This document shows, one piece after another, positions 1 through 64,000 of a stretch of 64,000 nt of DNA. Positions within the stretch are counted from its first letter, which is position 1; each line of letters starts with the position of its first letter. The notes under the pieces are model-generated. The model ran no database searches. It was given only the letters and a program-made list of their open reading frames with translations, and had not been told where the DNA came from. The position numbers and the translations under genes are program-made. The stretch comes from a virus: IMG/VR virus record IMGVR_UViG_3300043178_000087. The stretch is one strand, 5' to 3'.

Positions 1-549
1 AAGACGGTCAACATCGGTATCCGGGCAACTGCACAATGTGCAGTCAGGATCCTGCTGAACGACGACGTGTATTTCCAGACGGACGCCTGCTCCAAACTTG
101 TGGGGGCGTTCGCCGACCCGAACGTCTGGGTGGCCGGAGTACGGCTGTTGTACCCTGACGGCCGTGTCCAACATGGCGGAGCGCACCACGACTTTCGGCA
201 CTGCCACGTTGGCAAATGCGCCGACGACCCCGCGGTTGCGGTGGACCGGGACATCTTCGCTGTGACCGGGGCGCTCATGGGTCTGTCCAACGAGCTGCTC
301 TCCAAGATTGGCGGCCTGGACGAATCGTTTGGCCTTGCGTGGGAAGACTCTGATCTGTGCATGCAGGCGCATCGGTTTGGAAAACGCGTCCGCTATATTG
401 GATCTACGTGGGCGTACCACGAGGAAAGCGGGACGCGCCGAGGCGGCAACGTCGATTGGAATCGGTGGGAATCCGACGGGGCAAGTCATTTCCAAAAGAA
501 GTGGGGCCCCAAAGACGATTGGCCCAAGGTGAAGCTTAGAACGCTGTGA
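1..549 (+). CDS. GT2-family glycosyltransferase (5'-partial)
   Basis: Frame is open from base 1. Motifs NIGIRA..ILLNDD, AVTGALMG, GGLDESFGLAWEDSDLC are typical of GT2. Confidence 0.85.
   Translation, partial: KTVNIGIRATAQCAVRILLNDDVYFQTDACSKLVGAFADPNVWVAGVRLLYPDGRVQHGGAHHDFRHCHVGKCADDPAVAVDRDIFAVTGALMGLSNELLSKIGGLDESFGLAWEDSDLCMQAHRFGKRVRYIGSTWAYHEESGTRRGGNVDWNRWESDGASHFQKKWGPKDDWPKVKLRTL
28..44. promoter_or_regulatory. Palindrome copy 1 ACTGCA-CAATG-TGCAGT
   Basis: One of six copies of the same 17-bp dyad; lies inside the GT2 ORF. Confidence 0.55.
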
Positions 550-558
550 GGTTGAGTC

Positions 559-1191
559 GTGGAGAATGTGCTCCCCGTACTGACTGAAGAGCTTCTCCGG
601 GCTGCCCCGCCTGACCCAACCCCTGATCTTCGGGGGATGATCTCGGCGAGGGTCAAGGTTCTGCTTAATCGCTTGGTAGCCCAGCTACCGGCCGATGAGG
701 CTTATTTGGAGATCGGTTGCTGGCAAGGTGCCAGCGCACTGTCGGCACTCAGGGGAAATCTTGGTGCGACCGCCTACGTCTGCGACAAGTTCTCCGAGTT
801 TACCGACGCCGATCCTAGGGCGAAGTTCTTCGCCAACAAGAAGAGGTACGAGGGCGTCGTTCCTGACTTCACCTTTTTCGATATGGTCAGCTTCGAGCTT
901 TGCAAATTGGAGCGTCCGTTCGCGAAGCCTATTGGGGTATATCTCTACGACGGCGATCACTCCGAACAAAGTCAAGCGCGGGCGCTTATCGAGTACCGGA
1001 AGTTTCTGGCTAAGCAGGTTGTTTTCATAGTGGACGATTGGAATTGGGAGCGGGTCCGTGCCGGGACGTGGAAAGCCATCGACGCCGTCCGCCCCAAAGA
1101 CATTTGGTTCCGAGAGCTTCCCTCAGACGGAAACAAAGACCAGCAGAATTTTTGGAATGGCGTCGGGGCATTTTACCTCGTGCTGGAGTAG
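559..1191 (+). CDS. Class I SAM-dependent methyltransferase (Methyltransf_24-like)
   Basis: YLEIGCWQGAS (motif I), YLYDGDHS, FIVDDWNW. Confidence 0.85.
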   Translation: MENVLPVLTEELLRAAPPDPTPDLRGMISARVKVLLNRLVAQLPADEAYLEIGCWQGASALSALRGNLGATAYVCDKFSEFTDADPRAKFFANKKRYEGVVPDFTFFDMVSFELCKLERPFAKPIGVYLYDGDHSEQSQARALIEYRKFLAKQVVFIVDDWNWERVRAGTWKAIDAVRPKDIWFRELPSDGNKDQQNFWNGVGAFYLVLE

Positions 1192-1193
1192 TT

Positions 1194-1937
1194 GTGCGAG
1201 TAGCTGCTAGAACGCACGGGCGAGCCGGGAACGACATGTTCCGATATGCGTTTCTTCGGCTGTTTGCGGAGCGTCGTCAGCTTCTTTGGAGCTTCTCGGA
1301 TCTTCGCGGTCATCTTCGGGCGCTGTTCCCAGATCTTTCCATGGGAACTACGTCAGCGCCGGAGACGGCACCGTGGTATTTGGTGGAAGACACCGCCAAC
1401 GTGGATGCGCTACTTGAGTCCGGCAAATGGGCTTGGGTGGGCTATTTCCAAGATGCTGCTGCCTTTGAGACCATCTACGAAGGTAGAGACTGCATTTTGG
1501 GCTGGTACACTCAGTCCGCCGAAGCGCGGGAGAAGGCCAAGGTATTTTGGGCAGAGCGCAAAGGGGTTTGCTGTGTCAATGTTCGCGGCGGTGATTTTCT
1601 ACCTCGCGGTGTCGGCATAGGGCCGGAATGGTACGCACGGGCATTTGATTTTGCCCGCAGCAGGCTTGGAAGCAGCGTGGCTTTTCAAGCTGTAACCGAC
1701 GACCCGGCTTATGCTCGCAAGGTTCTTGGGCCGGACGTGCCGATCTACCACGAATCTCCAGCGTACGATTTCGCGCTCCTTACCGAGGCCCCGGCCATAA
1801 TCCAGAGCAACTCGACGTTCTGCTGGTGGGCATCCTTCCTGAACAGCACCCGTCTTGTGGTGACGCCGACTGGGAAGGGAAAGATGTGGCACACGTTCTC
1901 ACGAGCGGCAGGAAGAATGGGCTGGAGCTTGTTGTGA
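1194..1937 (+). CDS. GT11 alpha-1,2-fucosyltransferase-like protein
   Basis: GRAGNDMFRYA, GYFQD, NVRGGDF, AVTDDP, IQSNSTFCWWASFL. GTG start inferred just after the upstream stop. Confidence 0.85.
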   Translation: MRVAARTHGRAGNDMFRYAFLRLFAERRQLLWSFSDLRGHLRALFPDLSMGTTSAPETAPWYLVEDTANVDALLESGKWAWVGYFQDAAAFETIYEGRDCILGWYTQSAEAREKAKVFWAERKGVCCVNVRGGDFLPRGVGIGPEWYARAFDFARSRLGSSVAFQAVTDDPAYARKVLGPDVPIYHESPAYDFALLTEAPAIIQSNSTFCWWASFLNSTRLVVTPTGKGKMWHTFSRAAGRMGWSLL

Positions 1938-2668
1938 AGATCTCCTTCTGCACCACCTGCATGGGCCGCGCCCATCACCTGAAGGAAACGCTGCCGAAGA
2001 ACTTGGTGGATAACGCCGATTGCCCAGATTTGGAATACGTAGTACTGGACTACAACTCCACAGATGGCCTCGAAGCTTGGATGCGCCACTTCCTTGCGTC
2101 TAGCCCCCACGCCGACCGCGTGTCATATTACCGAGAGCGGACAGCCAAGTTCTTTGATCCGCGCCATGCCAAGAACGCCGCGCATCTTCTTGCTGCCGGT
2201 AGCGTGGTGGTAAACATCGACGCCGACAACTTCACCGGCCCGGGATATGCCAGCGAATTGAAAAAAATCTTCAGCGCTCCTGATAGAATTATCGTGACGA
2301 GCAAGACTGGAATCCGAAGTATGTGCGGTAAAATTGCTCTTCGCAAGGAAGACTTCGTGTCCCTTCGCGGATACGACGAGCTGTTTCGTGGGTTTGGTTG
2401 GGAGGATCCCGATCTGGTTAATCGAGCTGTTGCTACCGGTTTTAAGGAGGTTAAGATTAAGTGGAGCGGAGAGGCCGTTATCGACCACTGCAACGAGGAG
2501 AGGGTCAAAAATCTTGAGGACAAGACTCCCACGGGATCGTCGCCTGCGTTCAACCGTCGAAGAGCGCAGGCTCGGGTTCCTGGCAGCCTCTTGAACCCCA
2601 GAGGTTTTGGTATGCTGACAGTCTATTGCGGTCTGTCTACCTCTGTTTGCCACGTTGGAATTGCTTGA
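1934..2668 (+). CDS. GT2 glycosyltransferase with GT7C-like C-terminus
   Basis: ISFCTTCMGR, VVLDYNSTD, VNIDADNF, GYDELFRGFGWEDPDL. Confidence 0.85.
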   Translation: MKISFCTTCMGRAHHLKETLPKNLVDNADCPDLEYVVLDYNSTDGLEAWMRHFLASSPHADRVSYYRERTAKFFDPRHAKNAAHLLAAGSVVVNIDADNFTGPGYASELKKIFSAPDRIIVTSKTGIRSMCGKIALRKEDFVSLRGYDELFRGFGWEDPDLVNRAVATGFKEVKIKWSGEAVIDHCNEERVKNLEDKTPTGSSPAFNRRRAQARVPGSLLNPRGFGMLTVYCGLSTSVCHVGIA

Positions 2669-4038
2669 TGACTTATACAGTCGTCGATCTCGGGTCGAAA
2701 AAGTGCGGCGCTATAGACGTTTTCAGGAAGCGCCACAAGGGAACTTTTGGCGGCTTTGCTGATCTTTCCCCTGAAAAGTGCGTGGCGGTGGACCGGAACG
2801 AATCGTGCCGAGAGGAGGCCGTTCGTCGCGGCTACACGTTCATGAAAGCTGACGTCATGGACCCGGCGTTCGAGTGGCCGCGTGCCGGGTATTACCTGGC
2901 GTGGGACTTTCTTGAGCATCTGCCGTCCTTGGACGATTCGGATCGGATCTTGCGACGCATGGTGGAGCGCTCGACCCACGGAGTCTGGCTGCGCATGCCG
3001 TCCTTTGAGGCCGATGCCATAAGAAAGCTTGACGATCTGGGCCTCAGATACTCATGGACCACGTGGGCAGGACACCGGTCGCCCTACACCGTCGACCGGG
3101 CCGCGTCGGTGATAGAGGCGGTTCCCGGCTGGCGGATAATCAAAAGGTGTGCGGTTACTACGATTGCTGCCACGACGGACGAACACATCGTTCCCAAGAG
3201 TGCGTCGTTTGAATCCGTCCGTTATGATGCGTCGATGGGGCCGAAGCCGGAGGTGACCTTCAAGCCGCCTTTACCCGCTGTTACGGACGTAGTTGGGGTC
3301 CTGACCCGGGCTGCGATCCCCATTGAGCGCTGGGAAACTACGTATTCCAAGCTTATCGCGCTGCTGACGGTCGGGACGCCTTTTTCGTTCAACAGGTTCG
3401 GCGACGGGGAGTGGCGCGCTCTTCTGGCGTTTGACTGCGAATGGTCAGGTCGCTTCGCGAAGAATAAGCGGGTTTCTTGCGGGCTACACGGGACAGACGC
3501 GAATATGGCTGCTGCGTTGAAAACCGTGATTCTGGACAGGCAGGCGTCTGTATTGGGCCTGCAGCCGCTGACCGCTCGGGTTATGGGCGACGCGGTGAGC
3601 GAGTGGCTGACCAGACACAACAGAAATGAGAAGTCGTGGGCGAACTCCGACGCGCTGCACTACGCCAGCATGACCGGGCGCTTGGGCGAGTTCGTCAGCC
3701 TTGCCAAGCCTCGGAAACCGGTGCTGGTAGGCCCGGCGCATCTCTCCGCGATCAAAACAGCGCTGGGAGTTCTTGAGCACGTCGTAATTCCGGATTCGGA
3801 CTGCTGGCAGGTACTTTCGGATATTGAGGCCCGGACGGACGCCGCCATCGCCAATGTTGTGGACGGGGGCATCGTTTTCATTTCCGCAGGGCCTGCTGCC
3901 AAGGTTTTGATTCACCGGCTGGTAGCCAAGCACGGCTCTCGCTGCTCGTTCGTCGACACCGGAGCTGTCTGGGACGTCTACGTGGGCAAGAGCACGCGAC
4001 GCTACCATTCAAAGGTGAACGTGGGGCAGCTCGCTTGA
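2668..4038 (+). CDS. Methyltransferase-like domain fused to GT-D-fold (DUF1792-like) glycosyltransferase
   Basis: N-terminus VVDLGS..VAVD..KADV..WDFLEHL. C-terminus FSFNRFGDGEW..FISAGPAAKVL..FVDTGAVWD. Confidence 0.7.
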   Translation: MTYTVVDLGSKKCGAIDVFRKRHKGTFGGFADLSPEKCVAVDRNESCREEAVRRGYTFMKADVMDPAFEWPRAGYYLAWDFLEHLPSLDDSDRILRRMVERSTHGVWLRMPSFEADAIRKLDDLGLRYSWTTWAGHRSPYTVDRAASVIEAVPGWRIIKRCAVTTIAATTDEHIVPKSASFESVRYDASMGPKPEVTFKPPLPAVTDVVGVLTRAAIPIERWETTYSKLIALLTVGTPFSFNRFGDGEWRALLAFDCEWSGRFAKNKRVSCGLHGTDANMAAALKTVILDRQASVLGLQPLTARVMGDAVSEWLTRHNRNEKSWANSDALHYASMTGRLGEFVSLAKPRKPVLVGPAHLSAIKTALGVLEHVVIPDSDCWQVLSDIEARTDAAIANVVDGGIVFISAGPAAKVLIHRLVAKHGSRCSFVDTGAVWDVYVGKSTRRYHSKVNVGQLA

Positions 4039-6410
4039 TCTACTACAGCATCCCGTGGGACAGCTCGATGAACATCGGGCAGTACTACAATCGCTTCATG
4101 GAAGCGCTCCCGGCGGACAGCGACGTGGCCTGCTTCTTGGACGGAGATGCGTGTTTCACGACCACGTATTACGGCAGGCAGCTAGAGGCCATCCTGGGCA
4201 GATACCCGGAAAGTGGCTTGTTTGCGGGCATGACGAATCGTGTCGGGTGCCGCTGGCAGACGGTCGCCGAAGCTGACAAGAAATCCAACGACATCGAATA
4301 CCATCGAGAACTCGGGGCGCGAATCGCGGCGCGGTCGTGGGACTCGTGCGTACCTGTCCAGTACTCCCCGACCGAGCTGATGAGCGGCGTACTGTTCATG
4401 CTCCGAAAGGCTACGTGGAAACAGGCGGGCGGATTCCCTGAAAAGGGGATGCTGGGGGTGGATAACGAGATACACCGCCGGGTTGCGGAGCTTGGCCTCC
4501 CCGTGATGCTCATGAGCGGGGTGTACGTCTACCACTGGTATAGGGGTGGAAAGCCGGATGCGAACAAGCACCTTAAAATGGCCCGGCAGGCGGTCTACAC
4601 GGTGATCACGCGGGGGTACGACACGCTGAAAGAGCCTACCGTGGTTACGCCGGGTTGGGACTACGTGTGCTTTACCGACGACCCAACCCTCACCTCTCGT
4701 GTGTGGGAAATTCGTCGCTTTCCGACGGAGGCAGATCCGGTCCGAGCTGCGCGTCGCAGGAAGATCCTGCCGCAGGAATTCATGCCGGAATACGATCTGA
4801 CGGTGTGGGTTGATGGTCATCTTGGCATTGCGTGCGACCTGTCGGAACTGGTCAAACGGTTTCATAAGGATACCTTGCTGACTGTGATGTCCCACCCTGA
4901 CCGAGAGTGCGTCTACGACGAAGCCGATGCCTGCAAAGAACAGAAGAAGGATGACCCGGCCGTCATCGACCGGCAAATCGCGTCCATCAGAGCTGCCGGA
5001 TACCCGGCGAAAAATGGGATGGTGGCGACTGGCATGCTGATCCGCGACAATCGCAATCCAGACCTACGCAAAATGGCATTTGAGTGGTGGAACATGGTGG
5101 CGGAAGGAAGCCGCCGAGATCAGCTCAGCTTCAACTACGTTGCGTGGAAGGCGTCGATCCGGTTTGGAATGGCCCCGTGGTCGGAGATCATCGGGACATG
5201 GTTGACGAAATCTAAGCATAAGGCGGTTCGAGGACCGGTCGCCTCCGCCACGGTCGCGCCCGCGCCTGTCGTGAAACCGGTAAGCGCTGCGGCTTTCGGG
5301 CCCGCGATAACGTACGAGGCAGCTCAGAAGCAGGCACGTCTCAAGCGCCGCGGTACATCTTGCGTAGATCGGATGGTCTGGGCAAATAGTAATTTCAACT
5401 ATGGATCTTCCTTGTCTCACGTCAGCCGGGAGAGCGTCCGGTGGCTGGCCCAAGCCGGTGTGCCAATCAGTGCGTGGGCTTGGGATGGGGCCGGAAAGCT
5501 GCCCGTGCAGCTGCCGGTCTTCTCGAAAGCGCATCTGAAGACGTCGGCCGTGATCGTGATGGACCGGATCCCCATGCCGATGAGCGTGTGGGACAAAATG
5601 AAATTTCAGGCTCCGTTCATCGCGGCCTATTACATGTGCGAAGGGACGCGGGTCAAAGACGCGGACATAATCCGGCTTGAGAGGTACGACGCCGTCTTCG
5701 TCCCCACCCAGTTCTGTTACCGGGCCTTGATCGAATCCGGCCTGAAAACCCCGGTGTTCGTCTGGGGACACGGCTTCGACCACAAAGTGTTCCCGTACGT
5801 GGAGCCTGAGCCTAACCGGCCGTTCACGTACCTGTGGTATGGAGACGAGAACCGACGGAAAGGTTACGACCTGTTCTTGAAGGCGTTCTGCGAACTCAAG
5901 GTTCCGAACGTCCGGGCGTGGGTCCGGAGCCCTGGTTCTGGCTTCTTGTCCAAGCTTTCGGACTTCTACCGGCACCGGAAGGACATCGTGTTCGACACCC
6001 GTGTCACGCCGCCGGAACAGCTCAAGGAGCTGATGAAGGAAGCAGACGTGGTGGTCGGCCCGCACCGTGGGGAAGGCTTCGGCCTGTGCGTCATGGAGGC
6101 CATGGCCTGCGGCCGCCCTGCCATCATGACCCGCTGGTCCGGCCCGCTGGATTACGGCGGCGGGGATGACATCACCTACTGGGTGGACACCGACGGATAC
6201 GAGCCTGCCCAGTTCGACGTCGGGGTGCAGGCACGGCCGGACTTCAAGAAGCTTGTGCAGCTGATGTCCAAGGCCGCCCTGGAGCCCGAAGAGGTCCGCC
6301 GCCGTGGTATACTCGCCAGCAAACACATCCACGAGAATTGGAGATGGGAGCAGAAGGTGATGGACGTCTTGCCGGTCCTTCGCCAGTTGATCCCCGGCTG
6401 TAAGCTGTGA
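4035..6410 (+). CDS. Three-domain glycosyltransferase: GT-A + DUF616 (TOD1/MUCI70-like) + GT4
   Basis: CFLDGDAC. AVYTVITRGYD..VCFTD..RKILP..WVDG..RDQLSFNY. RKGYDLF..RGEGFGLCVMEAMACG. Confidence 0.8.
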   Translation: MIYYSIPWDSSMNIGQYYNRFMEALPADSDVACFLDGDACFTTTYYGRQLEAILGRYPESGLFAGMTNRVGCRWQTVAEADKKSNDIEYHRELGARIAARSWDSCVPVQYSPTELMSGVLFMLRKATWKQAGGFPEKGMLGVDNEIHRRVAELGLPVMLMSGVYVYHWYRGGKPDANKHLKMARQAVYTVITRGYDTLKEPTVVTPGWDYVCFTDDPTLTSRVWEIRRFPTEADPVRAARRRKILPQEFMPEYDLTVWVDGHLGIACDLSELVKRFHKDTLLTVMSHPDRECVYDEADACKEQKKDDPAVIDRQIASIRAAGYPAKNGMVATGMLIRDNRNPDLRKMAFEWWNMVAEGSRRDQLSFNYVAWKASIRFGMAPWSEIIGTWLTKSKHKAVRGPVASATVAPAPVVKPVSAAAFGPAITYEAAQKQARLKRRGTSCVDRMVWANSNFNYGSSLSHVSRESVRWLAQAGVPISAWAWDGAGKLPVQLPVFSKAHLKTSAVIVMDRIPMPMSVWDKMKFQAPFIAAYYMCEGTRVKDADIIRLERYDAVFVPTQFCYRALIESGLKTPVFVWGHGFDHKVFPYVEPEPNRPFTYLWYGDENRRKGYDLFLKAFCELKVPNVRAWVRSPGSGFLSKLSDFYRHRKDIVFDTRVTPPEQLKELMKEADVVVGPHRGEGFGLCVMEAMACGRPAIMTRWSGPLDYGGGDDITYWVDTDGYEPAQFDVGVQARPDFKKLVQLMSKAALEPEEVRRRGILASKHIHENWRWEQKVMDVLPVLRQLIPGCKL

Positions 6411-6754
6411 CGATCATCAACGGAACCTTGATGGGGGATCCTTGCGAGGCTCCCTTCATCTCCCTTCAGGGCATCCTCGTCCAGCTCGACGCGTTCATCA
6501 AACGTGGGGACTGCGGATTGGTGGATGCTCCGGACGTCCTGACAGCGCAAGCATGGAAGGGCATCGTGCAGGTGCTCATCCTCGAAGGCCCGGAGTACCC
6601 GCAGTTCAAGAAGGAGCCGTTCATCAACCGGGTGACGGACGTCTTTAAGTCCATCCAGACCCCGGAACTCCAGAGGATCGCCTCCCAGCTTCAGGTATAC
6701 CTGTATCGGCACGGGTTGGTATACGGGCAGATGCCGAGGGCGATGCGGACATGA
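6407..6754 (+). CDS. Hypothetical protein
   Basis: Overlaps both neighbours by 4 nt; phage-like codon usage. Confidence 0.6.
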   Translation: MTIINGTLMGDPCEAPFISLQGILVQLDAFIKRGDCGLVDAPDVLTAQAWKGIVQVLILEGPEYPQFKKEPFINRVTDVFKSIQTPELQRIASQLQVYLYRHGLVYGQMPRAMRT

Positions 6755-7320
6755 CTGACGTTCTGGCCGTTGATCTTGACGACACGGTTGTCGATGCCAC
6801 GGATCGGGTGGCCGCCGCCCTCCGGGACATCGGCGTGGAGCCGGGTTCCGACCCGTCGGCCACGGTGGACTCCCTGCCGGGGAAGCAGAAATCGGCCTTC
6901 TTCCAGATCTTCCAGTCCGAGAAGTACACGGACCTCGACAAGCCCAACATCGGGGCCATCGCCAAGATCCGGGAGGTGGCCAAGGAGACGGGTCTTCCGG
7001 CGGTCATCGTAACCGGGCGGCTGGACTCCATGATGAACTCCGTCAACAAGGCCGCCGGGATGCTGGGAATCCCGGTCAAGGACGTGATCGTCCGCAAGGA
7101 GTCCGAGCGAAAGCGCAAGACCTCCGAGTACAAGGTTTCGGAGATGAAGGCGCGTGGATACCGGCCGGTCCACGTGTTCGACGACGACGAAGGCAATCTG
7201 GCGGCTTTTGCCGCCGAGTGGCCGGACATCAAGCTTCATCATGTGAAGGGTGGAACTGTCTCGGAGATGCGCCGCCTTGAGGTTCTTCTTGGTGAACTCC
7301 GGACGTGGGTTCTGGCTTGA
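6751..7320 (+). CDS. HAD-superfamily phosphatase
   Basis: AVDLDDTV (DxD), IVTGR, conserved K, VFDDD. Confidence 0.8.
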   Translation: MTDVLAVDLDDTVVDATDRVAAALRDIGVEPGSDPSATVDSLPGKQKSAFFQIFQSEKYTDLDKPNIGAIAKIREVAKETGLPAVIVTGRLDSMMNSVNKAAGMLGIPVKDVIVRKESERKRKTSEYKVSEMKARGYRPVHVFDDDEGNLAAFAAEWPDIKLHHVKGGTVSEMRRLEVLLGELRTWVLA

Positions 7321-7370
7321 TCCTTCGCGTCACCACGGCTATACTTAGCTGAACCGGAGGGAGGCGAAGT

Positions 7371-7823
7371 TTGGGAACTCGGATCAGGGCGTTCCAGATC
7401 GACCCGTCCGTATTCTCCCTTGTCACCGTCACCTTCCAGCAGGAAGCCGGATCCAACCTCGACACCGGACGGGTCGTCCGGTACACCGGCGACGGCATCG
7501 TGGATCTGGCCGACAATACCAACCAAACAAACGCCGGAGTAGTCGGCATCACGGCGGCGGCCATCCCCATCTCGACGCAAGGCCCCATCCAGTTTTCCGG
7601 GCTCATGGATGTCGAGATGGAGCTGGGTCTTACGTTGCTGTTCGGCGATATCTTGTATGTCGGGTCCTCCGGCATGGGGACCAATATCCAGACGTTGACC
7701 TCTGGTGAGGCCAACTGCAGGATCGGGCGGGTGTCCGACAGCTCGGCGTACAATCCCGGCGGCCCGTCTCCGCAGTACGTCAAGGTTGCGGTTAATATCG
7801 ACTATCCGATTGTGAATCCGTAG
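7371..7823 (+). CDS. Putative virion structural protein (DUF2190-like beta fold)
   Basis: VVGITAA..GDILYVGSSG..IGRV resembles the C-terminus of the next ORF. GGAGG RBS. Confidence 0.5.
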   Translation: MGTRIRAFQIDPSVFSLVTVTFQQEAGSNLDTGRVVRYTGDGIVDLADNTNQTNAGVVGITAAAIPISTQGPIQFSGLMDVEMELGLTLLFGDILYVGSSGMGTNIQTLTSGEANCRIGRVSDSSAYNPGGPSPQYVKVAVNIDYPIVNP

Positions 7824-7840
7824 ACTGCACAGTGTGCAGT
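7824..7840. promoter_or_regulatory. Palindrome copy 2 ACTGCA-CAGTG-TGCAGT
   Basis: Intergenic, immediately after a stop codon and 32 nt before the fibre-like gene. Confidence 0.65.
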
Positions 7841-7872
7841 TGGTCTTGAGGTAGGAAAGAGGAGGAAGCACC

Positions 7873-10125
7873 GTGGCGAATCGTACGCCGATTTTCCTGA
7901 ATACGGGTGGCTCGCTTGCCGGGGTCAGCTCGACGGCTGACAACCTGCTGGCGGCGGGCGTCCAGTCGGGCACTGCGACCGATTTGTCGCTGAGCCGGAC
8001 GGGCGCGGCCGGTACGACCGTCACGGTGGGAGCTGCGGCAGTCACCCTGGGCTCGTCTTTGGCATCCCTCGACGTGGGCGCTTCGACGTTCAACCTTGCG
8101 AACACCACGGCTACGACGCTGAACATCGGCGGCGCAGCCACGGCCATTAACATGGGCGTGACGAACGGCACGACGACGATCACCGGCAACGTGACCATTT
8201 CCCAGAACCTGACAGTAAACGGTACGACGACCACGACCCACTCCGAGCAGGTGCTGATCGACGACAACCACCTGTACCTGAACAACGCGTACAACACGGT
8301 GGTTGCCCAGACCGGCGGCCTGGTGGTGAACTACCTGCCCACGTCCACCAATGACACGGTTGCAGCGGGCGGATTCGCGACTACTTCCACTGTCGCAACG
8401 ACCGGCGCGACAACGTTCAGCCCCGGCGATATCATTCAGGTCAGCGGAGCCACGAACCCCTCCAACGACGGCATCTACGAGGTCTTGACCCACGCGTCCA
8501 ACGTCTTGACCATCAACACCTCTCCGACCGAAGACTTCCTGCAGAACGTGTTCGTGGTCAGTGTCGGCGCGGTCGGTACGATCCGCAAGGTGAACGTCTC
8601 CGTCATGCGGGCGGGCACGGACGGTCTCTGGGAGGTGGCTGCGGGTTCGACCACCCCGCTCACGTTCGCGGATCTGGCTACTGGCACGTCTTCCGGCTGG
8701 ACGGATGACGGCACTGTGGTGCGGCTGACGACGGCTTCGGACAACGTCGGCATCGGCACGGCCACGCCGGGTGCTAACAAGGTCAACATCACCAACGACA
8801 CGGTCGGCGACAGGAACCTGTTGCTGGTCGAGGCGGCCTCTCAGACGGCGGCCCCCTTCCGCATCGAGACGTCGGCGTCGGCTCTTGAGTTCCAGGTTGC
8901 TGTCGGCGGTGATACCACCGTGGCTGGTGACCTTGCGGTCAACGGTGGTGATCTGACGACGACCAGCGCTACTGCGACGCTCTTCAATACGGGTGCGACA
9001 ACGTCGCTTGCCATCGGCGGGGCTTCTCCTGCCATTACCATGGGCACGAGCGGCGGCACCGTGACGGTGGCCGGTGACCTTGCGGTCAATGGGACCGCGT
9101 CGGCCGACATTACGACCACCACGGCCACGGCGTCGGTGTTCAACACGACCGCCACAACGCTGAACGTCGGCGGGGCCGCGACCACGGCCAACCTCGTTAC
9201 GGCCGGTACGACGGTCGCTCTGGGCGGATCCAGCGGCACCCTCACCATCGGCAACCCGACGATCACCGGCACGAACGCCACGACGTTCAACATGAACGGG
9301 GCCAGCCCGTCCATTGTGACGTCTTCGACCGGCACCGCCAGCGTGTTCAACACCAACGCCACCACGTTGAACCTCGGCGGCGCAGCCACCACGATCAACG
9401 CAGGTGCCGCCGCCTCCACCTTCGCGACCGGGTTCAACGCGGTCACCAGCTCTCAGGCTACGGTGGCCCTGTTCAACGCCACAACCACCACGCTGAACCT
9501 CGGCGGTGCGGCGTCCATCAACATGGGCAGCTCCGGCGGCACGACGACCGTAGCGGGCGACCTGACGGTGAATGGTGCCCTCACGCTGGGCGATTCGGCG
9601 AGCGACGATATCGCGGTGAATGCCGAATTCACCACGAGTTTGGTGCCCAACACCGACAACGCTGTTAACCTCGGCAGCTCTTCTAAGCGGTGGGCGAACC
9701 TGTTCGTCACCAATCTGGACTCTCTGTCGGTAGGCACGACGTACGTGGCCGAGACAGGCGTCGGCGTGTCGGCCAACCGGGTTGTGTACAAGATCGCCGC
9801 GGCCAACGAAGTTGCGCACGCGAACGCGACGGCGCTAAGCTCCTGCAACGCCACTGTGGGCGTCACCCGAGCGGCGGCAACTAGCGGTGCGGACGTCACG
9901 GTGGACTACGCTGGTGTGGTTACTATGGACGCCGCGACGGGCATCACGATCTCGTCCGGTGACATTGTGTACCTGGCCGCTGGCACGACCGGCGAGGTCA
10001 CCAACGTGGCTCCCACCGCTTCCGGATCCGTGGTTCTGGTGGTGGGTATCGCCAAGACCACGTCCTCTTCGGGTGGTACGTTCCTCGCCCAGTTCCAGCC
10101 CCGCACGCCCTACGTGAATCCGTAA
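7873..10125 (+). CDS. Thr-rich repetitive fibre-like virion protein
   Basis: Many TTATTLNxGGAA / VAGDLxVNG beta-repeats and a DUF2190-like C-terminus. Confidence 0.65.
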   Translation: MANRTPIFLNTGGSLAGVSSTADNLLAAGVQSGTATDLSLSRTGAAGTTVTVGAAAVTLGSSLASLDVGASTFNLANTTATTLNIGGAATAINMGVTNGTTTITGNVTISQNLTVNGTTTTTHSEQVLIDDNHLYLNNAYNTVVAQTGGLVVNYLPTSTNDTVAAGGFATTSTVATTGATTFSPGDIIQVSGATNPSNDGIYEVLTHASNVLTINTSPTEDFLQNVFVVSVGAVGTIRKVNVSVMRAGTDGLWEVAAGSTTPLTFADLATGTSSGWTDDGTVVRLTTASDNVGIGTATPGANKVNITNDTVGDRNLLLVEAASQTAAPFRIETSASALEFQVAVGGDTTVAGDLAVNGGDLTTTSATATLFNTGATTSLAIGGASPAITMGTSGGTVTVAGDLAVNGTASADITTTTATASVFNTTATTLNVGGAATTANLVTAGTTVALGGSSGTLTIGNPTITGTNATTFNMNGASPSIVTSSTGTASVFNTNATTLNLGGAATTINAGAAASTFATGFNAVTSSQATVALFNATTTTLNLGGAASINMGSSGGTTTVAGDLTVNGALTLGDSASDDIAVNAEFTTSLVPNTDNAVNLGSSSKRWANLFVTNLDSLSVGTTYVAETGVGVSANRVVYKIAAANEVAHANATALSSCNATVGVTRAAATSGADVTVDYAGVVTMDAATGITISSGDIVYLAAGTTGEVTNVAPTASGSVVLVVGIAKTTSSSGGTFLAQFQPRTPYVNP

Positions 10126-10135
10126 CCTGAACTGA

Positions 10136-10173
10136 TGGGAGGGTGGCTCCGGATGGCCGGGGTCACCCTCCCA
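10136..10173 (+). promoter_or_regulatory. Stem-loop upstream of the 10201 RBS
   Basis: TGGGAGGGTG pairs perfectly with CACCCTCCCA; no U-tract follows. Confidence 0.5.
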
Positions 10174-10200
10174 CGGCATAGACGAGAAGGAGGGTGAACC

Positions 10201-10536
10201 ATGGCGAACAAGGACGCGGTGGCGGAGAAGTCTGCGATGCTGACCAACATCCCGGGTGGGAAGGAGGCAGCCGCCGAGACCAAGGAAGCCCCGAGGGTCT
10301 TGAGCGAGCTGGAATCCGCCAAGGTTGAGATCATCAACCTCAACCAGCAGATCACGAAGCTTCGGCAGGAAAATCTCAGCCTCCAAAAGCGGGTAATCGC
10401 CGTTCAAGAGGAGAGCCTGAAGCTTCAGGAGGCGGCCCACGCCAAGGACGCCGACAAGCTTCTTGCGGATCTGGGTCTCAGCGGCAGCGTGAATCTGCTG
10501 AAGACCGACGACGGCCGTTACGTGATCAAGAAGTAG
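10201..10536 (+). CDS. Coiled-coil protein, possible fibre assembly factor
   Basis: Heptad-rich small ORF between two fibre-like genes. Confidence 0.5.
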   Translation: MANKDAVAEKSAMLTNIPGGKEAAAETKEAPRVLSELESAKVEIINLNQQITKLRQENLSLQKRVIAVQEESLKLQEAAHAKDADKLLADLGLSGSVNLLKTDDGRYVIKK

Positions 10537-10556
10537 GGGCAGACAGGAGCTGAGTC

Positions 10557-12719
10557 GTGGCGGATCTGAGCGCTGTTTCGTTCGTCTCCGGCGTTCTTCA
10601 GGGAATCAGCCAGACGATTCCGGACAACATACTGGCTGGTGGCCTCAAGAGAGCGTCCGGTGACGTCACCATCGATGCCGGGGGTGCCAGCAGCATCCTC
10701 TTGCGCACGAACAGCGTCACGTCGGTCACGATCAACTCCGGCGGCAAGCTGACCACCTCGTCGACCGCCACGACTCCGGCCATCCTGATTGGCAGCTTCG
10801 CCGGAGACCCTTCTAGCCTCGCCAACGGAGACGTCTGGTACAACAGTACCACCGGGAAGTTCCGTGCCCGTGAAAACGGTTCCTCGGTGGACATGATCTC
10901 GACCGGAACGGCGTCGGGATGGACCGATGACGGAACGGTGGTCCGCCTTACCACGGCCACGGACGACGTATCCATCGGGTCGGCCACGAGCATTGGCAAG
11001 CTTGGCGTCTTTGGCGACACGACCGGCGAGAAGACGTTGGCAATCCGGCAGGCGGCCTCCCAGACGGCTGCCGCGCTGGCCGTCCAGAACAGCGCCGGTA
11101 CCGACCTCATGACCCTGACGGGTCTCACTACGCTCACGTACGAGCATGGGACGGCTATCAGCAGTGTCACCTTCCGTACCGCTGATGAATCTGCTGGGGG
11201 CGGTGCCGCCGGTTCGGTGGCTGTTACGGGAGGCACGGGCGGCGCAGGCTCCTCCGGGGTAAACGGCGGAGCCGGTGGATCCGTATCGCTCAACTCCGGT
11301 ACTGGCGGCGATTCGGCTGACGTTTCAACCGGCGGTGCGGCGGCGGTCGGCGGTACTGTTACCATCCAGTCTGGTAACGGAGGCGCTGGTAATTCCGGCA
11401 GTTTCCCTCACGACGCAGCGCAGGGCGGCGCTGTCCAGATCTCGGGAGGCACCGGCGGCTCCGGTGCTTCAGGATCTAATGCCGGTGCCGGGGGTAGCAT
11501 CACCCTGACCGGCGGCTCGGGTGGCGACCCTTCTTCCGGATCTACACCTGGTACTGGAGGTTCCGTCACCATTCTTAGTGGTTACGGTGCAACCGGTAGC
11601 GCGACCTCGTACGGCGGTGCCAGCGGGGATATCACCATTCAGGTGAGTCAGGGCGGCTACATTAACGGTGGTAGTTCGCCGGGAGCCCCCGGTACTCTTA
11701 CTATCCAAGGCGGTCAGGGCGGTTCCGGTGATGGTAGCGTGGCTGGAGCAGGTGGCGGAAGTGTGCTTGTCAGAGGCGGCGCGGGCGGCCCTGACGGCGG
11801 GGCTGGAGGTGGTGCCGGTGGGGATGTAGTCATCAATGCCGGTAATGCCGCCGGTTCCGCAACGGACGGCATCGTCTACATTGGGCAGTCCGACACGTCC
11901 GCAATCTACATCGCCACAGCAGGGATTACCACCACGATTTCCGGCAAAACCAGCACCACGGCTACCGGAACGCTCGCCGCTATCCAGATTGGATCCAATG
12001 CCGGTGACCCGTCGTCGTTAAGCAACGGCGACATCTGGTACAACTCGTCCACGGGCAAATTCCGCGCCCGAGAGAATGGTTCGTCCGTGGATCTGATCTC
12101 TACCGGAGGAGCTTCTGGCTGGACTGATGACGGTGGCACGGTTCGCCTGACCACAGCCTCCGACGAAGTGGCTATCGGTACGGCCACGGCGTTCGGCAAG
12201 CTCGGTGTCTTGAACGACGCCGCCGGACAGGTGGTGATCGCTGCCCGATGCGCGTCTGGCCAGTCCTCGAATCCGTTCGAGGTTCAGACCAACGGAGGTT
12301 CGGCCTACTTCACCGTGGACATCACCGGGCGCGTCAAATGCGCTCCTGGACCCAGTGGTTCCGGCGGCGCTGTGCTCATTGATGCCGGAGCTGGCAATCC
12401 CAGCGTCATTTGGGACAAGGACAACACCCTCACGAATACCATCTCGTTCACGCAGACGGTTGCTTCGGGTAACTCCGAGCTGACCGTGACGGCCGGTACG
12501 TATATCATCCCGGCCACCAACAATACCGGTCAGATCGGCAAGTCTGGGCAGAAGTGGGCAACCGGGTACTTTGGTGTCATGGTTACCGGTGACCTCGTCA
12601 TGGAGGATGAGTCTCGCGACGCCTCGTGGCGTTTTGTGGAACATCACGAGCACATCGAGGTGGTCAACCAGAAGACTGGTAAGAAGTACAAGCTTGCCTT
12701 GCAGGAGCTGCCCGAATGA
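10557..12719 (+). CDS. Gly-rich tail fibre-like protein
   Basis: Gly-rich GGxGG repeats, internally duplicated modules, and a C-terminal TGDL..W..E..VNQKTGKKYKL motif that I recognise from phage fibres. Confidence 0.7.
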   Translation: MADLSAVSFVSGVLQGISQTIPDNILAGGLKRASGDVTIDAGGASSILLRTNSVTSVTINSGGKLTTSSTATTPAILIGSFAGDPSSLANGDVWYNSTTGKFRARENGSSVDMISTGTASGWTDDGTVVRLTTATDDVSIGSATSIGKLGVFGDTTGEKTLAIRQAASQTAAALAVQNSAGTDLMTLTGLTTLTYEHGTAISSVTFRTADESAGGGAAGSVAVTGGTGGAGSSGVNGGAGGSVSLNSGTGGDSADVSTGGAAAVGGTVTIQSGNGGAGNSGSFPHDAAQGGAVQISGGTGGSGASGSNAGAGGSITLTGGSGGDPSSGSTPGTGGSVTILSGYGATGSATSYGGASGDITIQVSQGGYINGGSSPGAPGTLTIQGGQGGSGDGSVAGAGGGSVLVRGGAGGPDGGAGGGAGGDVVINAGNAAGSATDGIVYIGQSDTSAIYIATAGITTTISGKTSTTATGTLAAIQIGSNAGDPSSLSNGDIWYNSSTGKFRARENGSSVDLISTGGASGWTDDGGTVRLTTASDEVAIGTATAFGKLGVLNDAAGQVVIAARCASGQSSNPFEVQTNGGSAYFTVDITGRVKCAPGPSGSGGAVLIDAGAGNPSVIWDKDNTLTNTISFTQTVASGNSELTVTAGTYIIPATNNTGQIGKSGQKWATGYFGVMVTGDLVMEDESRDASWRFVEHHEHIEVVNQKTGKKYKLALQELPE

Positions 12720-13435
12720 AGGTCCTGATCGGGATCCCCACCCGTGGGATGGTCTCGATGGACTGGGCTCTTTCCCTCGCCGCTCTTCAGGCCCCGGCCG
12801 GGGTTCAGATTCACCGGCGTGAGATCCAAGGCGCTCCAATCGATCACATGCGTAACACGCTGGTGGAGACAGCTCTGCGTGAGGGTTTCGACTACGTCTT
12901 TTTCAATGATGACGATACCTGCGTGCCGGAGCGCGGGCTCATCCAGCTCATGTCCCGAAATCTGGACGTGGTTTCCGGCCTGTACTACACTCGTCACCAG
13001 CCCATCGAACCCTTGATGTACAGGGAGACCGATAAGGGCCGCTGGCGGATCACCGACTACTCGATTGGGCAGCTGTTGGAAGTTGATCATGTGGGCGCTG
13101 GGTGTCTGCTGATCAAACGGGAGGTCCTGGAGAAGGTGGGGTATCCCTGGTTCCGGTGGACTGCGCACGATGTTTCCTTGCCGAACCGCGACAGGTTCAG
13201 CGAGGACTTGTTCTTCTGCCGGAGGGTCAGGGAAGCGGGGCTCAAGGTCCACATGGACACGTCCGTGCGCTGTGTACACGTGGGCCTCGGGAAGGCGGAG
13301 ATCAACGGGTCGTTTGTTCCGATCACGGCGCTGACGGATGGGGTGGCTTTTGGAGCCGGGCCCATCACCAAGCGCCAGATGGAGACGGCGTTCGGGCGGG
13401 TCGAAATCGACCCCATGGCCGCCGACAAAAAGTGA
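12716..13435 (+). CDS. GT-A/GT2-like glycosyltransferase, paralog 1
   Basis: IGIPTRG..FFNDDD..VVSGLYY..GAGCLLI..SEDLFFC..HVG. Confidence 0.8.
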   Translation: MKVLIGIPTRGMVSMDWALSLAALQAPAGVQIHRREIQGAPIDHMRNTLVETALREGFDYVFFNDDDTCVPERGLIQLMSRNLDVVSGLYYTRHQPIEPLMYRETDKGRWRITDYSIGQLLEVDHVGAGCLLIKREVLEKVGYPWFRWTAHDVSLPNRDRFSEDLFFCRRVREAGLKVHMDTSVRCVHVGLGKAEINGSFVPITALTDGVAFGAGPITKRQMETAFGRVEIDPMAADKK

Positions 13436-14124
13436 AATCGGTCCTTCTGGCCGTTCCGACCCGGGGAATGGTCTCCATGGAATGGGCCATGTCCCTTCGG
13501 CATCTGATCATCCCGCCGGAAATCGGTCTTGAGGTGCGCGGACTGGCTGGCGACCCCATCGACGACATGCGGAACAAGTTCGTGGATACGGCTCTTAAAG
13601 CCGGTCACGATTACCTGTTCTTCAACGACGATGACACACTCCTTCCGCCCAAGGCGCTGGAGCGGCTTCTGGAGCGCAATCTGGACATCGTTTCAGGTCT
13701 TTACTACCGCCGGGTTCCTCCGCTTGACCCGGTGGCCTTCGTTGATGATCCGACCGTCGGAGGGACGGGTATCGCCCCCATCAAGAGCCACGGCACCGGA
13801 CTCATGCCGGTCGACTACGTGGGGGCTGGATGCCTGCTCATCTCCCGTAAGGTCCTTGAGGCCATACAGTACCCATGGTTCAAGTGGTCGAGGAACGACC
13901 AGCGGATCCCGCTTCCTGAGCGCATCAGCGAGGACCTGTACTTCTGCAAGAAGGCCCGAGAGGCGGGATTCCAGATCCATCTGGACGCCTCGGTCCGATG
14001 CCTGCATGTGGGCATGGGCATGAGCCAGATCGGTGGCACGTTTATCCCGTCCACCCAGAAGCATGACAAGGACGCTTTCGGGGTGGTGACCAACCCTGTG
14101 GATCAGACGGTTTCGACGGAGTAG
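13432..14124 (+). CDS. GT-A/GT2-like glycosyltransferase, paralog 2
   Basis: Same motif order as 12716; GTG start overlaps the upstream stop. Confidence 0.8.
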   Translation: MKSVLLAVPTRGMVSMEWAMSLRHLIIPPEIGLEVRGLAGDPIDDMRNKFVDTALKAGHDYLFFNDDDTLLPPKALERLLERNLDIVSGLYYRRVPPLDPVAFVDDPTVGGTGIAPIKSHGTGLMPVDYVGAGCLLISRKVLEAIQYPWFKWSRNDQRIPLPERISEDLYFCKKAREAGFQIHLDASVRCLHVGMGMSQIGGTFIPSTQKHDKDAFGVVTNPVDQTVSTE

Positions 14125-14127
14125 CAG

Positions 14128-14364
14128 ATGAAGATCGCGGTTTGGATTACTGATGTCGGGTGTGACGAGGCACAGGACGACGAAGCATGCGTCTGTGCCC
14201 AGTACTTCTGCGGCGACCGCTCGTTTTCGTCGTCTGTCCTGACCCACGTTGATTTGAACCTTACCGAAGACCAGATCAAGGATGCGATTCGCACTTCGGT
14301 GTCCAACGACGTCAATACAAAGCGCGGGCTGTCGACTACGGCAGCGGATGTCCGCCTTATCTAG
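14128..14364 (+). CDS. Hypothetical protein
   Basis: Tightly packed small ORF. Confidence 0.5.
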   Translation: MKIAVWITDVGCDEAQDDEACVCAQYFCGDRSFSSSVLTHVDLNLTEDQIKDAIRTSVSNDVNTKRGLSTTAADVRLI

Positions 14365-14372
14365 GAGGCTTT

Positions 14373-14612
14373 ATGGCCAAGCAGCTGGATTACGTCGGTG
14401 TATACCTTCACATGCAGCGGAACGAGGACGGTACATACACGAAGACCCTTCAGCGGGTGGAGTCCGTCGTATCCAACCCCGCCGCCACCACGATTCCGGA
14501 TAATGTCCCCACCTCGTTCAACGTCTTTCCTGCCTACGACGGGACGGCGACGGTCTCCGCCTATCTGGATACGTGTCCGCAGGCGGCCAAGGACGCGGCT
14601 GGCGTTTCTTAA
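14373..14612 (+). CDS. Hypothetical protein
   Basis: GGAGG RBS; tightly packed. Confidence 0.6.
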   Translation: MAKQLDYVGVYLHMQRNEDGTYTKTLQRVESVVSNPAATTIPDNVPTSFNVFPAYDGTATVSAYLDTCPQAAKDAAGVS

Positions 14613-14615
14613 TCC

Positions 14616-15293
14616 GTGAGCGTACTGGTAGCCACGCCGTCTCGGGGGATGACCACCACGCAGTGGGCCATGATGCTGCGTCGGCTCAAGCTTCCTGATG
14701 ATTCGGCCTGCCATACGCTCACTGGTTATCGTGTAGACCTGCAGCGCAATGAGTGCGTCAAGATGGTCCTCCAAAGTTCTCTGGAGTGGCTTTTCTTCAT
14801 CGATGACGACGTGATGGTTCCGCCGCAGGCGTTTGATCGGCTGGCTTCCCATGGTGTGGACATCGTGTCCGGACTCTACTACCACAAGTTCGAGCCAATC
14901 GAGCCGATGGTGTACGTGGATCGCGGGGATCGGATGGAGGTTCCTGCCGACTTTGCCGTCGGCAAGCTTATGGAGGCGGACTTGGTCGGGGCCGGATGCT
15001 TGCTGATTCATCGGCGCGTTCTTGAGGCGTTGACCGAGCCGTGGTTCGTCTGGACGGAAGGGGACGCTACGTTACCTGCCCGCGACAGGCTCAGCGACGA
15101 CTTCTTCTTCTGCCGCAAGGCCAAAGCAGCGGGATTTCGGGTGTTCATGGACACGGGAGTGCGCTGCTTGCATGTAGGCCTCGGAGCTTCCGAACTTGGT
15201 GGCCTGTTCATGCCTTTCAGTTCTCCCGTTCACGGAATAGGCTTCAGTTGTGGTAAGATCGAGCCTTGGTTGAAGAAGGCTGACGGAGAGTAG
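14616..15293 (+). CDS. GT-A/GT2-like glycosyltransferase, paralog 3
   Basis: VATPSRG..FFIDDD..IVSGLYY..GAGCLLI..SDDFFFC..HVG. Confidence 0.8.
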   Translation: MSVLVATPSRGMTTTQWAMMLRRLKLPDDSACHTLTGYRVDLQRNECVKMVLQSSLEWLFFIDDDVMVPPQAFDRLASHGVDIVSGLYYHKFEPIEPMVYVDRGDRMEVPADFAVGKLMEADLVGAGCLLIHRRVLEALTEPWFVWTEGDATLPARDRLSDDFFFCRKAKAAGFRVFMDTGVRCLHVGLGASELGGLFMPFSSPVHGIGFSCGKIEPWLKKADGE

Positions 15294-15297
15294 GGGT

Positions 15298-16218
15298 ATG
15301 GCCGACGAGCAGCACAAGCACGAATGGGTGCCCATCCGCGAAGGATACCCGCAGAAGATCTGCAAGTGCGGTGTCCTTCGTGCGCTTGGGTTCAAATCCG
15401 GCAACAACACCATCACCATCAACCCGTCTCCAGCCACGCAGGAGGTCATCCGGTGGACCTCGTTCCACAGTCCGACGGTTGGCGATCTGGCTATGGCCAG
15501 CGTTGGTAGACCGTCGTTCGCCGTTGGTTCTGCTACGGCCAGCGACATTCAGTATGCGTGTGGATACGGGGAGTCTACTTCGGCGCTGTTCACTCGCTGG
15601 CAGGCCAATCCTGCGTTGACCACCATTTCGGGCGTGGGCACTGGCACCGCGTTTACGGCTGAGGGAACGGCGGCCACGACGGCCACGGCTACTTACGGTC
15701 ACGGTATTCAGTACACCACGGCCGCCGCACTCAACTCGGACGGCGGATGGTTGGCCGGTGCGTTTACGGATGCCCGCGGTGAGGCGCAGTTCAACGCCGT
15801 TTTTGTCGTACGCACCGGTGCTACCATTACCAACGTCAGGTACTGGATTGGATTGTTCAGCGGCGATCCCATGGGATCGGCCACTCCTGCCGTGTCGCTG
15901 GCTGCGTGGCGTTACGATACGGCCACCGACGGCACGGTCTTCTGGCGCTGCTGCACTGGTACGGGCGGTGCTCCGCAGGTGACCACGACCACGCTGCCTG
16001 TTTCCGCTAGCACCAATTACGTTTTCCGTATCTCCTCTAACGGATCCGGGACTTACAAGTTTTTCAATGGTGCGACCGGGTACGCGTCGCATTCCACGAC
16101 TGTGCCTGCTGGCACTACCAACATGGGCCCCGTGTCCGAAGTCCGCACTTTGGATGCGGTCGCTAAGGTCATCGTCAATTACCGCATCATCCTTGGTCAG
16201 ACCAGCGTCGCCTCCTAA
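15298..16218 (+). CDS. Thr/Ala-rich putative virion protein (lectin-like beta domain)
   Basis: Thr/Ala/Gly-rich beta-type sequence with a short N-terminal Cys/His motif. Confidence 0.5.
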   Translation: MADEQHKHEWVPIREGYPQKICKCGVLRALGFKSGNNTITINPSPATQEVIRWTSFHSPTVGDLAMASVGRPSFAVGSATASDIQYACGYGESTSALFTRWQANPALTTISGVGTGTAFTAEGTAATTATATYGHGIQYTTAAALNSDGGWLAGAFTDARGEAQFNAVFVVRTGATITNVRYWIGLFSGDPMGSATPAVSLAAWRYDTATDGTVFWRCCTGTGGAPQVTTTTLPVSASTNYVFRISSNGSGTYKFFNGATGYASHSTTVPAGTTNMGPVSEVRTLDAVAKVIVNYRIILGQTSVAS

Positions 16219-16931
16219 TGCTTAGCGTCCTGATGTCTTGCTTCAACAAGGAGCAGTACGTCGGAACGGCGATTGAATCGGTCCTCGGCCAGACGGACGG
16301 GGATCTGGAGTTGATCGTGGTCGACGACTGTTCTACGGACAACTCTCGCTCCGTGGTCCGGCGCTTCATGGGAGACCGGCGTGTGCGCCTCGTGGAGCAC
16401 TCCAAGAACATGGGGATGGGCGCGGCCACGCGTTCTGCGGCGGATTCTGCAAAGGGAGACCTATTCGGACTTCTGGATGCAGACGACGTTCTGGACTCCA
16501 CGGCCGTGGCCACGATGAAGGCGGCTCACAAGAAGCATCGAGATGCCGGACTCATCTACAGCTCTTATTGGCGGTGCGACGCAGAGCTGAAACCGGGTCC
16601 GGACATGTGGCCGTCTGCCCGAATCCCGGACGGCATGACGTTGCTCGAATACTTGGACGAGGGCGGTCACATGGTCGTGGGGCCGTTCCGTACGTTCACC
16701 CGCGAGGCTTACCTGAAGACCGGCGGGTTTGGAACGTGGCGCAATTCGCAGGATCTGGACATTGCTCTGAAGATCGAGGAGGTGGCTCCTCTCAGGTTCA
16801 TCGATGAGCGGCTGTACTACTACCGGATCCTGCCGGTCAGCATGGCCGCCAGTCGGGGTGGCCCCAACCTGATGCTCCAGATCCAAGAGGAAGCCTACGC
16901 CAGGCGTGGTCTTCAGGTGCCGTGGAAATAA
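16218..16931 (+). CDS. GT2 glycosyltransferase
   Basis: LSVLMSCFNKE..VVDDCSTD..LLDADD..QDLDI. Confidence 0.9.
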   Translation: MLSVLMSCFNKEQYVGTAIESVLGQTDGDLELIVVDDCSTDNSRSVVRRFMGDRRVRLVEHSKNMGMGAATRSAADSAKGDLFGLLDADDVLDSTAVATMKAAHKKHRDAGLIYSSYWRCDAELKPGPDMWPSARIPDGMTLLEYLDEGGHMVVGPFRTFTREAYLKTGGFGTWRNSQDLDIALKIEEVAPLRFIDERLYYYRILPVSMAASRGGPNLMLQIQEEAYARRGLQVPWK

Positions 16932-17707
16932 GCTGTCTTACGGTGACCCGTGGCGATCTGGGCAGGTTGGCCCGGTGCCTCCGCGCCTACGTCAAACAGG
17001 TATGGCAAGACAAGCAGTGGGTTATCGTCACGGACAAGTCCAACGGGCATGTCTTCCAATGGGTTCAGTCCCTCGGTCGGAAGGACATCATCGCAATCCC
17101 GGAAGAAGACGGCTCTGGCAGGTGGAAACTTAGGAACACGGCCATGGACCACGCCACAGGAGACCTCGTAGCCCAGTGGGATGACGACGACCTCTACCAT
17201 CCCGAATTGCTTTGGACGCAGGCCAAGTTCCTTGAGATGACCGAATTGGACGCCTGTTACCTCCAAACTCACATGCACTACTTCGAGTCGTCGGGACAGA
17301 TGTGGGTGCTCGACTGGGGCGGGATTCCTGATCTCGGGCATCCCGGTACCGGTATGTGGCGTAGGACCGCGGAAGCACGATATCGTCCGGGAACGGACAC
17401 GGATCACGAGCACTTTCCAGAAGACTCCTTTTTCCAGCAAGACCTGCAGCAGTCGGGGAGGGTGGGCTACATCGAGGACATGCCATACTTGTACGGGTAC
17501 ACCTATCACGGCGATAATACGACCGGGGGCGTCCACCATCGTAAGTTGGTGCAAACCTTGGCGATGACGAGCGCCAAGATCGAGGGAATGCTTCCGGGCC
17601 TGAAGGACAGGTTGGCTGGCCTTGAGATCGGCACGGCCACGCTGATGGGATCCGATCAGAGGGTGTGCGATCTGTGGGGTACGGGGAGCAGGCCGAAGAC
17701 GACCTGA
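16922..17707 (+). CDS. GT2 glycosyltransferase (paralog of 19654)
   Basis: ISCLTVTR..VIVTD..RN.A..GDLVAQWDDDDLYHP. Confidence 0.85.
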   Translation: MEISCLTVTRGDLGRLARCLRAYVKQVWQDKQWVIVTDKSNGHVFQWVQSLGRKDIIAIPEEDGSGRWKLRNTAMDHATGDLVAQWDDDDLYHPELLWTQAKFLEMTELDACYLQTHMHYFESSGQMWVLDWGGIPDLGHPGTGMWRRTAEARYRPGTDTDHEHFPEDSFFQQDLQQSGRVGYIEDMPYLYGYTYHGDNTTGGVHHRKLVQTLAMTSAKIEGMLPGLKDRLAGLEIGTATLMGSDQRVCDLWGTGSRPKTT

Positions 17708-18285
17708 TTCTGAAGTTTTTCGAGCCCGGCTTCACCGGCCGATTTCTGGACATCGGCTGCGCCGACGGTGTGGAGTTTTCCAACACCTACGCCATGGCGC
17801 TGGCCGGGTGGAGCGGGGTGGCCGTAGACGCCTCGTGGAAGGCCGCCAAAGGCTGGTTGGAGCATTACCGCAGTCTTCCCAATGTTCACTTCGTCAACGC
17901 TGCCATGGCGGAGTCTGCAGGCCTGCTCCCGTTCTGGGATTGCGACACCCAGATGATGTCCACGTGCGACGAGAAGCTGGTCCAACGTCAGCCTTTGCGC
18001 CAGCAGTCTCGGAGGATCTGGGTGGCGGCTATCGACGTCCCGACCCTCATGAAGGTGTTCGGGGAACAGTACAACTTCGTTTCCGTGGACCTTGAGGGGT
18101 ACACCCTGCAGGTACTCCGCCAGCTCCCGTTCGACAAGATGAAGGCTAAGGTGATCTGCGCCGAGTACCTGACTCCCGACTACTTCGGGGTGGACGAACG
18201 GCCCATTGTGATGGAGATCCTTGGGCACTACGGGTACCGGCATGTGGCCACGACCAAGCACAACGTGATCGCGGTGCGCGATTGA
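17665..18285 (+). CDS. FkbM-family methyltransferase
   Basis: EDDLI..FLDIGCADGVEFSNT..VSVDLEG..VICAEY. Confidence 0.85.
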   Translation: MRSVGYGEQAEDDLILKFFEPGFTGRFLDIGCADGVEFSNTYAMALAGWSGVAVDASWKAAKGWLEHYRSLPNVHFVNAAMAESAGLLPFWDCDTQMMSTCDEKLVQRQPLRQQSRRIWVAAIDVPTLMKVFGEQYNFVSVDLEGYTLQVLRQLPFDKMKAKVICAEYLTPDYFGVDERPIVMEILGHYGYRHVATTKHNVIAVRD

Positions 18286-18911
18286 TCAAGATCCCCAAGG
18301 TCTTCCACCGGATCTGGCTTGGCGGAAAGCCCATGCCGAAGGAGTTCTGCGACTGGGGAGAGAGCTGGCTGGATCTCCATCCGGGCTGGTCGATGCGCCT
18401 TTGGACCGAGAGGGACCTCTACACCAGCCATCCGCAGCTCCTGCCCAAATGCGCCCACGTGTCCATGCAGACCGACGTGTACCGGTTCGAGATAGGATTT
18501 CGTGAGGGCGGCATCTACCTCGACACCGACTTCGAGTGCCTGAAGAACATCGAGCCTTTGATCGATGGACTGGACTGCTTCTCCGCCTACCAAGAAGACG
18601 AAGTGGGTCATCCACATGCAGTAGCGTGTGGGTTTTTCGGAACGGTTCCCGGACATCCCATCTTCAAGGATCTGGTGGACGGGCTGCCCAACGCTGACAT
18701 CGACGATCCGTACGGTCTTGGACCCCCGTACTTTACGAAGATGGTCCTCAACCGGCCGGAGATGAAGCTGTTCGACCGTAGCCTGTTCTACCCGTATAGT
18801 TGGCGGGAACCGTACAGGCGCGGGGAATCCTTTCCTAGGGCCTTTGCCGTCCACCACTGGGCCGGGAAGTGGTTCCATGACTCGTTCAAGCCTTTGGAGG
18901 CGTGGACTTGA
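18282..18911 (+). CDS. GT32 (DXD, OCH1-like) glycosyltransferase
   Basis: IPKVFHRIWLG..DVYR..GGIYLDTDFECLK..GP.YFT..HHWAGKW. Confidence 0.9.
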   Translation: MIKIPKVFHRIWLGGKPMPKEFCDWGESWLDLHPGWSMRLWTERDLYTSHPQLLPKCAHVSMQTDVYRFEIGFREGGIYLDTDFECLKNIEPLIDGLDCFSAYQEDEVGHPHAVACGFFGTVPGHPIFKDLVDGLPNADIDDPYGLGPPYFTKMVLNRPEMKLFDRSLFYPYSWREPYRRGESFPRAFAVHHWAGKWFHDSFKPLEAWT

Positions 18912-19657
18912 TCACGTTCATCGTGCCAGTCAGACGGCCGCATGCGGTCTTCTTCCAGAGAGCGATTGCGTCGCTGATGGCCCAGACGGATCCGAATTGG
19001 CGGGCCATCGTGGTGACGGAGAGCGATGACCCCAGCATGCAGGAATGGGTTCCTCCCGACCGGCGTATCCGGGTGTCCACCAACGATGGGAAGCTGCTGT
19101 CTGGAGCCGTGAACACCGGAATAAAGAAGGCGCACACGCCGTTCGTTGCGGAGCTTCTGGGCGACGATGTTCTCGATAAGCATGCCGCGGCTGTCCTAAT
19201 GAAGCACGTCTCTGCCATGCCGAGCGTTGACTTCTTCCACTCGTCCATGCAGTACATTGATGCTTACGACAACGAGACCATGGACGTGCGGGAATCCAGA
19301 CCCGTCACCAAGGCCGAGGACTTCATGACCCATGCCGTCACCCACCTCATGTGTTTCAGGGCATCTAAGGCGCTTGCGGTGGGCGGCGTAGACCAAAACC
19401 TTGGGCTTCACGGAGCCGACGACTACGATTTCCCGTGGGTGATGTGGGAACGCGGAGCGATCTTCCGGCACATCCCGGATCCCCTGTATCGGTACCGTGT
19501 TCACAACGTTCACGAGCGGCTGACGACCCATGTTCCGCGTGCCGTGCAGGAGGAGGAGCTGAAGAAGATCTGGGCCAAGCACAGGATTCCCTCGGATAGG
19601 TTCGAGGCGGAGCTGGCCTCTCGGGTCAACGGGTACTTGGATCAGGCCCTTTCGTGA
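18902..19657 (+). CDS. GT2 glycosyltransferase
   Basis: ITFIVPV..AIASLMAQT..LLGDDVLD..ADDYDF..LYRYRVH. Confidence 0.8.
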   Translation: MDLITFIVPVRRPHAVFFQRAIASLMAQTDPNWRAIVVTESDDPSMQEWVPPDRRIRVSTNDGKLLSGAVNTGIKKAHTPFVAELLGDDVLDKHAAAVLMKHVSAMPSVDFFHSSMQYIDAYDNETMDVRESRPVTKAEDFMTHAVTHLMCFRASKALAVGGVDQNLGLHGADDYDFPWVMWERGAIFRHIPDPLYRYRVHNVHERLTTHVPRAVQEEELKKIWAKHRIPSDRFEAELASRVNGYLDQALS

Positions 19658-20409
19658 AGATCAGCTGCATCTGCGTCACGCGGAACCGGCCTGAACGGCT
19701 CAAGCAGGCCATCTCGGACTACTGTGCTCAGACGTGGAAGGACCGGGAACTCGTCATCGTGGCTGACGGCCGTGGGGCGGATCGGCTGTGGCTATCGGAC
19801 TACGTGAAGAGTCTGCGCCGCGACGACATCCACCTCTGCTTTCCGCCGCCTTACCCGCACTACAGCAGGCTCAAGAACGTCGCCTTGGCCATGGCGACCG
19901 GGGATATCCTCTGCCTCTGGGACGACGATGACCGGTACCACCCCAGACGGCTTGAACTGCAGCTTGAGGATATGCTGGCCAAGGGCTCGGACGTTTCGTA
20001 TCTGGGGGAACACCTCGTGCTGTTCCAGGACACCGGCGAACTGTTCTGGATGGAGTGGCCTCGCGGAGCACATACAGGAACCATGATGTGCCGCCGGTGG
20101 GTGTCCCCGAGGTACAGCGAGGAGCTGGACCCCAACCTTGGAGAGCGCGGGCGGGACATGGATCTGGCAAACGCCCTTCGGTTGAGATGCCGGGTCTCTG
20201 TGGCTCGTGGCTTCGGTTACGCCTATGCCTACGTCTGGCACGGCAATAACATGTGGGAGCGGAACAAGTTCTACGAGGCGGCCAAGGCCGGGGCGCTGTC
20301 GGCCTCATACCTGAAGACGCTTCCTACGGCGGCCCTTGGGGAATACCTGCCCACGCCTGCCGCGCTGACGTGCCGGGACGGAGAAAAGCTGGAGGTTGAA
20401 CCGGGGTAG
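19654..20409 (+). CDS. GT2 glycosyltransferase (paralog of 16922)
   Basis: ISCICVTRNR..LVIVADG..GDILCLWDDDDRYHP. Confidence 0.85.
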   Translation: MKISCICVTRNRPERLKQAISDYCAQTWKDRELVIVADGRGADRLWLSDYVKSLRRDDIHLCFPPPYPHYSRLKNVALAMATGDILCLWDDDDRYHPRRLELQLEDMLAKGSDVSYLGEHLVLFQDTGELFWMEWPRGAHTGTMMCRRWVSPRYSEELDPNLGERGRDMDLANALRLRCRVSVARGFGYAYAYVWHGNNMWERNKFYEAAKAGALSASYLKTLPTAALGEYLPTPAALTCRDGEKLEVEPG

Positions 20410-20424
20410 CCTGTCGGGTATACT
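20396..20424 (+). promoter_or_regulatory. Sigma70-like promoter TTGAAC-17-TATACT
   Basis: Upstream of the 20458 operon; the palindrome begins 5 nt downstream. Confidence 0.55.
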
Positions 20425-20428
20425 GGGA

Positions 20429-20445
20429 ACTGCATACTGTGCAGT
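20429..20445. promoter_or_regulatory. Palindrome copy 3 ACTGCA-TACTG-TGCAGT
   Basis: Intergenic, overlapping the predicted transcription start. Confidence 0.7.
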
Positions 20446-20457
20446 CTGGAGAGAGGC

Positions 20458-21078
20458 ATGGCGTTCCGAGACGACTTCGGGGGAACTGCACTCAGAGCTG
20501 ATTGGCAGACGGCCATCGAGCCGTCCGACGATCCCAACGCCTTGATCGTCAGCGGCAGCACTGTCGCCTTGAAGAGCGGCGTGACACCCAACCAGTTCCG
20601 GTACTTCGCTCTGGGGCTCGGAGCCCAGCGGCGGGTGGCCCAGCTCAACTTCCTCTTCAAGCTTTCGGCTCGCGGTCCGAACATGACGTGGTTTGGCGGC
20701 TTGTTCGACAATCAGGATCCCAGAGCGGCTACTTCTTGGGCGGCATGGCGCTGGAGCGGCTCATCTCTTCCCACTGTGGCCTTTGCGGAGACCAATATGG
20801 GGGGAGCTTCGGAGGGGTTCGGTGTTAATCGGACCGTATCTACGTCCGTCATTGCTTCCTCCTACTACGTCTACCTGGACACCGCAATGGCCAACTTCCG
20901 GCAGGGCGGCGTGTCGTTCCCGCCCACGACAGACATCGTCAGCTATTACACGCACATCCCTGACGCCCAGCAGAACCTCTGGATGGTGTTCGGGGTGCTG
21001 AACGGCCCGACGGCTCCGGCCACCTCTCAGACCATGACCATCGACGTGGTCGAGTTCTCCGATTCGGTGATGACCTAA
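20458..21078 (+). CDS. Putative virion protein
   Basis: Beta-rich ORF, first of a coupled run. Confidence 0.5.
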   Translation: MAFRDDFGGTALRADWQTAIEPSDDPNALIVSGSTVALKSGVTPNQFRYFALGLGAQRRVAQLNFLFKLSARGPNMTWFGGLFDNQDPRAATSWAAWRWSGSSLPTVAFAETNMGGASEGFGVNRTVSTSVIASSYYVYLDTAMANFRQGGVSFPPTTDIVSYYTHIPDAQQNLWMVFGVLNGPTAPATSQTMTIDVVEFSDSVMT

Positions 21079-21467
21079 TGGCCCAGAGGACGGTTTTCGC
21101 CCAGAAGGCCTCCCCCAGCGGGGTGGAGGAGATCATGAATGACGGCATCGCCGTAGGTGCCAGCGTCGGGCAGTTCACCGTCAATCAGGGCGACGTGTTC
21201 AATCTTTCCAGCTTGTTCGTAATCACGGAGCGCGTGAGCCCGAACATCACCCGTTTCCGCGTTCGCCGGGCGTCCAACGCCGCCCTTGCGGCGCAGGAAA
21301 TATACTTCATGGTGTCCATCACCGGGCCGACCTCCACCGAGTACGGCCTGAGCGAACCCCGGGCTCTTCCGGCCGGTACGTACAACATTACGGTGGAGCA
21401 GCCGGGGACGGCCCCCAAGGCTTTGGCGTCTCTTCAGGTGGTCGGAGCCGGAAACGCGAGGCAGTAG
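21078..21467 (+). CDS. Hypothetical (putative virion) protein
   Basis: TAATG coupling with the upstream gene. Confidence 0.55.
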   Translation: MAQRTVFAQKASPSGVEEIMNDGIAVGASVGQFTVNQGDVFNLSSLFVITERVSPNITRFRVRRASNAALAAQEIYFMVSITGPTSTEYGLSEPRALPAGTYNITVEQPGTAPKALASLQVVGAGNARQ

Positions 21468-21470
21468 GCG

Positions 21471-21860
21471 ATGGCTACCACGTATCCGCTTCCTACGTGG
21501 CTGTCCGGCACGGCGGGGCCGGTTACGGCGGCGGAGGCGGTCGTCCTGTTCGGCGGAAGCCATACGACGACGTCAGCCAGCTTCATCGTGGTGGCGCAGG
21601 CAGTGCTGGATCTGGACAAGTTCTCGGCCCCGCTTGCCATGTACTGGAACCAGTCGACTGTTCCTGGCGGAACAGCTATTGTTGAGCTTCTGGACGTGAC
21701 GGGTTCTTCGACGCTGGCCTCCTTGGTGGTCAGCAGCACCGGTATAATGTCGGCATCGGTGACCAATCCCGGCGGGGTTAGATTGCTGCAGGTTAGGCAG
21801 CGGAGAGTGGCGGCACCTGGATCGACGACGATCCAAGGCGTGACGCTCATCGGAGGATAG
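21471..21860 (+). CDS. Hypothetical (putative virion) protein
   Basis: C-terminus resembles that of 21865 (A.V.LQ.ITD.T.LGSL..STTG..S.SVTNP.G..L..LQ.R). Confidence 0.55.
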   Translation: MATTYPLPTWLSGTAGPVTAAEAVVLFGGSHTTTSASFIVVAQAVLDLDKFSAPLAMYWNQSTVPGGTAIVELLDVTGSSTLASLVVSSTGIMSASVTNPGGVRLLQVRQRRVAAPGSTTIQGVTLIGG

Positions 21861-21864
21861 GGAA

Positions 21865-22881
21865 ATGCCTGAAATCTTCGTAGACGGTATCGTGACGAGC
21901 AACCTGAGCGTCGATGGGATCGACGTCACCGACCACTCCGCACGTCACGAGTTCGGCGGGGCTGACGTGGTCAACGTCAACAACCTGTCAGGCACGCTGG
22001 CGGACGCCCAGAAGATCGCCGTCCAGTCCGGCGGAACGTTGATCGGAACTCGCTCCACGATCAACTTCGTATCCGGCGCTACCGTCGTAGACAACGGCGG
22101 CAGCAACCGGGTCGACATCACCATCTCGGGCGGCGGTGGGACTCTGGACATCCAGGAGGATGGATCTACGGTCGTGACCGGGGCTACCATCATCAACTTC
22201 CAGAACGGTATCATCGCCGCATCGGGCGGCGGCACGACCGGCAACATCAACCTTGATTACGGCCCGACCGGAAGCGTCATCACCATCCAGCCCGACGCTA
22301 CGGCAGACGGAGGTACTTCTGCGCAGGTGGCCCGGGTCGACCACCGCCACGCCATCGTGGCGGACACGGCCGTCGAGATCACGGACGCCACCAACAGCGA
22401 GGGCGTCAGCACGTCGTTCGCCCGTGCGGATCACGGTCATGCGCACGGAAATCGCGGCGGCGGTACCCTGCATGCAGCTGCGACGACCTCGGTTGCCGGA
22501 TTCATGTCTGCCGCAGACAAAACCAAGTTGGACAACACCTTCACGTCGGAGATGGTGCCGATTTTTACAGGCTTGCACTCGGCCAATGGTGATACCTTCA
22601 TCACGGTGGCCCGACAGGTGGTGAACTTCGACAAGCTTGGGACCTCCATCACCTTCCGATGGAATCAGGTGGCGGTACCTGCCAACAACGCCGAAGTCCG
22701 TATCCAAAACATCACGGACGCCACGACGCTGGGATCGCTCACCGGCATCTCCACCACGGGCCTCAAGTCGTTCTCGGTGACTAACCCGACCGGAACCAAG
22801 CTGATCTATCTGCAGCACCGGGAAGTCGTGGCTGGTGCTGGCACCTCCGACATCGAAGGCGGGATTCTGGAGACCGCGTAA
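21865..22881 (+). CDS. Fibre-like virion protein
   Basis: Repeats Q.DG.TV...TINF..G and AR.DH.H.HG..GG.LH. Confidence 0.6.
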   Translation: MPEIFVDGIVTSNLSVDGIDVTDHSARHEFGGADVVNVNNLSGTLADAQKIAVQSGGTLIGTRSTINFVSGATVVDNGGSNRVDITISGGGGTLDIQEDGSTVVTGATIINFQNGIIAASGGGTTGNINLDYGPTGSVITIQPDATADGGTSAQVARVDHRHAIVADTAVEITDATNSEGVSTSFARADHGHAHGNRGGGTLHAAATTSVAGFMSAADKTKLDNTFTSEMVPIFTGLHSANGDTFITVARQVVNFDKLGTSITFRWNQVAVPANNAEVRIQNITDATTLGSLTGISTTGLKSFSVTNPTGTKLIYLQHREVVAGAGTSDIEGGILETA

Positions 22882-23871
22882 ATGGCGCAGATCTTCGACG
22901 CCGTCCAGACGACCAGCCTTAGCGTCGACGGGGTTGACGTCACGAGTCATGCGCTCCGGCATGAAGTGGGCGGTCTTGACCCGCTCAACCTTGTCGGGCT
23001 CTCGGGTCTTCTGGCGGACCCGCAGAAGGTCACTTTGCAGGATGACGGCTCCACGGTCAACGCACGCCCCACCATCAACTTTGTGGGGGCAGGCGTCACG
23101 GTCACGGACGATGGCGGGAACAGCCGCATCAACGTCATCATCCCCGGCGGCGGAAGCGGTATCACGGTTCAGGAGAACGGTTCGACGGTAGAGTCTGCCG
23201 CCACGACCTTGAACTTTCAGGACGGAATCGTAGCCACGTCCGGCGGCTCGAACATCGCGAACCTGAACATCGACTACGGAACATCGACCCAGCCGCTGGG
23301 GACCGCCGCTGCAGGTACGGCGGTCACCCTGTCCAGATCGGATCACGTTCACTCCCACGGAGATCAGGCGGGAGGAACGCTGCACCCGGTGGCGACCACC
23401 AGCACGGCAGGATTCATGTCGGCGACGGACAAGCAGAAGATCGACAACATCAATCCTAACGGCGGTCTCGTCAGCCAGGCGGCGTTCGTAGAACAGACGG
23501 CGATCTTCACCACAAGTTCCACTACGTATATCGCTTTTTTGACGACCACGTTTACGACATCGTCGACGGCCTCCCACCTGTTCGTCAACTTCACTGCGGG
23601 GCATCAGTCCAGCAACTCGAACTCCATCAATTATTTCGCTTTGTACTTGAACGGAACGTTTGTCAGGTCCTGCGGTGTTCGCGTGTCGTCGTCCGGCGCT
23701 CCGCAGCCTGCTTCTTTGGTGTACCGGGTTTCCGCCACACCGTCGACTTCGACCACGGTCGAGATCCGGGCGAGGACGTCCAACGGTACCATGACCATCA
23801 ATCCGTACGACGGGACTACCGGCACTGACGGGCACCACGCCAGCTTGCTGGTGACGGAGATCTCGACGTAA
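22882..23871 (+). CDS. Fibre-like virion protein, paralog of 21865 with a different C-terminus
   Basis: Shared N-terminal ~190 aa; divergent Ser/Thr-rich C-terminus. Confidence 0.6.
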   Translation: MAQIFDAVQTTSLSVDGVDVTSHALRHEVGGLDPLNLVGLSGLLADPQKVTLQDDGSTVNARPTINFVGAGVTVTDDGGNSRINVIIPGGGSGITVQENGSTVESAATTLNFQDGIVATSGGSNIANLNIDYGTSTQPLGTAAAGTAVTLSRSDHVHSHGDQAGGTLHPVATTSTAGFMSATDKQKIDNINPNGGLVSQAAFVEQTAIFTTSSTTYIAFLTTTFTTSSTASHLFVNFTAGHQSSNSNSINYFALYLNGTFVRSCGVRVSSSGAPQPASLVYRVSATPSTSTTVEIRARTSNGTMTINPYDGTTGTDGHHASLLVTEIST

Positions 23872-24371
23872 TGTCCGTAGCTTATGATTTCTCCGTCTCG
23901 GGCGATTTCCCCACCGGCCGGGTCAGAGCGGACCTCTTGCAGAAGCAGGTTAACGACGATTCGGCCATTTCCGTGGATTGTCAGCACGTCACCACGAACG
24001 GCGACGTGTGCTCCGTGGTTTTTGCGTCGGCTTTGAGCGGCCCGCAGGAGACCGCGTTGGATGCGGTGGTCGCGGCTCACAATCCCGGAAACGGGATCTT
24101 GGCCGCCAAGAACTACTTCATCAGAACGTTTCACGCCTCCACCACATTGCCGGGCGTGGATACGTGGTACACCACGATGGACGCCCAGACTTACGCGTAC
24201 AGCAATCCGGCAGAACAGACCACGTACACGTACGACGCGCAAGATCAACTCCTCCAGCGTGTGCTGAAGGCGTATACCACCGACGGGGTCGTCTGGACGG
24301 AGGTGAAGTACCTCTACTTCACCGACCCTGACACCGGCGACCGCGTCATGCACAAGGAGGATGTCCTGTGA
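23871..24371 (+). CDS. Hypothetical protein
   Basis: Coupled ORF. Confidence 0.55.
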   Translation: MSVAYDFSVSGDFPTGRVRADLLQKQVNDDSAISVDCQHVTTNGDVCSVVFASALSGPQETALDAVVAAHNPGNGILAAKNYFIRTFHASTTLPGVDTWYTTMDAQTYAYSNPAEQTTYTYDAQDQLLQRVLKAYTTDGVVWTEVKYLYFTDPDTGDRVMHKEDVL

Positions 24372-25063
24372 GCAACCCCATTCCTGGAATTCCGTTGATC
24401 TCCGATGTCAAGATCCGTCAGACTGTCGCGTCCAAGGGATTCCGTACCCGATGCGGGTACATGTTGGTGGCGGCCGCCAGTACCCGCACGTTTCTTGACG
24501 TCAGCCTTCCGTATGCAGTGGATCTTGTCCAGGGCGACTACTTCGTTCCCAGTGGAGCCAGCCTTGAGAATCGTCTGTGGGTGGAAATCGCGCCCAATAC
24601 CAACCTTGCGCTGCTCGTACCAGGCGCCGGGATTTCCGCTAACGTCGCGGCCGGGGACACTCACGTGGCGCTCAATGCGCAGGCGGCCGCCGCTTTGACG
24701 GCATTTCTGACATCTGGAGGTGTCACGCAGACAGATGAAGTCTGGTTCCGGCTTACTTCGGTACCGGGAAATGTCACGGATTTTACCGCCCTCAAGAAAG
24801 CCAAATGGGATTCGGCCAATAGCAGGTTGGTCGCATACGCAGGGGCGGCTTTTGGCCTTACGGCCGCGGCCGGTGACGCGCTGTACGTTACGGTCAGATT
24901 CGAGGATGGGACCTATTTGGCCAAGAACGAGTTCGTAGAGATTGGAGCTGAGATCCTTGGGTCCAGCTCGCTCCCTGCGAATACCCCTATCCGATTCATC
25001 GTGGAAAACGCAGATACCGCCCAAGTCAAAATCGGATTCAATCTTACCTACCTCCATAGTTAG
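24368..25063 (+). CDS. Hypothetical protein
   Basis: Coupled ORF; appears lower in GC3. Confidence 0.55.
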   Translation: MSNPIPGIPLISDVKIRQTVASKGFRTRCGYMLVAAASTRTFLDVSLPYAVDLVQGDYFVPSGASLENRLWVEIAPNTNLALLVPGAGISANVAAGDTHVALNAQAAAALTAFLTSGGVTQTDEVWFRLTSVPGNVTDFTALKKAKWDSANSRLVAYAGAAFGLTAAAGDALYVTVRFEDGTYLAKNEFVEIGAEILGSSSLPANTPIRFIVENADTAQVKIGFNLTYLHS

Positions 25064-25085
25064 GCGTAGCGCGGAAGGAGGGAAG

Positions 25086-25601
25086 ATGAAGGGCACAATC
25101 GGCTTTTGCACCAAACGGGCTAATTGGGTGTCGCGGATCATCCGCTGGTTCACCTGCAGCCGGTGGAGCCACACGTACGTCATCCGGCAGAACACCCCTG
25201 ACATCCTTGTTCTTGAGGCGTCCAAGTTTCAGGTACAGATCGTTCCAATTACCAAGTACGAAAGCCGCAAGTACAAGAACGTGTTCTTCCTGCCGGACGG
25301 TTACAAGCCCGAGGACATCGACCGTGGGCTGGAACGGGCCGGAGCCAAAATCGAGCAGCACTACGGGTGGCTGCAGATCCTCGGGTTCATACCGGTCATC
25401 ATTGCCCGCCGGTTGTTGGGCATGAAGATCAAGAACGTTGCCAGGGGCGGCGTGGTCTGCTCGGAGCTGGTCTTGCAGTACCTCAAGGGGCTGGATCCAG
25501 AAGGGCCGTGGAAGATTCTGCAGAAGGACACCACCTCGCCGGAGGACCTTCACCAGCTCCTCTTCAACTGTGCCCGGTTCAAGAAGGTGGAATCGCTATA
25601 G
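25086..25601 (+). CDS. Permuted papain-like NlpC/P60 (YiiX-like) peptidase
   Basis: WSH near the N-terminus, LEA, Y..L, CSELV near the C-terminus (His before Cys). Confidence 0.75.
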   Translation: MKGTIGFCTKRANWVSRIIRWFTCSRWSHTYVIRQNTPDILVLEASKFQVQIVPITKYESRKYKNVFFLPDGYKPEDIDRGLERAGAKIEQHYGWLQILGFIPVIIARRLLGMKIKNVARGGVVCSELVLQYLKGLDPEGPWKILQKDTTSPEDLHQLLFNCARFKKVESL

Positions 25602-25604
25602 GTA

Positions 25605-25633
25605 TTGGAAAAAGCACCGGATTTGGGTATAAT
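25605..25633 (+). promoter_or_regulatory. Promoter TTGGAA-17-TATAAT
   Basis: Upstream of 25676, which has a GGAGG RBS. Confidence 0.5.
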
Positions 25634-25675
25634 CTGGTGCGTTGGTAGTAGTCTTAGGATTGGAGGGAGGCTAAC

Positions 25676-26086
25676 ATGGCGAACGCACTTCTTCGCAACG
25701 TCACGGTTCAGGACTACGCGGGCAACAACCGCTCCGTCGAGATGACGGACTTCGTTCAGGACCAGCAGGACGTCATCGGCATCCTGCAGGCTCAGGTCTG
25801 TCAGGAGGTCAAGGCGGGTGGCGCTCCGGCCGCCACGACGACGCTCCGTCACGAGGTGTCGGCGAGCCCGGAGAGCCCCTCGGGCGTTCAGTCCATCCTC
25901 GCGTTCGTGACGGCGACCGGCGCTCCGGCGGCCAAGACGCTGCTGGCGCTGACGACCGACTACACGGTCAGCGGGAACACGATCACGTGGGTGACGGACC
26001 AGTCCGCCAACACGGTCGTGATCTCCTACCACCCGAGCCTGAACGCGCAGATCAGCGACTTCAAGGCGGTCTTCCCCGCTCGCTAG
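25676..26086 (+). CDS. Hypothetical, probably highly expressed protein
   Basis: Very high GC3; own promoter; followed by a hairpin (~26111-26147). Confidence 0.65.
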   Translation: MANALLRNVTVQDYAGNNRSVEMTDFVQDQQDVIGILQAQVCQEVKAGGAPAATTTLRHEVSASPESPSGVQSILAFVTATGAPAAKTLLALTTDYTVSGNTITWVTDQSANTVVISYHPSLNAQISDFKAVFPAR

Positions 26087-26157
26087 CCGCCTGACCAGAA
26101 CTTCAGGGTGGGTGCTCCTGCCGGGAATCCCGACGGGGGCACCCACCTGCGGACTGG

Positions 26158-26403
26158 ATGATGCGCAAGCTTGCTCCTGTCCTGGCTCTCTGCCTTTCCG
26201 CCTGCGCCATCGCAGACCGGAGCGACAAGTTCGGAGCCAGTCTGGACATCGGAGTAGGCGGGATCATCGGCTACATCGCCGACGTTCGGTTCAAGGCGGA
26301 CGTTGGATTCTCGAAGACCTGCACACACGATGAGGAGGGTGCCCGTGGAGAAGACCAAGACGCTGGCCATCACGCTGCTGATGCTATCGGGCACTTTCTT
26401 TAG
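26158..26403 (+). CDS. Small lipoprotein
   Basis: MMRKLAPVLALCLSA-C lipobox. Confidence 0.6.
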   Translation: MMRKLAPVLALCLSACAIADRSDKFGASLDIGVGGIIGYIADVRFKADVGFSKTCTHDEEGARGEDQDAGHHAADAIGHFL

Positions 26404-26911
26404 CTACGGTTGCACGACCGCGCAGCGCAAGGAGCTGATGGACGAGGCTTTGGCCAATGCCAAGGCATACGTTGCCGAGAACAGCAAGGAGATCCTTGCC
26501 AAGGCCGCCGCCAAGGCTGAGGAGATCGCCAACGCCAAGATCAAGGAAGCGGAGAACAAGAAGCTGGGCGAGTTGGATGCCGCCCTCTCCAATCTTGCCG
26601 TTGTGACCAAAGACCCCGATACGGGCATCGAGACCCGTTCGGTCAAGTCGTGGAAGGACTTCGACGAGGATAAGAACAGCACCTTGTCCGAGGGCGAGAT
26701 CGTCAAGGCAGGTGCGTGGATTACGGCGGAAACGGCCCGCCGCGTGGCGTCCGGCCAGATGTCCAAGGACGCAGCCAAGAATACCGGCGCAGCCGCAGGA
26801 ACGGCCCTTGCCGCCCTTCTGGCGCTGGCTTTGGCCAAGCGTGGGGTGGCGGCGGTGGCCAAGAAAACCAACCCCACTCCTCCCGCCGGTGGCGGCGGCA
26901 CAACGACGTAG
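26345..26911 (+). CDS. Membrane/lipoprotein with EF-hand-like loop and C-terminal TM helix
   Basis: Signal-like N-terminus ending YGC, helical linker, DEDKNSTLSEGE, then ALAALLALALAKR. Confidence 0.55.
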   Translation: MEKTKTLAITLLMLSGTFFSYGCTTAQRKELMDEALANAKAYVAENSKEILAKAAAKAEEIANAKIKEAENKKLGELDAALSNLAVVTKDPDTGIETRSVKSWKDFDEDKNSTLSEGEIVKAGAWITAETARRVASGQMSKDAAKNTGAAAGTALAALLALALAKRGVAAVAKKTNPTPPAGGGGTTT

Positions 26912-26932
26912 TTTATAGAGGGGGAGGTTCAG

Positions 26933-27235
26933 ATGGACCCGTCCATGCTCATGGGTCTCACGCCTGACTTCTCTGATCCCACCGCTTTCGGCATCGACGC
27001 CGCCATGGTCGGCCTCGTGAATGAGGGGACTAACAGGGTCAAGGAGTACCTCGAAACGGTCAGCTGGGATGACCCGTTTGCTCGGTTCTACTTCCTCATC
27101 CCCTTCGGTGTGGCTTTTGCCCTTTGCTACTTCTTGCGGCCTTCGTTGACAGAAGCCTTGACCGACTCCGTAAAGTACGGCCTGTGGGCCACGTTTGCGT
27201 GGCAGGCGTATAGAGTGGGCCTGAAGAACAAGTAG
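26933..27235 (+). CDS. Holin-like membrane protein
   Basis: 2-3 hydrophobic segments and a basic C-terminus. Confidence 0.45.
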   Translation: MDPSMLMGLTPDFSDPTAFGIDAAMVGLVNEGTNRVKEYLETVSWDDPFARFYFLIPFGVAFALCYFLRPSLTEALTDSVKYGLWATFAWQAYRVGLKNK

Positions 27236-27321
27236 GAGAACGCAAAGAACGAGGTTGGGCTCAACTTTTTGACCGGGGGTTGGGCGTGGGAAACGGAGAG
27301 ACGAGCAGCAGGAGAGAGCAG

Positions 27322-27699
27322 ATGCCCCCGAACAGTAACCTTGAGCAGCAGCTTGGCGAGATCAACGGACAGCTGAAAATGCTCGTACCGGCTTTGGAGA
27401 ATCTAGGCGACCAGCAGACCGAGATGGGCAAGGAACTGGCCGTGACCAAGACCGTCGCGGAAAATACCGCGAAGCAGCTCGATCAGCACCGGGAATCCTC
27501 TGGCGACCGGTTTGCTGCCTTGAACGATGAGGCGCGCGGTTTGAATCAGACCGCCATCAACATGGCCAAAGAGATTCAGGCCCTCAAGGAGAAGGTCGAG
27601 CAGAAGGAGAAGCGCGGCTGGGAAATCGCCCTGATCTTCCTCTCGGGAATCATCGGGGCGGCCCTTACGTGGCTGGCCGGACGACTCAAGCTCTCGTAA
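27322..27699 (+). CDS. Coiled-coil protein with C-terminal TM helix (holin/XhlA-like architecture)
   Basis: Heptad repeats, then WEIALIFLSGIIGAALTWLA. Confidence 0.55.
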   Translation: MPPNSNLEQQLGEINGQLKMLVPALENLGDQQTEMGKELAVTKTVAENTAKQLDQHRESSGDRFAALNDEARGLNQTAINMAKEIQALKEKVEQKEKRGWEIALIFLSGIIGAALTWLAGRLKLS

Positions 27700-27710
27700 A
27701 GGAACGGCGT

Positions 27711-28169
27711 ATGACCAACAAGACCGTCCTCGTCGTGGAAGATGAGCACCCCATCCGGGACGTCATGATGTGGGCTCTTCAGCGTCGGGATTACGACGTT
27801 CTTGTCACCGAAAACGCGGAAGAAGCCCTGCCGCTTGTGGAAAAAGCCGACCTGGTTTTGCTCAACCTTCGGCTGCCGGGAATGCACGGCGATCAGTTCA
27901 TCGAAAAAGTCCGCGCCTCGGGGAATTTTACGCCCATGATCGTGGTGACGGCCACCCCGTTGGAAGACAATATGAGGGCCAAGCTTGACCAGCTCAAGAT
28001 CGTGGACTGGGTTTCCAAGCCGTTCTCCACGGCGGATCTCATGAAGAGGGTGGAGAAAGCCCTCAATGTTTCCGAGGCCATCACCTCCCTGTCCGGGTAC
28101 GCGCAACGCCTCAAGAACTTCATCGCACGTCAGGAAACCCGCGCACATCGCGCTGCCGGGTTGATGTAG
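27711..28169 (+). CDS. Response-regulator receiver domain lacking the phospho-acceptor Asp
   Basis: VLVVEDE..DLVLLNLRLPGMHG..IVVTA..KPF. Confidence 0.85.
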   Translation: MTNKTVLVVEDEHPIRDVMMWALQRRDYDVLVTENAEEALPLVEKADLVLLNLRLPGMHGDQFIEKVRASGNFTPMIVVTATPLEDNMRAKLDQLKIVDWVSKPFSTADLMKRVEKALNVSEAITSLSGYAQRLKNFIARQETRAHRAAGLM

Positions 28170-28175
28170 AGCTTC

Positions 28176-28226
28176 GGGTCCGGGGCTCTTTAAGCTTGAA
28201 CACCCTCTCTCGTCAGCCCCGGACCC
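28176..28226 (+). terminator. Large-loop hairpin at the late/early boundary
   Basis: GGGTCCGGGGCT / AGCCCCGGACCC 12-bp stem, followed by a short T run. Confidence 0.45.
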
Positions 28227-28240
28227 TTTCGGCGGCATAG

Positions 28241-28268
28241 TTGACAAATTTCACGCCGTAGACATAAT
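28241..28268 (+). promoter_or_regulatory. Early-type promoter TTGACA-16-CATAAT (leaderless)
   Basis: ATG lies 5 nt after the -10 box. Confidence 0.8.
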
Positions 28269-28273
28269 ATAGC

Positions 28274-29050
28274 ATGAACGAGAACACCATGAGCAGCAAG
28301 ATGTTGGCCGTCTATATTGGCGACACTCCGTTTGTATGCTGCGTGTGCGGAACCCGGCATCGCGGCATTGGCAAGCGCCTCGATACCGTGACGGCCTGCT
28401 TCTACGAGCTGGCCCACGAGGCCGGAGCGCACGCCCCGGATGGCTTGCAGAGGCGGAGACGGCGGCCGAACCTTTACGAGCCGTATGCGCGGTGGAAGGC
28501 TGCCGACCTCACGCGGGTCATTTGGCCCGAGAGCATGGGTTCGGACATCGACTTGAAACTGGATCAGTACCGCCACGCCCTCGCCGCTGACACGCGGGAG
28601 ATGGGTGTCGCCTTCCTCAAGTCGGTGATCGCGGATTGGCGCGCCCAGCAGGACGCCAAGGAGAAGGACCTTTGGGCGTCCGAGCATAAGCCGGACATCA
28701 AGGTCCGTGGCCGTTTCGGGATCACCATCTGCCCCAAGGACGAGGCAAGCTACAACCGCACGTCGCTGCAATCCCTCGAGACGGCCATGCTCATGTTCAA
28801 GGACCCGTCCGTGGCATCCATCGCATCCACGGTCAGCCGCGAAATGGAGTGCGTGGAGCTTGATTGGACTGACGTGCGGAAGCCCGCACGGATGCTTCTG
28901 GTCAAGGACATGGACGACGATAAGGCCCCCAAGCTTGACGAATGCTATCTGCTTGGCAAGGACTACTGGTTTCAGAAGGTTCCGCGCCGTGTTGGCACCA
29001 TCAAGGAAGCCGAAGCCTATCTCACGATTCAGAAGTTGACAAATCGCTAA
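28274..29050 (+). CDS. Hypothetical protein
   Basis: Directly after a promoter; stop codon lies inside the next promoter. Confidence 0.7.
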   Translation: MNENTMSSKMLAVYIGDTPFVCCVCGTRHRGIGKRLDTVTACFYELAHEAGAHAPDGLQRRRRRPNLYEPYARWKAADLTRVIWPESMGSDIDLKLDQYRHALAADTREMGVAFLKSVIADWRAQQDAKEKDLWASEHKPDIKVRGRFGITICPKDEASYNRTSLQSLETAMLMFKDPSVASIASTVSREMECVELDWTDVRKPARMLLVKDMDDDKAPKLDECYLLGKDYWFQKVPRRVGTIKEAEAYLTIQKLTNR

Positions 29051-29063
29051 GTAGATACATAAT
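29036..29063 (+). promoter_or_regulatory. Promoter TTGACA-16-CATAAT
   Basis: Followed by an AGGAGATAG RBS. Confidence 0.8.
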
Positions 29064-29089
29064 AGTTCGTAAGGAGATAGGAGAAGAAC

Positions 29090-29686
29090 ATGGGCAAGCT
29101 GGTCCGGCAGGAGGATCTGGAGAACAAGGAGTTCACGTCCGGATTCCTCTTCTACGACGTTCCGACGCGGAACTCCTACATGGCGAATATGCTGCGGGCC
29201 AAGCTGCGGCCCTTCGCCATGTGGCCCAACAAGTCCGTCGTGACCTTCCCGTGGGAGAACGCCGCCCTCGTCGAGGGGGCCGTGCTGGAGGTCCGCGAGG
29301 CCACCGGCAAGGACGCCACGGCCTACATGCTCCCGCTCACCGAGGTCAGCCGCCCCTACCTCGTCCCCATGATCGAGGAAGCGGCCAAGGACGAGTTCGA
29401 GCGGTTGGTCAAGAGCCTCGCCAAGCGCATCGCCGCCATCCCCGAGAACGTCAAGAAGGCCATCGCCGCCGAGAAGCTGGCTCCCGACGAGGCCGAGAAG
29501 GACGCCCTCCGCCGCCGCAAGCTGGTCTACAAGGAGACGAAGAAGAGGGTGGAGGAGCTGGTGTGCCATGGTGTCGCCCTGCGCCTTCAGGACAAGTTCG
29601 CGGGGTGGGCCACGGTCGCCCGGCAGGTCTTGGAGGCCGAGCGTGTTTCCATCGAGGCCCTCAAGAGCCCGAAGGTGACGGTGTGA
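29090..29686 (+). CDS. Hypothetical protein
   Basis: RBS and strong GC3 bias. Confidence 0.75.
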   Translation: MGKLVRQEDLENKEFTSGFLFYDVPTRNSYMANMLRAKLRPFAMWPNKSVVTFPWENAALVEGAVLEVREATGKDATAYMLPLTEVSRPYLVPMIEEAAKDEFERLVKSLAKRIAAIPENVKKAIAAEKLAPDEAEKDALRRRKLVYKETKKRVEELVCHGVALRLQDKFAGWATVARQVLEAERVSIEALKSPKVTV

Positions 29687-29747
29687 CGGCTTGGGCTACA
29701 CGCTGGCGGGAAGCGTCGCCACAGGGCGGAACTTACCGGCGTGAGCG

Positions 29748-29775
29748 TTGACAAAACGAACGATTAGGACATAAT
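29748..29775 (+). promoter_or_regulatory. Promoter TTGACA-16-CATAAT (leaderless)
   Basis: ATG lies 5 nt downstream. Confidence 0.8.
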
Positions 29776-29780
29776 AAGCC

Positions 29781-30578
29781 ATGAACATGAGTCCGCTGTC
29801 CAACATCCCGCAGGACGCCCCGCTTCCGAAACCGGTCCTCAAGGACATGGGCTCCGAGGAACTTGAGGTCGCTGCCACCAACGCAGACGCGGCCAGCTTC
29901 CTCGCCCGTCTGATGGGCAAACCTGTGGACGTGAAGCGATCCGGCATCACGGCGGACTCCGACACCATCCGGGTGACGCGGGTTCACGGGCGGCTGGTAT
30001 ACCGGCATCTGCACCCGCAGGACCCCCCGACGATCATGGTGGCCGATCCCGAGGTCCGCAACGGCTACGTCTGCCCGTCCTGCGGCGACGAGCTGGACAG
30101 CGCCACGGCCAAGGCCCTCGAAGCCGACGTGAAGATCGAGGAGTACGCCGTCTCCTACAAGGAGAAGGAGGACAAGGAGTTCGCCGACACCCCCGTGGAG
30201 GCGGTCGGAAACGCCAAGTCCGAGTTCATCCACAAGGTCAAGGTCTATAAGCGGACGCCTGACCAGATCAGGGAGTACGTCGGCAAGATGGCCGGGCTGG
30301 GCAACAAGATCGTCGGCTACGAGGTCGAGGAGGAGACGTTCGCGGACATGATGCGGGCGCAGGGCATGGATCCCGCGACGGCTGGCAGCCTCGTCATTAT
30401 CCCCGGCCAACCAAACACTGCATCGGACAAGACCGGGGTGCAGATCATCACGCTCTACTTCGAGGACAAGCGGGCGTTGTACGCCTTCTTTCAGGACGAG
30501 AAGGTGAACAAGTTCCACAAGCGCATGAACGGGCAGGACGTGATGGAGGCCGAGGACAAGCAGGATGAGGGTTCCTGA
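29781..30578 (+). CDS. Hypothetical protein with CxxC
   Basis: CPSCG; strong GC3 bias. Confidence 0.7.
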   Translation: MNMSPLSNIPQDAPLPKPVLKDMGSEELEVAATNADAASFLARLMGKPVDVKRSGITADSDTIRVTRVHGRLVYRHLHPQDPPTIMVADPEVRNGYVCPSCGDELDSATAKALEADVKIEEYAVSYKEKEDKEFADTPVEAVGNAKSEFIHKVKVYKRTPDQIREYVGKMAGLGNKIVGYEVEEETFADMMRAQGMDPATAGSLVIIPGQPNTASDKTGVQIITLYFEDKRALYAFFQDEKVNKFHKRMNGQDVMEAEDKQDEGS

Positions 30579-30812
30579 GAAGGACGGCTCGACGGTTCCT
30601 AACAACGACGGGTCGCAGGACTGGGAGGACGTGATCTGCGACAAATGCGGGAAGTCCTGCCGCGACAAAGAGAACGTGAACTTCGAGTACGCCGCGATCA
30701 AGGCGACGTGGGGTACGCCTCCAACAAGGATCTTGAGAGGCACGAGGTGCACGTCTGCGAGAAGTGTTACGACGACTTCCGCCTGAAGTCGACCGTGACC
30801 TACTACATGTGA
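30565..30812 (+). pseudogene. Small Zn-finger-like protein interrupted by a -1 frameshift at ~30713
   Basis: CDKCGK..WG continues in the -1 frame as YASNKDLERHEVHVCEKCYD, and that stop overlaps the next GTG. Confidence 0.6.
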
Positions 30813-31153
30813 AGAACAGCAAGCGCAATTCGTGGGCCAGCTTCAGCCGCGTCTTCCAGAAGAACGACAAGCTTGTGGGGGAAGGCCACGAGCTGTCCTT
30901 GAAGGTCCGGCGCTGGGCCGAACGGCATCCCTCCGTCCGCATCGTGACCGTGGACGATGCCGTGTTCAGCACGTCGGACATCGTGCTGATGCCCGAGTAC
31001 GTGAAGGGCGAACTGTGGGGCATTTTTTGCGTGTTCATTCCGCAAACCACTGGGAAGCCCCAGCAGTTCTTCGTGTACCCGAGGAACGCATGGGACATGA
31101 TCGACGCCCTGTTCGGCATGGTGGCCGGGAAGCCCAAGAAGGAGAAGCCGTGA
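30809..31153 (+). CDS. Hypothetical protein
   Basis: Coupled ORF. Confidence 0.6.
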   Translation: MKNSKRNSWASFSRVFQKNDKLVGEGHELSLKVRRWAERHPSVRIVTVDDAVFSTSDIVLMPEYVKGELWGIFCVFIPQTTGKPQQFFVYPRNAWDMIDALFGMVAGKPKKEKP

Positions 31154-31350
31154 TCTACGACCAGCTTGGCATCCGGGAGCTGTTGGTTCTGAGGGCCGTC
31201 CTGAACTACGCCGAGGCCAACTCCGACGACCTGAACGCGGCGTTCGAGTCCGGCGAGGAGGACGGCAAGATCCGGGTGGACTACGAGCTGATCGAACCCA
31301 TCACCAACGAGGAGATCCACAAACTTCTGGTTAAACTGATTGGACGGTAG
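31150..31350 (+). CDS. Hypothetical protein
   Basis: Coupled ORF. Confidence 0.55.
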   Translation: MIYDQLGIRELLVLRAVLNYAEANSDDLNAAFESGEEDGKIRVDYELIEPITNEEIHKLLVKLIGR

Positions 31351-31358
31351 GAGGTCGT

Positions 31359-31934
31359 ATGCGTAATTTGGTGTTCGGCTTCGCGGTTCTCATGCTGGTG
31401 GCGTCTCTGATTCCCGCTTGCGGCGGGGACGGCGGGAGCGGGTCGGCTGGCGCTGTTCCTCCTTCCGCCCCTGCCACGGAGTTCGTGGTCCACGAGTCCA
31501 CCCAGACCGGTCCGCATACTGTCCCCGCTCTTTCGACCACCGGGTACGGCGCTTTGCTCAGGGAACTGGTATTCACCCCCGCCGTCGGAGAGGAACTTAT
31601 CAGGATCGAGGTGCAGGGGACGGCGACGTTCGCTCCGGCAGCTGGCCGACTGTACATTGTGGTATTGGACCACAACTACATGCTGGTCGATGCCGTCGCC
31701 GTGCAGGGCAACTGGGGAACGACGTGTGGGTACCTTTTGAAGAGCGAGACCCCGGGCTCTAATGTCTCTACGCAGCTTTCGACGGCGGTTACGTGGCCTG
31801 CTCCGTACTACCGGATCAGGTTCTTCGCCACCAACTCCGCCAACGCCGCCGCGTATGTGCAATCCGCAAAGTTCCGCATTTTGACCGTGAAGAACGGTAC
31901 CGTAATTCCTGCCAGCGGGCAAATCAGCGGATAA
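31359..31934 (+). CDS. Lipoprotein
   Basis: MRNLVFGFAVLMLVASLIPA-C followed by a Gly/Ser linker; GGAGG RBS. Confidence 0.7.
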   Translation: MRNLVFGFAVLMLVASLIPACGGDGGSGSAGAVPPSAPATEFVVHESTQTGPHTVPALSTTGYGALLRELVFTPAVGEELIRIEVQGTATFAPAAGRLYIVVLDHNYMLVDAVAVQGNWGTTCGYLLKSETPGSNVSTQLSTAVTWPAPYYRIRFFATNSANAAAYVQSAKFRILTVKNGTVIPASGQISG

Positions 31935-31940
31935 CAAACC

Positions 31941-31968
31941 TTGACGAAAAGGGCGCTGGTGCTATACT
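31941..31968 (+). promoter_or_regulatory. Promoter TTGACG-16-TATACT
   Basis: Followed by an AGGAGATAG RBS. Confidence 0.7.
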
Positions 31969-31998
31969 ACCAACGTTAAGGAAGGTAGGAGATAGCGC

Positions 31999-32346
31999 AT
32001 GAGCAACCGGATCGAAGTGTCGTGGAGTACATTCCCTCTCAGCTACCCCGGGGGTGTCCGCGAACTGGAATCGGTGATGGCCATTTCGGATGTCGGGGAT
32101 GGCGAGTTCGTGTGCCGCCTGTGCCAGCGGTCTATGAAAGCCCAGCGCACGCTGGTGCAGATCGACAAGATTGCGGGCAAGGAACGTCGGGCCGGGGCCT
32201 ACTGCCTCAAGTGCGCCTACGTCTCCATGGCCGACAAGCTCAGGGAACGCGCCGGAGGCGAGCCCGTGGCCGAGGCCATCCGGCAGGCCGCCACGGCGTC
32301 CGCCATCGTTGACGGCGAACTTTACGTGGTGATCGAGCCGTCCTGA
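31999..32346 (+). CDS. Hypothetical CxxC protein
   Basis: CRLC..CLKC. Confidence 0.65.
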   Translation: MSNRIEVSWSTFPLSYPGGVRELESVMAISDVGDGEFVCRLCQRSMKAQRTLVQIDKIAGKERRAGAYCLKCAYVSMADKLRERAGGEPVAEAIRQAATASAIVDGELYVVIEPS

Positions 32347-32564
32347 TGCTCACGAGGCTCTTCTCCACGGACGGTCGCTCGGTCCACTTCGTCGAGAAGG
32401 CTTTGCGCGGCTGGAGTTGCCGGTCCTGCAAGGCATCGGATAGACTCTTCTTCGTGGTCACCAAGGATTCGTGGGGCATCTACACCACCTGTATTCCGTG
32501 CGTCAACAGGAACGCCGCGCAGTACCCTCTTGACCTGATCAAAAAGCTTGCTGAGTTTTCGTAG
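32346..32564 (+). CDS. Hypothetical CxxC protein
   Basis: CRSC..CIPC. Confidence 0.55.
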   Translation: MLTRLFSTDGRSVHFVEKALRGWSCRSCKASDRLFFVVTKDSWGIYTTCIPCVNRNAAQYPLDLIKKLAEFS

Positions 32565-32572
32565 GAGGAACT

Positions 32573-32950
32573 ATGGCAACCCCACAGCCCATGGGCGACC
32601 CTAGTTTGAACAACAACTACACCGTCGCTCCTTCCAATACTACTACTACGAACCCCACCTACATCGGCAGTATCACCACCACTACTGGCGGTTCCGGGGG
32701 CTACATCTCCGTTCCGTACCCCGTGACCACCGGCAGTTCCACGTGGACCGGCACGTGGGAAAGCACCGCCACGGAAGAGTGCCAGTTCTGCGACAAGGAA
32801 GTGAAGGTGGGGATCTTCATGAAGTCCAAGAAGGGCAAGAAGTCCTTCATCTGCGTCCCGTGCGCAAAGCAGCACATGGGCAGCGAAAAGATGAAGGATC
32901 TTCTGGATCTGGTCGAGCCCGTGGCCGTCGGCGAAGAGCTGGCCGAGTAG
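32573..32950 (+). CDS. Hypothetical protein, Thr-rich N-terminus plus CxxC
   Basis: GGAGG RBS; CQFC..CVPC. Confidence 0.65.
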   Translation: MATPQPMGDPSLNNNYTVAPSNTTTTNPTYIGSITTTTGGSGGYISVPYPVTTGSSTWTGTWESTATEECQFCDKEVKVGIFMKSKKGKKSFICVPCAKQHMGSEKMKDLLDLVEPVAVGEELAE

Positions 32951-33005
32951 ACTTCTATCTCCTTTTGGGGGAGGCGGGTGCTCATGCCCGCCTCCCCCCT
33001 CTACG

Positions 33006-33230
33006 ATGCCGTTCGAGCGGAAACGAGCCTTGAAGGACAAACAGCGTGTCGTGGTACGCGAAGCTCCTTGCTCCTCCTGTCCGCCGTGGACCCGCCGGAA
33101 CGTCACCAAAGGCGACAAGGGGCGCATAGATCATTGGTCGGATGTCCTCAAGAGCTACTGGATCGCCATCGACAGGCTGCCCGGGGAATCCACCGGAATC
33201 TGCCCTCGTCATCTGGAATCCGCCGAATAG
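33006..33230 (+). CDS. Hypothetical protein
   Basis: Plausible small ORF. Confidence 0.4.
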   Translation: MPFERKRALKDKQRVVVREAPCSSCPPWTRRNVTKGDKGRIDHWSDVLKSYWIAIDRLPGESTGICPRHLESAE

Positions 33231-33280
33231 GCGTCATCCATGGAAAGGCTCCTCGTAGGTAGCTCCAGAAGGAGATACCT

Positions 33281-33505
33281 ATGATCGAGCGAAAGCTGGC
33301 GTGGCCCGGTTCCCGTACGAAGTGCCGCAGCTGTCAGGCCCGAATCGAGCCGGGAACCCCCTACGAAAGGTTCGAGAAATACGCCTACCATCCCGAGTGC
33401 TTGGACAGGGTTCTTTGGCAGGACTCCGCCTCCAAGTGCGTCTCGTTCGAGTTTGACGAGCTTGAACGATTGGAAGGGACGTTCCACTACCCTGCCGAAA
33501 TCTAA
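33281..33505 (+). CDS. Hypothetical Zn-finger-like protein
   Basis: AGGAGAT RBS; CRSC..HPEC. Confidence 0.6.
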   Translation: MIERKLAWPGSRTKCRSCQARIEPGTPYERFEKYAYHPECLDRVLWQDSASKCVSFEFDELERLEGTFHYPAEI

Positions 33506-33533
33506 TTGACAAATACTATCGTAGAGACATAAT
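33506..33533 (+). promoter_or_regulatory. Promoter TTGACA-16-CATAAT
   Basis: Begins directly after a stop codon. Confidence 0.8.
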
Positions 33534-33551
33534 ACTACGCGAGAGGATTCT

Positions 33552-33947
33552 ATGAGCAGCTACCCGTTCCCTTCTCCGGGGCTGCATCTCCTGCTGACGG
33601 GCCTCCGTCACGGGGATTTCGACAAGGCCGAGCCCACGGGATACCGCGCCTACGACGAAGGATGCTGTCTCTGCAAGCGCAGGGCGAACGACAAGATGGC
33701 GGAAGTGCGGTTCTCGTTCCCGCGAGAAGTGACCTTGAGGGGAACGGACATCCCTTTTGATCTCACCGTGGAAATGGCGAAGCTCTGCCTGCCCTGTCTC
33801 GTAAAGCTGGGCGATATGCTGGGAGAGCGGGCCAAGGATCTGCAACCTTTGATGGCGTTCGCCCGTCAGCGCATTGAGGCCGACAAGGCTACCGTATATG
33901 TCCCTGCCGCCATCGAGGACGACGGAGATTCGGGGAAGGCGATTTAA
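33552..33947 (+). CDS. Hypothetical CxxC protein
   Basis: CCLC..CLPC. Confidence 0.6.
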   Translation: MSSYPFPSPGLHLLLTGLRHGDFDKAEPTGYRAYDEGCCLCKRRANDKMAEVRFSFPREVTLRGTDIPFDLTVEMAKLCLPCLVKLGDMLGERAKDLQPLMAFARQRIEADKATVYVPAAIEDDGDSGKAI

Positions 33948-34032
33948 CAAACAAGCGGCGAAAAACATAGGGGAGTGTGGCAACCCCGTTGTGGTGGTTG
34001 CCGGGTGAATCTGGAACGGAAGGAGCAAGCAA

Positions 34033-35058
34033 ATGGCGAAGGTCGGAGAAGTCAAGGAGCTGGTCAAGGTGTGCCGCAAGGCCGGGGTGCCCGTGCAGTT
34101 GTGGGGGCCTCCGGGCGTCGGCAAGTCCGACAGCATCCGTCAGGTGGCGCAGGAGATGGGGCTGGCGGTCATCGACCTGCGGATGTCCCTGCTCAACCCG
34201 GTGGATCTGCGCGGCATCCCCTACGTCGATAAGGAGTCCGGGCAGACGAAGTGGATGGCCCCCTCGTTCCTGCCCAAGGACGGCGAGGGCATCCTGTTCC
34301 TCGACGAGCTGAACGTCGCGCCGCCCGCCGTTCAGGCGGCGGCGTATCAGTTGATCCTCGACCGGGCGGTGGGCGAGTACAAGCTGCCCCCCGGCTGGTT
34401 CGTCGTCGCGGCTGGCAACCGGGGCACGGATCGGGCCCTCGTGTACGATATGCCTTCCGCGCTCCCCAACCGCATGACCCACTACGAGGTCGAAGTCAAC
34501 GTGGACGACTGGCTCAACTGGGCGTGGCAGAACGGCGTGGACGCCCGCGTGATTTCCTTCATCAACTTCAAGAACAGTCTCCTGTTCCAGTTCGACCCAA
34601 AGACGGCCAAGCGCGGGTTCCCGACGCCCCGTAGCTGGTCCTTCGTGTCGAAGCTGATCGGCGCGGCCCCCAAGGTGGATTTCGAGTTGGTCGCCGGGGC
34701 CGTGGGCGAGGCGGCGGGCCACGAGTTCCACGCCTTCGTCAAGGTCATGGACAAGCTCCCCAACGCCGAGGACATCCTGAACGGGAAGCCCGTCACGCTC
34801 CCCAAGGAGCCGTCCAGCCTGTACGCGCTGTGCGGGTCGCTGGTGTCCAAGGTGCAGGGCCTTCCGGGGAAGAAGCATCTGGAGGCCGTCCGCAACGTGG
34901 TGGCCTTCTGCGAAACCAAGCTGTCCCCGGAGTTCGCGGTGCTGACGGTCAAGGACTACGCCCGTACCCCGAAGTTCAAGGAGTTCGCCCAGCAGTTGTT
35001 CGTCACGGGCGAGTGGAAGTCCTTCTGCAAGAAGTTCGGGGATGTGATCCTGCGGTAA
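34033..35058 (+). CDS. MoxR-like AAA+ ATPase
   Basis: WGPPGVGKS, ILFLDELN, VVAAGNR, ALPNRMTH, TPRSW. Confidence 0.9.
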   Translation: MAKVGEVKELVKVCRKAGVPVQLWGPPGVGKSDSIRQVAQEMGLAVIDLRMSLLNPVDLRGIPYVDKESGQTKWMAPSFLPKDGEGILFLDELNVAPPAVQAAAYQLILDRAVGEYKLPPGWFVVAAGNRGTDRALVYDMPSALPNRMTHYEVEVNVDDWLNWAWQNGVDARVISFINFKNSLLFQFDPKTAKRGFPTPRSWSFVSKLIGAAPKVDFELVAGAVGEAAGHEFHAFVKVMDKLPNAEDILNGKPVTLPKEPSSLYALCGSLVSKVQGLPGKKHLEAVRNVVAFCETKLSPEFAVLTVKDYARTPKFKEFAQQLFVTGEWKSFCKKFGDVILR

Positions 35059-35133
35059 CATGGTTTCCAGATTCACGGGCCGGGTTTCCGAAGCCAAGTA
35101 GGGAACCCGGCCCCCTCTGATTCCGGGGCCGAG

Positions 35134-35161
35134 TTGACAAAAACCGCGATAGCTACATAAT
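35134..35161 (+). promoter_or_regulatory. Promoter TTGACA-16-CATAAT
   Basis: Followed by an AGGAGATAG RBS; preceded by a hairpin (~35077-35112). Confidence 0.8.
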
Positions 35162-35186
35162 AGGGTGTAGCTGAAAGGAGATAGCG

Positions 35187-36374
35187 ATGGGCGACACGCC
35201 GGAAATCTTCGCCAAGAGCAAGGTGAAGATGATTCTCAAGCACCCGTTCTTCGCGGTGCTGGCTCTGCATCTGGCCGAGAAGAAGGCCGACAAGTCCCTG
35301 TCCACCACGGCGACGGACGGCAAGAACCTGTTCGTCAACGAGGACTGGGCGAAGAAGCTGGACGACGACGAGAAGCTGTTCGTGCTGGGGCACGAAGTCC
35401 TGCATTGTGCCTTCGGGCACCTGTGGCGGCGCGGCACCCGCGACCCGGAGCGGTTCAACATCGCCGCCGACTACGCCATCAATCTCGTCTTGCAGAAGGC
35501 GGGGCTCAAGCCGCCCAAGGAAGTCCTGCTGGATCAGAAGTACGACGGCATGAGCGCGGAGGAAATCTACGACAAGCTCCCCAAGGACATGAAGGGGAAG
35601 AAGCCCCTCTGCGTCATGCTCAAGGGCGCGGGCGGCGGCGAGGACTCCCCGGATTCCAAGGGGTGCGCGGGGCACCAGCACGGCGAGGGCGACGTTGAAA
35701 TCGAAGTGCCCAACCAGAAGGAAATGGAAACCGAGTGGAAGGGCCTTCTGGCGGAAGCGGCGACCACGGCGCGGATGCAGGGCAAGATGCCCGAAGGGCT
35801 GGATCGGCTCATCAAGGACATCCTTGAGCCGAAGATGCGCTGGGACCAGCTTCTCGACCGGTTGATTTCGGAGGTCACCCGGGACGATTACGACGATCAG
35901 TACCCGGATCGTCGCCTTCTCGCGGAGCATGGCCTGTACTTCCCCGACCTGAAAAGCGAGAAGCGGTACATCGCCATCGCCATCGACACTTCCGGGTCCA
36001 TCGGGCAGGACGAGTTGAGGGCGTTCGTCAGCGAGACGGCGGCAATCGTCCGGTCCCGTGGCGTGAGCCGGGTTCGGATCATGTCGTGTGACGCGGCGGT
36101 TCACGTGGACCGGATCATCGAGCCGCAGGACGAGCTTCCCGGCGAGTACCCCGGTGGCGGTGGGACCAGTTTTGTCCCGGTGTTCAAGCGGTTGGAGGAA
36201 GATGGGGCGACGGAGAAGCCCGCCCTGTTGGTGTATTTCACGGATTCCTACGGCGAGTTCCCCGACCATCCCCCGGAGTACCCGGTCATGTGGGTGGTGA
36301 AGGGCGGCGAGGCCAAGAACGTGCCGTTCGGAATCGCCTGTACTTACGAAACGGCTGAGATTGAGGTCCGCTAA
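35187..36374 (+). CDS. Metallopeptidase (DUF2201-like) + VWA-like domain protein
   Basis: TTATDG, GHEVLHCAFGH (HExxH), NIAADYAIN, AIDTSGSI, GGGGTSF, YFTDSYG. Confidence 0.9.
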   Translation: MGDTPEIFAKSKVKMILKHPFFAVLALHLAEKKADKSLSTTATDGKNLFVNEDWAKKLDDDEKLFVLGHEVLHCAFGHLWRRGTRDPERFNIAADYAINLVLQKAGLKPPKEVLLDQKYDGMSAEEIYDKLPKDMKGKKPLCVMLKGAGGGEDSPDSKGCAGHQHGEGDVEIEVPNQKEMETEWKGLLAEAATTARMQGKMPEGLDRLIKDILEPKMRWDQLLDRLISEVTRDDYDDQYPDRRLLAEHGLYFPDLKSEKRYIAIAIDTSGSIGQDELRAFVSETAAIVRSRGVSRVRIMSCDAAVHVDRIIEPQDELPGEYPGGGGTSFVPVFKRLEEDGATEKPALLVYFTDSYGEFPDHPPEYPVMWVVKGGEAKNVPFGIACTYETAEIEVR

Positions 36375-36640
36375 TGAACGAGGACCGTGCCTTCTTGTTG
36401 GGCTCCATCTACGGAGACGGGTCTGTAACCAATCGAATGGTCCGTTGGTCCCTCCCGTTTTCTGACGCCGAGTTTGCGTCGAGGATTGATGAAGCTTGTA
36501 AGAATGTGTACGGAAAGAAACCCAAGAGGTACGTGCAAAGAACCGTGTCCGGAGTACCGTATTGGAACGTGTGCCTTGGAACGGTTACTGGCTGGGAGTG
36601 GGCCAAGCAGTACGAGACGAGCGAAGTGGAAGTGCGGTAA
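36374..36640 (+). pseudogene. Truncated LAGLIDADG homing endonuclease fused to a duplicate of the VWA gene 3' end
   Basis: AFLLGSIYGDGSV is a single LAGLIDADG helix. The ORF ends YETSEVEVR*, versus YETAEIEVR* in the upstream gene. Confidence 0.7.
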
Positions 36641-36681
36641 GATTCAACGGCCCCCGGTTGGATCGCGCCAGCCGGGGGCCA

Positions 36682-36698
36682 ACTGCACGCTATGCAGT
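36682..36698. promoter_or_regulatory. Palindrome copy 4 ACTGCA-CGCTA-TGCAGT
   Basis: Intergenic, after hairpin GGCCCCCGG/CCGGGGGCC and 7 nt before an ATG. Confidence 0.65.
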
Positions 36699-36705
36699 TG
36701 AAGCC

Positions 36706-37179
36706 ATGACTGAAACCTTCCTGTCCCAAATCGCCGGGCTGTCCGTGTGCATCCGGCGAACCCGCTGTCATGGATGCCAAAGGTTCATGTACGGCGGCGA
36801 GTTCCGCTTCGGGGTCTACATCAAGAAGTCCGTGGGCGGCAAGAAGGCCCCGGCGTTCGTCAAGTTCGTGGTCAAGCACTTCTGCCTTCCCTGTGCGGTG
36901 GCCGGGTTCAACCAAACCTTGAAGATCGCCAGAATGTATCGCCGTCAGATGAAGCGCAAGATGCGCACGGACAAGGCCCTGTACGCCACCCGTGCGCTGG
37001 GCGTGGAGTTTGAGGAACAAGCAGCGGCAACCGTCCGAAAGCGACTTGACAAAATCATAGCGCATAGACATAATACTAAAGTAAGGATCGAGCAGATCCG
37101 GGCGGCCTTCGCCGCCGAGAACAAGCGCAGAACAGAGGCCATGGACGCGGCGGCGTCCGAGGAGGACAAGTGCAACTGA
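36706..37179 (+). CDS. Hypothetical CxxC protein
   Basis: CHGC..CLPC; the 3' part contains a consensus promoter. Confidence 0.6.
   Translation: MTETFLSQIAGLSVCIRRTRCHGCQRFMYGGEFRFGVYIKKSVGGKKAPAFVKFVVKHFCLPCAVAGFNQTLKIARMYRRQMKRKMRTDKALYATRALGVEFEEQAAATVRKRLDKIIAHRHNTKVRIEQIRAAFAAENKRRTEAMDAAASEEDKCN
37046..37074 (+). promoter_or_regulatory. Promoter TTGACA-17-CATAAT inside an ORF
   Basis: AT-rich consensus island inside a GC-rich ORF. Confidence 0.7.
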
Positions 37180-37772
37180 TCGGGCTGAACGAGGCGGAGA
37201 CGAGCTTCGCCGTGTTCGACGGCGTGACCTACAAGTGCTACCGGGTCTACTCCAACGAGTCCGGTTTCGAGGGCGTGGCCCTGCATATGGAGGGGCCGGA
37301 TGACCCGGTGGCGAACTGGGTGTTCGACACCTTGCAGGGTGCGCCCGACAACTGGAAGCACCTTGACGAGCCCGAGGAAATCACCGACATCCGGTGGATC
37401 GGCAAGCGCGACGGCAGGAACGCGGACGGCGTTCTGATCCAGACCAGCAAGCGGCGGATCGCCTTCGGTTCCGTGGAGAAGGAGCGGCAGATGACCGCCG
37501 AGGAACAGGCGGAACACGCCGCCGCCGTGGACGCCTTGGCGAAGAAGCTGGCCGCGCAGGGCGGCAAAGTCACCAAGACCAGCAAGAAGAAGTCGGTCGT
37601 GACCGAGCCCGTGTTCTTTTGGGACACGAACGACACGACCATCAACGAGTACGAGGAGGAGCTTGTGCCGCCTCCCGGCGAGGGCGGACAGTTCCCCGAG
37701 GAGTGGGCGTTCCGCATGATGCACGCGGTCACGTTCGTCCACCGTTCGCGGGCGAGGGCGGGGATGCCGTGA
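37170..37772 (+). CDS. Hypothetical protein
   Basis: GAGGAGG RBS before GTG. Confidence 0.7.
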   Translation: MQLIGLNEAETSFAVFDGVTYKCYRVYSNESGFEGVALHMEGPDDPVANWVFDTLQGAPDNWKHLDEPEEITDIRWIGKRDGRNADGVLIQTSKRRIAFGSVEKERQMTAEEQAEHAAAVDALAKKLAAQGGKVTKTSKKKSVVTEPVFFWDTNDTTINEYEEELVPPPGEGGQFPEEWAFRMMHAVTFVHRSRARAGMP

Positions 37773-38794
37773 CCGATCCCAAGGCCGGAACATTCGGCGT
37801 GGTCAACTTCCGCAAGAGCAAGCCCATCTCCCTGTGGGTGGGCGGCAGGTGGCACCTACTAACGAAGCGTACGCTTTCCCTCACCGTCACCGGATCGAAG
37901 GACGTGATGAAGGAGATGGCGCAGGTTCTCCGCAAGAGGTTCCCCAAGCTTACGATCCGGCTGGTGCCTTACGAGGAACTGGTGCCGTGGCTGGTGGGTT
38001 CGGCCATGGCTGGCGTGCCTGATGACGCACAACGGCCCATTCTATTTATGGGACCGGCGACGACTGTGAGGATCAAATGAGCGACCTGGGCCACGAGTAT
38101 CAGCGGATTGAACAGTTCAAGCGCGAGGCCAACGGCGACCGGATCGTGTTCGAGAAGAAGATTCTTCTCCGATCCGGCAAGGTGTCGGCGGTCAAGCGGG
38201 AGCGGTTCGCCTACGCGCTCCGCAAGCTGGGCGAGGACGAGCTGGCCCAGCGCGTGCTGATGGTCGGCGCGATGAAGGAAATGGCCCAGTAGCCATGACC
38301 GAGCAGGAAATCAAGGCCCAGCTGCTGGAGATCGCAACCCTCCCGCTTGCGGAACTGGTTCCGGCTGGCCGCGCCTTGACAAAGGCCGTCAAGGACCAGT
38401 TTGGCGGCACGGAGGCTCTAACCGCGCTTCCTGAATGGCGGGCCTTGGTGAAGGCCCGTGGAAGGGAGATTGCGGCCTACAGGATGCCGCTTCAGGAAGG
38501 CAAGCCGTGAGCGCGGAGAACTGGGTCATCATGTCCGAGCTGGACACCTGTTCTATCAGCGCCCCCACCGTCATTCTGGACACCATGAAGGCGATACTAC
38601 CCGTACAGTTCTGGACCGGGACCGCGTGGGTCATGAATGAGGCCCAAAAGGCCAAGTGGTTTCCCAGCAAGGAGGCCGCCGATATCGAGGCGGTCGCTGC
38701 CGCCTTGATCTTGCCCAAAGGCTGGCTGATCGGCGTGGTGACCGAGACGGCCATTCCTGCTCCGCCTGCTGTTGACACCGAGGAAGTGACATGA
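37769..38794 (+). CDS. Run of four small coupled hypothetical genes (37769-38080, 38077-38292, 38295-38510, 38507-38794)
   Basis: Overlapping stop/start codons and phage-like codon usage. Confidence 0.55.
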
Positions 38795-39002
38795 CCACGG
38801 GGACCAAGGCCGATCTGCTTTGCCTCTTATCCTGTTCAGCATAATCACCGTGGCGCTCGCCATCCAGCGTTGGTTCGACGGGGACCGCTGGCCGGTGTTC
38901 GCCGTCTGCCTCCTGCTCCTCGTTCTGATCTGGCGGTTCATGACCGCGATCTTCAAGCTTCGGGATCGTCAGGCCATCGAGCGAATAATGTCCCAGCGTT
39001 GA
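38791..39002 (+). pseudogene. Small membrane protein with an apparent -1 frameshift at ~38820
   Basis: ATG 38791 is coupled to the upstream stop; the two-TM reading frame continues in the -1 frame. Confidence 0.45.
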
Positions 39003-39026
39003 CAAATCCGCCGCTAGGCACATAAT
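38999..39026 (+). promoter_or_regulatory. Promoter TTGACA-16-CATAAT (leaderless)
   Basis: ATG lies 5 nt downstream. Confidence 0.8.
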
Positions 39027-39031
39027 AAGTC

Positions 39032-40354
39032 ATGGAAATCAACGAGCGGATCAAGCAGTTGTTCCAGCGGCAGATCGAGAAGAACGCCGCTGCCGTGACA
39101 CTTGCCATGCGCCGTGGGCTGATCGAGGCCGAGTCCTTGGACCCGGCCAACCCTCACCACCGAGACGCCGTCATCAAGTACGAGGCAGGGAAAACCCCGC
39201 CCGCCAAGTTCGTGAAGACTGCCGACCTTGTGGAGCTGGACATGCTCATCAACAGCAAGAACAAAGCCAACAGGGAAGCGGGGTGGGAGGAAATCGAGGC
39301 GCGGTTGTCCGAGGGGCAGACCAAGTTCCTGATGGACATCATCCAGAACAAGGCTCTTGTGTCCGTCACCAGCGGCACGCAGGAGTGGGACAAGCGAATC
39401 ATGGACAGGCTGGTTCCCGTCCTTTCCGACGTTGCCATCGTGTCCGAGGATAACTGGCAGAGCGTTCGACGTTTCATCAACGCGGCCACCGAAGAACTGA
39501 TCGTCAAGGCCCGCGCCAACACCAAGCGCAAGGCCACCATTGCCGCCGTCGCCAGCGGTCAACAGGTCCGCCGTGCCAAGAGTGCGGACCCGCTTGCGTG
39601 CGCCATCGAGGAAGGCCAGTATGAGCGCATGAGGAACATCCACATCGAGGAAATCAAGCGGGAGCGGTGGGAGGAAGTGCGCGAGGCGTGGCTGGCTTCC
39701 ACGGAGGACAAGATCAAGGTACATCTTATCCGGCTTCCGTTCGAGTTCATCCAGCCTCACCTTCTGACGGCGCTGGAGGCCGAGGCCGCCGTCTGTCCGA
39801 CTCATTTTGACAAGTGCCACAGGAAGTGGCCAGTCCCCAAGAAGTCCCTCAAGGATCTGTCCCCATCCGCGCTGGTGTATCACCTGAAAGCCGTGTGCAA
39901 CGGCACCAGCAAGGTGGACGCCCCGATCACCGGGCAGGATCTTGTCTCCGATCTGGCCCCGATGCTGGTCATGGAGGCCCTGCACAACCCCGAGGTCACT
40001 TCGGTCACGCATTGGCTGGAAGGGCTTCGCAAGGCGCGGAAACTGCTGGGGTACAAGAACCATCCCGCCGCCCGCACGGAACAGGAAGCTGCCATGATCG
40101 AATGCGTCATCACGTCCCTCGACGGCGATTACATCAATAGCGATTCTGTGGAATACTTCTCCAGAGCGGGCAGCAGCTTCGCGGATGCCATGAAGCTGTT
40201 CCTGAATCTGGACGAGGCCACGCAGAAGCGGCTTGCCGGAACCATCCTCTCGTCCAAGGTGTCTTCTTACGGAAGGCATACGGTGGAAGAAGCCATGAGC
40301 AGTTTGTTCCGCGGCCATCTGACCAATTACGACGCTTTTGGAGCGGACATTTAA
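39032..40354 (+). CDS. Helical hypothetical protein, paralog A
   Basis: Shares DPL..AIE.G..R......E....ERW....EAWL with the next gene. Confidence 0.7.
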   Translation: MEINERIKQLFQRQIEKNAAAVTLAMRRGLIEAESLDPANPHHRDAVIKYEAGKTPPAKFVKTADLVELDMLINSKNKANREAGWEEIEARLSEGQTKFLMDIIQNKALVSVTSGTQEWDKRIMDRLVPVLSDVAIVSEDNWQSVRRFINAATEELIVKARANTKRKATIAAVASGQQVRRAKSADPLACAIEEGQYERMRNIHIEEIKRERWEEVREAWLASTEDKIKVHLIRLPFEFIQPHLLTALEAEAAVCPTHFDKCHRKWPVPKKSLKDLSPSALVYHLKAVCNGTSKVDAPITGQDLVSDLAPMLVMEALHNPEVTSVTHWLEGLRKARKLLGYKNHPAARTEQEAAMIECVITSLDGDYINSDSVEYFSRAGSSFADAMKLFLNLDEATQKRLAGTILSSKVSSYGRHTVEEAMSSLFRGHLTNYDAFGADI

Positions 40355-41610
40355 TGATCAACTTGCTTTCCAATCTGGTGCGCGGACAGGCGGCCACTAG
40401 TTCCGGAGTCTGCGACGCGGCCCTGCACAAAGGTGTCCTCAAGCCGCAGGATCTGGACATCCGAAACGAGAATCACCAGACCGGGCTTCGACACTTTCTC
40501 CAGCGTTTGGAGGATGACTCCGGCACCAAACTCCCCGTAGTTCCTGAGAAGTGGTTCAAGTATCTCTCCGCGAACACCGTCATGCGGTACGCCTCCGAAG
40601 GCAATCAGCGGGCCGTGGAGTTCGTTGCCAACGAGATCGCGCAAAAACAAATTCCCGTGGACAAGATCCGGTTCTCCGCCGACAAGTTCCCCGCGTCGTG
40701 GCAGGAGGCGGTGGCGACACAGCTTTCGGCCTGTTCGGACTGGGACCTGTACCACGCGGTTCAGGACAGGCTGGACGGAGATGTATGCGCCCGCATTCGG
40801 ACCACGATCGCTAAGAACGTGCAGCGCGTCGAGGTGGAGAAGAAGAAGGAGAAGGCCGAGAAGCGGGCCAACCAGGTCGAGAAGAAGGACCCGCTGGAAA
40901 TCGCCATCGAGTCGGGCTACGCGAACAGGTTCCGCAAGCTGCGCCTTGAGTCCCTCAGCAAGGAGCGCTGGAACAAGTACAAGGAGGCGTGGCTCAAGGC
41001 GTCCCCCGAGGTCGCGTCGTTGATCGCCAAGGTTCCAGAACAGTTGATGCGCCCGCACGAGGGGGCGGTGCTTTCGGCCATCATCGAGTGCGGGGACAAC
41101 TTCCCGGAATGGCCTGTGACCAAGGCGGTTTTCAAGACGCTGCCGTTCTCCCAGCAGTTCAAGTACGTCCAGAGGCGCATCGCCTTCAACACCGACAGCA
41201 TGGGCTTCGACGAGCCTCTGACCATGGAGGAGTACAAGGACATCCTCATGGCGGCCACCCTGTCCGGCGAGAAGGCCGAGAACCTGACCCGCTGGATCAA
41301 CGGACGGGAGACGGCTCACAAGCTGCTGACGCTCAAGGGGAACGAGCCCCTTCCCCCGGAGGAGGAGAAGGCCCTCAACATCCTGTTCGTTGACGGCTTC
41401 TGTTCTTTCGATATACACAGCTGGGTGCAGAACGAGGCGAACGACGACAACGACGGAACGGCTTCCATGAACGCCATACTCAAGATTCTGGAGACGGTGG
41501 TGACGCTTCCCGCCAAGGCGCAGACCGCCTACGCCCGATTCTTCCGAAAGAACAAGGGCCTGCTGGAGACTGCCTTCGGAGAGAATTGCGGCGCATTCTT
41601 GACAAAGTAG
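40354..41610 (+). CDS. Helical hypothetical protein, paralog B
   Basis: TAATG coupling; shared motif with 39032. Confidence 0.7.
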   Translation: MINLLSNLVRGQAATSSGVCDAALHKGVLKPQDLDIRNENHQTGLRHFLQRLEDDSGTKLPVVPEKWFKYLSANTVMRYASEGNQRAVEFVANEIAQKQIPVDKIRFSADKFPASWQEAVATQLSACSDWDLYHAVQDRLDGDVCARIRTTIAKNVQRVEVEKKKEKAEKRANQVEKKDPLEIAIESGYANRFRKLRLESLSKERWNKYKEAWLKASPEVASLIAKVPEQLMRPHEGAVLSAIIECGDNFPEWPVTKAVFKTLPFSQQFKYVQRRIAFNTDSMGFDEPLTMEEYKDILMAATLSGEKAENLTRWINGRETAHKLLTLKGNEPLPPEEEKALNILFVDGFCSFDIHSWVQNEANDDNDGTASMNAILKILETVVTLPAKAQTAYARFFRKNKGLLETAFGENCGAFLTK

Positions 41611-41626
41611 GGCTCAGACACATAAT
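41599..41626 (+). promoter_or_regulatory. Promoter TTGACA-16-CATAAT
   Basis: Followed by a GAGGAGATAGAAG RBS. Confidence 0.8.
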
Positions 41627-41645
41627 AGAGCGAGGAGATAGAAGC

Positions 41646-42758
41646 ATGAGCCAGACGCAGCGTGTCACCCTGTACTGCACCGACGGCGGAAGCAACAAGC
41701 AGTACACCATCTGGAAGGAGCAGCAGGGTTCCGGCTGGCTGGTCAACTTCGAGTACGGCCCGGTCGGAGGTTGGCTTCAGGCCGGGTCCAAGACCAAGTG
41801 CCCGGTCGCTCAGGCCGAGGCTGACAAGGTGTACGCCAAGATCCTCAAGGAGAAGAAGGCCAAGGGCTACGTCGAGGGCGGTGCCGCCCCGGCCTTCGCC
41901 CCGGCCCCCGCTCACGCCGCCAGCCTCTCCGACAGCGGGCTGCGCCCCATGCTCCTGACCCCCGACACCGAGGAGAGCATGGAGTCCTACCTGACCGACG
42001 ACGGGTGGGCAGCTCAGGAGAAGATGAACGGCATCCGGCTCATGGTCCGGGTGACGCCCAAGACCCCCGCCGTGGGGGTCAACCGTCGCGGGCTGGAACG
42101 GCCCATCCCCCAGATCCTCGTCAACTCGCTGATCGGTCAGAACGTCGTGCTGGACGGCGAACTGATCGGCACCACCTTTCACACCTTCGACATTCTGGAG
42201 CAGGAGGGACAGGACTGCCGTTCCGAGGCTTTCATGGCCCGCATGGCGCGACTGGAGAAGCTGGTCCGCGTGATCGGCTCTCCGTGCGTCCTGCCGGTCC
42301 CCGCCGTGACGGGGGAGGCCAAGAAGCGCGAACTGGTCAACCGCCTCAAGACCGACCGCAAGGAAGGCGTCGTGTTCAAGCGGACCAACGAGGTCTACGA
42401 GCCGGGTCGCCGCGAGAACGTCAAGAAGGCCCTCGCGGTCAAGGTCAAGTTCTACAAGGCCATCTCCCCGGTCGTGATCGGCTGGAAGAACGGCAAGCAG
42501 TCTGTCGAGGTCGGCCTTCGGGACCAGACCGAGGGCAACGAGGCCCGGATGGTGTCCGTGGGCTGGGTGACGGTCCCGACCAAGTACGTCGGCCAGATCG
42601 AGGTCGGAAAGCCCGTCCGGGTCCGCTACCTGTACGCCACGGATGGCAGCCAGCTCTATCAGGCCCATCTGGACCCCACCGACGACGGCAAGGTGATGGC
42701 CGACCAGATCATGGCCGACCCCCTCACCGACCTGAGTTTCGAGGGGAAGGACGAGTAG
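41646..42758 (+). CDS. WGR-domain ATP-dependent DNA ligase
   Basis: N-terminal WGR-like domain (SNKQY..YGPVG..KEKKAKGY). PMLL, QEKMNGIR (motif I), LDGEL, FDIL, EGVVFKR, then an OB-like C-terminus. Confidence 0.8.
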   Translation: MSQTQRVTLYCTDGGSNKQYTIWKEQQGSGWLVNFEYGPVGGWLQAGSKTKCPVAQAEADKVYAKILKEKKAKGYVEGGAAPAFAPAPAHAASLSDSGLRPMLLTPDTEESMESYLTDDGWAAQEKMNGIRLMVRVTPKTPAVGVNRRGLERPIPQILVNSLIGQNVVLDGELIGTTFHTFDILEQEGQDCRSEAFMARMARLEKLVRVIGSPCVLPVPAVTGEAKKRELVNRLKTDRKEGVVFKRTNEVYEPGRRENVKKALAVKVKFYKAISPVVIGWKNGKQSVEVGLRDQTEGNEARMVSVGWVTVPTKYVGQIEVGKPVRVRYLYATDGSQLYQAHLDPTDDGKVMADQIMADPLTDLSFEGKDE

Positions 42759-42786
42759 TTGACAAATCAGTAGCCCATGGCATAAT
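42759..42786 (+). promoter_or_regulatory. Promoter TTGACA-16-CATAAT
   Basis: Directly after a stop; followed by a GAGGAGATAGAAG RBS. Confidence 0.8.
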
Positions 42787-42815
42787 AATAAAGTGTCAGT
42801 ACGAGGAGATAGAAG

Positions 42816-43554
42816 ATGCCGTGGCCGAAAGGCAAATCCCGTGGTTCCCGGTGTAAGGTCTGCAAGCGGTACTTCCAGCCCAACGGGCTGGGGCCGCACA
42901 TGACCTCCCACAAGGAGAAGAGAGAGCGGCGGTTCGACAACGAGAAGGAACCGCTCATCAAGCTGCTGAGGAAGGCGGCGGCTCTGCGCGAGGAGGCCAA
43001 CCAGATCGAGGTCGCCGTCCGCGCCATCCTGCGGCTTTGCAAGACGTACGCCACCTAACCATGTACAAGATCCTCATCACCGACAAGCGCGGTGGGACCA
43101 TCATCGAGGACTTTGATGGGCTGTGGGAACTGGTGAAGCAGATCGCTCTGGGCATCGACCGACGGGTGCTTGGGATCGAGGACGCTGATGAAGGACAATA
43201 CGACTGATGGGTGACCACCTGACCTGCGGCGCTTGCGGCGAGATGGACGGTGTTGAGGCCGGTGGGATCTACTACTGCCCCAACAAGTATTGCTCCGTGT
43301 CCGGCGCGTGGAATGCTCGCCTCAAAGCTGGCTACCAAGACGACAAAGGCCAAATGAGCAACGAGCAGCTTCTTCGGATGCGGGATGACTGCCACAAGGA
43401 GCTTGCCATCGCCTTCAAGTTTCGCAATCGTAAGCGGTGCCTCATCCTCGTCCGCTGTGCCCGCCGGATCAAGAAGCGGGTCTGCGAAGCGGTGGGCGCG
43501 GAAGTCGAGGAGGCCGCAAAGCCCTGTGACGACGCCGCAATCGCTTCCCGGTGA
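42816..43554 (+). CDS. Three small hypothetical genes (42816-43058, 43061-43207, 43207-43554)
   Basis: Coupled ORFs; C2H2-like and CxxC motifs. Confidence 0.55.
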
Positions 43555-44113
43555 TGTCAGGAGCGGCAAGATCGCCCTCCTGCCGCTGGGCCGCCCGCCG
43601 GAGTTCGATGCGCTCAAGGCGGACATCCTCAAGCTTGTGGCCGAGGAGAAGCCGGAGATCTCCGAGAACTACGGCGGGGTCATGCAATGGACCCTGTTCA
43701 GCCCCAACTCCGACATGGCCGTTCCCATGAAGAAGGCCCTCCAGACGCCGGGGAAGATCACGTTTCACCACGCGGACAAGTACCCGGTTGTGGCGGCGTT
43801 CCTGTCCAAGAATCCGGAGCTGATGACGTGTCGCATCATCGGCGTCGGCCCCGGCGGCGGAGTGCCCAAGCACAAGGACGCCAACATCGCCGGGGGCATC
43901 GTTGTCTGCCGGTTCCACCTGCCCATCCAGACCGCCGAGGGCATCGACATGGAACTGGACGGCAAGCTTGTGGAGATGGAAGAGGGAATGGTCTACCTGT
44001 TCAACTTCGGGCTGGAACACCGCTCCCTCAACCGCAGCCAGACCGTCCGACTGCACCTGATTTGGGACCTTCCCCTCATTCCCGAAGTGTGCCGAAGGCT
44101 GTTGACAAAATAG
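43526..44113 (+). CDS. 2OG-Fe(II) oxygenase, Asp/Asn beta-hydroxylase-like (start uncertain)
   Basis: VPKHKD..RFHLPIQT..MEEG..Y.FN..LEHRS.N...RLHLIWD. Confidence 0.75.
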   Translation: MTTPQSLPGDVRSGKIALLPLGRPPEFDALKADILKLVAEEKPEISENYGGVMQWTLFSPNSDMAVPMKKALQTPGKITFHHADKYPVVAAFLSKNPELMTCRIIGVGPGGGVPKHKDANIAGGIVVCRFHLPIQTAEGIDMELDGKLVEMEEGMVYLFNFGLEHRSLNRSQTVRLHLIWDLPLIPEVCRRLLTK

Positions 44114-44129
44114 GTTTTCGTGACATAAT
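44102..44129 (+). promoter_or_regulatory. Promoter TTGACA-16-CATAAT (leaderless)
   Basis: ATG lies 6 nt downstream. Confidence 0.8.
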
Positions 44130-44135
44130 AGGCAT

Positions 44136-44497
44136 ATGAGCGACATCGGAATCGGCAAGCTCGTCGGCGGAGATGCCAAGCGGGACGCCATCCATCCCGC
44201 CGGGTGCGCCTGCACGCAGGCCGCCAGACGCGAACGCGAGATCGAGGAGAACAAGAAGGCTGGCCAGAAGCTGGCCGAGATCTTCGCCGCCAAGCTGGCG
44301 GAGCCGCCCCTCAAGCCCGGCGTCAAGGTCCGCCCCACCCCCAAAGAGCCCGGCGAGAGCTACATCAAGAGCTTGGCGGTGGAGCTGGACGGCGACGACG
44401 ACCGAGATCCCATCGAGCGGGCGCAGGACATCCTCTCGACGCGGTGTGCTGCACCGGGCTTCGGACGGACGAGTTCAACTGGGAGCTGATTCCGTGA
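44136..44497 (+). CDS. Hypothetical protein, probable -1 frameshift at ~44435
   Basis: The -1 frame LDAVCCTGLRTDEFNWELIP* has phage-like codons and its stop overlaps the next GTG. Confidence 0.5.
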
Positions 44498-45036
44498 AGT
44501 GGTGGGTCAAGCAGCGATTGTTGAAACCGCGCCTGCTGTGGGCAGACCTTTGGTGGGGGTTCCTGCACCGCACGTTCAAGAGGTTTAACAAGGTTGAGAT
44601 GCCGTCGCTCAAGCCCGGCTACTACGACGTGGACCACCGGATGCTCCACGCCTGCTTCAACCTGCTGGTTGGGTTCGTGGAGCGGGAGAAGCCGTTCGAT
44701 CAAGGCATCGACTGGGACCACACCCCGGAATTAGCGCACGCCGCACGGGAGATCAAGAGCCTCTACAACTGGTGGAAGGAGTCCTACCTGTGCCGCCGGA
44801 GCCTGCTGGACGACCTGCCGGAGGACAAGCAACCCAAGCCATTCCAGATGTGGAGTACGGACGCGAAAGGGGGCGGTCTGTCCTACGGTCCCAAGGAACG
44901 AAAGCTTGAGGATCTGGTCTTCCCTGAGTACACCGCCGCCGTGAAGCTCCAGATGGACCAGGAAACCGAGTGGGAACGCGAGGAACAGGAGAACCTGATC
45001 CGGCTCATCAACATTCGCGGCTACCTCTGGACGTAG
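44494..45036 (+). CDS. Hypothetical protein
   Basis: Coupled GTG; YYDVD..LHACF.LL..FVE.E motif. Confidence 0.65.
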   Translation: MKWWVKQRLLKPRLLWADLWWGFLHRTFKRFNKVEMPSLKPGYYDVDHRMLHACFNLLVGFVEREKPFDQGIDWDHTPELAHAAREIKSLYNWWKESYLCRRSLLDDLPEDKQPKPFQMWSTDAKGGGLSYGPKERKLEDLVFPEYTAAVKLQMDQETEWEREEQENLIRLINIRGYLWT

Positions 45037-45064
45037 TCGACAAAAATAGCGCCAAAGACATAAT
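45037..45064 (+). promoter_or_regulatory. Promoter TCGACA-16-CATAAT (leaderless)
   Basis: ATG lies 5 nt downstream. Confidence 0.75.
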
Positions 45065-45069
45065 AGGGC

Positions 45070-45732
45070 ATGAACAGTCCTGTTTACCTGTGGCGGCCCC
45101 GGTTCGTGAAGCGGGTCGGCTACAAGGTGGATTTCCCTCGCATCCTCCCGTGGATGCTTCGCAAGTCGGGCTATCAACTCAACACGTTCTTTCCCTCGGA
45201 CGACCCGCAGATGGTTGAACCCAAGCTGCGGGACAAGGGCGTGGTCAGCGCCATCGTGGGAAGCCACCCGAAGTTCGAGCAGCTCCGCAAGGTCAAACCG
45301 GAGATCGTGGAGGGCTTGAAGAAGACCGGGGCGACGTACCACGAGATAGAAGAGATCATGCACACCATCAGCAGGGAGCGGCTGTTCCAGACGGTCGGTG
45401 ACATCCTCAATCGGTGGATGCGCCGCCGCCCCGCACGGCAGATCATCTTCGGGGAGTTCCCCGCCGAACAGTACACCGTACCGTTCAACGAAGGCTGGCG
45501 CGGGCCGTGGTACGTCTACGAAAAAGTCCGCCGGGTGATCGGGGAGTACGTCCCCGGATACGACTCCGGCGACGGTGAGTATGATCCCCCGTCCATCAAG
45601 GCCAAGCACATCACCCTGTACCGGGTGGGTAGCTATCTGCACAAGCCGCAGTTTCTACTCCCCGAGGACACCATGACCGGGGAGGAGTTTCAGGATCTTC
45701 GGCAGACTTCGGAGGTCATGTCCAATGCCTGA
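45070..45732 (+). CDS. Hypothetical protein
   Basis: Directly after a promoter. Confidence 0.7.
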   Translation: MNSPVYLWRPRFVKRVGYKVDFPRILPWMLRKSGYQLNTFFPSDDPQMVEPKLRDKGVVSAIVGSHPKFEQLRKVKPEIVEGLKKTGATYHEIEEIMHTISRERLFQTVGDILNRWMRRRPARQIIFGEFPAEQYTVPFNEGWRGPWYVYEKVRRVIGEYVPGYDSGDGEYDPPSIKAKHITLYRVGSYLHKPQFLLPEDTMTGEEFQDLRQTSEVMSNA

Positions 45733-46258
45733 TTCCGCCCTGTCGCGCCGCGACTGGCCCCGGCTTGGCAACGGGATCGTCGTGGGTCAGGTCGCCCAAG
45801 CCTACAACTTCCGCAAGTGTCAGGAGTGCAAGGCAGAGCTGGTGCAGGGCGAACCTGCTCTACAGTTTGGGGTCAGCGTCACCAACATCAGCAACGGATC
45901 CACGGCCACTAGCGAATGGTGCGTGTCCTGCGGGATCAAACTGCTGGCCTCCCTCCAGTCGTGGGCCGCCGAGGCGCAGGACTGGCTCTCCAAGGCCAGC
46001 AAGGAAATGGAGGCGTTCAGCGTGGCGCGGGCCTTGATGGGCGGGGCGGATCGTGCCAAACTGACCGCGCTGCTCAAGAAGTCGCTGCCCAAGAACTTCT
46101 GCCGCAAGTGCTGTCACGCCCACGAAAGGCATGGGCGCAGACAGGTCCATGGTGAAAATTGGTGTTCGTGTTGCGAGGTCGAAGATGACAAAGAAGAAGC
46201 TGGAACAGCCGGAGCAGAAGACGCAAACCATCCCGATGTTCAAGGTGCTGTTCCATAA
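45725..46258 (+). CDS. Cys-rich hypothetical protein
   Basis: CQEC..CVSC..CRKCCHAH. Confidence 0.55.
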   Translation: MPDSALSRRDWPRLGNGIVVGQVAQAYNFRKCQECKAELVQGEPALQFGVSVTNISNGSTATSEWCVSCGIKLLASLQSWAAEAQDWLSKASKEMEAFSVARALMGGADRAKLTALLKKSLPKNFCRKCCHAHERHGRRQVHGENWCSCCEVEDDKEEAGTAGAEDANHPDVQGAVP

Positions 46259-46478
46259 CGACGACAAGACCACGATGGAGTTCGTGGTTGCGGTCCTCGT
46301 GGAGATCTTCCGCAAGGATCAGGAGTCCGCCGTGAAGATCATGATGGAGGTCCACGAGAAGGGCATCGGCCTCGTCGCGGTCGAGCCCTACGAGCGGGCG
46401 GAGTTCCACCGGGATCAAGTGGTCAGCCTCGCCCGTGCGCGTGGGTATCCTTTGGCCGTCAGCATCGAACCGGCGTAG
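46185..46478 (+). CDS. clpS: ATP-dependent Clp protease adaptor ClpS
   Basis: PMFKVLFHNDDKTTMEFVV.VL..IF....A..IMMEVHEKG.G.V..YE.AE..GYPL. Confidence 0.92.
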   Translation: MTKKKLEQPEQKTQTIPMFKVLFHNDDKTTMEFVVAVLVEIFRKDQESAVKIMMEVHEKGIGLVAVEPYERAEFHRDQVVSLARARGYPLAVSIEPA

Positions 46479-46506
46479 TTGACAAACGCCAGCTTAGTGA
46501 CATAAT
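46479..46506 (+). promoter_or_regulatory. Promoter TTGACA-16-CATAAT driving a non-coding region
   Basis: No plausible + strand ORF before the next promoter. Confidence 0.8.
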
Positions 46507-46509
46507 AGA

Positions 46510-46752
46510 GTGTCGCAGGGCCGTCCCAAAAGGGCGGTCAGCCCGAATCAACGGGGTGGGCGTTAACGCCCACGGACTCCGATCAAAAGGGGCCGTCTCC
46601 TGCCGGAATCAACCGGCTGCGCGACCAAACTTGTTCTGCGGCTGCGGCGGATCGCCACGTTGATTAATCCGCGAGTGTAAGGTCGACCTGTCGCAGCCGC
46701 ATTACTTTGGACGAAGATGTTCTACGAACAAGGCGGAGCCCTGTCGCAGGCG
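46510..46752 (+). ncRNA. Candidate structured ncRNA (~240 nt)
   Basis: Promoter-driven, ORF-free, with multiple hairpins and nested long-range stems. Confidence 0.6.
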
Positions 46753-46761
46753 CTCGCCAAG

Positions 46762-46789
46762 TTGACAAATCCAGCCATAGAAACATAGT
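46762..46789 (+). promoter_or_regulatory. Promoter TTGACA-16-CATAGT
   Basis: Followed by an AGGAGG RBS. Confidence 0.75.
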
Positions 46790-46807
46790 AAAGTAGGAGG
46801 ATTGACC

Positions 46808-47662
46808 ATGAGAAAGATCGTGTGGCTGCCCATCCTGTTGCTGATCCCCAACTTCGTGTTCGGGGCCGGGCAGGACGACCTCAAGGAGGGGAAGACCCTG
46901 CTGGTGGCGGGGGACTACGACAAGGCGTTCCCGCTCCTCGCCAAGAGCGGCGACAAGCTGCTGGCCCCGCTGGCGGAGCTGGAGCTGTCGAAGCCCACGG
47001 ACTTCATGGCGACGGCGGCGGCCTACAAGGACGCCGTCAAGAAGGCCCCGGCGGTTCTCAAGCTGACGCTCGTGGACCGGATGGTCTACTGGTACGGGAA
47101 GAAGTGGCACAGCACCGTGGACGAGAAGGAGAAGGCGGAACTGCGGAAAATCTTCAACCAGATCGAGCCGGTTCCTCCCGGCGCGGACAAGTTCGGGAAG
47201 CCCGGACCGCAGCCCTCCGGCTGGAACTGGGACTACAAATTTGGATGCAACGTGGAGCAGGAGTTTGCCCGCAGCGGCAAGTTCGCTGGCAAGGTGGTCA
47301 GCACCGATCCACCGCCCGCCGGTCGCCAGATGCTTGCCACCATCCCGATCCCTGCTGCGGCTGGAAAGACCTACACCCTGACGGCGTGGGTATTCTCGAC
47401 CGCGAACGTGGATGCGGGTTGCGGCCTCCAGCTACTGGACATGGACGGCGGGACGCTCAAGCAGGTTGGGAAGGGCGTTCCGCAGGACAGCCCGTTCTGG
47501 CAGAAGGTAAGTACCGAAGTCGTAGCCCCGGAGGGGACGTTCAGGATCGTGTTCTCCGTTGTAGCCAAGGGGATGTCCAAAGGGGCCATCTGGATCGACG
47601 ACGTTTCTATCAAGATGGACGGCGTGGAAGTCCTCAAGAACGGCGGGTTCGAGGGGAAGTAG
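46808..47662 (+). CDS. Secreted protein with a carbohydrate-binding-module-like (CBM4/9-like) domain
   Basis: Signal peptide; GKTYTLTAWV..WQKV..AIWIDDVSI..LKNGGFE. Confidence 0.6.
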   Translation: MRKIVWLPILLLIPNFVFGAGQDDLKEGKTLLVAGDYDKAFPLLAKSGDKLLAPLAELELSKPTDFMATAAAYKDAVKKAPAVLKLTLVDRMVYWYGKKWHSTVDEKEKAELRKIFNQIEPVPPGADKFGKPGPQPSGWNWDYKFGCNVEQEFARSGKFAGKVVSTDPPPAGRQMLATIPIPAAAGKTYTLTAWVFSTANVDAGCGLQLLDMDGGTLKQVGKGVPQDSPFWQKVSTEVVAPEGTFRIVFSVVAKGMSKGAIWIDDVSIKMDGVEVLKNGGFEGK

Positions 47663-47995
47663 ATGCGCGTGATGTACGTCGTGGGTTGGGAGTTCGCGGA
47701 CCCTTCCATCGTCTTGGAGACCGACCGGCGGTTGGCGGTCCAGAAGGTGCTGGAGTCCGCGTGATCGTCTGGCGATGCCCGGCTTGCGGCTGGATCGGCC
47801 AAGAGCTTAGGAGGTGCCGTCCCGAGCAGCCGTCCGACAGCTGTTTGGGGCATTGTCCGAAGTGCGACGTGGACGTGATGCTGGACAGGCTTTCGGATCT
47901 GGAAGCCGCCGTCTGGTATGGTCAGCAATCCGCGAAGTAGACGAAACCCCACGCCGCGTCGTACACTCAGGCAGGAGAGCGCCTTTGGGGGAGAC

Positions 47996-48256
47996 ATGGG
48001 CGAGAAGTACTGCGAGGTCTGCACCATCAACGTTGCGGCGATGCGCGACACTCGCGAGTTCCGCAACATCGAGAACGCCCCGGACGCCCACGAGTTCGTC
48101 GTCTGCGGCAAGTGCAGCCGCCTCAACAACTTCTGGTTCGCCCGGCTGTGGCGGGCCAACGACAAGGAGCGCGTGCTGACCGAGCTTCTTGAGGGGTCGT
48201 GGGAGAACTGGGCCGCCCACCGCGACGATCCACCGGAAAACGACGAAGAGGCTTGA
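47996..48256 (+). CDS. CxxC hypothetical protein
   Basis: CEVC..CGKC; GGAGA RBS. Confidence 0.6.
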   Translation: MGEKYCEVCTINVAAMRDTREFRNIENAPDAHEFVVCGKCSRLNNFWFARLWRANDKERVLTELLEGSWENWAAHRDDPPENDEEA

Positions 48257-48280
48257 CAAAGCAAAGTCATAAGTTATAAT
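48253..48280 (+). promoter_or_regulatory. Promoter TTGACA-16-TATAAT
   Basis: Perfect hexamers. Confidence 0.85.
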
Positions 48281-48285
48281 ACGGC

Positions 48286-48358
48286 ATCGAGACTTTCCCT
48301 CTCTCGGCATGGCGGGGGACGGACCCGCAACGGGTTTTCCCCCGCCTGCTTCTTTTTT
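48286..48358 (+). ncRNA. Candidate small RNA (~70 nt) with intrinsic terminator
   Basis: Promoter, 5' hairpin, GC stem 48311-48346, then a T-tract. Confidence 0.55.
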
Positions 48359-48362
48359 GCTG

Positions 48363-48391
48363 TTGACAAAGCGCGGCTTCAGGCGTATAAA
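48363..48391 (+). promoter_or_regulatory. Promoter TTGACA-17-TATAAA
   Basis: Directly after the sRNA terminator. Confidence 0.7.
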
Positions 48392-48392
48392 T

Positions 48393-48648
48393 TGACAGTA
48401 GCCCCGGTACAGGTGTTTGGACCACTTGTAACGGGGCCGGTAACAAGGCAGCGGTCGGAGAGGCCCCGGTGTTTGACGCCCGGCGTTGTACTGTCTTCGC
48501 ATCTCAACCCCTTGTAGAGGGTGTTGGGCGTGCTGTGGGATGGTCGGTACCGAAAAGTTTTGGCTGGCTCAGGCCGGTCAGACGCCTCTTCGCTGCCTTC
48601 CGACCTGCCACGTCCAACACGTCCGACGCTCTCTACAAGGGGTTTTTT
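48393..48648 (+). ncRNA. Candidate structured ncRNA/leader (~250 nt) upstream of the replication module
   Basis: Stems GACAGTA/TACTGTC and AACCCCTTGTAGAG/CTCTACAAGGGGTT, followed by a T-tract. Confidence 0.55.
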
Positions 48649-48659
48649 ATTTCCCCTCA

Positions 48660-48676
48660 ACTGCACACTATGCAGT
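48660..48676. promoter_or_regulatory. Palindrome copy 5 ACTGCA-CACTA-TGCAGT
   Basis: Between the T-tract and the RBS of the first replication-module gene. Confidence 0.65.
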
Positions 48677-48689
48677 CGGAGGGTGTCCG

Positions 48690-49121
48690 GTGAGCCAAGA
48701 CAGGCTGGTTGAGACCTACAAGGAGTGGGTTGAGGTCGCAGGAGGAAAGCAGGAGTTCGACCGCCAGTTCTACAATTTCGACTTCCCCGGCCTTCAGCCT
48801 TGGTACAAGACCGTCTTCAAGGGCATCGTCTACTACCTCACCGAGGACGAGCTTTCTTCCGCCAAGCAATTCGCCGAAGAATGCTGCATTTCCATGGCGC
48901 AGCTCGACCAAGCGGTGGAGTTCTGGAAAGAGCTGGGTGTCTGGAGCTGGGTAGACAATCCTGACGGCATCCGCGAGTTCTTCTTCCTGAAGTCTCCTCT
49001 AGATGTCCGGGTCCAGCTCATCGTCCAGATCGACGGCAAAACCACAGTCAACACCACCGATGTTTCCGAGATCGAAAACCTTACGAAGAATGGGAGGGGG
49101 ACCGTTCGTGGCGAAAACTAG
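48690..49121 (+). CDS. Hypothetical, possible winged-HTH protein
   Basis: GGAGG RBS. AEECCIS..QL..AV.FWKELGV resembles the HTH of the next gene. Confidence 0.55.
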   Translation: MSQDRLVETYKEWVEVAGGKQEFDRQFYNFDFPGLQPWYKTVFKGIVYYLTEDELSSAKQFAEECCISMAQLDQAVEFWKELGVWSWVDNPDGIREFFFLKSPLDVRVQLIVQIDGKTTVNTTDVSEIENLTKNGRGTVRGEN

Positions 49122-50424
49122 ACCTAACAGGAAGAACCTTTCGCTGAAAGTCCGTTGGTACTGCGAGGCTGGCGGGGCCTTCGCGTTCTCCGAGAAGCTG
49201 TCCGCCCTGAAGGTTCCTAACAGCTACAAGGAAGTCCTGCGGACTCTTTTGCGGCGCATCCGACCCAAGGGCGAAGGTGGGGCGTTCCCGTCCCTCCCCC
49301 GCATCGCCAAGGACTCCAACCTTAGTCGTATGACGGTCGTCCGCGCCCTTCAGTTCTGGAAGAAGCACGGCGTCCTGACGTGGACGGCGGACGTTGGCGG
49401 CTCCAACGAGTACACCCTGCTGAAGTCGCCTCTGACCGTACCCCAGTACCACGGTGGTACTACCCCCCAGTACCACGGTGGTACTACCCCCCAGTACCAA
49501 ATTGGTACGGTAATGGGAACTAAAGATCTTCGTAAGCAAATGGAAGTTTTTCGTAAGGGAGGCGAACTCGACTGCGGTCGAGGTTCGCAGACCACCCTGA
49601 CGGGGGTTACCGACGACGGGGGACGGCCTGGCGTATCTGGTGTACCCCTTCCCCCCATTCCGCGGCCCCCCCTTCCGTCGATTGACAAAATCAGGGTTGT
49701 CGCTTCTGTCGTCATGGACAACATCGAGGGGTCCGAAATGCCCCAGGATCGATTGAAAAGGATCGGGACGGGTCAGACTACCACCCAAGCCGTTCTGACG
49801 CGGCCTGTGGCCGCCTGCGAAGCCGGGCATGGCGGTGTTCCGGTGGAGGTCCAAGCTTCTGAATCTCGATTTGAACTGGAGGAGGGTTACATGAACTGGA
49901 GGTACGGAGGGAAGGTCTCGATGGGACCGGCGGCGGCCCCCAAGGCTATGGACATGATCGAGGTCACTCAGGCTGATCTGGACGCGGATGCCGCGAAGGA
50001 AGGCAGCAAGAAGGTCCAGCAGAAGGCCAAGCGCAAGGGCCGCCTGTCGGAGGCGTATGGCGTCTGGGCCAATCTCCGCAACAAGGCCAAGGCGAAGCTG
50101 GGCATGGATCTGCCTGGACTGGTGCCCTGCGACGCCGAGCTGCTTCAGGACGTCATTGACACCGATGGTTACGGCGTGGCCGTGGTGATGCAGATGGTGG
50201 ACACCGTGGTGGACTACTGGCCGTCCGTCAAGGAGCAGCTCAAGTGGCGCATCGCCCAGCCCACGGCGAACCTGTTCTACTACAAGGCCCCACAGCTCCG
50301 CGACCCCAAGAACTTCATCGGCAGGGGGACCCATTGGGCTAGCCCGGACGTCGGCGATGCCGCCCGGAAGGCCGCCGAGGAGTTCAAGGCCCAGATGCGG
50401 GCCAAGAACGGGAAGGCCGTCTGA
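49108..50424 (+). CDS. Replication initiator (N-terminal HTH, lambda O-like organisation)
   Basis: FPSLPRIAKDSNLSRMTVVRAL..KKHGVL HTH; internal iterons; followed by a DnaC-like ATPase. Confidence 0.7.
   Translation: MAKTRPNRKNLSLKVRWYCEAGGAFAFSEKLSALKVPNSYKEVLRTLLRRIRPKGEGGAFPSLPRIAKDSNLSRMTVVRALQFWKKHGVLTWTADVGGSNEYTLLKSPLTVPQYHGGTTPQYHGGTTPQYQIGTVMGTKDLRKQMEVFRKGGELDCGRGSQTTLTGVTDDGGRPGVSGVPLPPIPRPPLPSIDKIRVVASVVMDNIEGSEMPQDRLKRIGTGQTTTQAVLTRPVAACEAGHGGVPVEVQASESRFELEEGYMNWRYGGKVSMGPAAAPKAMDMIEVTQADLDADAAKEGSKKVQQKAKRKGRLSEAYGVWANLRNKAKAKLGMDLPGLVPCDAELLQDVIDTDGYGVAVVMQMVDTVVDYWPSVKEQLKWRIAQPTANLFYYKAPQLRDPKNFIGRGTHWASPDVGDAARKAAEEFKAQMRAKNGKAV
49441..49510. repeat. Three 24-bp-period iterons with internal dyad (putative origin)
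   Basis: AGTACCACGGTGGTACT x2 and AGTACCAAATTGGTACG, followed by an AT-richer tract. Confidence 0.75.
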
Positions 50425-50990
50425 TGAACCTGCTCAACGCCAAGCGGGAGCTGACGGAGAAGACCCGGATCTTGGCCGACGTCTGGCCGGAGCATTGGAA
50501 CTACGATCTGCGGCACTTCCACGAGGAGACGTCCATCGGGATGGCTCTGCGTGCCTTCGCCACGGAGATGCGGGAGAACCTGAAGGCAGGCCGGGGCATG
50601 ATCCTCTGGGGGGAGTACCACACCGGCAAGACCTGCGCCGCCGCCGTCCTGCTCAAGGAGGCGATGGCGTGGGGGGCCTTCGGCCTGATGCTCCACATGA
50701 ACCAGATCGGCGACGTCATCATGGAGCGCAGGCACACCGGGGCCGGGCAGGAGATCTGGAAGAAGGCGTACTACGTCCACGCCTTGGTGATCGACGAGCT
50801 GAAGACGGTGCCCGCCGGGTTCGCCGACAAGATGGCCGACCTGATCCGCTACCGGGCGGGCAACCGGCTCTCGACGTTCGTGACCACCAACCTGAAGCCC
50901 AACGAGCTGGAGGCCACCCTCAACCACGGGACCTACCAGAAGCTGGCGGACAAGTCGGTGATCGTCCCGGTGACGGGGTGGAACGTATGA
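50424..50990 (+). CDS. DnaC/IstB-like helicase-loader ATPase
   Basis: LWGEYHTGKT, LVIDEL, TFVTTNL. Confidence 0.8.
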   Translation: MNLLNAKRELTEKTRILADVWPEHWNYDLRHFHEETSIGMALRAFATEMRENLKAGRGMILWGEYHTGKTCAAAVLLKEAMAWGAFGLMLHMNQIGDVIMERRHTGAGQEIWKKAYYVHALVIDELKTVPAGFADKMADLIRYRAGNRLSTFVTTNLKPNELEATLNHGTYQKLADKSVIVPVTGWNV

Positions 50991-51208
50991 TCCCCGACTA
51001 CCGCCCCGGCACGCGACTTGGCCCCGAGAAGCCTCTGGACAAGCCGCCGAGGATCGGTCGTCGTCACACGCCCATTCCGAACAAGTTTCGTGAAGAGGTG
51101 CGGGTCGGCGACAGATATGCGCCATGTCCGGGTTGCGGGAACATCTACAACATGACCATGCGGCGGTGTTGTCCGAACTGCGCCTGCTCTTCCAAGAAAG
51201 GCTCTTAG
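50987..51208 (+). CDS. Small Cys-rich protein
   Basis: CPGCG..CCPNC; coupled start. Confidence 0.5.
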   Translation: MIPDYRPGTRLGPEKPLDKPPRIGRRHTPIPNKFREEVRVGDRYAPCPGCGNIYNMTMRRCCPNCACSSKKGS

Positions 51209-51219
51209 GTTTCAAAGCT

Positions 51220-53850
51220 ATGAATCTCGACGGCATCATCGTCAAAAAACTGGTCAAACAGGGCGGTCTCGCTGAGGCGACCAAGCTTGGGCTGACCCCG
51301 GCCATGCTGTTCAGCGAGGGCCGCGACGGTCTCGCTTTCGTGACCGAGCATTTCACCAAATACGGGACTCTTCCCGACTGGGACACGCTGGTGGACGAGA
51401 TCCCGGCCATGAACGACGTGGACGACAACGGGATCAGCGAACCGCTGGAATACCTTGTGGACAAGGTACTTTGGCGGTTTCGCGGCAACCTGATTCAGGA
51501 CGGAATGGCGAAGGCCACCAACTTCCTGTCTTCGTCCAAGCCCGACGAGGCCATGAAGGTCCTGGGCGAAGCCGTAAGCAGAGCACAGGAGGCCGTCCGG
51601 GATGCGAAGGCGTCCACCGTCATCATGACCGAGAAGGCGGACATCGACGAGGCGTGGGCGGACTACCAGCACCGCAAGGCTCTGGGCGGACAGCCTGACG
51701 GGCTTCCGACGCCGTGGCCTGCCATCACGAACGCCACGATGGGCATCCATCCCGGCGAGCTGTGGTTCATCGTCGCCCGCCTGAAGACTGGCAAGTGCAT
51801 CGACGGAGATACGCTCATTCCTGACCCGGTGACTGGCGAATGGCGGACCATCAAGCAGGTGTACGAAACCCGCGCTGAACGCGGACGCGTGCTGACCTTG
51901 AACAACAAGGCGAGCATCGAGGCTACCACTCCTACCGAGTACTGGGACAGCGGAATCAAGGAATGCGTGGAGGTTGTTACCAGATCCGGTTTTCGGCTGA
52001 CCGCACCGCCTAACGATCCTCTGTTTACTCCCGATGGGTGGGTGAAGTTGGAAGACCTCAAGCCCGGAGTGCAGTTGGCTGTTGCGGCGCGTGTGCCGGA
52101 ACCTGAGTGTCCCGAGCCGATGCCTGATTGGGAAGTGGACCTTCTGGCGGGAATGATCGCCGAAGGCGGAACCACCGGCAGACAGGCAACGTTCACCAAT
52201 CTTGATCCGGCTATCGTTTCACGCATCAAGACGGCGGTCGCTTCCGTGGACTGCCAGCTGAAGCAGTATCGTGGAGCGAATCCTTGTGAGTGGGTCATCA
52301 CCACTACGCAAAAGCTGGCGCACCTCCAGAAGACGGGCATTCGACTGTTGATGGAGAAGCACGGTTTGTGGGGTGTTCGTAGTACCGATAAGAGCATCCC
52401 CAACGCGGTGTTCAAGCTGCCGAATTCACAACTCGCCCGGTTTCTCGGGATGCTCTGGTCTTGCGACGGGAGCGTACACGCCAGATGCGGAACGTTGACG
52501 TATGGCGTCGTATCGAAGCGGTGCGTCGAGCAGGTTAGGCAACTCCTGCTCCGGTTTGGAATCTCGTGCGTTCTCCGTGAAAAAAGCAGCAGGCTTTCCG
52601 ACGGGCGTCCGTACGTGTCGTGGGAGCTGACGGTCAAAGGTGAAAGCAAAGATGCTTTTGTTGCGAACATCTCGTTGGTTGGAGCGAAGGCCGAGCGTAT
52701 CAAGGGAGCTGTTCCTGACCGTCGTCATCCCGTGTACGACTATGTGACCGCCTCTTCTCAGACGCGGGCTTGGATCAACGATACCGTGGCGCGGTCTGGA
52801 AAAACGTGGGCTGATTTCTGGGCGTGGTGCGGCTGGTCGTCCAATAAGGACGGCCGAAAGTCCAGCGGTGTTCGTGGGCTGATAAATCCCGCTACGCAGC
52901 ACATCCCGAGGACCCGGCTTCGGAAGTTCGTGGAGTTCTTCAAGCCTGAAGGTCGTGAAGAGCTGACGAGCCCTGATATTTGGTGGGACGAGATCGCATC
53001 CATCAAGCCGGTCGGCAGGCGGCATGTTTACGATTTGACCATTGACGGTTCTCACAACTTCGTTGCTGCCGGGGTTATTGCGCACAATACGTGGGCCTTG
53101 TCGCTGTTCGCCCGCGAGACGTGGGAAGTGGCGAAGAAGCCGCTCCTGTTCGTCACGATGGAGATGCAGCCCAAGCGCATCCGCCGTCGTCTGCACGCGC
53201 TGTGCGGACGCTTCCCGTGGGGCGACTTCCTCAAGGCCAAGCTGAACCCGGAGGTGGAGAAGAAGTACCGGGACTTCCTTGACAGCCTGAACGGGATGCC
53301 GAAGCTTGTCGTTGTGGGGTCGGATCGCGTCTCCAAGCCCCGTGACGTGGAGATGCTGATCGAGCAGGAGAAGCCGGGGCTGGTCATCATCGACGGCGTG
53401 TACTTCATGTCCGGCAAGGGTGACGCCGGATGGGAGCGGCTCAACGATGCGGTGACCGGCATCCAGCGTATGGCCATCAAGAAGAACGTTCCCATCCTCG
53501 CGTCCAGCCAGTTCAACAAGGGCGTCGGCAAGGACACCGACGAGGCGCAGGCGTCCGACATCGGTTACGCCTACGGCATCGCACAGGCCGCCGACGTCCT
53601 CATGGGCATCTACCGCACGCCCGAGCTGGAAGAAGTCAACCGCATGAAGATCGAGCTGATGGAAACCCGAGACACGCCCAAGGCGGCCATCCTCGCCAAC
53701 TGGAACCTGACCACGATGGACTTCACGCAGGCCGAGGTGTTGTCGGACGGCAACGATGGCCTTCCCATGGGAGGCCCGGCGGCCGTGGATGCCATGTCGG
53801 CGTCCGTCGGCACCGAGCCCGAATCGGAGAATGGAGGAGTGGAATACTAG
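51220..53850 (+). CDS. dnaB: DnaB-like replicative helicase with intein
   Basis: ARLKTGK|T, FVTMEM, VIIDGVY, SQFNK, DIGYA..QAADV. Confidence 0.9.
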   Translation: MNLDGIIVKKLVKQGGLAEATKLGLTPAMLFSEGRDGLAFVTEHFTKYGTLPDWDTLVDEIPAMNDVDDNGISEPLEYLVDKVLWRFRGNLIQDGMAKATNFLSSSKPDEAMKVLGEAVSRAQEAVRDAKASTVIMTEKADIDEAWADYQHRKALGGQPDGLPTPWPAITNATMGIHPGELWFIVARLKTGKCIDGDTLIPDPVTGEWRTIKQVYETRAERGRVLTLNNKASIEATTPTEYWDSGIKECVEVVTRSGFRLTAPPNDPLFTPDGWVKLEDLKPGVQLAVAARVPEPECPEPMPDWEVDLLAGMIAEGGTTGRQATFTNLDPAIVSRIKTAVASVDCQLKQYRGANPCEWVITTTQKLAHLQKTGIRLLMEKHGLWGVRSTDKSIPNAVFKLPNSQLARFLGMLWSCDGSVHARCGTLTYGVVSKRCVEQVRQLLLRFGISCVLREKSSRLSDGRPYVSWELTVKGESKDAFVANISLVGAKAERIKGAVPDRRHPVYDYVTASSQTRAWINDTVARSGKTWADFWAWCGWSSNKDGRKSSGVRGLINPATQHIPRTRLRKFVEFFKPEGREELTSPDIWWDEIASIKPVGRRHVYDLTIDGSHNFVAAGVIAHNTWALSLFARETWEVAKKPLLFVTMEMQPKRIRRRLHALCGRFPWGDFLKAKLNPEVEKKYRDFLDSLNGMPKLVVVGSDRVSKPRDVEMLIEQEKPGLVIIDGVYFMSGKGDAGWERLNDAVTGIQRMAIKKNVPILASSQFNKGVGKDTDEAQASDIGYAYGIAQAADVLMGIYRTPELEEVNRMKIELMETRDTPKAAILANWNLTTMDFTQAEVLSDGNDGLPMGGPAAVDAMSASVGTEPESENGGVEY
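51796..53088 (+). mobile_element. LAGLIDADG intein in the DnaB Walker A (431 aa)
   Basis: CIDGDT...VYDLTIDGSHNFVAAGVIAHN|T; LAGMIAEG and LGMLWSCDG. Confidence 0.92.
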
Positions 53851-54042
53851 TGGGATACGAGAGCGTGAGCAACAACGCGGACGAACTCCGTCGCATCGAA
53901 CAGATGCTCAACCGTCGGATCGACGAGAAGGAGAAGTCCATGGTCATCCTGATCGAGCAGCGTGACCGCGTGCGGGCCAAGCTTGCGAGCATGGGCGTCA
54001 ATCTCGAACCGCAGTCGTGCTAACATGACGGCGGAGGTGAGT

Positions 54043-54396
54043 ATGGGCAACTGGACGATTCGGCGGGAGTGGCTGGTTCCTCGTGAGTGGCCGTTCCGCC
54101 AGCCGCTCGGGCAGCCGGTGCTTCAGGACGCGCCGTGCGGTCCAGTGCATCCCGATCCGTCCCAGCTTCCTCCGCTCATGATCCATCCGCTGCCCGACCG
54201 TTTCGAGCTGTCGGAGACGGAGCTGGCGCGGATCATGGAGGCGTACGCGGATCTTCCGGCCGACGACAAGACCGTGGATCTGCTCTTCAACACGATGCGG
54301 AACAACGGCTTCGGCGTGGTGGAGATCAAGGTTGTGGACGGCGGGTACAAGATCGAACTGACCAACGGCTGGGTCTACTGGGTGAATGCCGCATGA
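54043..54396 (+). CDS. Hypothetical protein
   Basis: GGAGGT RBS; coupled to the primase gene. Confidence 0.6.
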   Translation: MGNWTIRREWLVPREWPFRQPLGQPVLQDAPCGPVHPDPSQLPPLMIHPLPDRFELSETELARIMEAYADLPADDKTVDLLFNTMRNNGFGVVEIKVVDGGYKIELTNGWVYWVNAA

Positions 54397-56534
54397 ATCT
54401 TGAGCGGGTGCAGGAAGTCCTGTCGGAGCTGGGCTGCGACAAGGTTCGTCCGTACAAGGAGGACACCAAGGTCGGCTCCTCCTGCCCGCTGGCACCGTGG
54501 ACGCACAAGAACGGCATCGACCGGCATCCCAGCTTCAAGGTGTCCGTCAACCCGGAAGGGATCAGCTTCGCCGACTGCTACGCCTGCGGTCACACGTCCA
54601 CGCTGGTCCGTCTGCTGGAGAAGGTCAATCAGCTCAAGGGTGGCGGCCTCGACGAGCTGCTGACCCGCGTGCGCAAAGAGGAAGAGTTCGATCTGGGGAC
54701 AAAGCTCGACGGCCTGAAGTGGATGTACGACTGGCAGGACCCTCGACGCCAGAAGAAGCTGGAGGCCGCCAAGCAGAAGTCCGCCTACCCGGTGTACGAG
54801 GACGCCCGGCTGGCGGAGTTCGCCGGACAGGTCCCGCGCTACCTGCTGGATCGCGGCGTGACCATCGAGGTCTGCCGCAAGTTCAAGCTTGGGTGGGATC
54901 CGAAGGAACGGCGGGCCATCTTCCCCGTCTGGGACGACAAAGGCAAGCTGGTCGGCATTCAGGGCCGGGCCATCGACGCCGACGCCGATCCGCGCTGGCG
55001 GAACTACTGGAACTTCCCCAAGTCCAAGTTTGTGTACGGACTGCATAGTGTGCAGTCGGGCCGTCCCATCATCGTGATGGAAGGCGTGATCGACGCGCTG
55101 GTGTGGCTGGGCTACGGCATCCCCAACTGTGTACTGCCCGGATCGTTGGTTTCGACGTCCTTCGGGGCCGTGCCGATTGAGAACGTGCAGGCGGGGATGC
55201 GCGTGGCATCTCACGACGGCAAATTGGGTCGCGTGACGTCGGTCAGCTCTCGGAGTCACGCCGGACCGGCTACCGAGCTTTGGTTTCGCAAGAATGCGCT
55301 GCCGTTGCGCACTACTGGCGATCATCGAGTGCTGCTGGTTCGCGCAGAAGATCTTCCCAAGGGAAAGGAGAAAGGGTGGGAGTTTGTCGACGAGGGAAAA
55401 ATCCGCTGGACCCCTGCTGGTGACGTCCGCCCTGGTGACGCCCTACTGTTCCCAAAATTCTCGGAGGAGACGGACACGCGTCAGCTGGACGTCCAACCGG
55501 GAGTTGCTGTCAACGGCTGCTTTGAATCTTACGGACCGTCTTGGTCGGTGCCGGTAACCGACAATTTGTTGCGGCTGGCTGGCTATTACTTGGCTGAAGG
55601 GTGCCCGACTCACGGTGGAATTCAGTTCGCATTCCACAAGGAGGAAGAACAGTACCAAGCTGAAGTGCTAAAGCTTGTGGGAAACGTGTTTGAGGTTGGC
55701 GGGAAGGTGGAACAGGTCTCTGAAAATGGTGTTCGGGTAGTTTTTGATTCGGCCGATCTCCGCACGTTTTTCTTGCAGTTCGGGAGGAAAGCTACGGCGA
55801 AGAGGGTGCCTGAGTGGATGCTGACCCTGCCTCGTAGACAAGTCCGCCACGTCGTAGAGACGTATTGGCGTGGCGACGGTTGCAAAGGCAATGGCGTGTT
55901 CAACTTTGGAACGTCGAGTCCGAACCTGATGTCGTCGATGCGTCTGCTGCTGGCCAAGTTGGGCGTCTTTGCGGGTCTGCACAGGACCACGAAAGAGGCC
56001 ATCAACGCTCGTGGGGGAAAGGCGAAGGCCACAGCGGACGCATGGCTGTTGCAGTTGAATGGCGACGCGGCAAGTGCCTTGGCAAGCCAGTTTGGAGAGG
56101 ATTTTGAACCGAAACGGAGGCTGCTGCGAGAGCGCGGAGGCGTCCGACGCCGCTATTTCTACGAATCAGAGCATTTCTTCCTGATGCCTGTTCATAAGGT
56201 AGGCGCGGCGGATTGGCACGGGCCGGTGTACGATCTTGAGGTCGAGGGGGCGCACTCCTTCCTTGTGGATGGGGCGATTGTACACAACTGTGTGTCGGTG
56301 TTCGGATCGAAGCCGACCCAGACCCAGATGGACCTGATCCGGCGCAAGGGCCTGCCTGTGGTGATGGCGTACGACGGCGACGAGGCCGGTGACGGAGCCG
56401 AGCAGGACACCATCGACCACCTGCGCGGGCGCGTGCAGCTCTTCAAGCTTGGCATCCCTCGCGGCTTGGATCCGGACAACCTCACCCGGTCGCAGGCCGT
56501 TGAGCTGCTGGAGAGGAAGAAGCTCGTTTTGTGA
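54393..56534 (+). CDS. dnaG: DNA primase (Zn-binding + TOPRIM) with intein
   Basis: CPL..H..PSF..CYACG; IVMEGVIDA; AYDGDEAG; DPD. Confidence 0.85.
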   Translation: MNLERVQEVLSELGCDKVRPYKEDTKVGSSCPLAPWTHKNGIDRHPSFKVSVNPEGISFADCYACGHTSTLVRLLEKVNQLKGGGLDELLTRVRKEEEFDLGTKLDGLKWMYDWQDPRRQKKLEAAKQKSAYPVYEDARLAEFAGQVPRYLLDRGVTIEVCRKFKLGWDPKERRAIFPVWDDKGKLVGIQGRAIDADADPRWRNYWNFPKSKFVYGLHSVQSGRPIIVMEGVIDALVWLGYGIPNCVLPGSLVSTSFGAVPIENVQAGMRVASHDGKLGRVTSVSSRSHAGPATELWFRKNALPLRTTGDHRVLLVRAEDLPKGKEKGWEFVDEGKIRWTPAGDVRPGDALLFPKFSEETDTRQLDVQPGVAVNGCFESYGPSWSVPVTDNLLRLAGYYLAEGCPTHGGIQFAFHKEEEQYQAEVLKLVGNVFEVGGKVEQVSENGVRVVFDSADLRTFFLQFGRKATAKRVPEWMLTLPRRQVRHVVETYWRGDGCKGNGVFNFGTSSPNLMSSMRLLLAKLGVFAGLHRTTKEAINARGGKAKATADAWLLQLNGDAASALASQFGEDFEPKRRLLRERGGVRRRYFYESEHFFLMPVHKVGAADWHGPVYDLEVEGAHSFLVDGAIVHNCVSVFGSKPTQTQMDLIRRKGLPVVMAYDGDEAGDGAEQDTIDHLRGRVQLFKLGIPRGLDPDNLTRSQAVELLERKKLVL
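55040..55056. promoter_or_regulatory. Palindrome copy 6 ACTGCA-TAGTG-TGCAGT
   Basis: Inside the primase CDS, ~70 nt before the intein. Confidence 0.55.
55128..56288 (+). mobile_element. LAGLIDADG intein in the primase TOPRIM domain (387 aa)
   Basis: CVLPGS...VYDLEVEGAHSFLVDGAIVHN|C; LAGYYLAEG and YWRGDG. Confidence 0.92.
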
Positions 56535-56563
56535 TTGACAAAACCTGACCGGAGCGGCATAGT
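56535..56563 (+). promoter_or_regulatory. Promoter TTGACA-17-CATAGT with a ~155-nt leader
   Basis: Directly after the primase stop. Confidence 0.7.
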
Positions 56564-56722
56564 AGAGTTGCTTACGAGGTGGATGCGAGGTTGGGCGTGT
56601 GAAGGGACGGAACGTCCCAAGGAGAAAGTGTCGGTGGAAAGGAGCTGAGTTGAACGACACCGTTTAAGTCGAAGTCTGCCTCGTGTGTTTGTGAGTTGGG
56701 TTTCTTTTTGCGGAGAACGAAG

Positions 56723-57397
56723 ATGGGCCTTTTCGGTGGCGATGCTTTTGCGGAAGCGGAGAAGAACGTCGGAAGCGGCGGTGCCCGCAGGCCGATCATC
56801 CCCGAGTTCTACCTGAAGGAGGGAGAGTCCAAGAGCGTCGTGTTCTGCGACGACTCTCCCGGGATCGTCAACGGCCACAAGATCATGATCGACCAGTTCA
56901 AGGCTCCCCGGTGGTTCACCTGCTCCGCCGGTCTGCACCCGTGCGTCTTTTGCGAGAAGAAGTACTCGCGCACGTGGATCGGACCGATGACGGTGCTGGT
57001 GGACTCGTGGACCGAGGGCAAGACCGGGCAGGTCATCCAGTGGGGCAAGAGGATCATGATGGCCAGCCAGATGACCCTCAAGAAGCTCAAGATCAAGAAG
57101 GACAACCGGATCAAGGCCGGTGAGCCCGGTCTGGTTGGCGGGATGTTCTCGATGTCCCGCGTGTCCAAGCAGAACGCCATCGACGACTGCGAGTTCCTCA
57201 AGCGCGTGACGCCCCAGATGGTCGGCGTGCCGGACTTCGCGCCGCTGAACTACGACGAGATTCTGGCGGTGCGTCCCCGCGCCGAGATCGAGGACCTGAT
57301 GCAGCGGCACGTCGTGCGCGACTGTTTCGCCAAGAAGGCGGCTCCGGTGTCGGGCGATGCCCCGGCCGGTGCGCCTTCCAGCACGGTGTCCTACTAG
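56723..57397 (+). CDS. Putative gp32-like single-stranded DNA-binding protein
   Basis: Position between primase and PolA; F.LK.GE...V.F..D; H..C..CxxC cluster. Confidence 0.5.
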   Translation: MGLFGGDAFAEAEKNVGSGGARRPIIPEFYLKEGESKSVVFCDDSPGIVNGHKIMIDQFKAPRWFTCSAGLHPCVFCEKKYSRTWIGPMTVLVDSWTEGKTGQVIQWGKRIMMASQMTLKKLKIKKDNRIKAGEPGLVGGMFSMSRVSKQNAIDDCEFLKRVTPQMVGVPDFAPLNYDEILAVRPRAEIEDLMQRHVVRDCFAKKAAPVSGDAPAGAPSSTVSY

Positions 57398-57451
57398 GAT
57401 TGTCGTGGGGGGCTCGTGGCCGCGTGGCTACGGGCCCCCTCTGACACCGCC

Positions 57452-59263
57452 ATGGACCTGAACCAGATCGCCGCCGTCCTGAAGGCCGCCCCGGCCTACA
57501 GTCTGGACATCGAGACGACGTCCCTCCAGCCGTTGGACGCGCAGATCATGGGCGTGTCCATGTCCACGGGCGATGGACCCAACACGTGGTGGTTTCCGTT
57601 CAACGAGAAGCTGACGGCGGCCGTGTTCGCCGCCACGTTCAAGGAGGTGTTCGAGGATCCGAACAAGATCTGCATCCTGCACAACGCCAAGTACGACCTG
57701 TCCTGCCTATCCTTGTCCGGTATTGCAGTGAAGAACCGCATTGCCGACACCATGGTGGCGGTCTGGATTTTGGACCCGAGCAAGGCCGGTTCCAACAAGC
57801 TGGGCCTGAAGGCGGCGGTGAAGGAATTCCTCGGCCACCAGATGGTTAAGTATCAGGAGACAGCGCTGACCGGCGACCTCTTCGGCAAGGATACGGAGGA
57901 GTATGCTAAGGACGACGCGCTCCAGACGTTCCGGCTGTGGCTGAAATTGGAACAGCTCATGAAGGAGCGCGACCCGGACGGTCGGCTCTACAAGGCGTTC
58001 TGGGACCTCGAAATGCCGATGGTTCCCATCGCGGCGGAGATGGAGCTGAGCGGCATCGCGGTCAACCGCGACTACCTGAAGAAGCTCGACAAGACCATCG
58101 TGGTGGACCTCCTCAACATTCAGGAGGCGGTCCGCAAGATGGCCGGGCATCCCGTCCTTCTGTCCAGCCCGGATCAGGTGCGCTCGTTGTTGCTGGACGA
58201 GCTGAAGATGGTGCCGCCGGACAACGCCAAGACGGGCAAGAGCGGGAAGCTCTCCATGGACTACGAGAGCCTCCAGACGTACAAGGGCAAGCACCCGGTC
58301 ATCGACCAGATCCTCAAGCACCGGGAGCAGACGAAGCTTCTCACGACGTACGTGAGGCCCCTCTTGGAGTTCTCCGACAGGTACGGGGACCACCGGGTCC
58401 ACGTGGAGTTCTGGACGACGGGTACCGACATCGGTCGCTGGACCAGCAAGGGCGGCATCAACCTGCAGAACCAGCCGCGTGAGGGCGGCATCCGACAGGC
58501 GTTCGTCGCGCCAAAGGGCAAGACGCTCGTGTGCGCCGACTACGGCCAGCTCGAACTGCGCATGGCCGCCCACGTGACGGGCGACGCCGCTCTCGTGTCG
58601 GCCTACAGCTCCGGTGCGGACGTTCACAAGCAGACGTCGGAAGCTTGCGGATGCACGAGGCAGGTCGCCAAGACGATCAACTTCGGAAGCCTGTACGGCG
58701 CGAGTCCCAAGAAGATCGCCAACGTTCTCTGGCTCGACGCCGGGCTCCGCGTGTCCGAGGACGAGGCGCGGGTTTGGATGGACAAGTTCTGGGAGAAGTA
58801 CCGGGGCTTGCAGGCGTTCCACAACCGGGTCCGCTCCGAGGTCAAGTCCGGCCTGATGAACTTCAAGACCATCACGGGCCGGATCAAGAACGTGAAGGAC
58901 GTGAAGCCCAAGGGTAACGACGCCGGGTGGACCAAGTGGCAGAAGGAGCGGCAGGAGATCGAGGCCAAGTTCCGCGTGGCCGCGCACTTCCAGATTTCCG
59001 GCAGCTCTGCCGACGTGATGATGATCAGCATGCGGAACATCCACCGGCACATTCAGGAGAAGGCTCTGGCGGACAAGCGGTGGGCCGAGGTAAAATTTCT
59101 GGTGCAGGTCCACGACGAGATCGTCCTTGAAGCGCCGGACGAGATCGCCGAGGAGATCGCCGCGCTGGTCAAGAACAAGATGGAGACTTGTGTGAAGCTT
59201 CGCGTGCCTCTGGTTTCGGATTGCCACATGGGCAAGGACTGGCTTACGGCCAAGGGGAAGTAG
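57452..59263 (+). CDS. polA: Family A DNA polymerase with 3'-5' exonuclease
   Basis: SLDIETT, HNAKYD, YAKDD; ADYGQLELR, AKTINFGSLYG (Phe762-type), VHDEIV. Start 57452 or 57416. Confidence 0.95.
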   Translation: MDLNQIAAVLKAAPAYSLDIETTSLQPLDAQIMGVSMSTGDGPNTWWFPFNEKLTAAVFAATFKEVFEDPNKICILHNAKYDLSCLSLSGIAVKNRIADTMVAVWILDPSKAGSNKLGLKAAVKEFLGHQMVKYQETALTGDLFGKDTEEYAKDDALQTFRLWLKLEQLMKERDPDGRLYKAFWDLEMPMVPIAAEMELSGIAVNRDYLKKLDKTIVVDLLNIQEAVRKMAGHPVLLSSPDQVRSLLLDELKMVPPDNAKTGKSGKLSMDYESLQTYKGKHPVIDQILKHREQTKLLTTYVRPLLEFSDRYGDHRVHVEFWTTGTDIGRWTSKGGINLQNQPREGGIRQAFVAPKGKTLVCADYGQLELRMAAHVTGDAALVSAYSSGADVHKQTSEACGCTRQVAKTINFGSLYGASPKKIANVLWLDAGLRVSEDEARVWMDKFWEKYRGLQAFHNRVRSEVKSGLMNFKTITGRIKNVKDVKPKGNDAGWTKWQKERQEIEAKFRVAAHFQISGSSADVMMISMRNIHRHIQEKALADKRWAEVKFLVQVHDEIVLEAPDEIAEEIAALVKNKMETCVKLRVPLVSDCHMGKDWLTAKGK

Positions 59264-59590
59264 ATGACTTCTATTCCGGGTTCGCCCGGTTTCCACAACA
59301 CCCCGTCGATTGGTGTCGGCGGAATCACGGCCGTTTCCGTCGAGGACGGTGCGCCCAAGCGCCTGATCATCGGCCAGCCGGGATGCACGGTGGAGATTGC
59401 CGGAGACTTGATCGTGGGTGGAAGCAACTGCGCGATGTGCAAGGCCGATGCGCCGCTGGGCGTGTTGCTGACCGGCAAGGCGACGCGGATGCTCTTCTGC
59501 TTCGAGTGCGCCAAGAAGCATCTGCACGGCACGGTCAAGGAGCTGGTCGAATCGCTGGACGTCAAGGACGAACTGGAGAAGACTACGTGA
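59264..59590 (+). CDS. CxxC hypothetical protein
   Basis: CAMC..CFEC; coupled. Confidence 0.6.
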   Translation: MTSIPGSPGFHNTPSIGVGGITAVSVEDGAPKRLIIGQPGCTVEIAGDLIVGGSNCAMCKADAPLGVLLTGKATRMLFCFECAKKHLHGTVKELVESLDVKDELEKTT

Positions 59591-61992
59591 TCCGCATCGA
59601 AGCCCCGACCCAGATCCAGCTGGGGGAGATGTTCAAGATCCCCAAGAGCATGTTCGCCCACGACGAGGTGCGCATGCTCAAGGTGGAGCTGACCGTCGAA
59701 TCCGAGATCGATGGGTCGAAGCTGGGCTTCGGCGGAAACAACGAGCCGGTCAAGATGTACGAGGAGGCGCTCAACACGTTCTCCGTTCCGAGGCGGTTCG
59801 GCTTCACGCGGTACCGCGACTTGCCCGTCATCGACAAGCGCTCCAACGGCAACCCGGTGAATCTCCAGTTCCGTGGCCAGCTTCGCCCGCAGCAGGAAGA
59901 GCCGGTGCAGAAGCTGTTGCACGCGCTAAAGACTACGCCGTGGAACGGGGCGATTCTGGAGAGCCCCTGCGGCTGCCACGCGAAGGGCACAAAGATCTTG
60001 ATGGCGGACGGAACTGCCAAAGCAGTGGAGGACATAATCGTCGGCGACCGTGTGATGGGGCGTGACGGCCCTCGAAACGTGCTTGCCCTTCATCGCGGTC
60101 GCGCTCCGATGGCGCGGGTAATACCCACCAAAGGCGAACCGTTCATGGTAAATGAGGACCATATCCTTACGGCTGTATGGTCGGGCGACGACAATCCCAG
60201 AAAAGACGGTGATATCTGGGACATCAGCGTTAAGGACTGGTTCGCTGCTTCCGAGAACGTGCGCCGCCATCTTGTTCTTTTCCGTCCGGAAGTTGATCGC
60301 TTCGAGGTAGAGCAACTGCCGCTACCGATTCCGGCCTATCATCTTGGAATGTTGCTTGGAGACGGTAGCCTTCGTACGACCAGTATCACGACCGAGGACC
60401 CCGAGATCGTCGCTGCCTGTGAAGAGCTGGCGCTTAAATTCGGACTTGAAGTCAGACGTGGCGATAGCAACGGAACGCGTTGCGCCTCCTATTATCTCAA
60501 TTCCGGCTGTAAGCACGCCGGGTCCAACAAGCTCAAAAATGCCCTTCGCGGTTTGGGGCTGCTCACAGTCAAGTCTGGCGACAAGTTCGTACCTACGCGA
60601 TACTTGACGGCTTCGTTGGCTGACAGGCTGGCTTTGATCGCAGGACTGCTGGACACGGACGGAAGCTACGCGTCTGGAGGGTTTGACTGGATTTCTAAGT
60701 CGCCCCGGCTTGCTGCGGACGTGGTTTTCCTGTGCCGGTCTGTGGGGTTGGCGGCATACGTGCGCCCGTGCAAAAAGCGGGATCAGCATGGTAACGGCGG
60801 CACTTATCATCGCGTTTCCATCAGCGGGCATTGCGACATTATTCCGACCCGCGTGGCGCGGAAGAGAGCGGCTCCCCGGCGCATCAACAAAGATTGCCGC
60901 CGGGTTGGGTTCAGGATCGAGCGCCTTCCCGAGGACGATTACTTCGGCTTTGAGGTGGATGGCGACCACCGCTACCTGATGGGCGATTTCACGTGGACGC
61001 ACAACTCCGGCAAGACCTGCATGGCCCTCAAGGTCGCCGCAGATCTTGGACTCACCACGCTCGTGGTGGTCCACAAGGAGTTCCTCGTCGATCAATGGAA
61101 GGAGCGCATCCAGCAGTTCCTCGGGCTGCCTGCGTCCAAGATCGGCCACATCCAGCAGGACATGTGTACGTTCAAGGGCAAGCCCATTGCCATCGGGATG
61201 ATCCACTCGCTGGCCGAGAAGGAGTACGTGGAGGACCTGTACCCCTACTTCGGTACGGTGATCTACGACGAGGTCCACCGGGTCGGCGCTCCCATGTTCA
61301 GCAAGTCCATTCCGAAGTTCCCGGCGAAGTACCGCATCGGGGTGTCGGCCACGCCCGACCGGAAGGACGGCCTTGAGAAGGTGTTTCTGTGGCATATCGG
61401 CGACGTGATCCGTGGGACGGGCGGCTGGGAGCTGAAGCCGACGGTCTACCTGATCGACTACACCGGCGGTGTCAGTCAGGACTGGGCCACGGGGTTCGGG
61501 GGTCGCACCAATCTGGGCAAGCTGGTCACGCTTATCACGCAGGACGTTCGTCGCAATGTATGGCTGGCCGGTGAGATCAAGAAGGCCGGGTTGGCAGGCC
61601 GCAAGATCCTTGTCCTGTCGGACCGCATCGAGCATCTCGAAGTGCTTCGCCGGATGCTGAAGAGCCACGCGCCAAGCCTGTCTTCCGCGATGTACATCGG
61701 AGGCCTGAGCGGTTCGGAGCGCGAGCGGGCTGCCGATGCCGACATCATGTTCGGCACGGCCCAGTACGCCAAGGAAGGGCTGGACATTCCGGGGCTGGAC
61801 ACGTTGTACTTGACCACGCCCCACACGGATGTGGAACAGATGGTGGGCCGCATTCTGAGGACCTGCTCCACCAAGAAAGCCCCCATCGTGGTGGACGTGG
61901 TGGACAACATGCCGCTCACCAGGGCTTTTGGCAACAAGCGGGTGTCCTTCTACATGGACCAGGGCTTCGAGGTGCGGAGGCTCAAGGTATGA
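59587..61992 (+). CDS. Superfamily II helicase (UvsW/ResIII-like) with intein
   Basis: LRPQQ, SPCG|SGKT, VIYDEVH, GVSATPDR, EGLDIPGLD, QMVGRILR. Confidence 0.9.
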   Translation: MIRIEAPTQIQLGEMFKIPKSMFAHDEVRMLKVELTVESEIDGSKLGFGGNNEPVKMYEEALNTFSVPRRFGFTRYRDLPVIDKRSNGNPVNLQFRGQLRPQQEEPVQKLLHALKTTPWNGAILESPCGCHAKGTKILMADGTAKAVEDIIVGDRVMGRDGPRNVLALHRGRAPMARVIPTKGEPFMVNEDHILTAVWSGDDNPRKDGDIWDISVKDWFAASENVRRHLVLFRPEVDRFEVEQLPLPIPAYHLGMLLGDGSLRTTSITTEDPEIVAACEELALKFGLEVRRGDSNGTRCASYYLNSGCKHAGSNKLKNALRGLGLLTVKSGDKFVPTRYLTASLADRLALIAGLLDTDGSYASGGFDWISKSPRLAADVVFLCRSVGLAAYVRPCKKRDQHGNGGTYHRVSISGHCDIIPTRVARKRAAPRRINKDCRRVGFRIERLPEDDYFGFEVDGDHRYLMGDFTWTHNSGKTCMALKVAADLGLTTLVVVHKEFLVDQWKERIQQFLGLPASKIGHIQQDMCTFKGKPIAIGMIHSLAEKEYVEDLYPYFGTVIYDEVHRVGAPMFSKSIPKFPAKYRIGVSATPDRKDGLEKVFLWHIGDVIRGTGGWELKPTVYLIDYTGGVSQDWATGFGGRTNLGKLVTLITQDVRRNVWLAGEIKKAGLAGRKILVLSDRIEHLEVLRRMLKSHAPSLSSAMYIGGLSGSERERAADADIMFGTAQYAKEGLDIPGLDTLYLTTPHTDVEQMVGRILRTCSTKKAPIVVDVVDNMPLTRAFGNKRVSFYMDQGFEVRRLKV
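59974..61005 (+). mobile_element. LAGLIDADG intein in the SF2 helicase Walker A (344 aa)
   Basis: CHAKGT...YFGFEVDGDHRYLMGDFTWTHN|S; LGMLLGDG and IAGLLDTDG. Confidence 0.92.
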
Positions 61993-63439
61993 CCATGTGG
62001 ACCAGATTCGTGGACTGGCTGCTCAAGAGGCCGCCGGAGATGGTGCGGAAGTACGACGGCCGCGTCAGGGCCGAGTGCGAACGTTGTCTCAAGGACGTGA
62101 TGCTGAGGGTTGACGGGGCCGGGCAGATCCTCAACGTGAGGATGATCGGCGGCCAGTACACGTGCAAGGAATGCGCTGAAGCGCTGTTCTTGTGGGATGA
62201 AGGCGAAGTGGTTTACGTCGGGCGCGGCGAAAGGAGATAGACATGGCACAGGAGCTGGTCAGGAAGGTGGCGGTCTCTCTCACCGTGATCGTGGATTACG
62301 ACGAGCTGTGGATCGGTTCCGGGGTCAACAAGGCCGAGCCCAAGTCGTGGAGTCCGGCCATCGAGCTGGCTCGAATGGTCAGTACCATTCAGGGGGTTCA
62401 TGAGGTGGTCTCCGTGAACAATCTGACGGTGCAGAACACCGGCAAGGACTACGAGATCGACGACCCCGAAGGCGACAAGCTGGTGCCGAGAGACGCCGAA
62501 CAGGGATGAGTTACGACGACGTCCCGCAGGAGATCAAGGTTCGGGGTCGCTGGTTCCCGCTGCCGTTCGTCCGCTTCGGGAAGGACGCATCGTCGCGGGC
62601 CATGGCGTTCTTTGCGCTGGCGCTATATGCGCTGGACGATCCCCGAGTGGACGAGGTGCTGAAGACGGCCAACATCAACATCCAATGGCCGGATGGACGT
62701 CACGAGTTCCTGTTTCCACCGGATGTTAAGAAGTAAGGAGGCCAAGTGAGCACCTTCAAGATCATCGACATCACGGAACGCTCCGTGACCATCGGCTGGC
62801 CGGACGACAAGATCGGCCCGTTCAAGATCATCGGGCCGGATCTGGACAAGCTTGAGATTGCCATCCGGGAGTCCCGTGGAAAGAAGCGGGCCAACGCCAC
62901 GGTCAGCCCGTCGATCAACCCGCCAAACGCCGGTCCGACCCAGATCCTGGGGAGGTAACGTGAGGGCGGCGGTTTGTCATCTTTGCCGGGTCACGGTGGA
63001 CAAGCCGTGGATGATCGACGGCTGGAAACCCGTCTGCAAGACGTGCTTCGACAGCTTTCGGGGGGTTCCGGGGGTTGAGGTTGTAAAGGCTCCGGTGCGA
63101 AGGGGTCTGCCGGATACAACGAAGAAGGCAGGGGAACTTCCGTCGGTTGTCGAGGTGGAGGTTGTTGCTAAACCACCTTCGCCGGAACCCCAACCTTCGG
63201 TACCTGCCGGGAAGAGCCATCTCGACGCCCTCGGCCCGGACGACGAACCTTACATCATCCTGTACCCGGAAGACCTGCCGCTGACAAATGTACTGCCCGA
63301 AGACTGCATGGTCCTCAACGGCCAGCCGGAGGTTTGGCGGAAGCAATGGGACCAGTCCAAGCTGAAGCGGCTGCTGGACAAGGAGAAGGGATGGCTGGAG
63401 GAGATGGAACTGACGGAATGGCCTCCTGACGAAACCTGA
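61989..63439 (+). CDS. Five small hypothetical genes (61989-62240, 62243-62509, 62506-62736, 62746-62958, 62960-63439)
   Basis: Coupled ORFs with RBSs. Confidence 0.55.
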
Positions 63440-63448
63440 TTCGGCCTA

Positions 63449-63476
63449 TTGACAAAACATTGCCAGCGCCTATAAT
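63449..63476 (+). promoter_or_regulatory. Promoter TTGACA-16-TATAAT
   Basis: Perfect hexamers. Confidence 0.8.
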
Positions 63477-63504
63477 ATCCAACGTTCCATATCAAGGAGC
63501 TGGC

Positions 63505-63990
63505 GTGACCGAAGAATACTGGCAGCAGTACTGGGCGACCAACAAGCAGAAGCTCCTCACCAAGCGGGCGGAGCGGTACAAGACGGATCCGGAGTACCGG
63601 GCCAAGGCCATCGAGCGGGCCAAATTGCGCTACCAACAGCTCAAGGCGCAGAAGCCGGTGGTGGAGAAGACGGTGCCGAAGCGGGTGGCGGCGGCCACGC
63701 GAACGCTTAGACCCAAGGCGGTCATGGTGGGCGGCAAGGTGTTGATGGTGAGGCACATGGCCGAGCTGGCGCGACTCTGCAAGGTTTCACCGGAAACCCT
63801 GAAGAGTTGGGAGGCGCGTGGCATCATCCCGAAGGCCACCATGCTCGACGACAACGGGCGCAGGTGGTACAGCAACGAGTACATCTCCGTCATGGCGAAG
63901 TGCGCCGAGAAGCATTGGAGCGACGTGAAGGAGCTGGAAGCCTTCAAGGCGGTCGTGGTGGCGGCGTTCAAGAAGGCTGGCGCGAAGTAG
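63505..63990 (+). CDS. MerR-like HTH DNA-binding protein
   Basis: MAELARLCKVSPETLKSWEARGIIP...NGRRWYS; AAGGAG RBS before GTG. Confidence 0.75.
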   Translation: MTEEYWQQYWATNKQKLLTKRAERYKTDPEYRAKAIERAKLRYQQLKAQKPVVEKTVPKRVAAATRTLRPKAVMVGGKVLMVRHMAELARLCKVSPETLKSWEARGIIPKATMLDDNGRRWYSNEYISVMAKCAEKHWSDVKELEAFKAVVVAAFKKAGAK

Positions 63991-64000
63991 TGGGCTTTCT

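Follow-up and report, generated by a model that had tools for sequence, protein, structure and literature searches.

A short palindrome that recurs across the genome of a large, uncultured phage, probably infecting soil or freshwater Acidobacteria, is most likely a real operator-like network, that is, a known kind of phage feature in a new lineage and with a new sequence. The phage looks like a large virulent myovirus. The window (the whole stretch of 64,000 nucleotides analyzed here) contains six exact matches to ACTGCANNNNNTGCAGT, at 28, 7824, 20429, 36682, 48660 and 55040, against none in 100 dinucleotide-preserving shuffles of the window. An earlier note on this DNA had reported these six copies and their perfect arms, and the exact scan bears it out.

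The palindrome and its symmetry

The centers of the six copies are, in site order, CAATG, CAGTG, TACTG, CGCTA, CACTA and TAGTG, which agrees with the previously noted dyad constraint (Y..TR in 6/6, YANTR in 5/6, with site 4 as the sole departure). Over ~145 kb, made up of the window and the relatives G001 and G002 (relatives were drawn from IMG/VR and metagenomes), we counted 13 distinct sites, their 6+6 arms all perfect and their central base unconstrained. Because a purine before and a pyrimidine after the core are invariant (13/13 distinct sites), the true unit is a 19-bp palindrome, RACTGCAYA-N-TRTGCAGTY (Table 1). It is all-or-none: the window and G001 hold zero copies with 2–3 mismatches, and a fuzzy scan of both allowing up to 3 substitutions returned nothing beyond the known sites (codon-block shuffles give ~0.1). 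Seven one-mismatch matches to the shorter core, all without a YANTR center, look like chance.

Table 1. Palindromic sites and neighboring features in the window.
Feature	Position	Strand	Context
Site 1, AACTGCACAATGTGCAGTC	27..45	.	within family-2 glycosyltransferase gene, read T-A-Q-C-A-V
Site 2	7823..7841	.	abuts TAG stop of 7371-7823; 32 nt before GTG 7873
Sigma-70-type promoter, TTGAAC-17-TATACT	20396..20424	+	just upstream of site 3
Site 3	20428..20446	.	4 nt past -10 hexamer; followed by SD and ATG 20458
GC-rich hairpin, 32 nt	36649..36680	+	abuts site 4; conserved in L206/L207
Site 4	36681..36699	.	center CGCTA; 7 nt before ATG 36706
Very stable RNA rod, then U6, terminator-like	48506..48650	+	immediately upstream of site 5
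Site 5	48659..48677	.	13 nt before GTG 48690, first gene of replication module
Site 6	55039..55057	.	in DnaG-type primase, G-L-H-S-V-Q-S
Candidate binder, MerR-type winged HTH, 161 aa	63505..63990	+	HTH at residues ~70-140

The degenerate positions vary in an informative way. Among the 13 sites the (-1,+1) base pairs are A/T (n = 5), A/C (n = 5), G/T (n = 2) and G/C (n = 1), and the (7,11) pairs are C/G (n = 4), T/G (n = 6) and C/A (n = 3), with the mismatched A-C and C-A pairs occurring at the frequency predicted if the two halves were independent. Positions 8 and 10, which look unpaired, are a fixed A and a fixed T and are mutually symmetric. This independent variation of the halves, mismatches included, speaks more for a dimer bound to double-stranded DNA than for a hairpin in RNA. 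It is very unlikely, in our estimate, that the motif works as a hairpin of RNA or single-stranded DNA, whether to stabilize the 5' end, to be processed or to serve as a translational operator by the SD, even though each copy could fold into a 6–8-pair stem (-6.5 to -9.8 kcal/mol), all genes lie on one strand with the sites just upstream of SDs, and the minimum free energy fold at 48660 extends the stem into SD pairing. No compensatory arm change was seen among the 13 sites or in orthologous comparisons, the closing mismatches are at chance frequency, the would-be loop is symmetric (A8 and T10 fixed, Y7, R11), and G002, L196 and L197 do not share the extension into the SD at 48660; moreover, convergent genes flank some sites, and some are on the opposite strand (G001 12106 and 2292). 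A structured RNA or N4-type hairpin promoter was rejected on the lack of covariation, the chance-level mismatches, the symmetric center and the absence of an Rfam match.

Placement and conservation of the sites

Intergenic DNA makes up ~11% of the total, yet 10/13 sites are intergenic (P about 5e-8; gene calls from a simple purpose-made ORF scorer). In the window, four copies are intergenic and those at 28 and 55040 are coding, as previously described. Most sites end 7–13 nt upstream of a start codon, and several fill the minimal spacer from a stop codon or hairpin to the next ribosome-binding site. Position is conserved at four loci in relatives of 57–88% protein or 63–74% DNA identity, and differences between orthologous sites are confined to the degenerate positions. 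As judged by sequence comparison, the sites are under strong purifying selection.

The site at 20429 is the one that overlaps a promoter start; others lie within operons. It ends 12 nt before its start codon and would cover about -2 to +16 of the transcription start. The promoter hexamers are kept in five relatives (TTGCAC or TTGCGT, 17 nt, TATACT or TACAAT) with a varying spacer, and the palindrome is kept in loci L199-L204, where the downstream protein is 57–88% identical; in L203 the center is CAGTG instead of TACTG and the arms are perfect. The alignment of relatives thus gives a footprint in which -35, -10, palindrome and SD are kept and the spacers drift. Site 2 precedes a gene (7873-10125), put down as a fiber gene in the earlier note, for whose 750-aa product the matches are to a virion structural protein and to a cement domain of phages. 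At the position of site 4, L206/L207 carry GACTGCATAGTGTGCAGTT, with perfect arms and with changes at the -1 base and at 4/5 center bases, one of them the N position; since their changes after the ATG are synonymous only, the start at 36706 is real. Site 5 is kept in G002, L196 and L197 within flanks ~68% identical, with center CA-N-TA and N being C, T, G and A across the four relatives. The region that spans the rod and the site (48495-48700) folds at -104 kcal/mol (z = -7.7), and a short terminator stem with a T-run is also found there in L196/L197. Two terminator-like structures separate the nearest recognizable promoter (48253) from the replication genes, so that transcription may begin at or within the palindrome here.

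Such a start bears on the proposal that the palindrome is, or contains, a promoter or start-site element for a transcription factor directed by the phage, such as the sigma-70-region-2 protein encoded by G001 (19075-21045), with transcripts beginning a few bases after it. At most loci nothing but the SD separates the site from the start codon 7–13 nt away, which suits this proposal, as do the leaderless or very short-leader mRNAs predicted often in this phage family; the sites at 48660 and 36682 directly follow strong hairpins, and the downstream genes may need a new start. In addition, the A and T of a -10 hexamer are present in YANTRT, CATAnT resembles the phage -10 CATAAT, and downstream of recA the relatives have a promoter in place of the palindrome of the window lineage. 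We nevertheless consider it improbable. Promoters are asymmetric, yet conservation here is perfect in both arms, and how the C-type and T-type half-sites are oriented is independent of the direction of transcription. A conserved canonical promoter already stands upstream of the site at 20429, at least two sites are inside genes, no -35 is found at a fixed distance, and the sites at G001 2292 and L210 9170 lie upstream of a complete consensus promoter. The main promoters of the phage follow another motif, which is asymmetric (TTGACAAA-N14-ACATAAT) and occurs 17 times in the window, so the palindrome is not the promoter as such. Relative to promoters the sites are placed heterogeneously (+1, -35 edge, after terminators, within genes), and two sites of relatives abut the -35 element of phage consensus promoters. 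With ~25 consensus promoters, many of them leaderless, the separate palindromes would form a second regulatory layer.

The two coding sites of the window were compared with relatives as well. Site 1 is identical at 19/19 bases to G001 80548-80566 against a flank identity of 0.63 (P about 2e-4), and the synonymous-site comparison suggested in the earlier note points the same way, with third codon positions identical in 6/6 cases as opposed to 0.42 in the flanks. Site 6 lies 76 nt upstream of an intein insertion point; it is present in G002 and absent from the intein-less L196, L197 and L209, which read GLHAIQPG. Its right arm arose through ~6 base changes and three amino-acid changes in an otherwise conserved primase block, where the site was gained at the price of those three replacements. 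The co-occurrence of site and intein, the exact all-or-none sequence, which resembles enzyme recognition, the richness of the genome in homing elements (three inteins plus HNH/LAGLIDADG genes) and the Cluster O mycobacteriophage repeats that mark indel junctions (PMC4351075) would fit a very small selfish repeat or a site acted on by a nuclease, a recombinase or an enzyme that modifies DNA. That the motif is of this kind seems highly improbable: the primase site is too distant from the intein insertion point for a homing site, no mosaic junction coincided with a site in the comparisons of relatives made, no conserved flank marking a mobile unit surrounds the sites, and the intergenic and 5'-of-gene bias points to gene expression.

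Candidate binding proteins

The reading that we prefer, at about even chances, is that the palindrome is the site of a sequence-specific, two-fold symmetric DNA-binding protein. On double-stranded DNA, each subunit would contact a half-site of 9 bp. The sites lie at the 5' edges of gene blocks, and the probable effect is that one protein controls transcription of many operons, by promoter occlusion at a site that overlaps a promoter and at the other sites by acting as a roadblock or gate. Protein binding, the dimeric state, repression and the identity of the binder are inferences. Symmetric degeneracy without covariation, positional conservation, overlap with a promoter start and near-absence from hosts are in keeping with what was first suggested, a site for a dimeric protein that is dispersed across modules and is distinct from LexA, CRP and parS sites. 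The identity of the sites with one another speaks against an operator, because operators normally show graded affinities.

Three genes had been put forward as HTH candidates. The one at 63505 stood as a solid MerR-type protein, with a Pfam MerR/MerR_1 match, a PHROG assignment as transcriptional regulator and an AF2 model of pLDDT 84; 49108 has a sub-threshold HTH_36 match and 48690 has no HTH match. The top Foldseek matches of the 63505-63990 product are all DNA-bound MerR-family domains (CueR, MtaN, NmlR, CarH, RacA and GlnR) at weak E-values, 5e-3 and up. It is the leading candidate binder within the window and may bind the palindrome. The operator geometry typical of MerR, with the palindrome in a 19–20 bp spacer between -35 and -10, was rejected, as the spacer at 20429 is 17 bp and the palindrome is downstream of the -10; binding by a protein of the MerR fold that serves as a simple repressor is compatible with that geometry.

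A second candidate is a ParB-family protein of 253 aa in G001 (17868-18629; Pfam ParB_N 1.5e-15). A profile search of the PDB returned Noc (9e-24), ParB (1e-20) and KorB (1e-11), and in Foldseek the AF2 model (pLDDT 88.7) aligns over ~128 columns to ParB, Noc and KorB, taking in the first DNA-binding helices. These matches would fit a ParB/KorB/Noc-type CTP-dependent clamp for which the palindromes would be loading sites and which would slide and either silence distant promoters, in the manner of KorB on RK2, or organize or segregate the genome. The ParB family binds 13–16-bp palindromes, and KorB sites are dispersed at variable distances from promoters (PMC11790492), a mode that the heterogeneous site positions fit. 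Past residue ~140, though, the protein departs from ParB and lacks a full DNA-binding domain; its gene adjoins a methyltransferase-like gene, a common non-partition context, and no ParA-like gene was found among the scanned genes adjacent to it. The nearest palindrome is 5.7 kb away, the gene is known from the relative and not from the genome of the window, the only ParB homologue of G005, an element with 5–8 sites, is on a different contig from its sites, and the palindrome has no sequence likeness to parS, NBS or OB. We regard loading of such a clamp as unlikely. Identity with parS, OB or NBS, or adjacency to parB, was rejected on sequence and on this distance. Of the segregation or genome-organization alternative raised in the earlier note, a candidate protein is what was found and a site beside its gene is what was missing. 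No palindrome adjoins either candidate gene.

Comparison with known systems

The closest parallel is the Cluster O mycobacteriophage repeat, a 17-bp dyad-symmetric TGTTCGG-N3-CCGAACA read as the site of a dimeric regulator and absent from host genomes (PMC4351075). Both have invariant inverted arms around a variable center and copies spread genome-wide (dozens in Cluster O), many of them near the 5' ends of genes or in short gaps between genes and others within genes, with positions kept among relatives; the sites described here are likewise mostly intergenic and near-absent from hosts. In contrast, the Cluster O repeat has 7-3-7 arms, whereas the palindrome here is 9-1-9 and of different sequence, and the Cluster O repeat is ~5x denser (34 per 69 kb vs ~1 per 11 kb). 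Host phylum and phage type also differ. The sites here are a second, independent example of Cluster O-type dispersed palindromes with clearer geometry: clear promoter overlap at one site, a site bought by three amino-acid changes and recurrence in further mobile elements from the same host lineage.

Cluster A stoperators of the L5 gp71 type are asymmetric, orientation-dependent, monomer-bound 13–14 bp sites with elongation roadblock as the proposed mode (PMC9283540, PMC6550527). They give one repressor specificity many short intergenic spaces of co-directional operons plus an early-promoter operator, to which the promoter-start site and the sites within operons described here may be comparable; the palindrome here is perfect and its half-site variants have no orientation bias relative to transcription, and a stoperator network of asymmetric, oriented 13–14-bp sites was rejected. 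The OB sites of KorB (plasmid RK2) and ParB/Noc sites are also short dispersed palindromes at variable promoter distances (PMC11790492), with a ParB-family protein encoded by the close relative G001; they differ in sequence, and the candidate lacks a partner ATPase and a clamp-locking partner as well as the full DNA-binding domain.

Operators of the lambda and TetR types are 17–19 bp with an odd central base pair, and placement over -10/+1 represses. The 8-1-8 or 9-1-9 architecture and the unconstrained central base are shared with the palindrome described here. Those operators cluster at one or two control regions with varying affinity, in contrast to the single identical sites over at least 145 kb found here. 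Acidobacteriota phages are almost unstudied, and palindromes and promoters together give a testable map of a genome of at least 145 kb split into expression units, with defined 19-mers and two candidate proteins supplied for a binding study.

Host genomes and other mobile elements

The exact motif occurs in 4/301 Bryobacterales genomes, one copy each, and counts with up to 2 mismatches equal those of a reversed-pattern control in 4/5 Acidobacteriota genomes. A host regulon box, for LexA or another global regulator, was rejected on this near-absence, the host itself being uncertain. The scan of relatives and candidate hosts proposed in the earlier note found the sites conserved by position and the motif rare in hosts: neither a failure of conservation in relatives nor an abundant host box was seen.

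The motif also recurs within Bryobacterales, in one CRISPR spacer and in two further mobile elements. By occurrence, the sites are peculiar to the mobile elements of a single host lineage. It is rather doubtful, although conceivable, that the palindromes anchor or load a genome-wide silencing or organizing system, either a KorB-like sliding clamp (the ParB-family protein) or a RacA-like MerR-fold anchor, that gates early, replication and structural operons at ~1 site per 11 kb. The code would then be common to unrelated Bryobacterales elements, namely a Rep_1 element of small size, a phage fragment with a GpA terminase and a relative targeted by CRISPR; if true, a shared code would define a cross-element immunity or parasitism group. 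An unrelated phage-like contig in a Bryobacterales MAG (L211) has a perfect site and a degenerate site 33 bp apart, lying between two divergent small HTH-like genes. Divergent regulator genes flanking paired sites are the classic layout of a repressor switch. The motif is usable as a lineage marker, and the CRISPR spacer match gave a clue to the host.

A symmetric 19-bp element recurs across the phage genome

A pattern search for ACTGCA-N5-TGCAGT recovered six copies in the window, compared with 0 in 100 dinucleotide-preserving shuffles, and placed them exactly where the earlier note had, at 28, 7824, 20429, 36682, 48660 and 55040. As that note had also claimed, the centre reads Y-A-N-T-R in five of the six, the remaining one being C-G-C-T-A. 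The base to the left of the motif is always R and the base to the right always Y; together with the symmetric centre, these constant flanks define the unit as a 19-bp palindrome in which two 9-bp half-sites (RACTGCAYA) flank an unconstrained central base. Alignment of 80-bp flanks revealed nothing conserved outside these 19 bp, so no longer repeat extends around the palindrome. A fuzzy scan of the window and of an 87-kb relative, allowing up to 3 substitutions, yielded zero additional copies; the family is all-or-none. Overall, we found 13 distinct sites in ~145 kb of non-redundant genome, comprising the window and its IMG/VR and metagenome relatives. A seventh site of the window genome is predicted just beyond 64000, from the related contig G002 only. 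Single motif matches at loci L193-L195 and L212 were treated as chance; ~500 chance matches are expected in 596 Gb.

The phage and its relatives

In the window (GC 0.61), every gene lies on the plus strand. Besides the features listed in the table, it encodes a small accessory gene block, MoxR/VWA genes and a replication module consisting of a DnaB helicase, a DnaG primase and an SNF2-type helicase, each with an intein, and a family-A polymerase. Megablast of 8 kb of the window against INPHARED gave no match, so the phage has no close cultured relative. Four related contigs in IMG/VR carry the motif (G001-G004). G001 (86,862 bp) harbors seven sites and overlaps, with its right end, the left end of the window at 66-80% identity; the presence of terminase, portal, major head, sheath, tube and baseplate genes identifies it as a myovirus. 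G002 (16 kb) spans 48-64 kb of the window at 91-96% identity and is without two of the inteins, and G003 and G004 are near G001. Metagenome relatives were represented by loci L196 and L197 (~74% identity, intein-free) and several short contigs.

Features of the phage genome, of its relative G001 and of a duplicated element in the Bryobacterales genome G005
Feature	Location	Strand or orientation	Remarks
Glycosyltransferases and virion proteins	window 1 to 20 kb	+	
Intein in DnaB helicase	window 51794-53086		LAGLIDADG or Hint domains; absent from G002
Intein in DnaG primase	window 55132-56281		LAGLIDADG or Hint domains
Intein in SNF2/ResIII helicase	window 59972-61006		LAGLIDADG or Hint domains; absent from G002
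TTGACAAA-N14-ACATAAT promoters	window 28241-63476 (e.g. 28241, 33506, 45037, 63449)		17 copies (28-48 kb, 56.5 kb, 63.4 kb)
TTGACAAA-N14-ACATAAT promoters	G001 504-15018		8 copies; early region
Copies of the G005 element	L190 4700-10001 (C14) and L191 4000-7200 (C6)	inverted	86-93% identical

Most sites are intergenic and four loci are conserved

With gene boundaries set by a simple codon-usage ORF caller, 10 of the 13 sites were intergenic, while intergenic sequence makes up only ~11% of the DNA (P ~5e-8). Most intergenic sites end 7-13 nt upstream of a start codon with only a Shine-Dalgarno sequence intervening, and several start at the preceding stop codon or one base into it. This spacing is the smallest spacer for a 19-bp element plus a ribosome-binding site in a tightly packed genome, and we did not take it as functional.

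Four loci (28, 20429, 36682 and 48660) could be traced in diverged relatives. At site 28, within a glycosyltransferase gene, 19/19 bases are identical in G001 versus 63% in the flanks, and 6/6 third-codon positions are kept versus 42%. Site 20429 is retained 5' of homologues of a 206-aa protein (57-88% identical), with a CAGTG centre in one relative versus TACTG in the window. In loci L206 and L207 of relatives, site 36682 retains perfect arms and the canonical A at position 8, while the changes fall on the -1 base and on 4/5 centre bases, including the free central one. Site 48660 is retained in G002, L196 and L197, and its central base is different in each of the four genomes (C, T, G and A). 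The coding site 55040 occupies a conserved spot in the primase, just 5' of the Toprim motif; this spot reads GLHAIQPG in intein-less relatives versus GLHSVQSG in the window lineage; the ~6 base changes (3 amino-acid changes) are exactly those completing the right arm. Within an exonuclease gene, a near-site with one mismatch is present in L196, L197 and L209 and is perfect in L210, A/T-ending codons being used throughout. We conclude that the palindrome network is real, non-random and under selection.

The palindrome resembles a double-stranded DNA site

A hairpin of 6-8 bp is possible at every copy. Selection for such a hairpin is argued against by non-pairing variable positions, a symmetric loop, the lack of compensatory change and strand placement. 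Among the 13 sites, the (-1,+1) pairs are A/T in 5, A/C in 5, G/T in 2 and G/C in 1, and the (7,11) pairs are C/G in 4, T/G in 6 and C/A in 3; mismatch frequency at these variable positions is close to that predicted for an independent R/Y choice in each half. Positions 8 and 10, in the would-be loop, are a fixed A and T, mutually symmetric. Arm bases are invariant, both across the 13 sites and in the orthologous copies of relatives, hence no compensatory change. Some sites lie between convergent genes or 5' of minus-strand genes (G001 12106, 2292), and no Rfam family matched the palindrome. Judged from sequence, this is the pattern expected if a symmetric dimer recognises the site as double-stranded DNA.

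Relation to promoters and terminators

A separate, abundant asymmetric promoter motif (table) indicates that the palindrome is not the general promoter of the phage. Its copies are confined to accessory, early and replication regions, with none in the structural region, and in many of them an ATG follows 5-7 nt past the -10, which implies leaderless mRNAs. The surroundings of the palindrome are more heterogeneous. At 20429, a sigma-70-type promoter (TTGAAC-17-TATACT) is kept in all relatives with a drifting spacer, and the palindrome starts 4 bases past the -10 and spans about -2 to +16; by analogy, this would be a classical repressor position. The palindrome abuts the -35 of a consensus promoter in two cases, G001 2292 (minus strand) and L210 9170. 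At 48660 it lies 3' of a highly stable RNA rod that ends in U6, and at 36682 directly 3' of a GC hairpin. The remaining sites fall between genes of one operon or are intragenic. Such heterogeneous placement fits a single DNA-binding protein used in several ways, which could act by occlusion, as a roadblock or as a sliding clamp. A start-site function would also be compatible with it at palindromes that follow terminators. Dispersed sites for a dimeric DNA-binding protein, the main proposal of the earlier note, are the best-supported reading, one to which we give roughly even confidence; with the clamp variant included, it becomes reasonably probable.

The RNA rod itself (window 48495-48652; z = -7.7, U6 end) is situated between a small promoter-terminator unit (48253-48358) and the replication operon, and could be a regulated leader.

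Candidate binding proteins

Three helix-turn-helix (HTH) candidates had been proposed, at 48690, 49108 and 63505. Only the last was well supported: Pfam scans of ~60 window proteins found a MerR HTH in the 161-aa product of 63505-63990 and no other HTH regulator. Homologues of this protein are confined to the phage family. In its AF2 model (pLDDT 84), the only matches to the C-terminal half are winged-HTH domains of the MerR family whose structures were determined on palindromic DNA, with weak E-values. It is the sole well-supported DNA-binding regulator in the window and a candidate binder. The second candidate, a 253-aa protein of G001, is related to ParB/Noc/KorB by its N-terminal domain and first DNA-binding helices. 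No palindrome lies beside either the MerR-type or the ParB-like gene.

The ParB/Noc/KorB-like gene is adjacent to a methyltransferase-like gene and to one for a 656-714-aa protein with a partial sigma-70 region 2 (G001 17222-21045; L208 2223-6046). The latter could be a phage sigma factor enlarged by an intein or in some other way.

Comparison with known systems

To our knowledge, the boxes of sigma-54, LexA (CTGT-N8-ACAG), Fibrobacter LexA (TGCNC-N4-GTGCA) and NrdR differ in spacing or logic and were rejected by eye, as were BsgI and TspRI restriction sites. Nothing comparable is known to have been described before in this phage lineage or host phylum, and the kind of feature is already known elsewhere. 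Among described systems, the nearest is the 17-bp dyad repeat found in Cluster O mycobacteriophages, which has invariant arms and a variable centre, is intergenic or 5'-proximal, is lacking from the host and has no known function (PMC4351075). Cluster A stoperators resemble the network functionally, but they are asymmetric and monomer-read (PMC9283540), so the network does not belong to their class. For palindromes that act over variable distances, KorB/OB (PMC11790492) offers the best model, a link supported only by the ParB-family gene in a relative.

The motif in host genomes and other mobile elements

The earlier note had named an abundant host regulator box as a reading contrary to its own proposal. 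The exact motif was found in 4/301 Bryobacterales genomes, one copy each (reversed control, 0), and in four of five Acidobacteriota genomes, allowing up to 2 mismatches, counts were at control level. Given these counts, the motif does not represent the box of a chromosomal regulon. When one genome per prokaryotic species was scanned, single matches were scattered at chance level, and two cases were informative, both Bryobacterales MAGs (G007 and G005).

The G007 case is a CRISPR array (contig C8, L192 3217-5421) with 30 repeats of 37 nt ending in ATTGAAAC, and is a clue to the host of the phage family. The palindrome, with a hairpin after it, lies in one 40-nt spacer (5196-5235). The likeness of another spacer (4442-4484) to a G001 head-module gene is suggestive only, with 26/43 bases matching and similar peptides.

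In G005, a duplicated element adjoining a Rep_1 rolling-circle replication gene carries 5-8 palindromes within ~5.5 kb. Blastp of its ORFs against phage ORFs found no protein in common; a MerR-like recognition-helix motif was absent from the element, and no ParB was found near its sites. It may be a satellite or plasmid-like element with the same site code. A 4.2-kb contig of G297, one of the four positive Bryobacterales genomes, encodes a GpA-type terminase and, after it, two small divergent HTH-like genes (L211 1774-2335). Between these two genes are a perfect site, 8 nt 5' of one of them, and, 33 bp upstream of it, a 14/17 copy, an arrangement that resembles a repressor-switch layout in an unrelated phage fragment. 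The 81-aa HTH-like protein of L211 matched the phage MerR-like family too weakly to be informative (hhalign probability 17%), and no proteins common to the phage and these elements were detectable. This leaves two readings: a specificity module so small or so diverged that it escapes detection, or elements that make use of each other's regulator or of a host factor not yet recognised.

Homing elements and other gene content

None of the three window inteins is present in L196, L197 or L209, where the junctions are clean and in-frame. In G001, the terminase large subunit is 1476 aa long and the portal 915 aa with an HNH-like insert (22665-27095, 34066-36813), so that inteins or homing endonucleases have probably entered its structural genes as well. 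Directly 3' of its major head gene is a cluster of 35 tRNA genes (G001 42418-46809; L062 2418-6809). The window further encodes a stand-alone response-regulator receiver domain (27711-28169), a ClpS adaptor homologue (46185-46478) and a MoxR ATPase with a VWA/metallopeptidase partner (34033-36374). Between the MoxR and VWA genes, L206 (461-1195) and L207 (1805-2539) carry a free-standing LAGLIDADG_2 gene, in place of which the window has an 88-aa ORF 3' of the VWA gene (36374-36640). Homing-endonuclease content varies among close relatives.

Follow-up and report, generated by a model that had tools for sequence, protein, structure and literature searches.

A putative cis-acting leader RNA with a conserved five-hairpin domain in a lineage of freshwater phages

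What is made from a stretch of phage DNA that follows a consensus promoter, holds no gene and is predicted to fold into a series of hairpins? The question is raised by positions 46507-46752 of the window (the whole 64,000-nt stretch of viral DNA analysed here, part of a phage contig of ~98 kb; the source is freshwater metagenomes), which an earlier note had described as a novel phage ncRNA. To our knowledge, regulatory RNA is a nearly blank field in the phage genomes of uncultured freshwater hosts. The explanation that we favour, with a confidence a little short of even, is that promoter P1 gives rise to a structured 5′ leader RNA without coding function, the first domain of which (domain 1) acts in cis. 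The features referred to below are collected in Table 1.

Table 1. Positions of the element, its predicted parts and the flanking features in the window.
Feature	Position	Strand	Remarks
ClpS-like adaptor gene	46185-46478	+	Pfam ClpS, E = 8e-27; directly 5′ of promoter P1
Promoter P1	46479-46506	+	TTGACA-16-CATAAT, with TG extension
Domain 1, conserved core	46512-46625	+	Predicted five-hairpin junction, 114 nt
Helix P1 (closing)	46512-16 with 46621-25	+	
Helix P2	46519-39	+	
Helix P3	46542-55	+	Loop AAUCAA
Helix P4	46556-73	+	
Helix P5	46574-94	+	Loop GAUCAAAA
Unpaired GUCUCCU	46595-601	+	
Helix P6	46602-17	+	Loop AAUCAA
Variable linker	46626-46636	+	~95 extra structured nt here in L015
Domain 2, long hairpin	46637-46701	+	14-bp GC-rich basal stem
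Debris of the lost 113-aa gene	46717-46760	+	Aligned to L015 625-1012
Promoter P2	46762-46789	+	TTGACA-16-CATAGT; in L015 within the 113-aa gene, at its 3′ end
284-aa signal-peptide protein gene	46808-47662	+	AGGAGG 7 nt upstream; weak MAM/CBM-like match

The element does lie between two consensus promoters (P1 and P2), as had been noted, and the stop codon of the ClpS-like gene abuts the -35 hexamer of promoter P1. The whole window has 13 matches to TTGACA-N16/17-YATAAT versus 0.02 expected, all on the + strand, in the right half and upstream of genes; the gene-sized ORFs 3′ of the promoters are likewise all on the + strand. The distance from promoter to gene is mostly 5-30 nt, long leaders being the exception. 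At four sister promoters (28241-28276, 29748-29783, 38999-39034 and 44102-44138) an ATG begins 6-7 nt after the -10 hexamer, which suggests that they give rise to leaderless mRNAs and is maybe a clue to the host. Because the ATG stands there, +1 is placed 6-7 nt past the -10, and transcription from promoter P1 should by this spacing start at ~46512, exactly where the closing helix of domain 1 begins. Where the RNA starts and ends, and that the element is transcribed, are what we infer from its sequence. The terminator scan called nothing between promoter P1 and the next gene, now that of the 284-aa protein; the clear terminators of this phage carry T6-T8 tracts, and a strong one is located downstream at ~48331-48358.

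The surroundings have features of their own. Relatives of the ClpS-like adaptor (46185-46478) are found in 68 IMG/VR viral loci at 34-53% identity, and the N-terminal 18 codons of its gene are replaced in two of the contigs discussed below, L005 and L006. The sole other homologues of the 284-aa protein (32-36% identity) are encoded on bacterial-looking contigs, beside a response regulator or a DUF817 gene, and its gene looks like a moron acquired from a host; the DNA upstream of these bacterial homologues is too short to inform. A second promoter-driven, ORF-free stretch (48253-48700) lies 1.5 kb downstream of the element. It comprises a perfect promoter followed by a ~70-nt hairpin unit with a T-rich terminator, and TTGACA-N17-TATAAA at 48364-48393 followed by a long rod with a 14-bp closing stem. 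The sequence 47987-48693 contrasts with the present element in being shared, at 68-71%, with L007, L008 and L011, which are distant relatives. Further on, a DnaB-type helicase gene (51124-53850) is interrupted by an intein with a LAGLIDADG endonuclease domain.

The description of the stretch as ORF-free was borne out: its longest internal ORF has 35 aa, begins with GTG and lacks a Shine-Dalgarno site, and gene callers run on L003-L006 and L015 placed no gene in the element. A protein-coding gene or leader peptide was rejected, the changes between copies being structure-preserving and not synonymous. ARAGORN found neither a tRNA nor a tmRNA, in agreement with the earlier note, and the Infernal/Rfam search that it had proposed gave no Rfam 15 family at gathering score in the whole window. 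At E<=10, Rfam matched nothing inside the element and only at chance level around it; the full L015 leader likewise gave chance-level matches only. CRISPR-DR models had no match in the element, and their one weak match (E = 0.09) falls on the minus strand of the 284-aa gene; nothing in these results speaks for the anti-CRISPR decoy of the earlier note, which would have to resemble a CRISPR repeat of the host in hairpin and flanks.

For the whole 246-nt stretch the folding energy is -109.6 kcal/mol; its z-score is -3.4 for the + strand and -3.1 for the - strand. Domain 1 alone folds at -59 kcal/mol with z = -4.3, none of 200 shuffles being as good, and with z = -2.8 for its minus strand in the window. 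The minimum-energy structure of domain 1 is also the centroid, and the consensus fold agrees with it. The z-scores of the L015 domain 1 are -2.1 on the + and -2.3 on the - strand, showing no + strand advantage. Five hairpins, with loops CAAAA, AAUCAA, UUAA, GAUCAAAA and AAUCAA, are enclosed by helix P1. The hairpins named in the earlier note were all seen in the predicted structure, and the sequence features that it had listed are each present in the window where it had placed them. In domain 1, and in domain 2 as far as its core stem, that anatomy is right; comparison with relatives shows it to be wrong at the outer closure and the 3′ end, where it had taken in gene debris.

Copies found by exact-protein look-ups and homology searches represent four variant lineages, all from freshwater metagenomes. 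L003 and L004, which encode the same 97-aa ClpS-like product (an exact-protein look-up), are near-identical to the window, L004 having one SNP at 46697. L005 and L006 differ from the window by ~5.5% at third codon positions, and L015, the nearest outgroup, by ~18%. Distant relatives (L007-L012, L014 and L016) encode a ClpS that is 69-75% identical and have no gap after it, three small genes coming directly next; promoter P1 and the RNA are therefore a lineage-specific insertion. The order in L015 is ClpS, promoter P1, domain 1, a ~95-nt structured segment, a full domain 2, AGGA and a 113-aa gene, followed by a P2-like promoter in the 3′ end of this gene and then by the 284-aa gene. The element is, in L015, the ~315-nt 5′ UTR of the 113-aa gene, the product of which is 43-46% identical to a 118-aa protein of L007-L010 and L016 whose gene stands two genes after ClpS. 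From this gene order and homology it follows that the element began as the ~315-nt leader of the 113-aa gene. Contigs from further runs of other studies have the same two architectures, with and without that gene. Right after the 284-aa gene, L015 has a gene for a T4 endonuclease V-like pyrimidine dimer glycosylase (1903-2316; Pfam Pyr_excise, 1e-26), and the window sequence differs at this place.

We also considered the element as the remnant of a gene present in relatives, and rejected this: tblastn with the 52-120-aa proteins encoded after ClpS in L007-L014 gave no match, and a tblastx match of the L015 leader to the 118-aa gene was noise, being out of frame and containing stops. No further copies were found by blastn of 46131-47700 against GenBank phages, by exact and gapped domain 1 patterns in IMG/VR, JGI metagenome contigs and GTDB genomes, or by scans guided by the 284-aa protein and, in IMG/VR, by the 113-aa family. 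A metagenome scan with the 113-aa family returned only L016 and L017, both without the element, and a covariance model (R1) run over the window, 14 related loci and the 68 ClpS-encoding IMG/VR loci recovered known copies only. The domain 1 covariance model had a chance-level match at 38293-38394 on the minus strand (18 bits, E = 0.04), near an inverted repeat (38193-38209 / 38333-38349). On the sequence evidence, the element is a non-coding, structured one outside any known RNA family and, so far, in one phage lineage.

The 113-aa gene is deleted in the window, in L003/L004 and in L005/L006, and the ~95-nt middle domain is lost in these gene-less lineages. What is left of the gene in the window is its start, ATGTTCT, and three short internal fragments in the original order. 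GAACAAG, the third TGTCGCAG and the last hairpin all lie inside this debris. Owing to the deletion, the CTTGTTC/GAACAAG stem that the earlier note had drawn around domain 2 is partly gene debris, as is the third TGTCGCAG; alignment to L015 shows the 3′ quarter of the proposed RNA to be such debris. The proposal of a novel phage ncRNA therefore holds in part: promoter-driven, non-coding, structured and of no known family, the element is not free-standing by origin, being a leader in L015.

The CTTGTTC/GAACAAG stem is present in the window, and this closure is confined to the window lineage and not conserved: where the window has CTTGTTC, the linker reads TTGAAGATT in L005, L006 and L015. The linker CAAACTTGTTC, specific to the window, is perfectly complementary over 7 bp to GAACAAG in the debris (46724-46730), and could have arisen by a templated mutation of the quasi-palindrome type. 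Sequestration of the start region of the L015 gene by the linker was seen in one fold and gone in a longer one, and is not a robust prediction; no switch helix or stable alternative pairing was found, the predictions shifting with the length folded.

Domain 2 is likewise altered. A 25-nt deletion of apical 5′ strands has shortened it in the window and in L003/L004, which are independent samples, removing the 5′ strands of three helices; L006 has a 3-nt deletion in a bulge. The intact domain 2 of L005 has z = -5.6, its + strand scoring above its - strand. An unpaired stretch, UAAGGUCGAC, is invariant, and there is an asymmetric 10-nt internal bulge, likewise invariant. The SNP of L004 turns a G-C pair of this domain into G-U. 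The 14-bp GC stem is followed by AUUACUUU (5 U in 8); with these and the bulge, domain 2 might serve for RNA processing or as a weak terminator.

The repeats that had first drawn attention fared unevenly in the comparison. TGTCGCAG does occur three times on the + strand within 240 nt (7 times in the whole window, 2.8 being expected), and we rejected it as a conserved triple motif, since relatives do not share copies 2 and 3: they have CGTCGCAG or CGCCGCAG in place of copy 2, and copy 3 is in the debris. The identical AATCAA loops are likewise present in the window. The two hairpins that carry them are parts of a direct repeat of 22 nt whose copies are spaced by 61 nt, an internal duplication that also includes the only two occurrences of GAATCAAC in 64 kb, and a third, looser copy of the repeat is found in the middle domain of L015. 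The loop of helix P3 is AAGCAA in L015, and its exact sequence is therefore not essential. The 18-nt palindrome, present in the window, is broken in L015. A loop-to-bulge kissing interaction of AAUCAAC (helices P3/P6) with GUUGAUU in domain 2 would have 7 bp in the window and L005; the case for it is weak because there are 6 bp in L015 and the GUUGAUU partner is deleted in L006.

Domain 1 differs from the window at 2/114 positions in L005/L006 and at 7/114 in L015. In the two flanking genes, 20/365 (5.5%) and 67/365 (18.4%) third codon positions, respectively, have changed, giving p = 0.07 for L005/L006 and p = 0.0007 for L015 and an evolution of domain 1 ~3x slower than that of third codon positions; against all codon positions averaged, domain 1 is no slower than the flanking genes (p = 0.2-0.3). 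Between the window and L005 or L006 domain 1 has no indels, and both of its changes preserve pairing. The rest of the leader has 11/133 changes plus 27 indel columns between the window and L005 (p = 0.02 versus domain 1). Unpaired positions of domain 1 are changed at 2/44 in L015, and the 3′ 53 nt of the domain (helix P5, GUCUCCU, helix P6 and the 3′ strand of helix P1) are invariant in all copies. These patterns indicate that domain 1 is under purifying selection at paired and unpaired positions alike. The hexamers of promoter P1 are kept in L015, where 9/16 spacer bases differ, and in L005/L006 except that the -10 is CATAGT instead of CATAAT. Domain 1 and promoter P1 are conserved while the rest decays, and these two are therefore the maintained unit; the leader 3′ of domain 1 looks like a decaying expression platform.

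The substitutions also point to the strand. All 6 paired-column changes among the window, L004, L005 and L006 are transitions in which pairing is kept via G-U on the + strand; the same six changes on the opposite strand would give A-C mismatches. In L015, one pair of helix P3 has changed from C-G to G-C, a compensatory change, and helix P2 has two wobble-preserving changes. The upper part of domain 2 shows two double-sided pair changes between L005 and L015 (A-U to G-C and G-C to A-U), along with several wobble-preserving ones. Pairs changed on both sides and still pairing number 3, against ~0.1-0.4 expected, and in slid-partner controls the paired fraction fell from 97-98% to 26-52%. The stems are broken in L015 at one position of helix P4 and at the outermost pair of helix P2; of two further breaks, one is in L006 and the other at the inner hairpin's tip. 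The covariation that the earlier note had called for is thus seen at three pairs, and it rests on these three events because only four variant lineages are available, all within ~18% synonymous-site divergence. The changed stem of helix P3 matches that of helix P6, making gene conversion between the repeat units possible. Taken at face value, the helices are kept by compensatory and wobble changes that are sensible only for a + strand RNA.

The reading that we favour takes the element as a cis-regulatory leader. The transcript would begin at ~46512, at the helix closing domain 1, and the layout of promoter-proximal, helix-closed domain, variable structure and, ancestrally, ribosome-binding site is that of such a leader. 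L015 has this riboswitch-like layout: promoter P1 is followed by the conserved domain 1, by variable domains and, after AGGA, by the start codon (ATG) of the 113-aa gene. The window lineage has lost the gene and the middle domain, and domain 2 is eroding in it. As no terminator is called before the next gene, transcripts from promoter P1 should cross the debris and promoter P2 into the 284-aa gene. Domain 1 would be a specific recognition module, aptamer-like or protein-binding, working perhaps through its duplicated A-rich hexaloop hairpins, and would control or stabilise downstream expression of its own transcript; the variable 3′ part would be its former expression platform, and the transcript would also be protected by the pairing of its 5′ end. 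The repeated hairpins might bind a protein. The retention of domain 1 after the gene loss implies that it serves the read-through transcript into the 284-aa gene or has a gene-independent role; a cis role is not needed for expression of the 284-aa gene, because promoter P2 immediately precedes it. That domain 1 represents a new class of phage RNA recognition module, a small-molecule aptamer or a host-protein decoy, displayed on the duplicated hexaloop hairpins and working independently of the gene, we hold to be unlikely; such independence would explain how domain 1 and its promoter survive as orphans while the rest decays.

Several other accounts have to be weighed against a cis-acting leader. 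Domain 1 might instead leave its transcript, by release or termination 3′ of the domain 2 hairpin, and act in trans, for instance as a decoy or sponge that catches a host or phage protein with its repeated A-rich loop hairpins. This idea, which is that of the earlier note, seems to us rather unlikely. It would fit that domain 1 and promoter P1 are intact after the loss of the gene, that loops and junctions are conserved, and that a hairpin with its 3′ flank is duplicated in domain 1, with a third copy in L015; the domain 2 stem and AUUACUUU could yield an RNA of ~190 nt, and from the second promoter-driven, ORF-free unit 1.5 kb downstream this phage seems to make small RNAs. Ancestrally, however, the element is placed as a 5′ UTR in which domain 2 is followed at once by a Shine-Dalgarno site. 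Its end has no canonical terminator of the kind that this phage has elsewhere, the AAGCAA loop of L015 shows that loop identity is not required, and GGA or another known protein-binding motif is absent. Alternatively, the element may have served the lost 113-aa gene alone and now be neutral DNA whose decay is pending. The regulated gene is indeed gone, the middle domain is lost, deletions have reached domain 2 in the window and in L006, and 2 changes in 114 nt are only marginally low (p = 0.07), because the window and L006 differ by only 5.5% at third codon positions. Such a vestige is improbable in view of the contrast between domain 1, without indels and with two pair-preserving changes, and the adjacent 133 nt, and of the retained hexamers of promoter P1.

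An action at the level of transcription, in which domain 1 would modify the very RNA polymerase that transcribes it (processive antitermination, as with HK022 put or a nut-like protein-loading site) or domain 2 would be an attenuator, we consider very unlikely. The position immediately downstream of an early-type promoter, starting at +1, the multiple short hairpins with conserved loops, a function independent of the gene that follows and the strong terminator downstream would all agree with it; five hairpins in a closed junction are unlike the two-hairpin put or boxA/boxB, though, neither a boxA-like CGCUCUU nor a G-initiated pentaloop is present, and the next modules have promoters of their own, so that read-through is not obviously needed. 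We give least credence, and very little, to an element that works as DNA, be it as an array of operators, a signal for packaging, an origin or hairpins of single-strand DNA. Palindromes (GTGGGCGTTAACGCCCAC, GGTCGACC and GATTAATC), repeated short motifs (AATCAAC twice together with an inverted GTTGATT, besides the copies of TGTCGCAG) and two GATC sites are present in the element. Against this, conservation in L015 or L006 is lacking for the 18-nt palindrome, for GATTAATC and for 2/3 of the TGTCGCAG copies, pairing kept through G-U is a mismatch on the other strand and irrelevant to duplex DNA, and the compensatory changes keep hairpins, not sequence.

As a leader RNA the element makes a clean case, with a strong, defined promoter, a predicted start exactly at the closing helix and a 114-nt junction conserved in stems and loops. 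Sister phages with and without the downstream gene furthermore provide a natural experiment that separates the selected domain 1 from dispensable parts. Should domain 1 turn out to have a ligand or a protein partner, it would represent a new class of RNA and offer a way into the early takeover of the host by these phages; the narrow distribution and the thin covariation make it a moderate lead rather than a discovery.

Among known systems, CsrB/Rsm sponges present multiple GGA (ANGGA) motifs in hairpin loops. Like CsrB, RsmY and RsmZ, the element has several short hairpins with similar loops, and titration of a protein is conceivable; unlike them, it has no GGA loops, no Rfam match and no terminator-bounded unit, and ancestrally it is a 5′ UTR. 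Nothing found here speaks for the CsrB/Rsm-type logic that had been suggested for it, GGA being in none of the five domain 1 loops, and the results favour the sponge idea itself as little as they contradict it. HK022 put consists of two stem-loops, and lambda nut of boxA and a boxB pentaloop hairpin. The element resembles these in being promoter-proximal and structured on a putative phage early transcript and in that it could act whatever gene follows, and differs from them in its five hairpins in a closed junction and in having no boxA-like sequence. The early leader of T7 carries RNase III processing hairpins; the long, interrupted hairpin of domain 2 is placed similarly, 3′ of a promoter-proximal leader and 5′ of the first gene's ribosome-binding site, without any sequence relation. 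The nearest analogues are motifs in the 5′ UTRs of phage genes, of which manA and wcaG are examples. Both of these RNAs come from cyanophages and are candidate motifs of the riboswitch or 5′ UTR kind (Weinberg et al., 2010; PMC2864571). Unlike these, the element belongs to one narrow phage lineage and matches neither their models nor any other in Rfam; the gene that it would have regulated is lost in the window, and its gene context is not related to a ligand. In common with manA and wcaG, it comes from metagenomes and places a conserved domain of several helices 5′ of a phage gene, in the UTR, with variable sequence after this 5′ domain.
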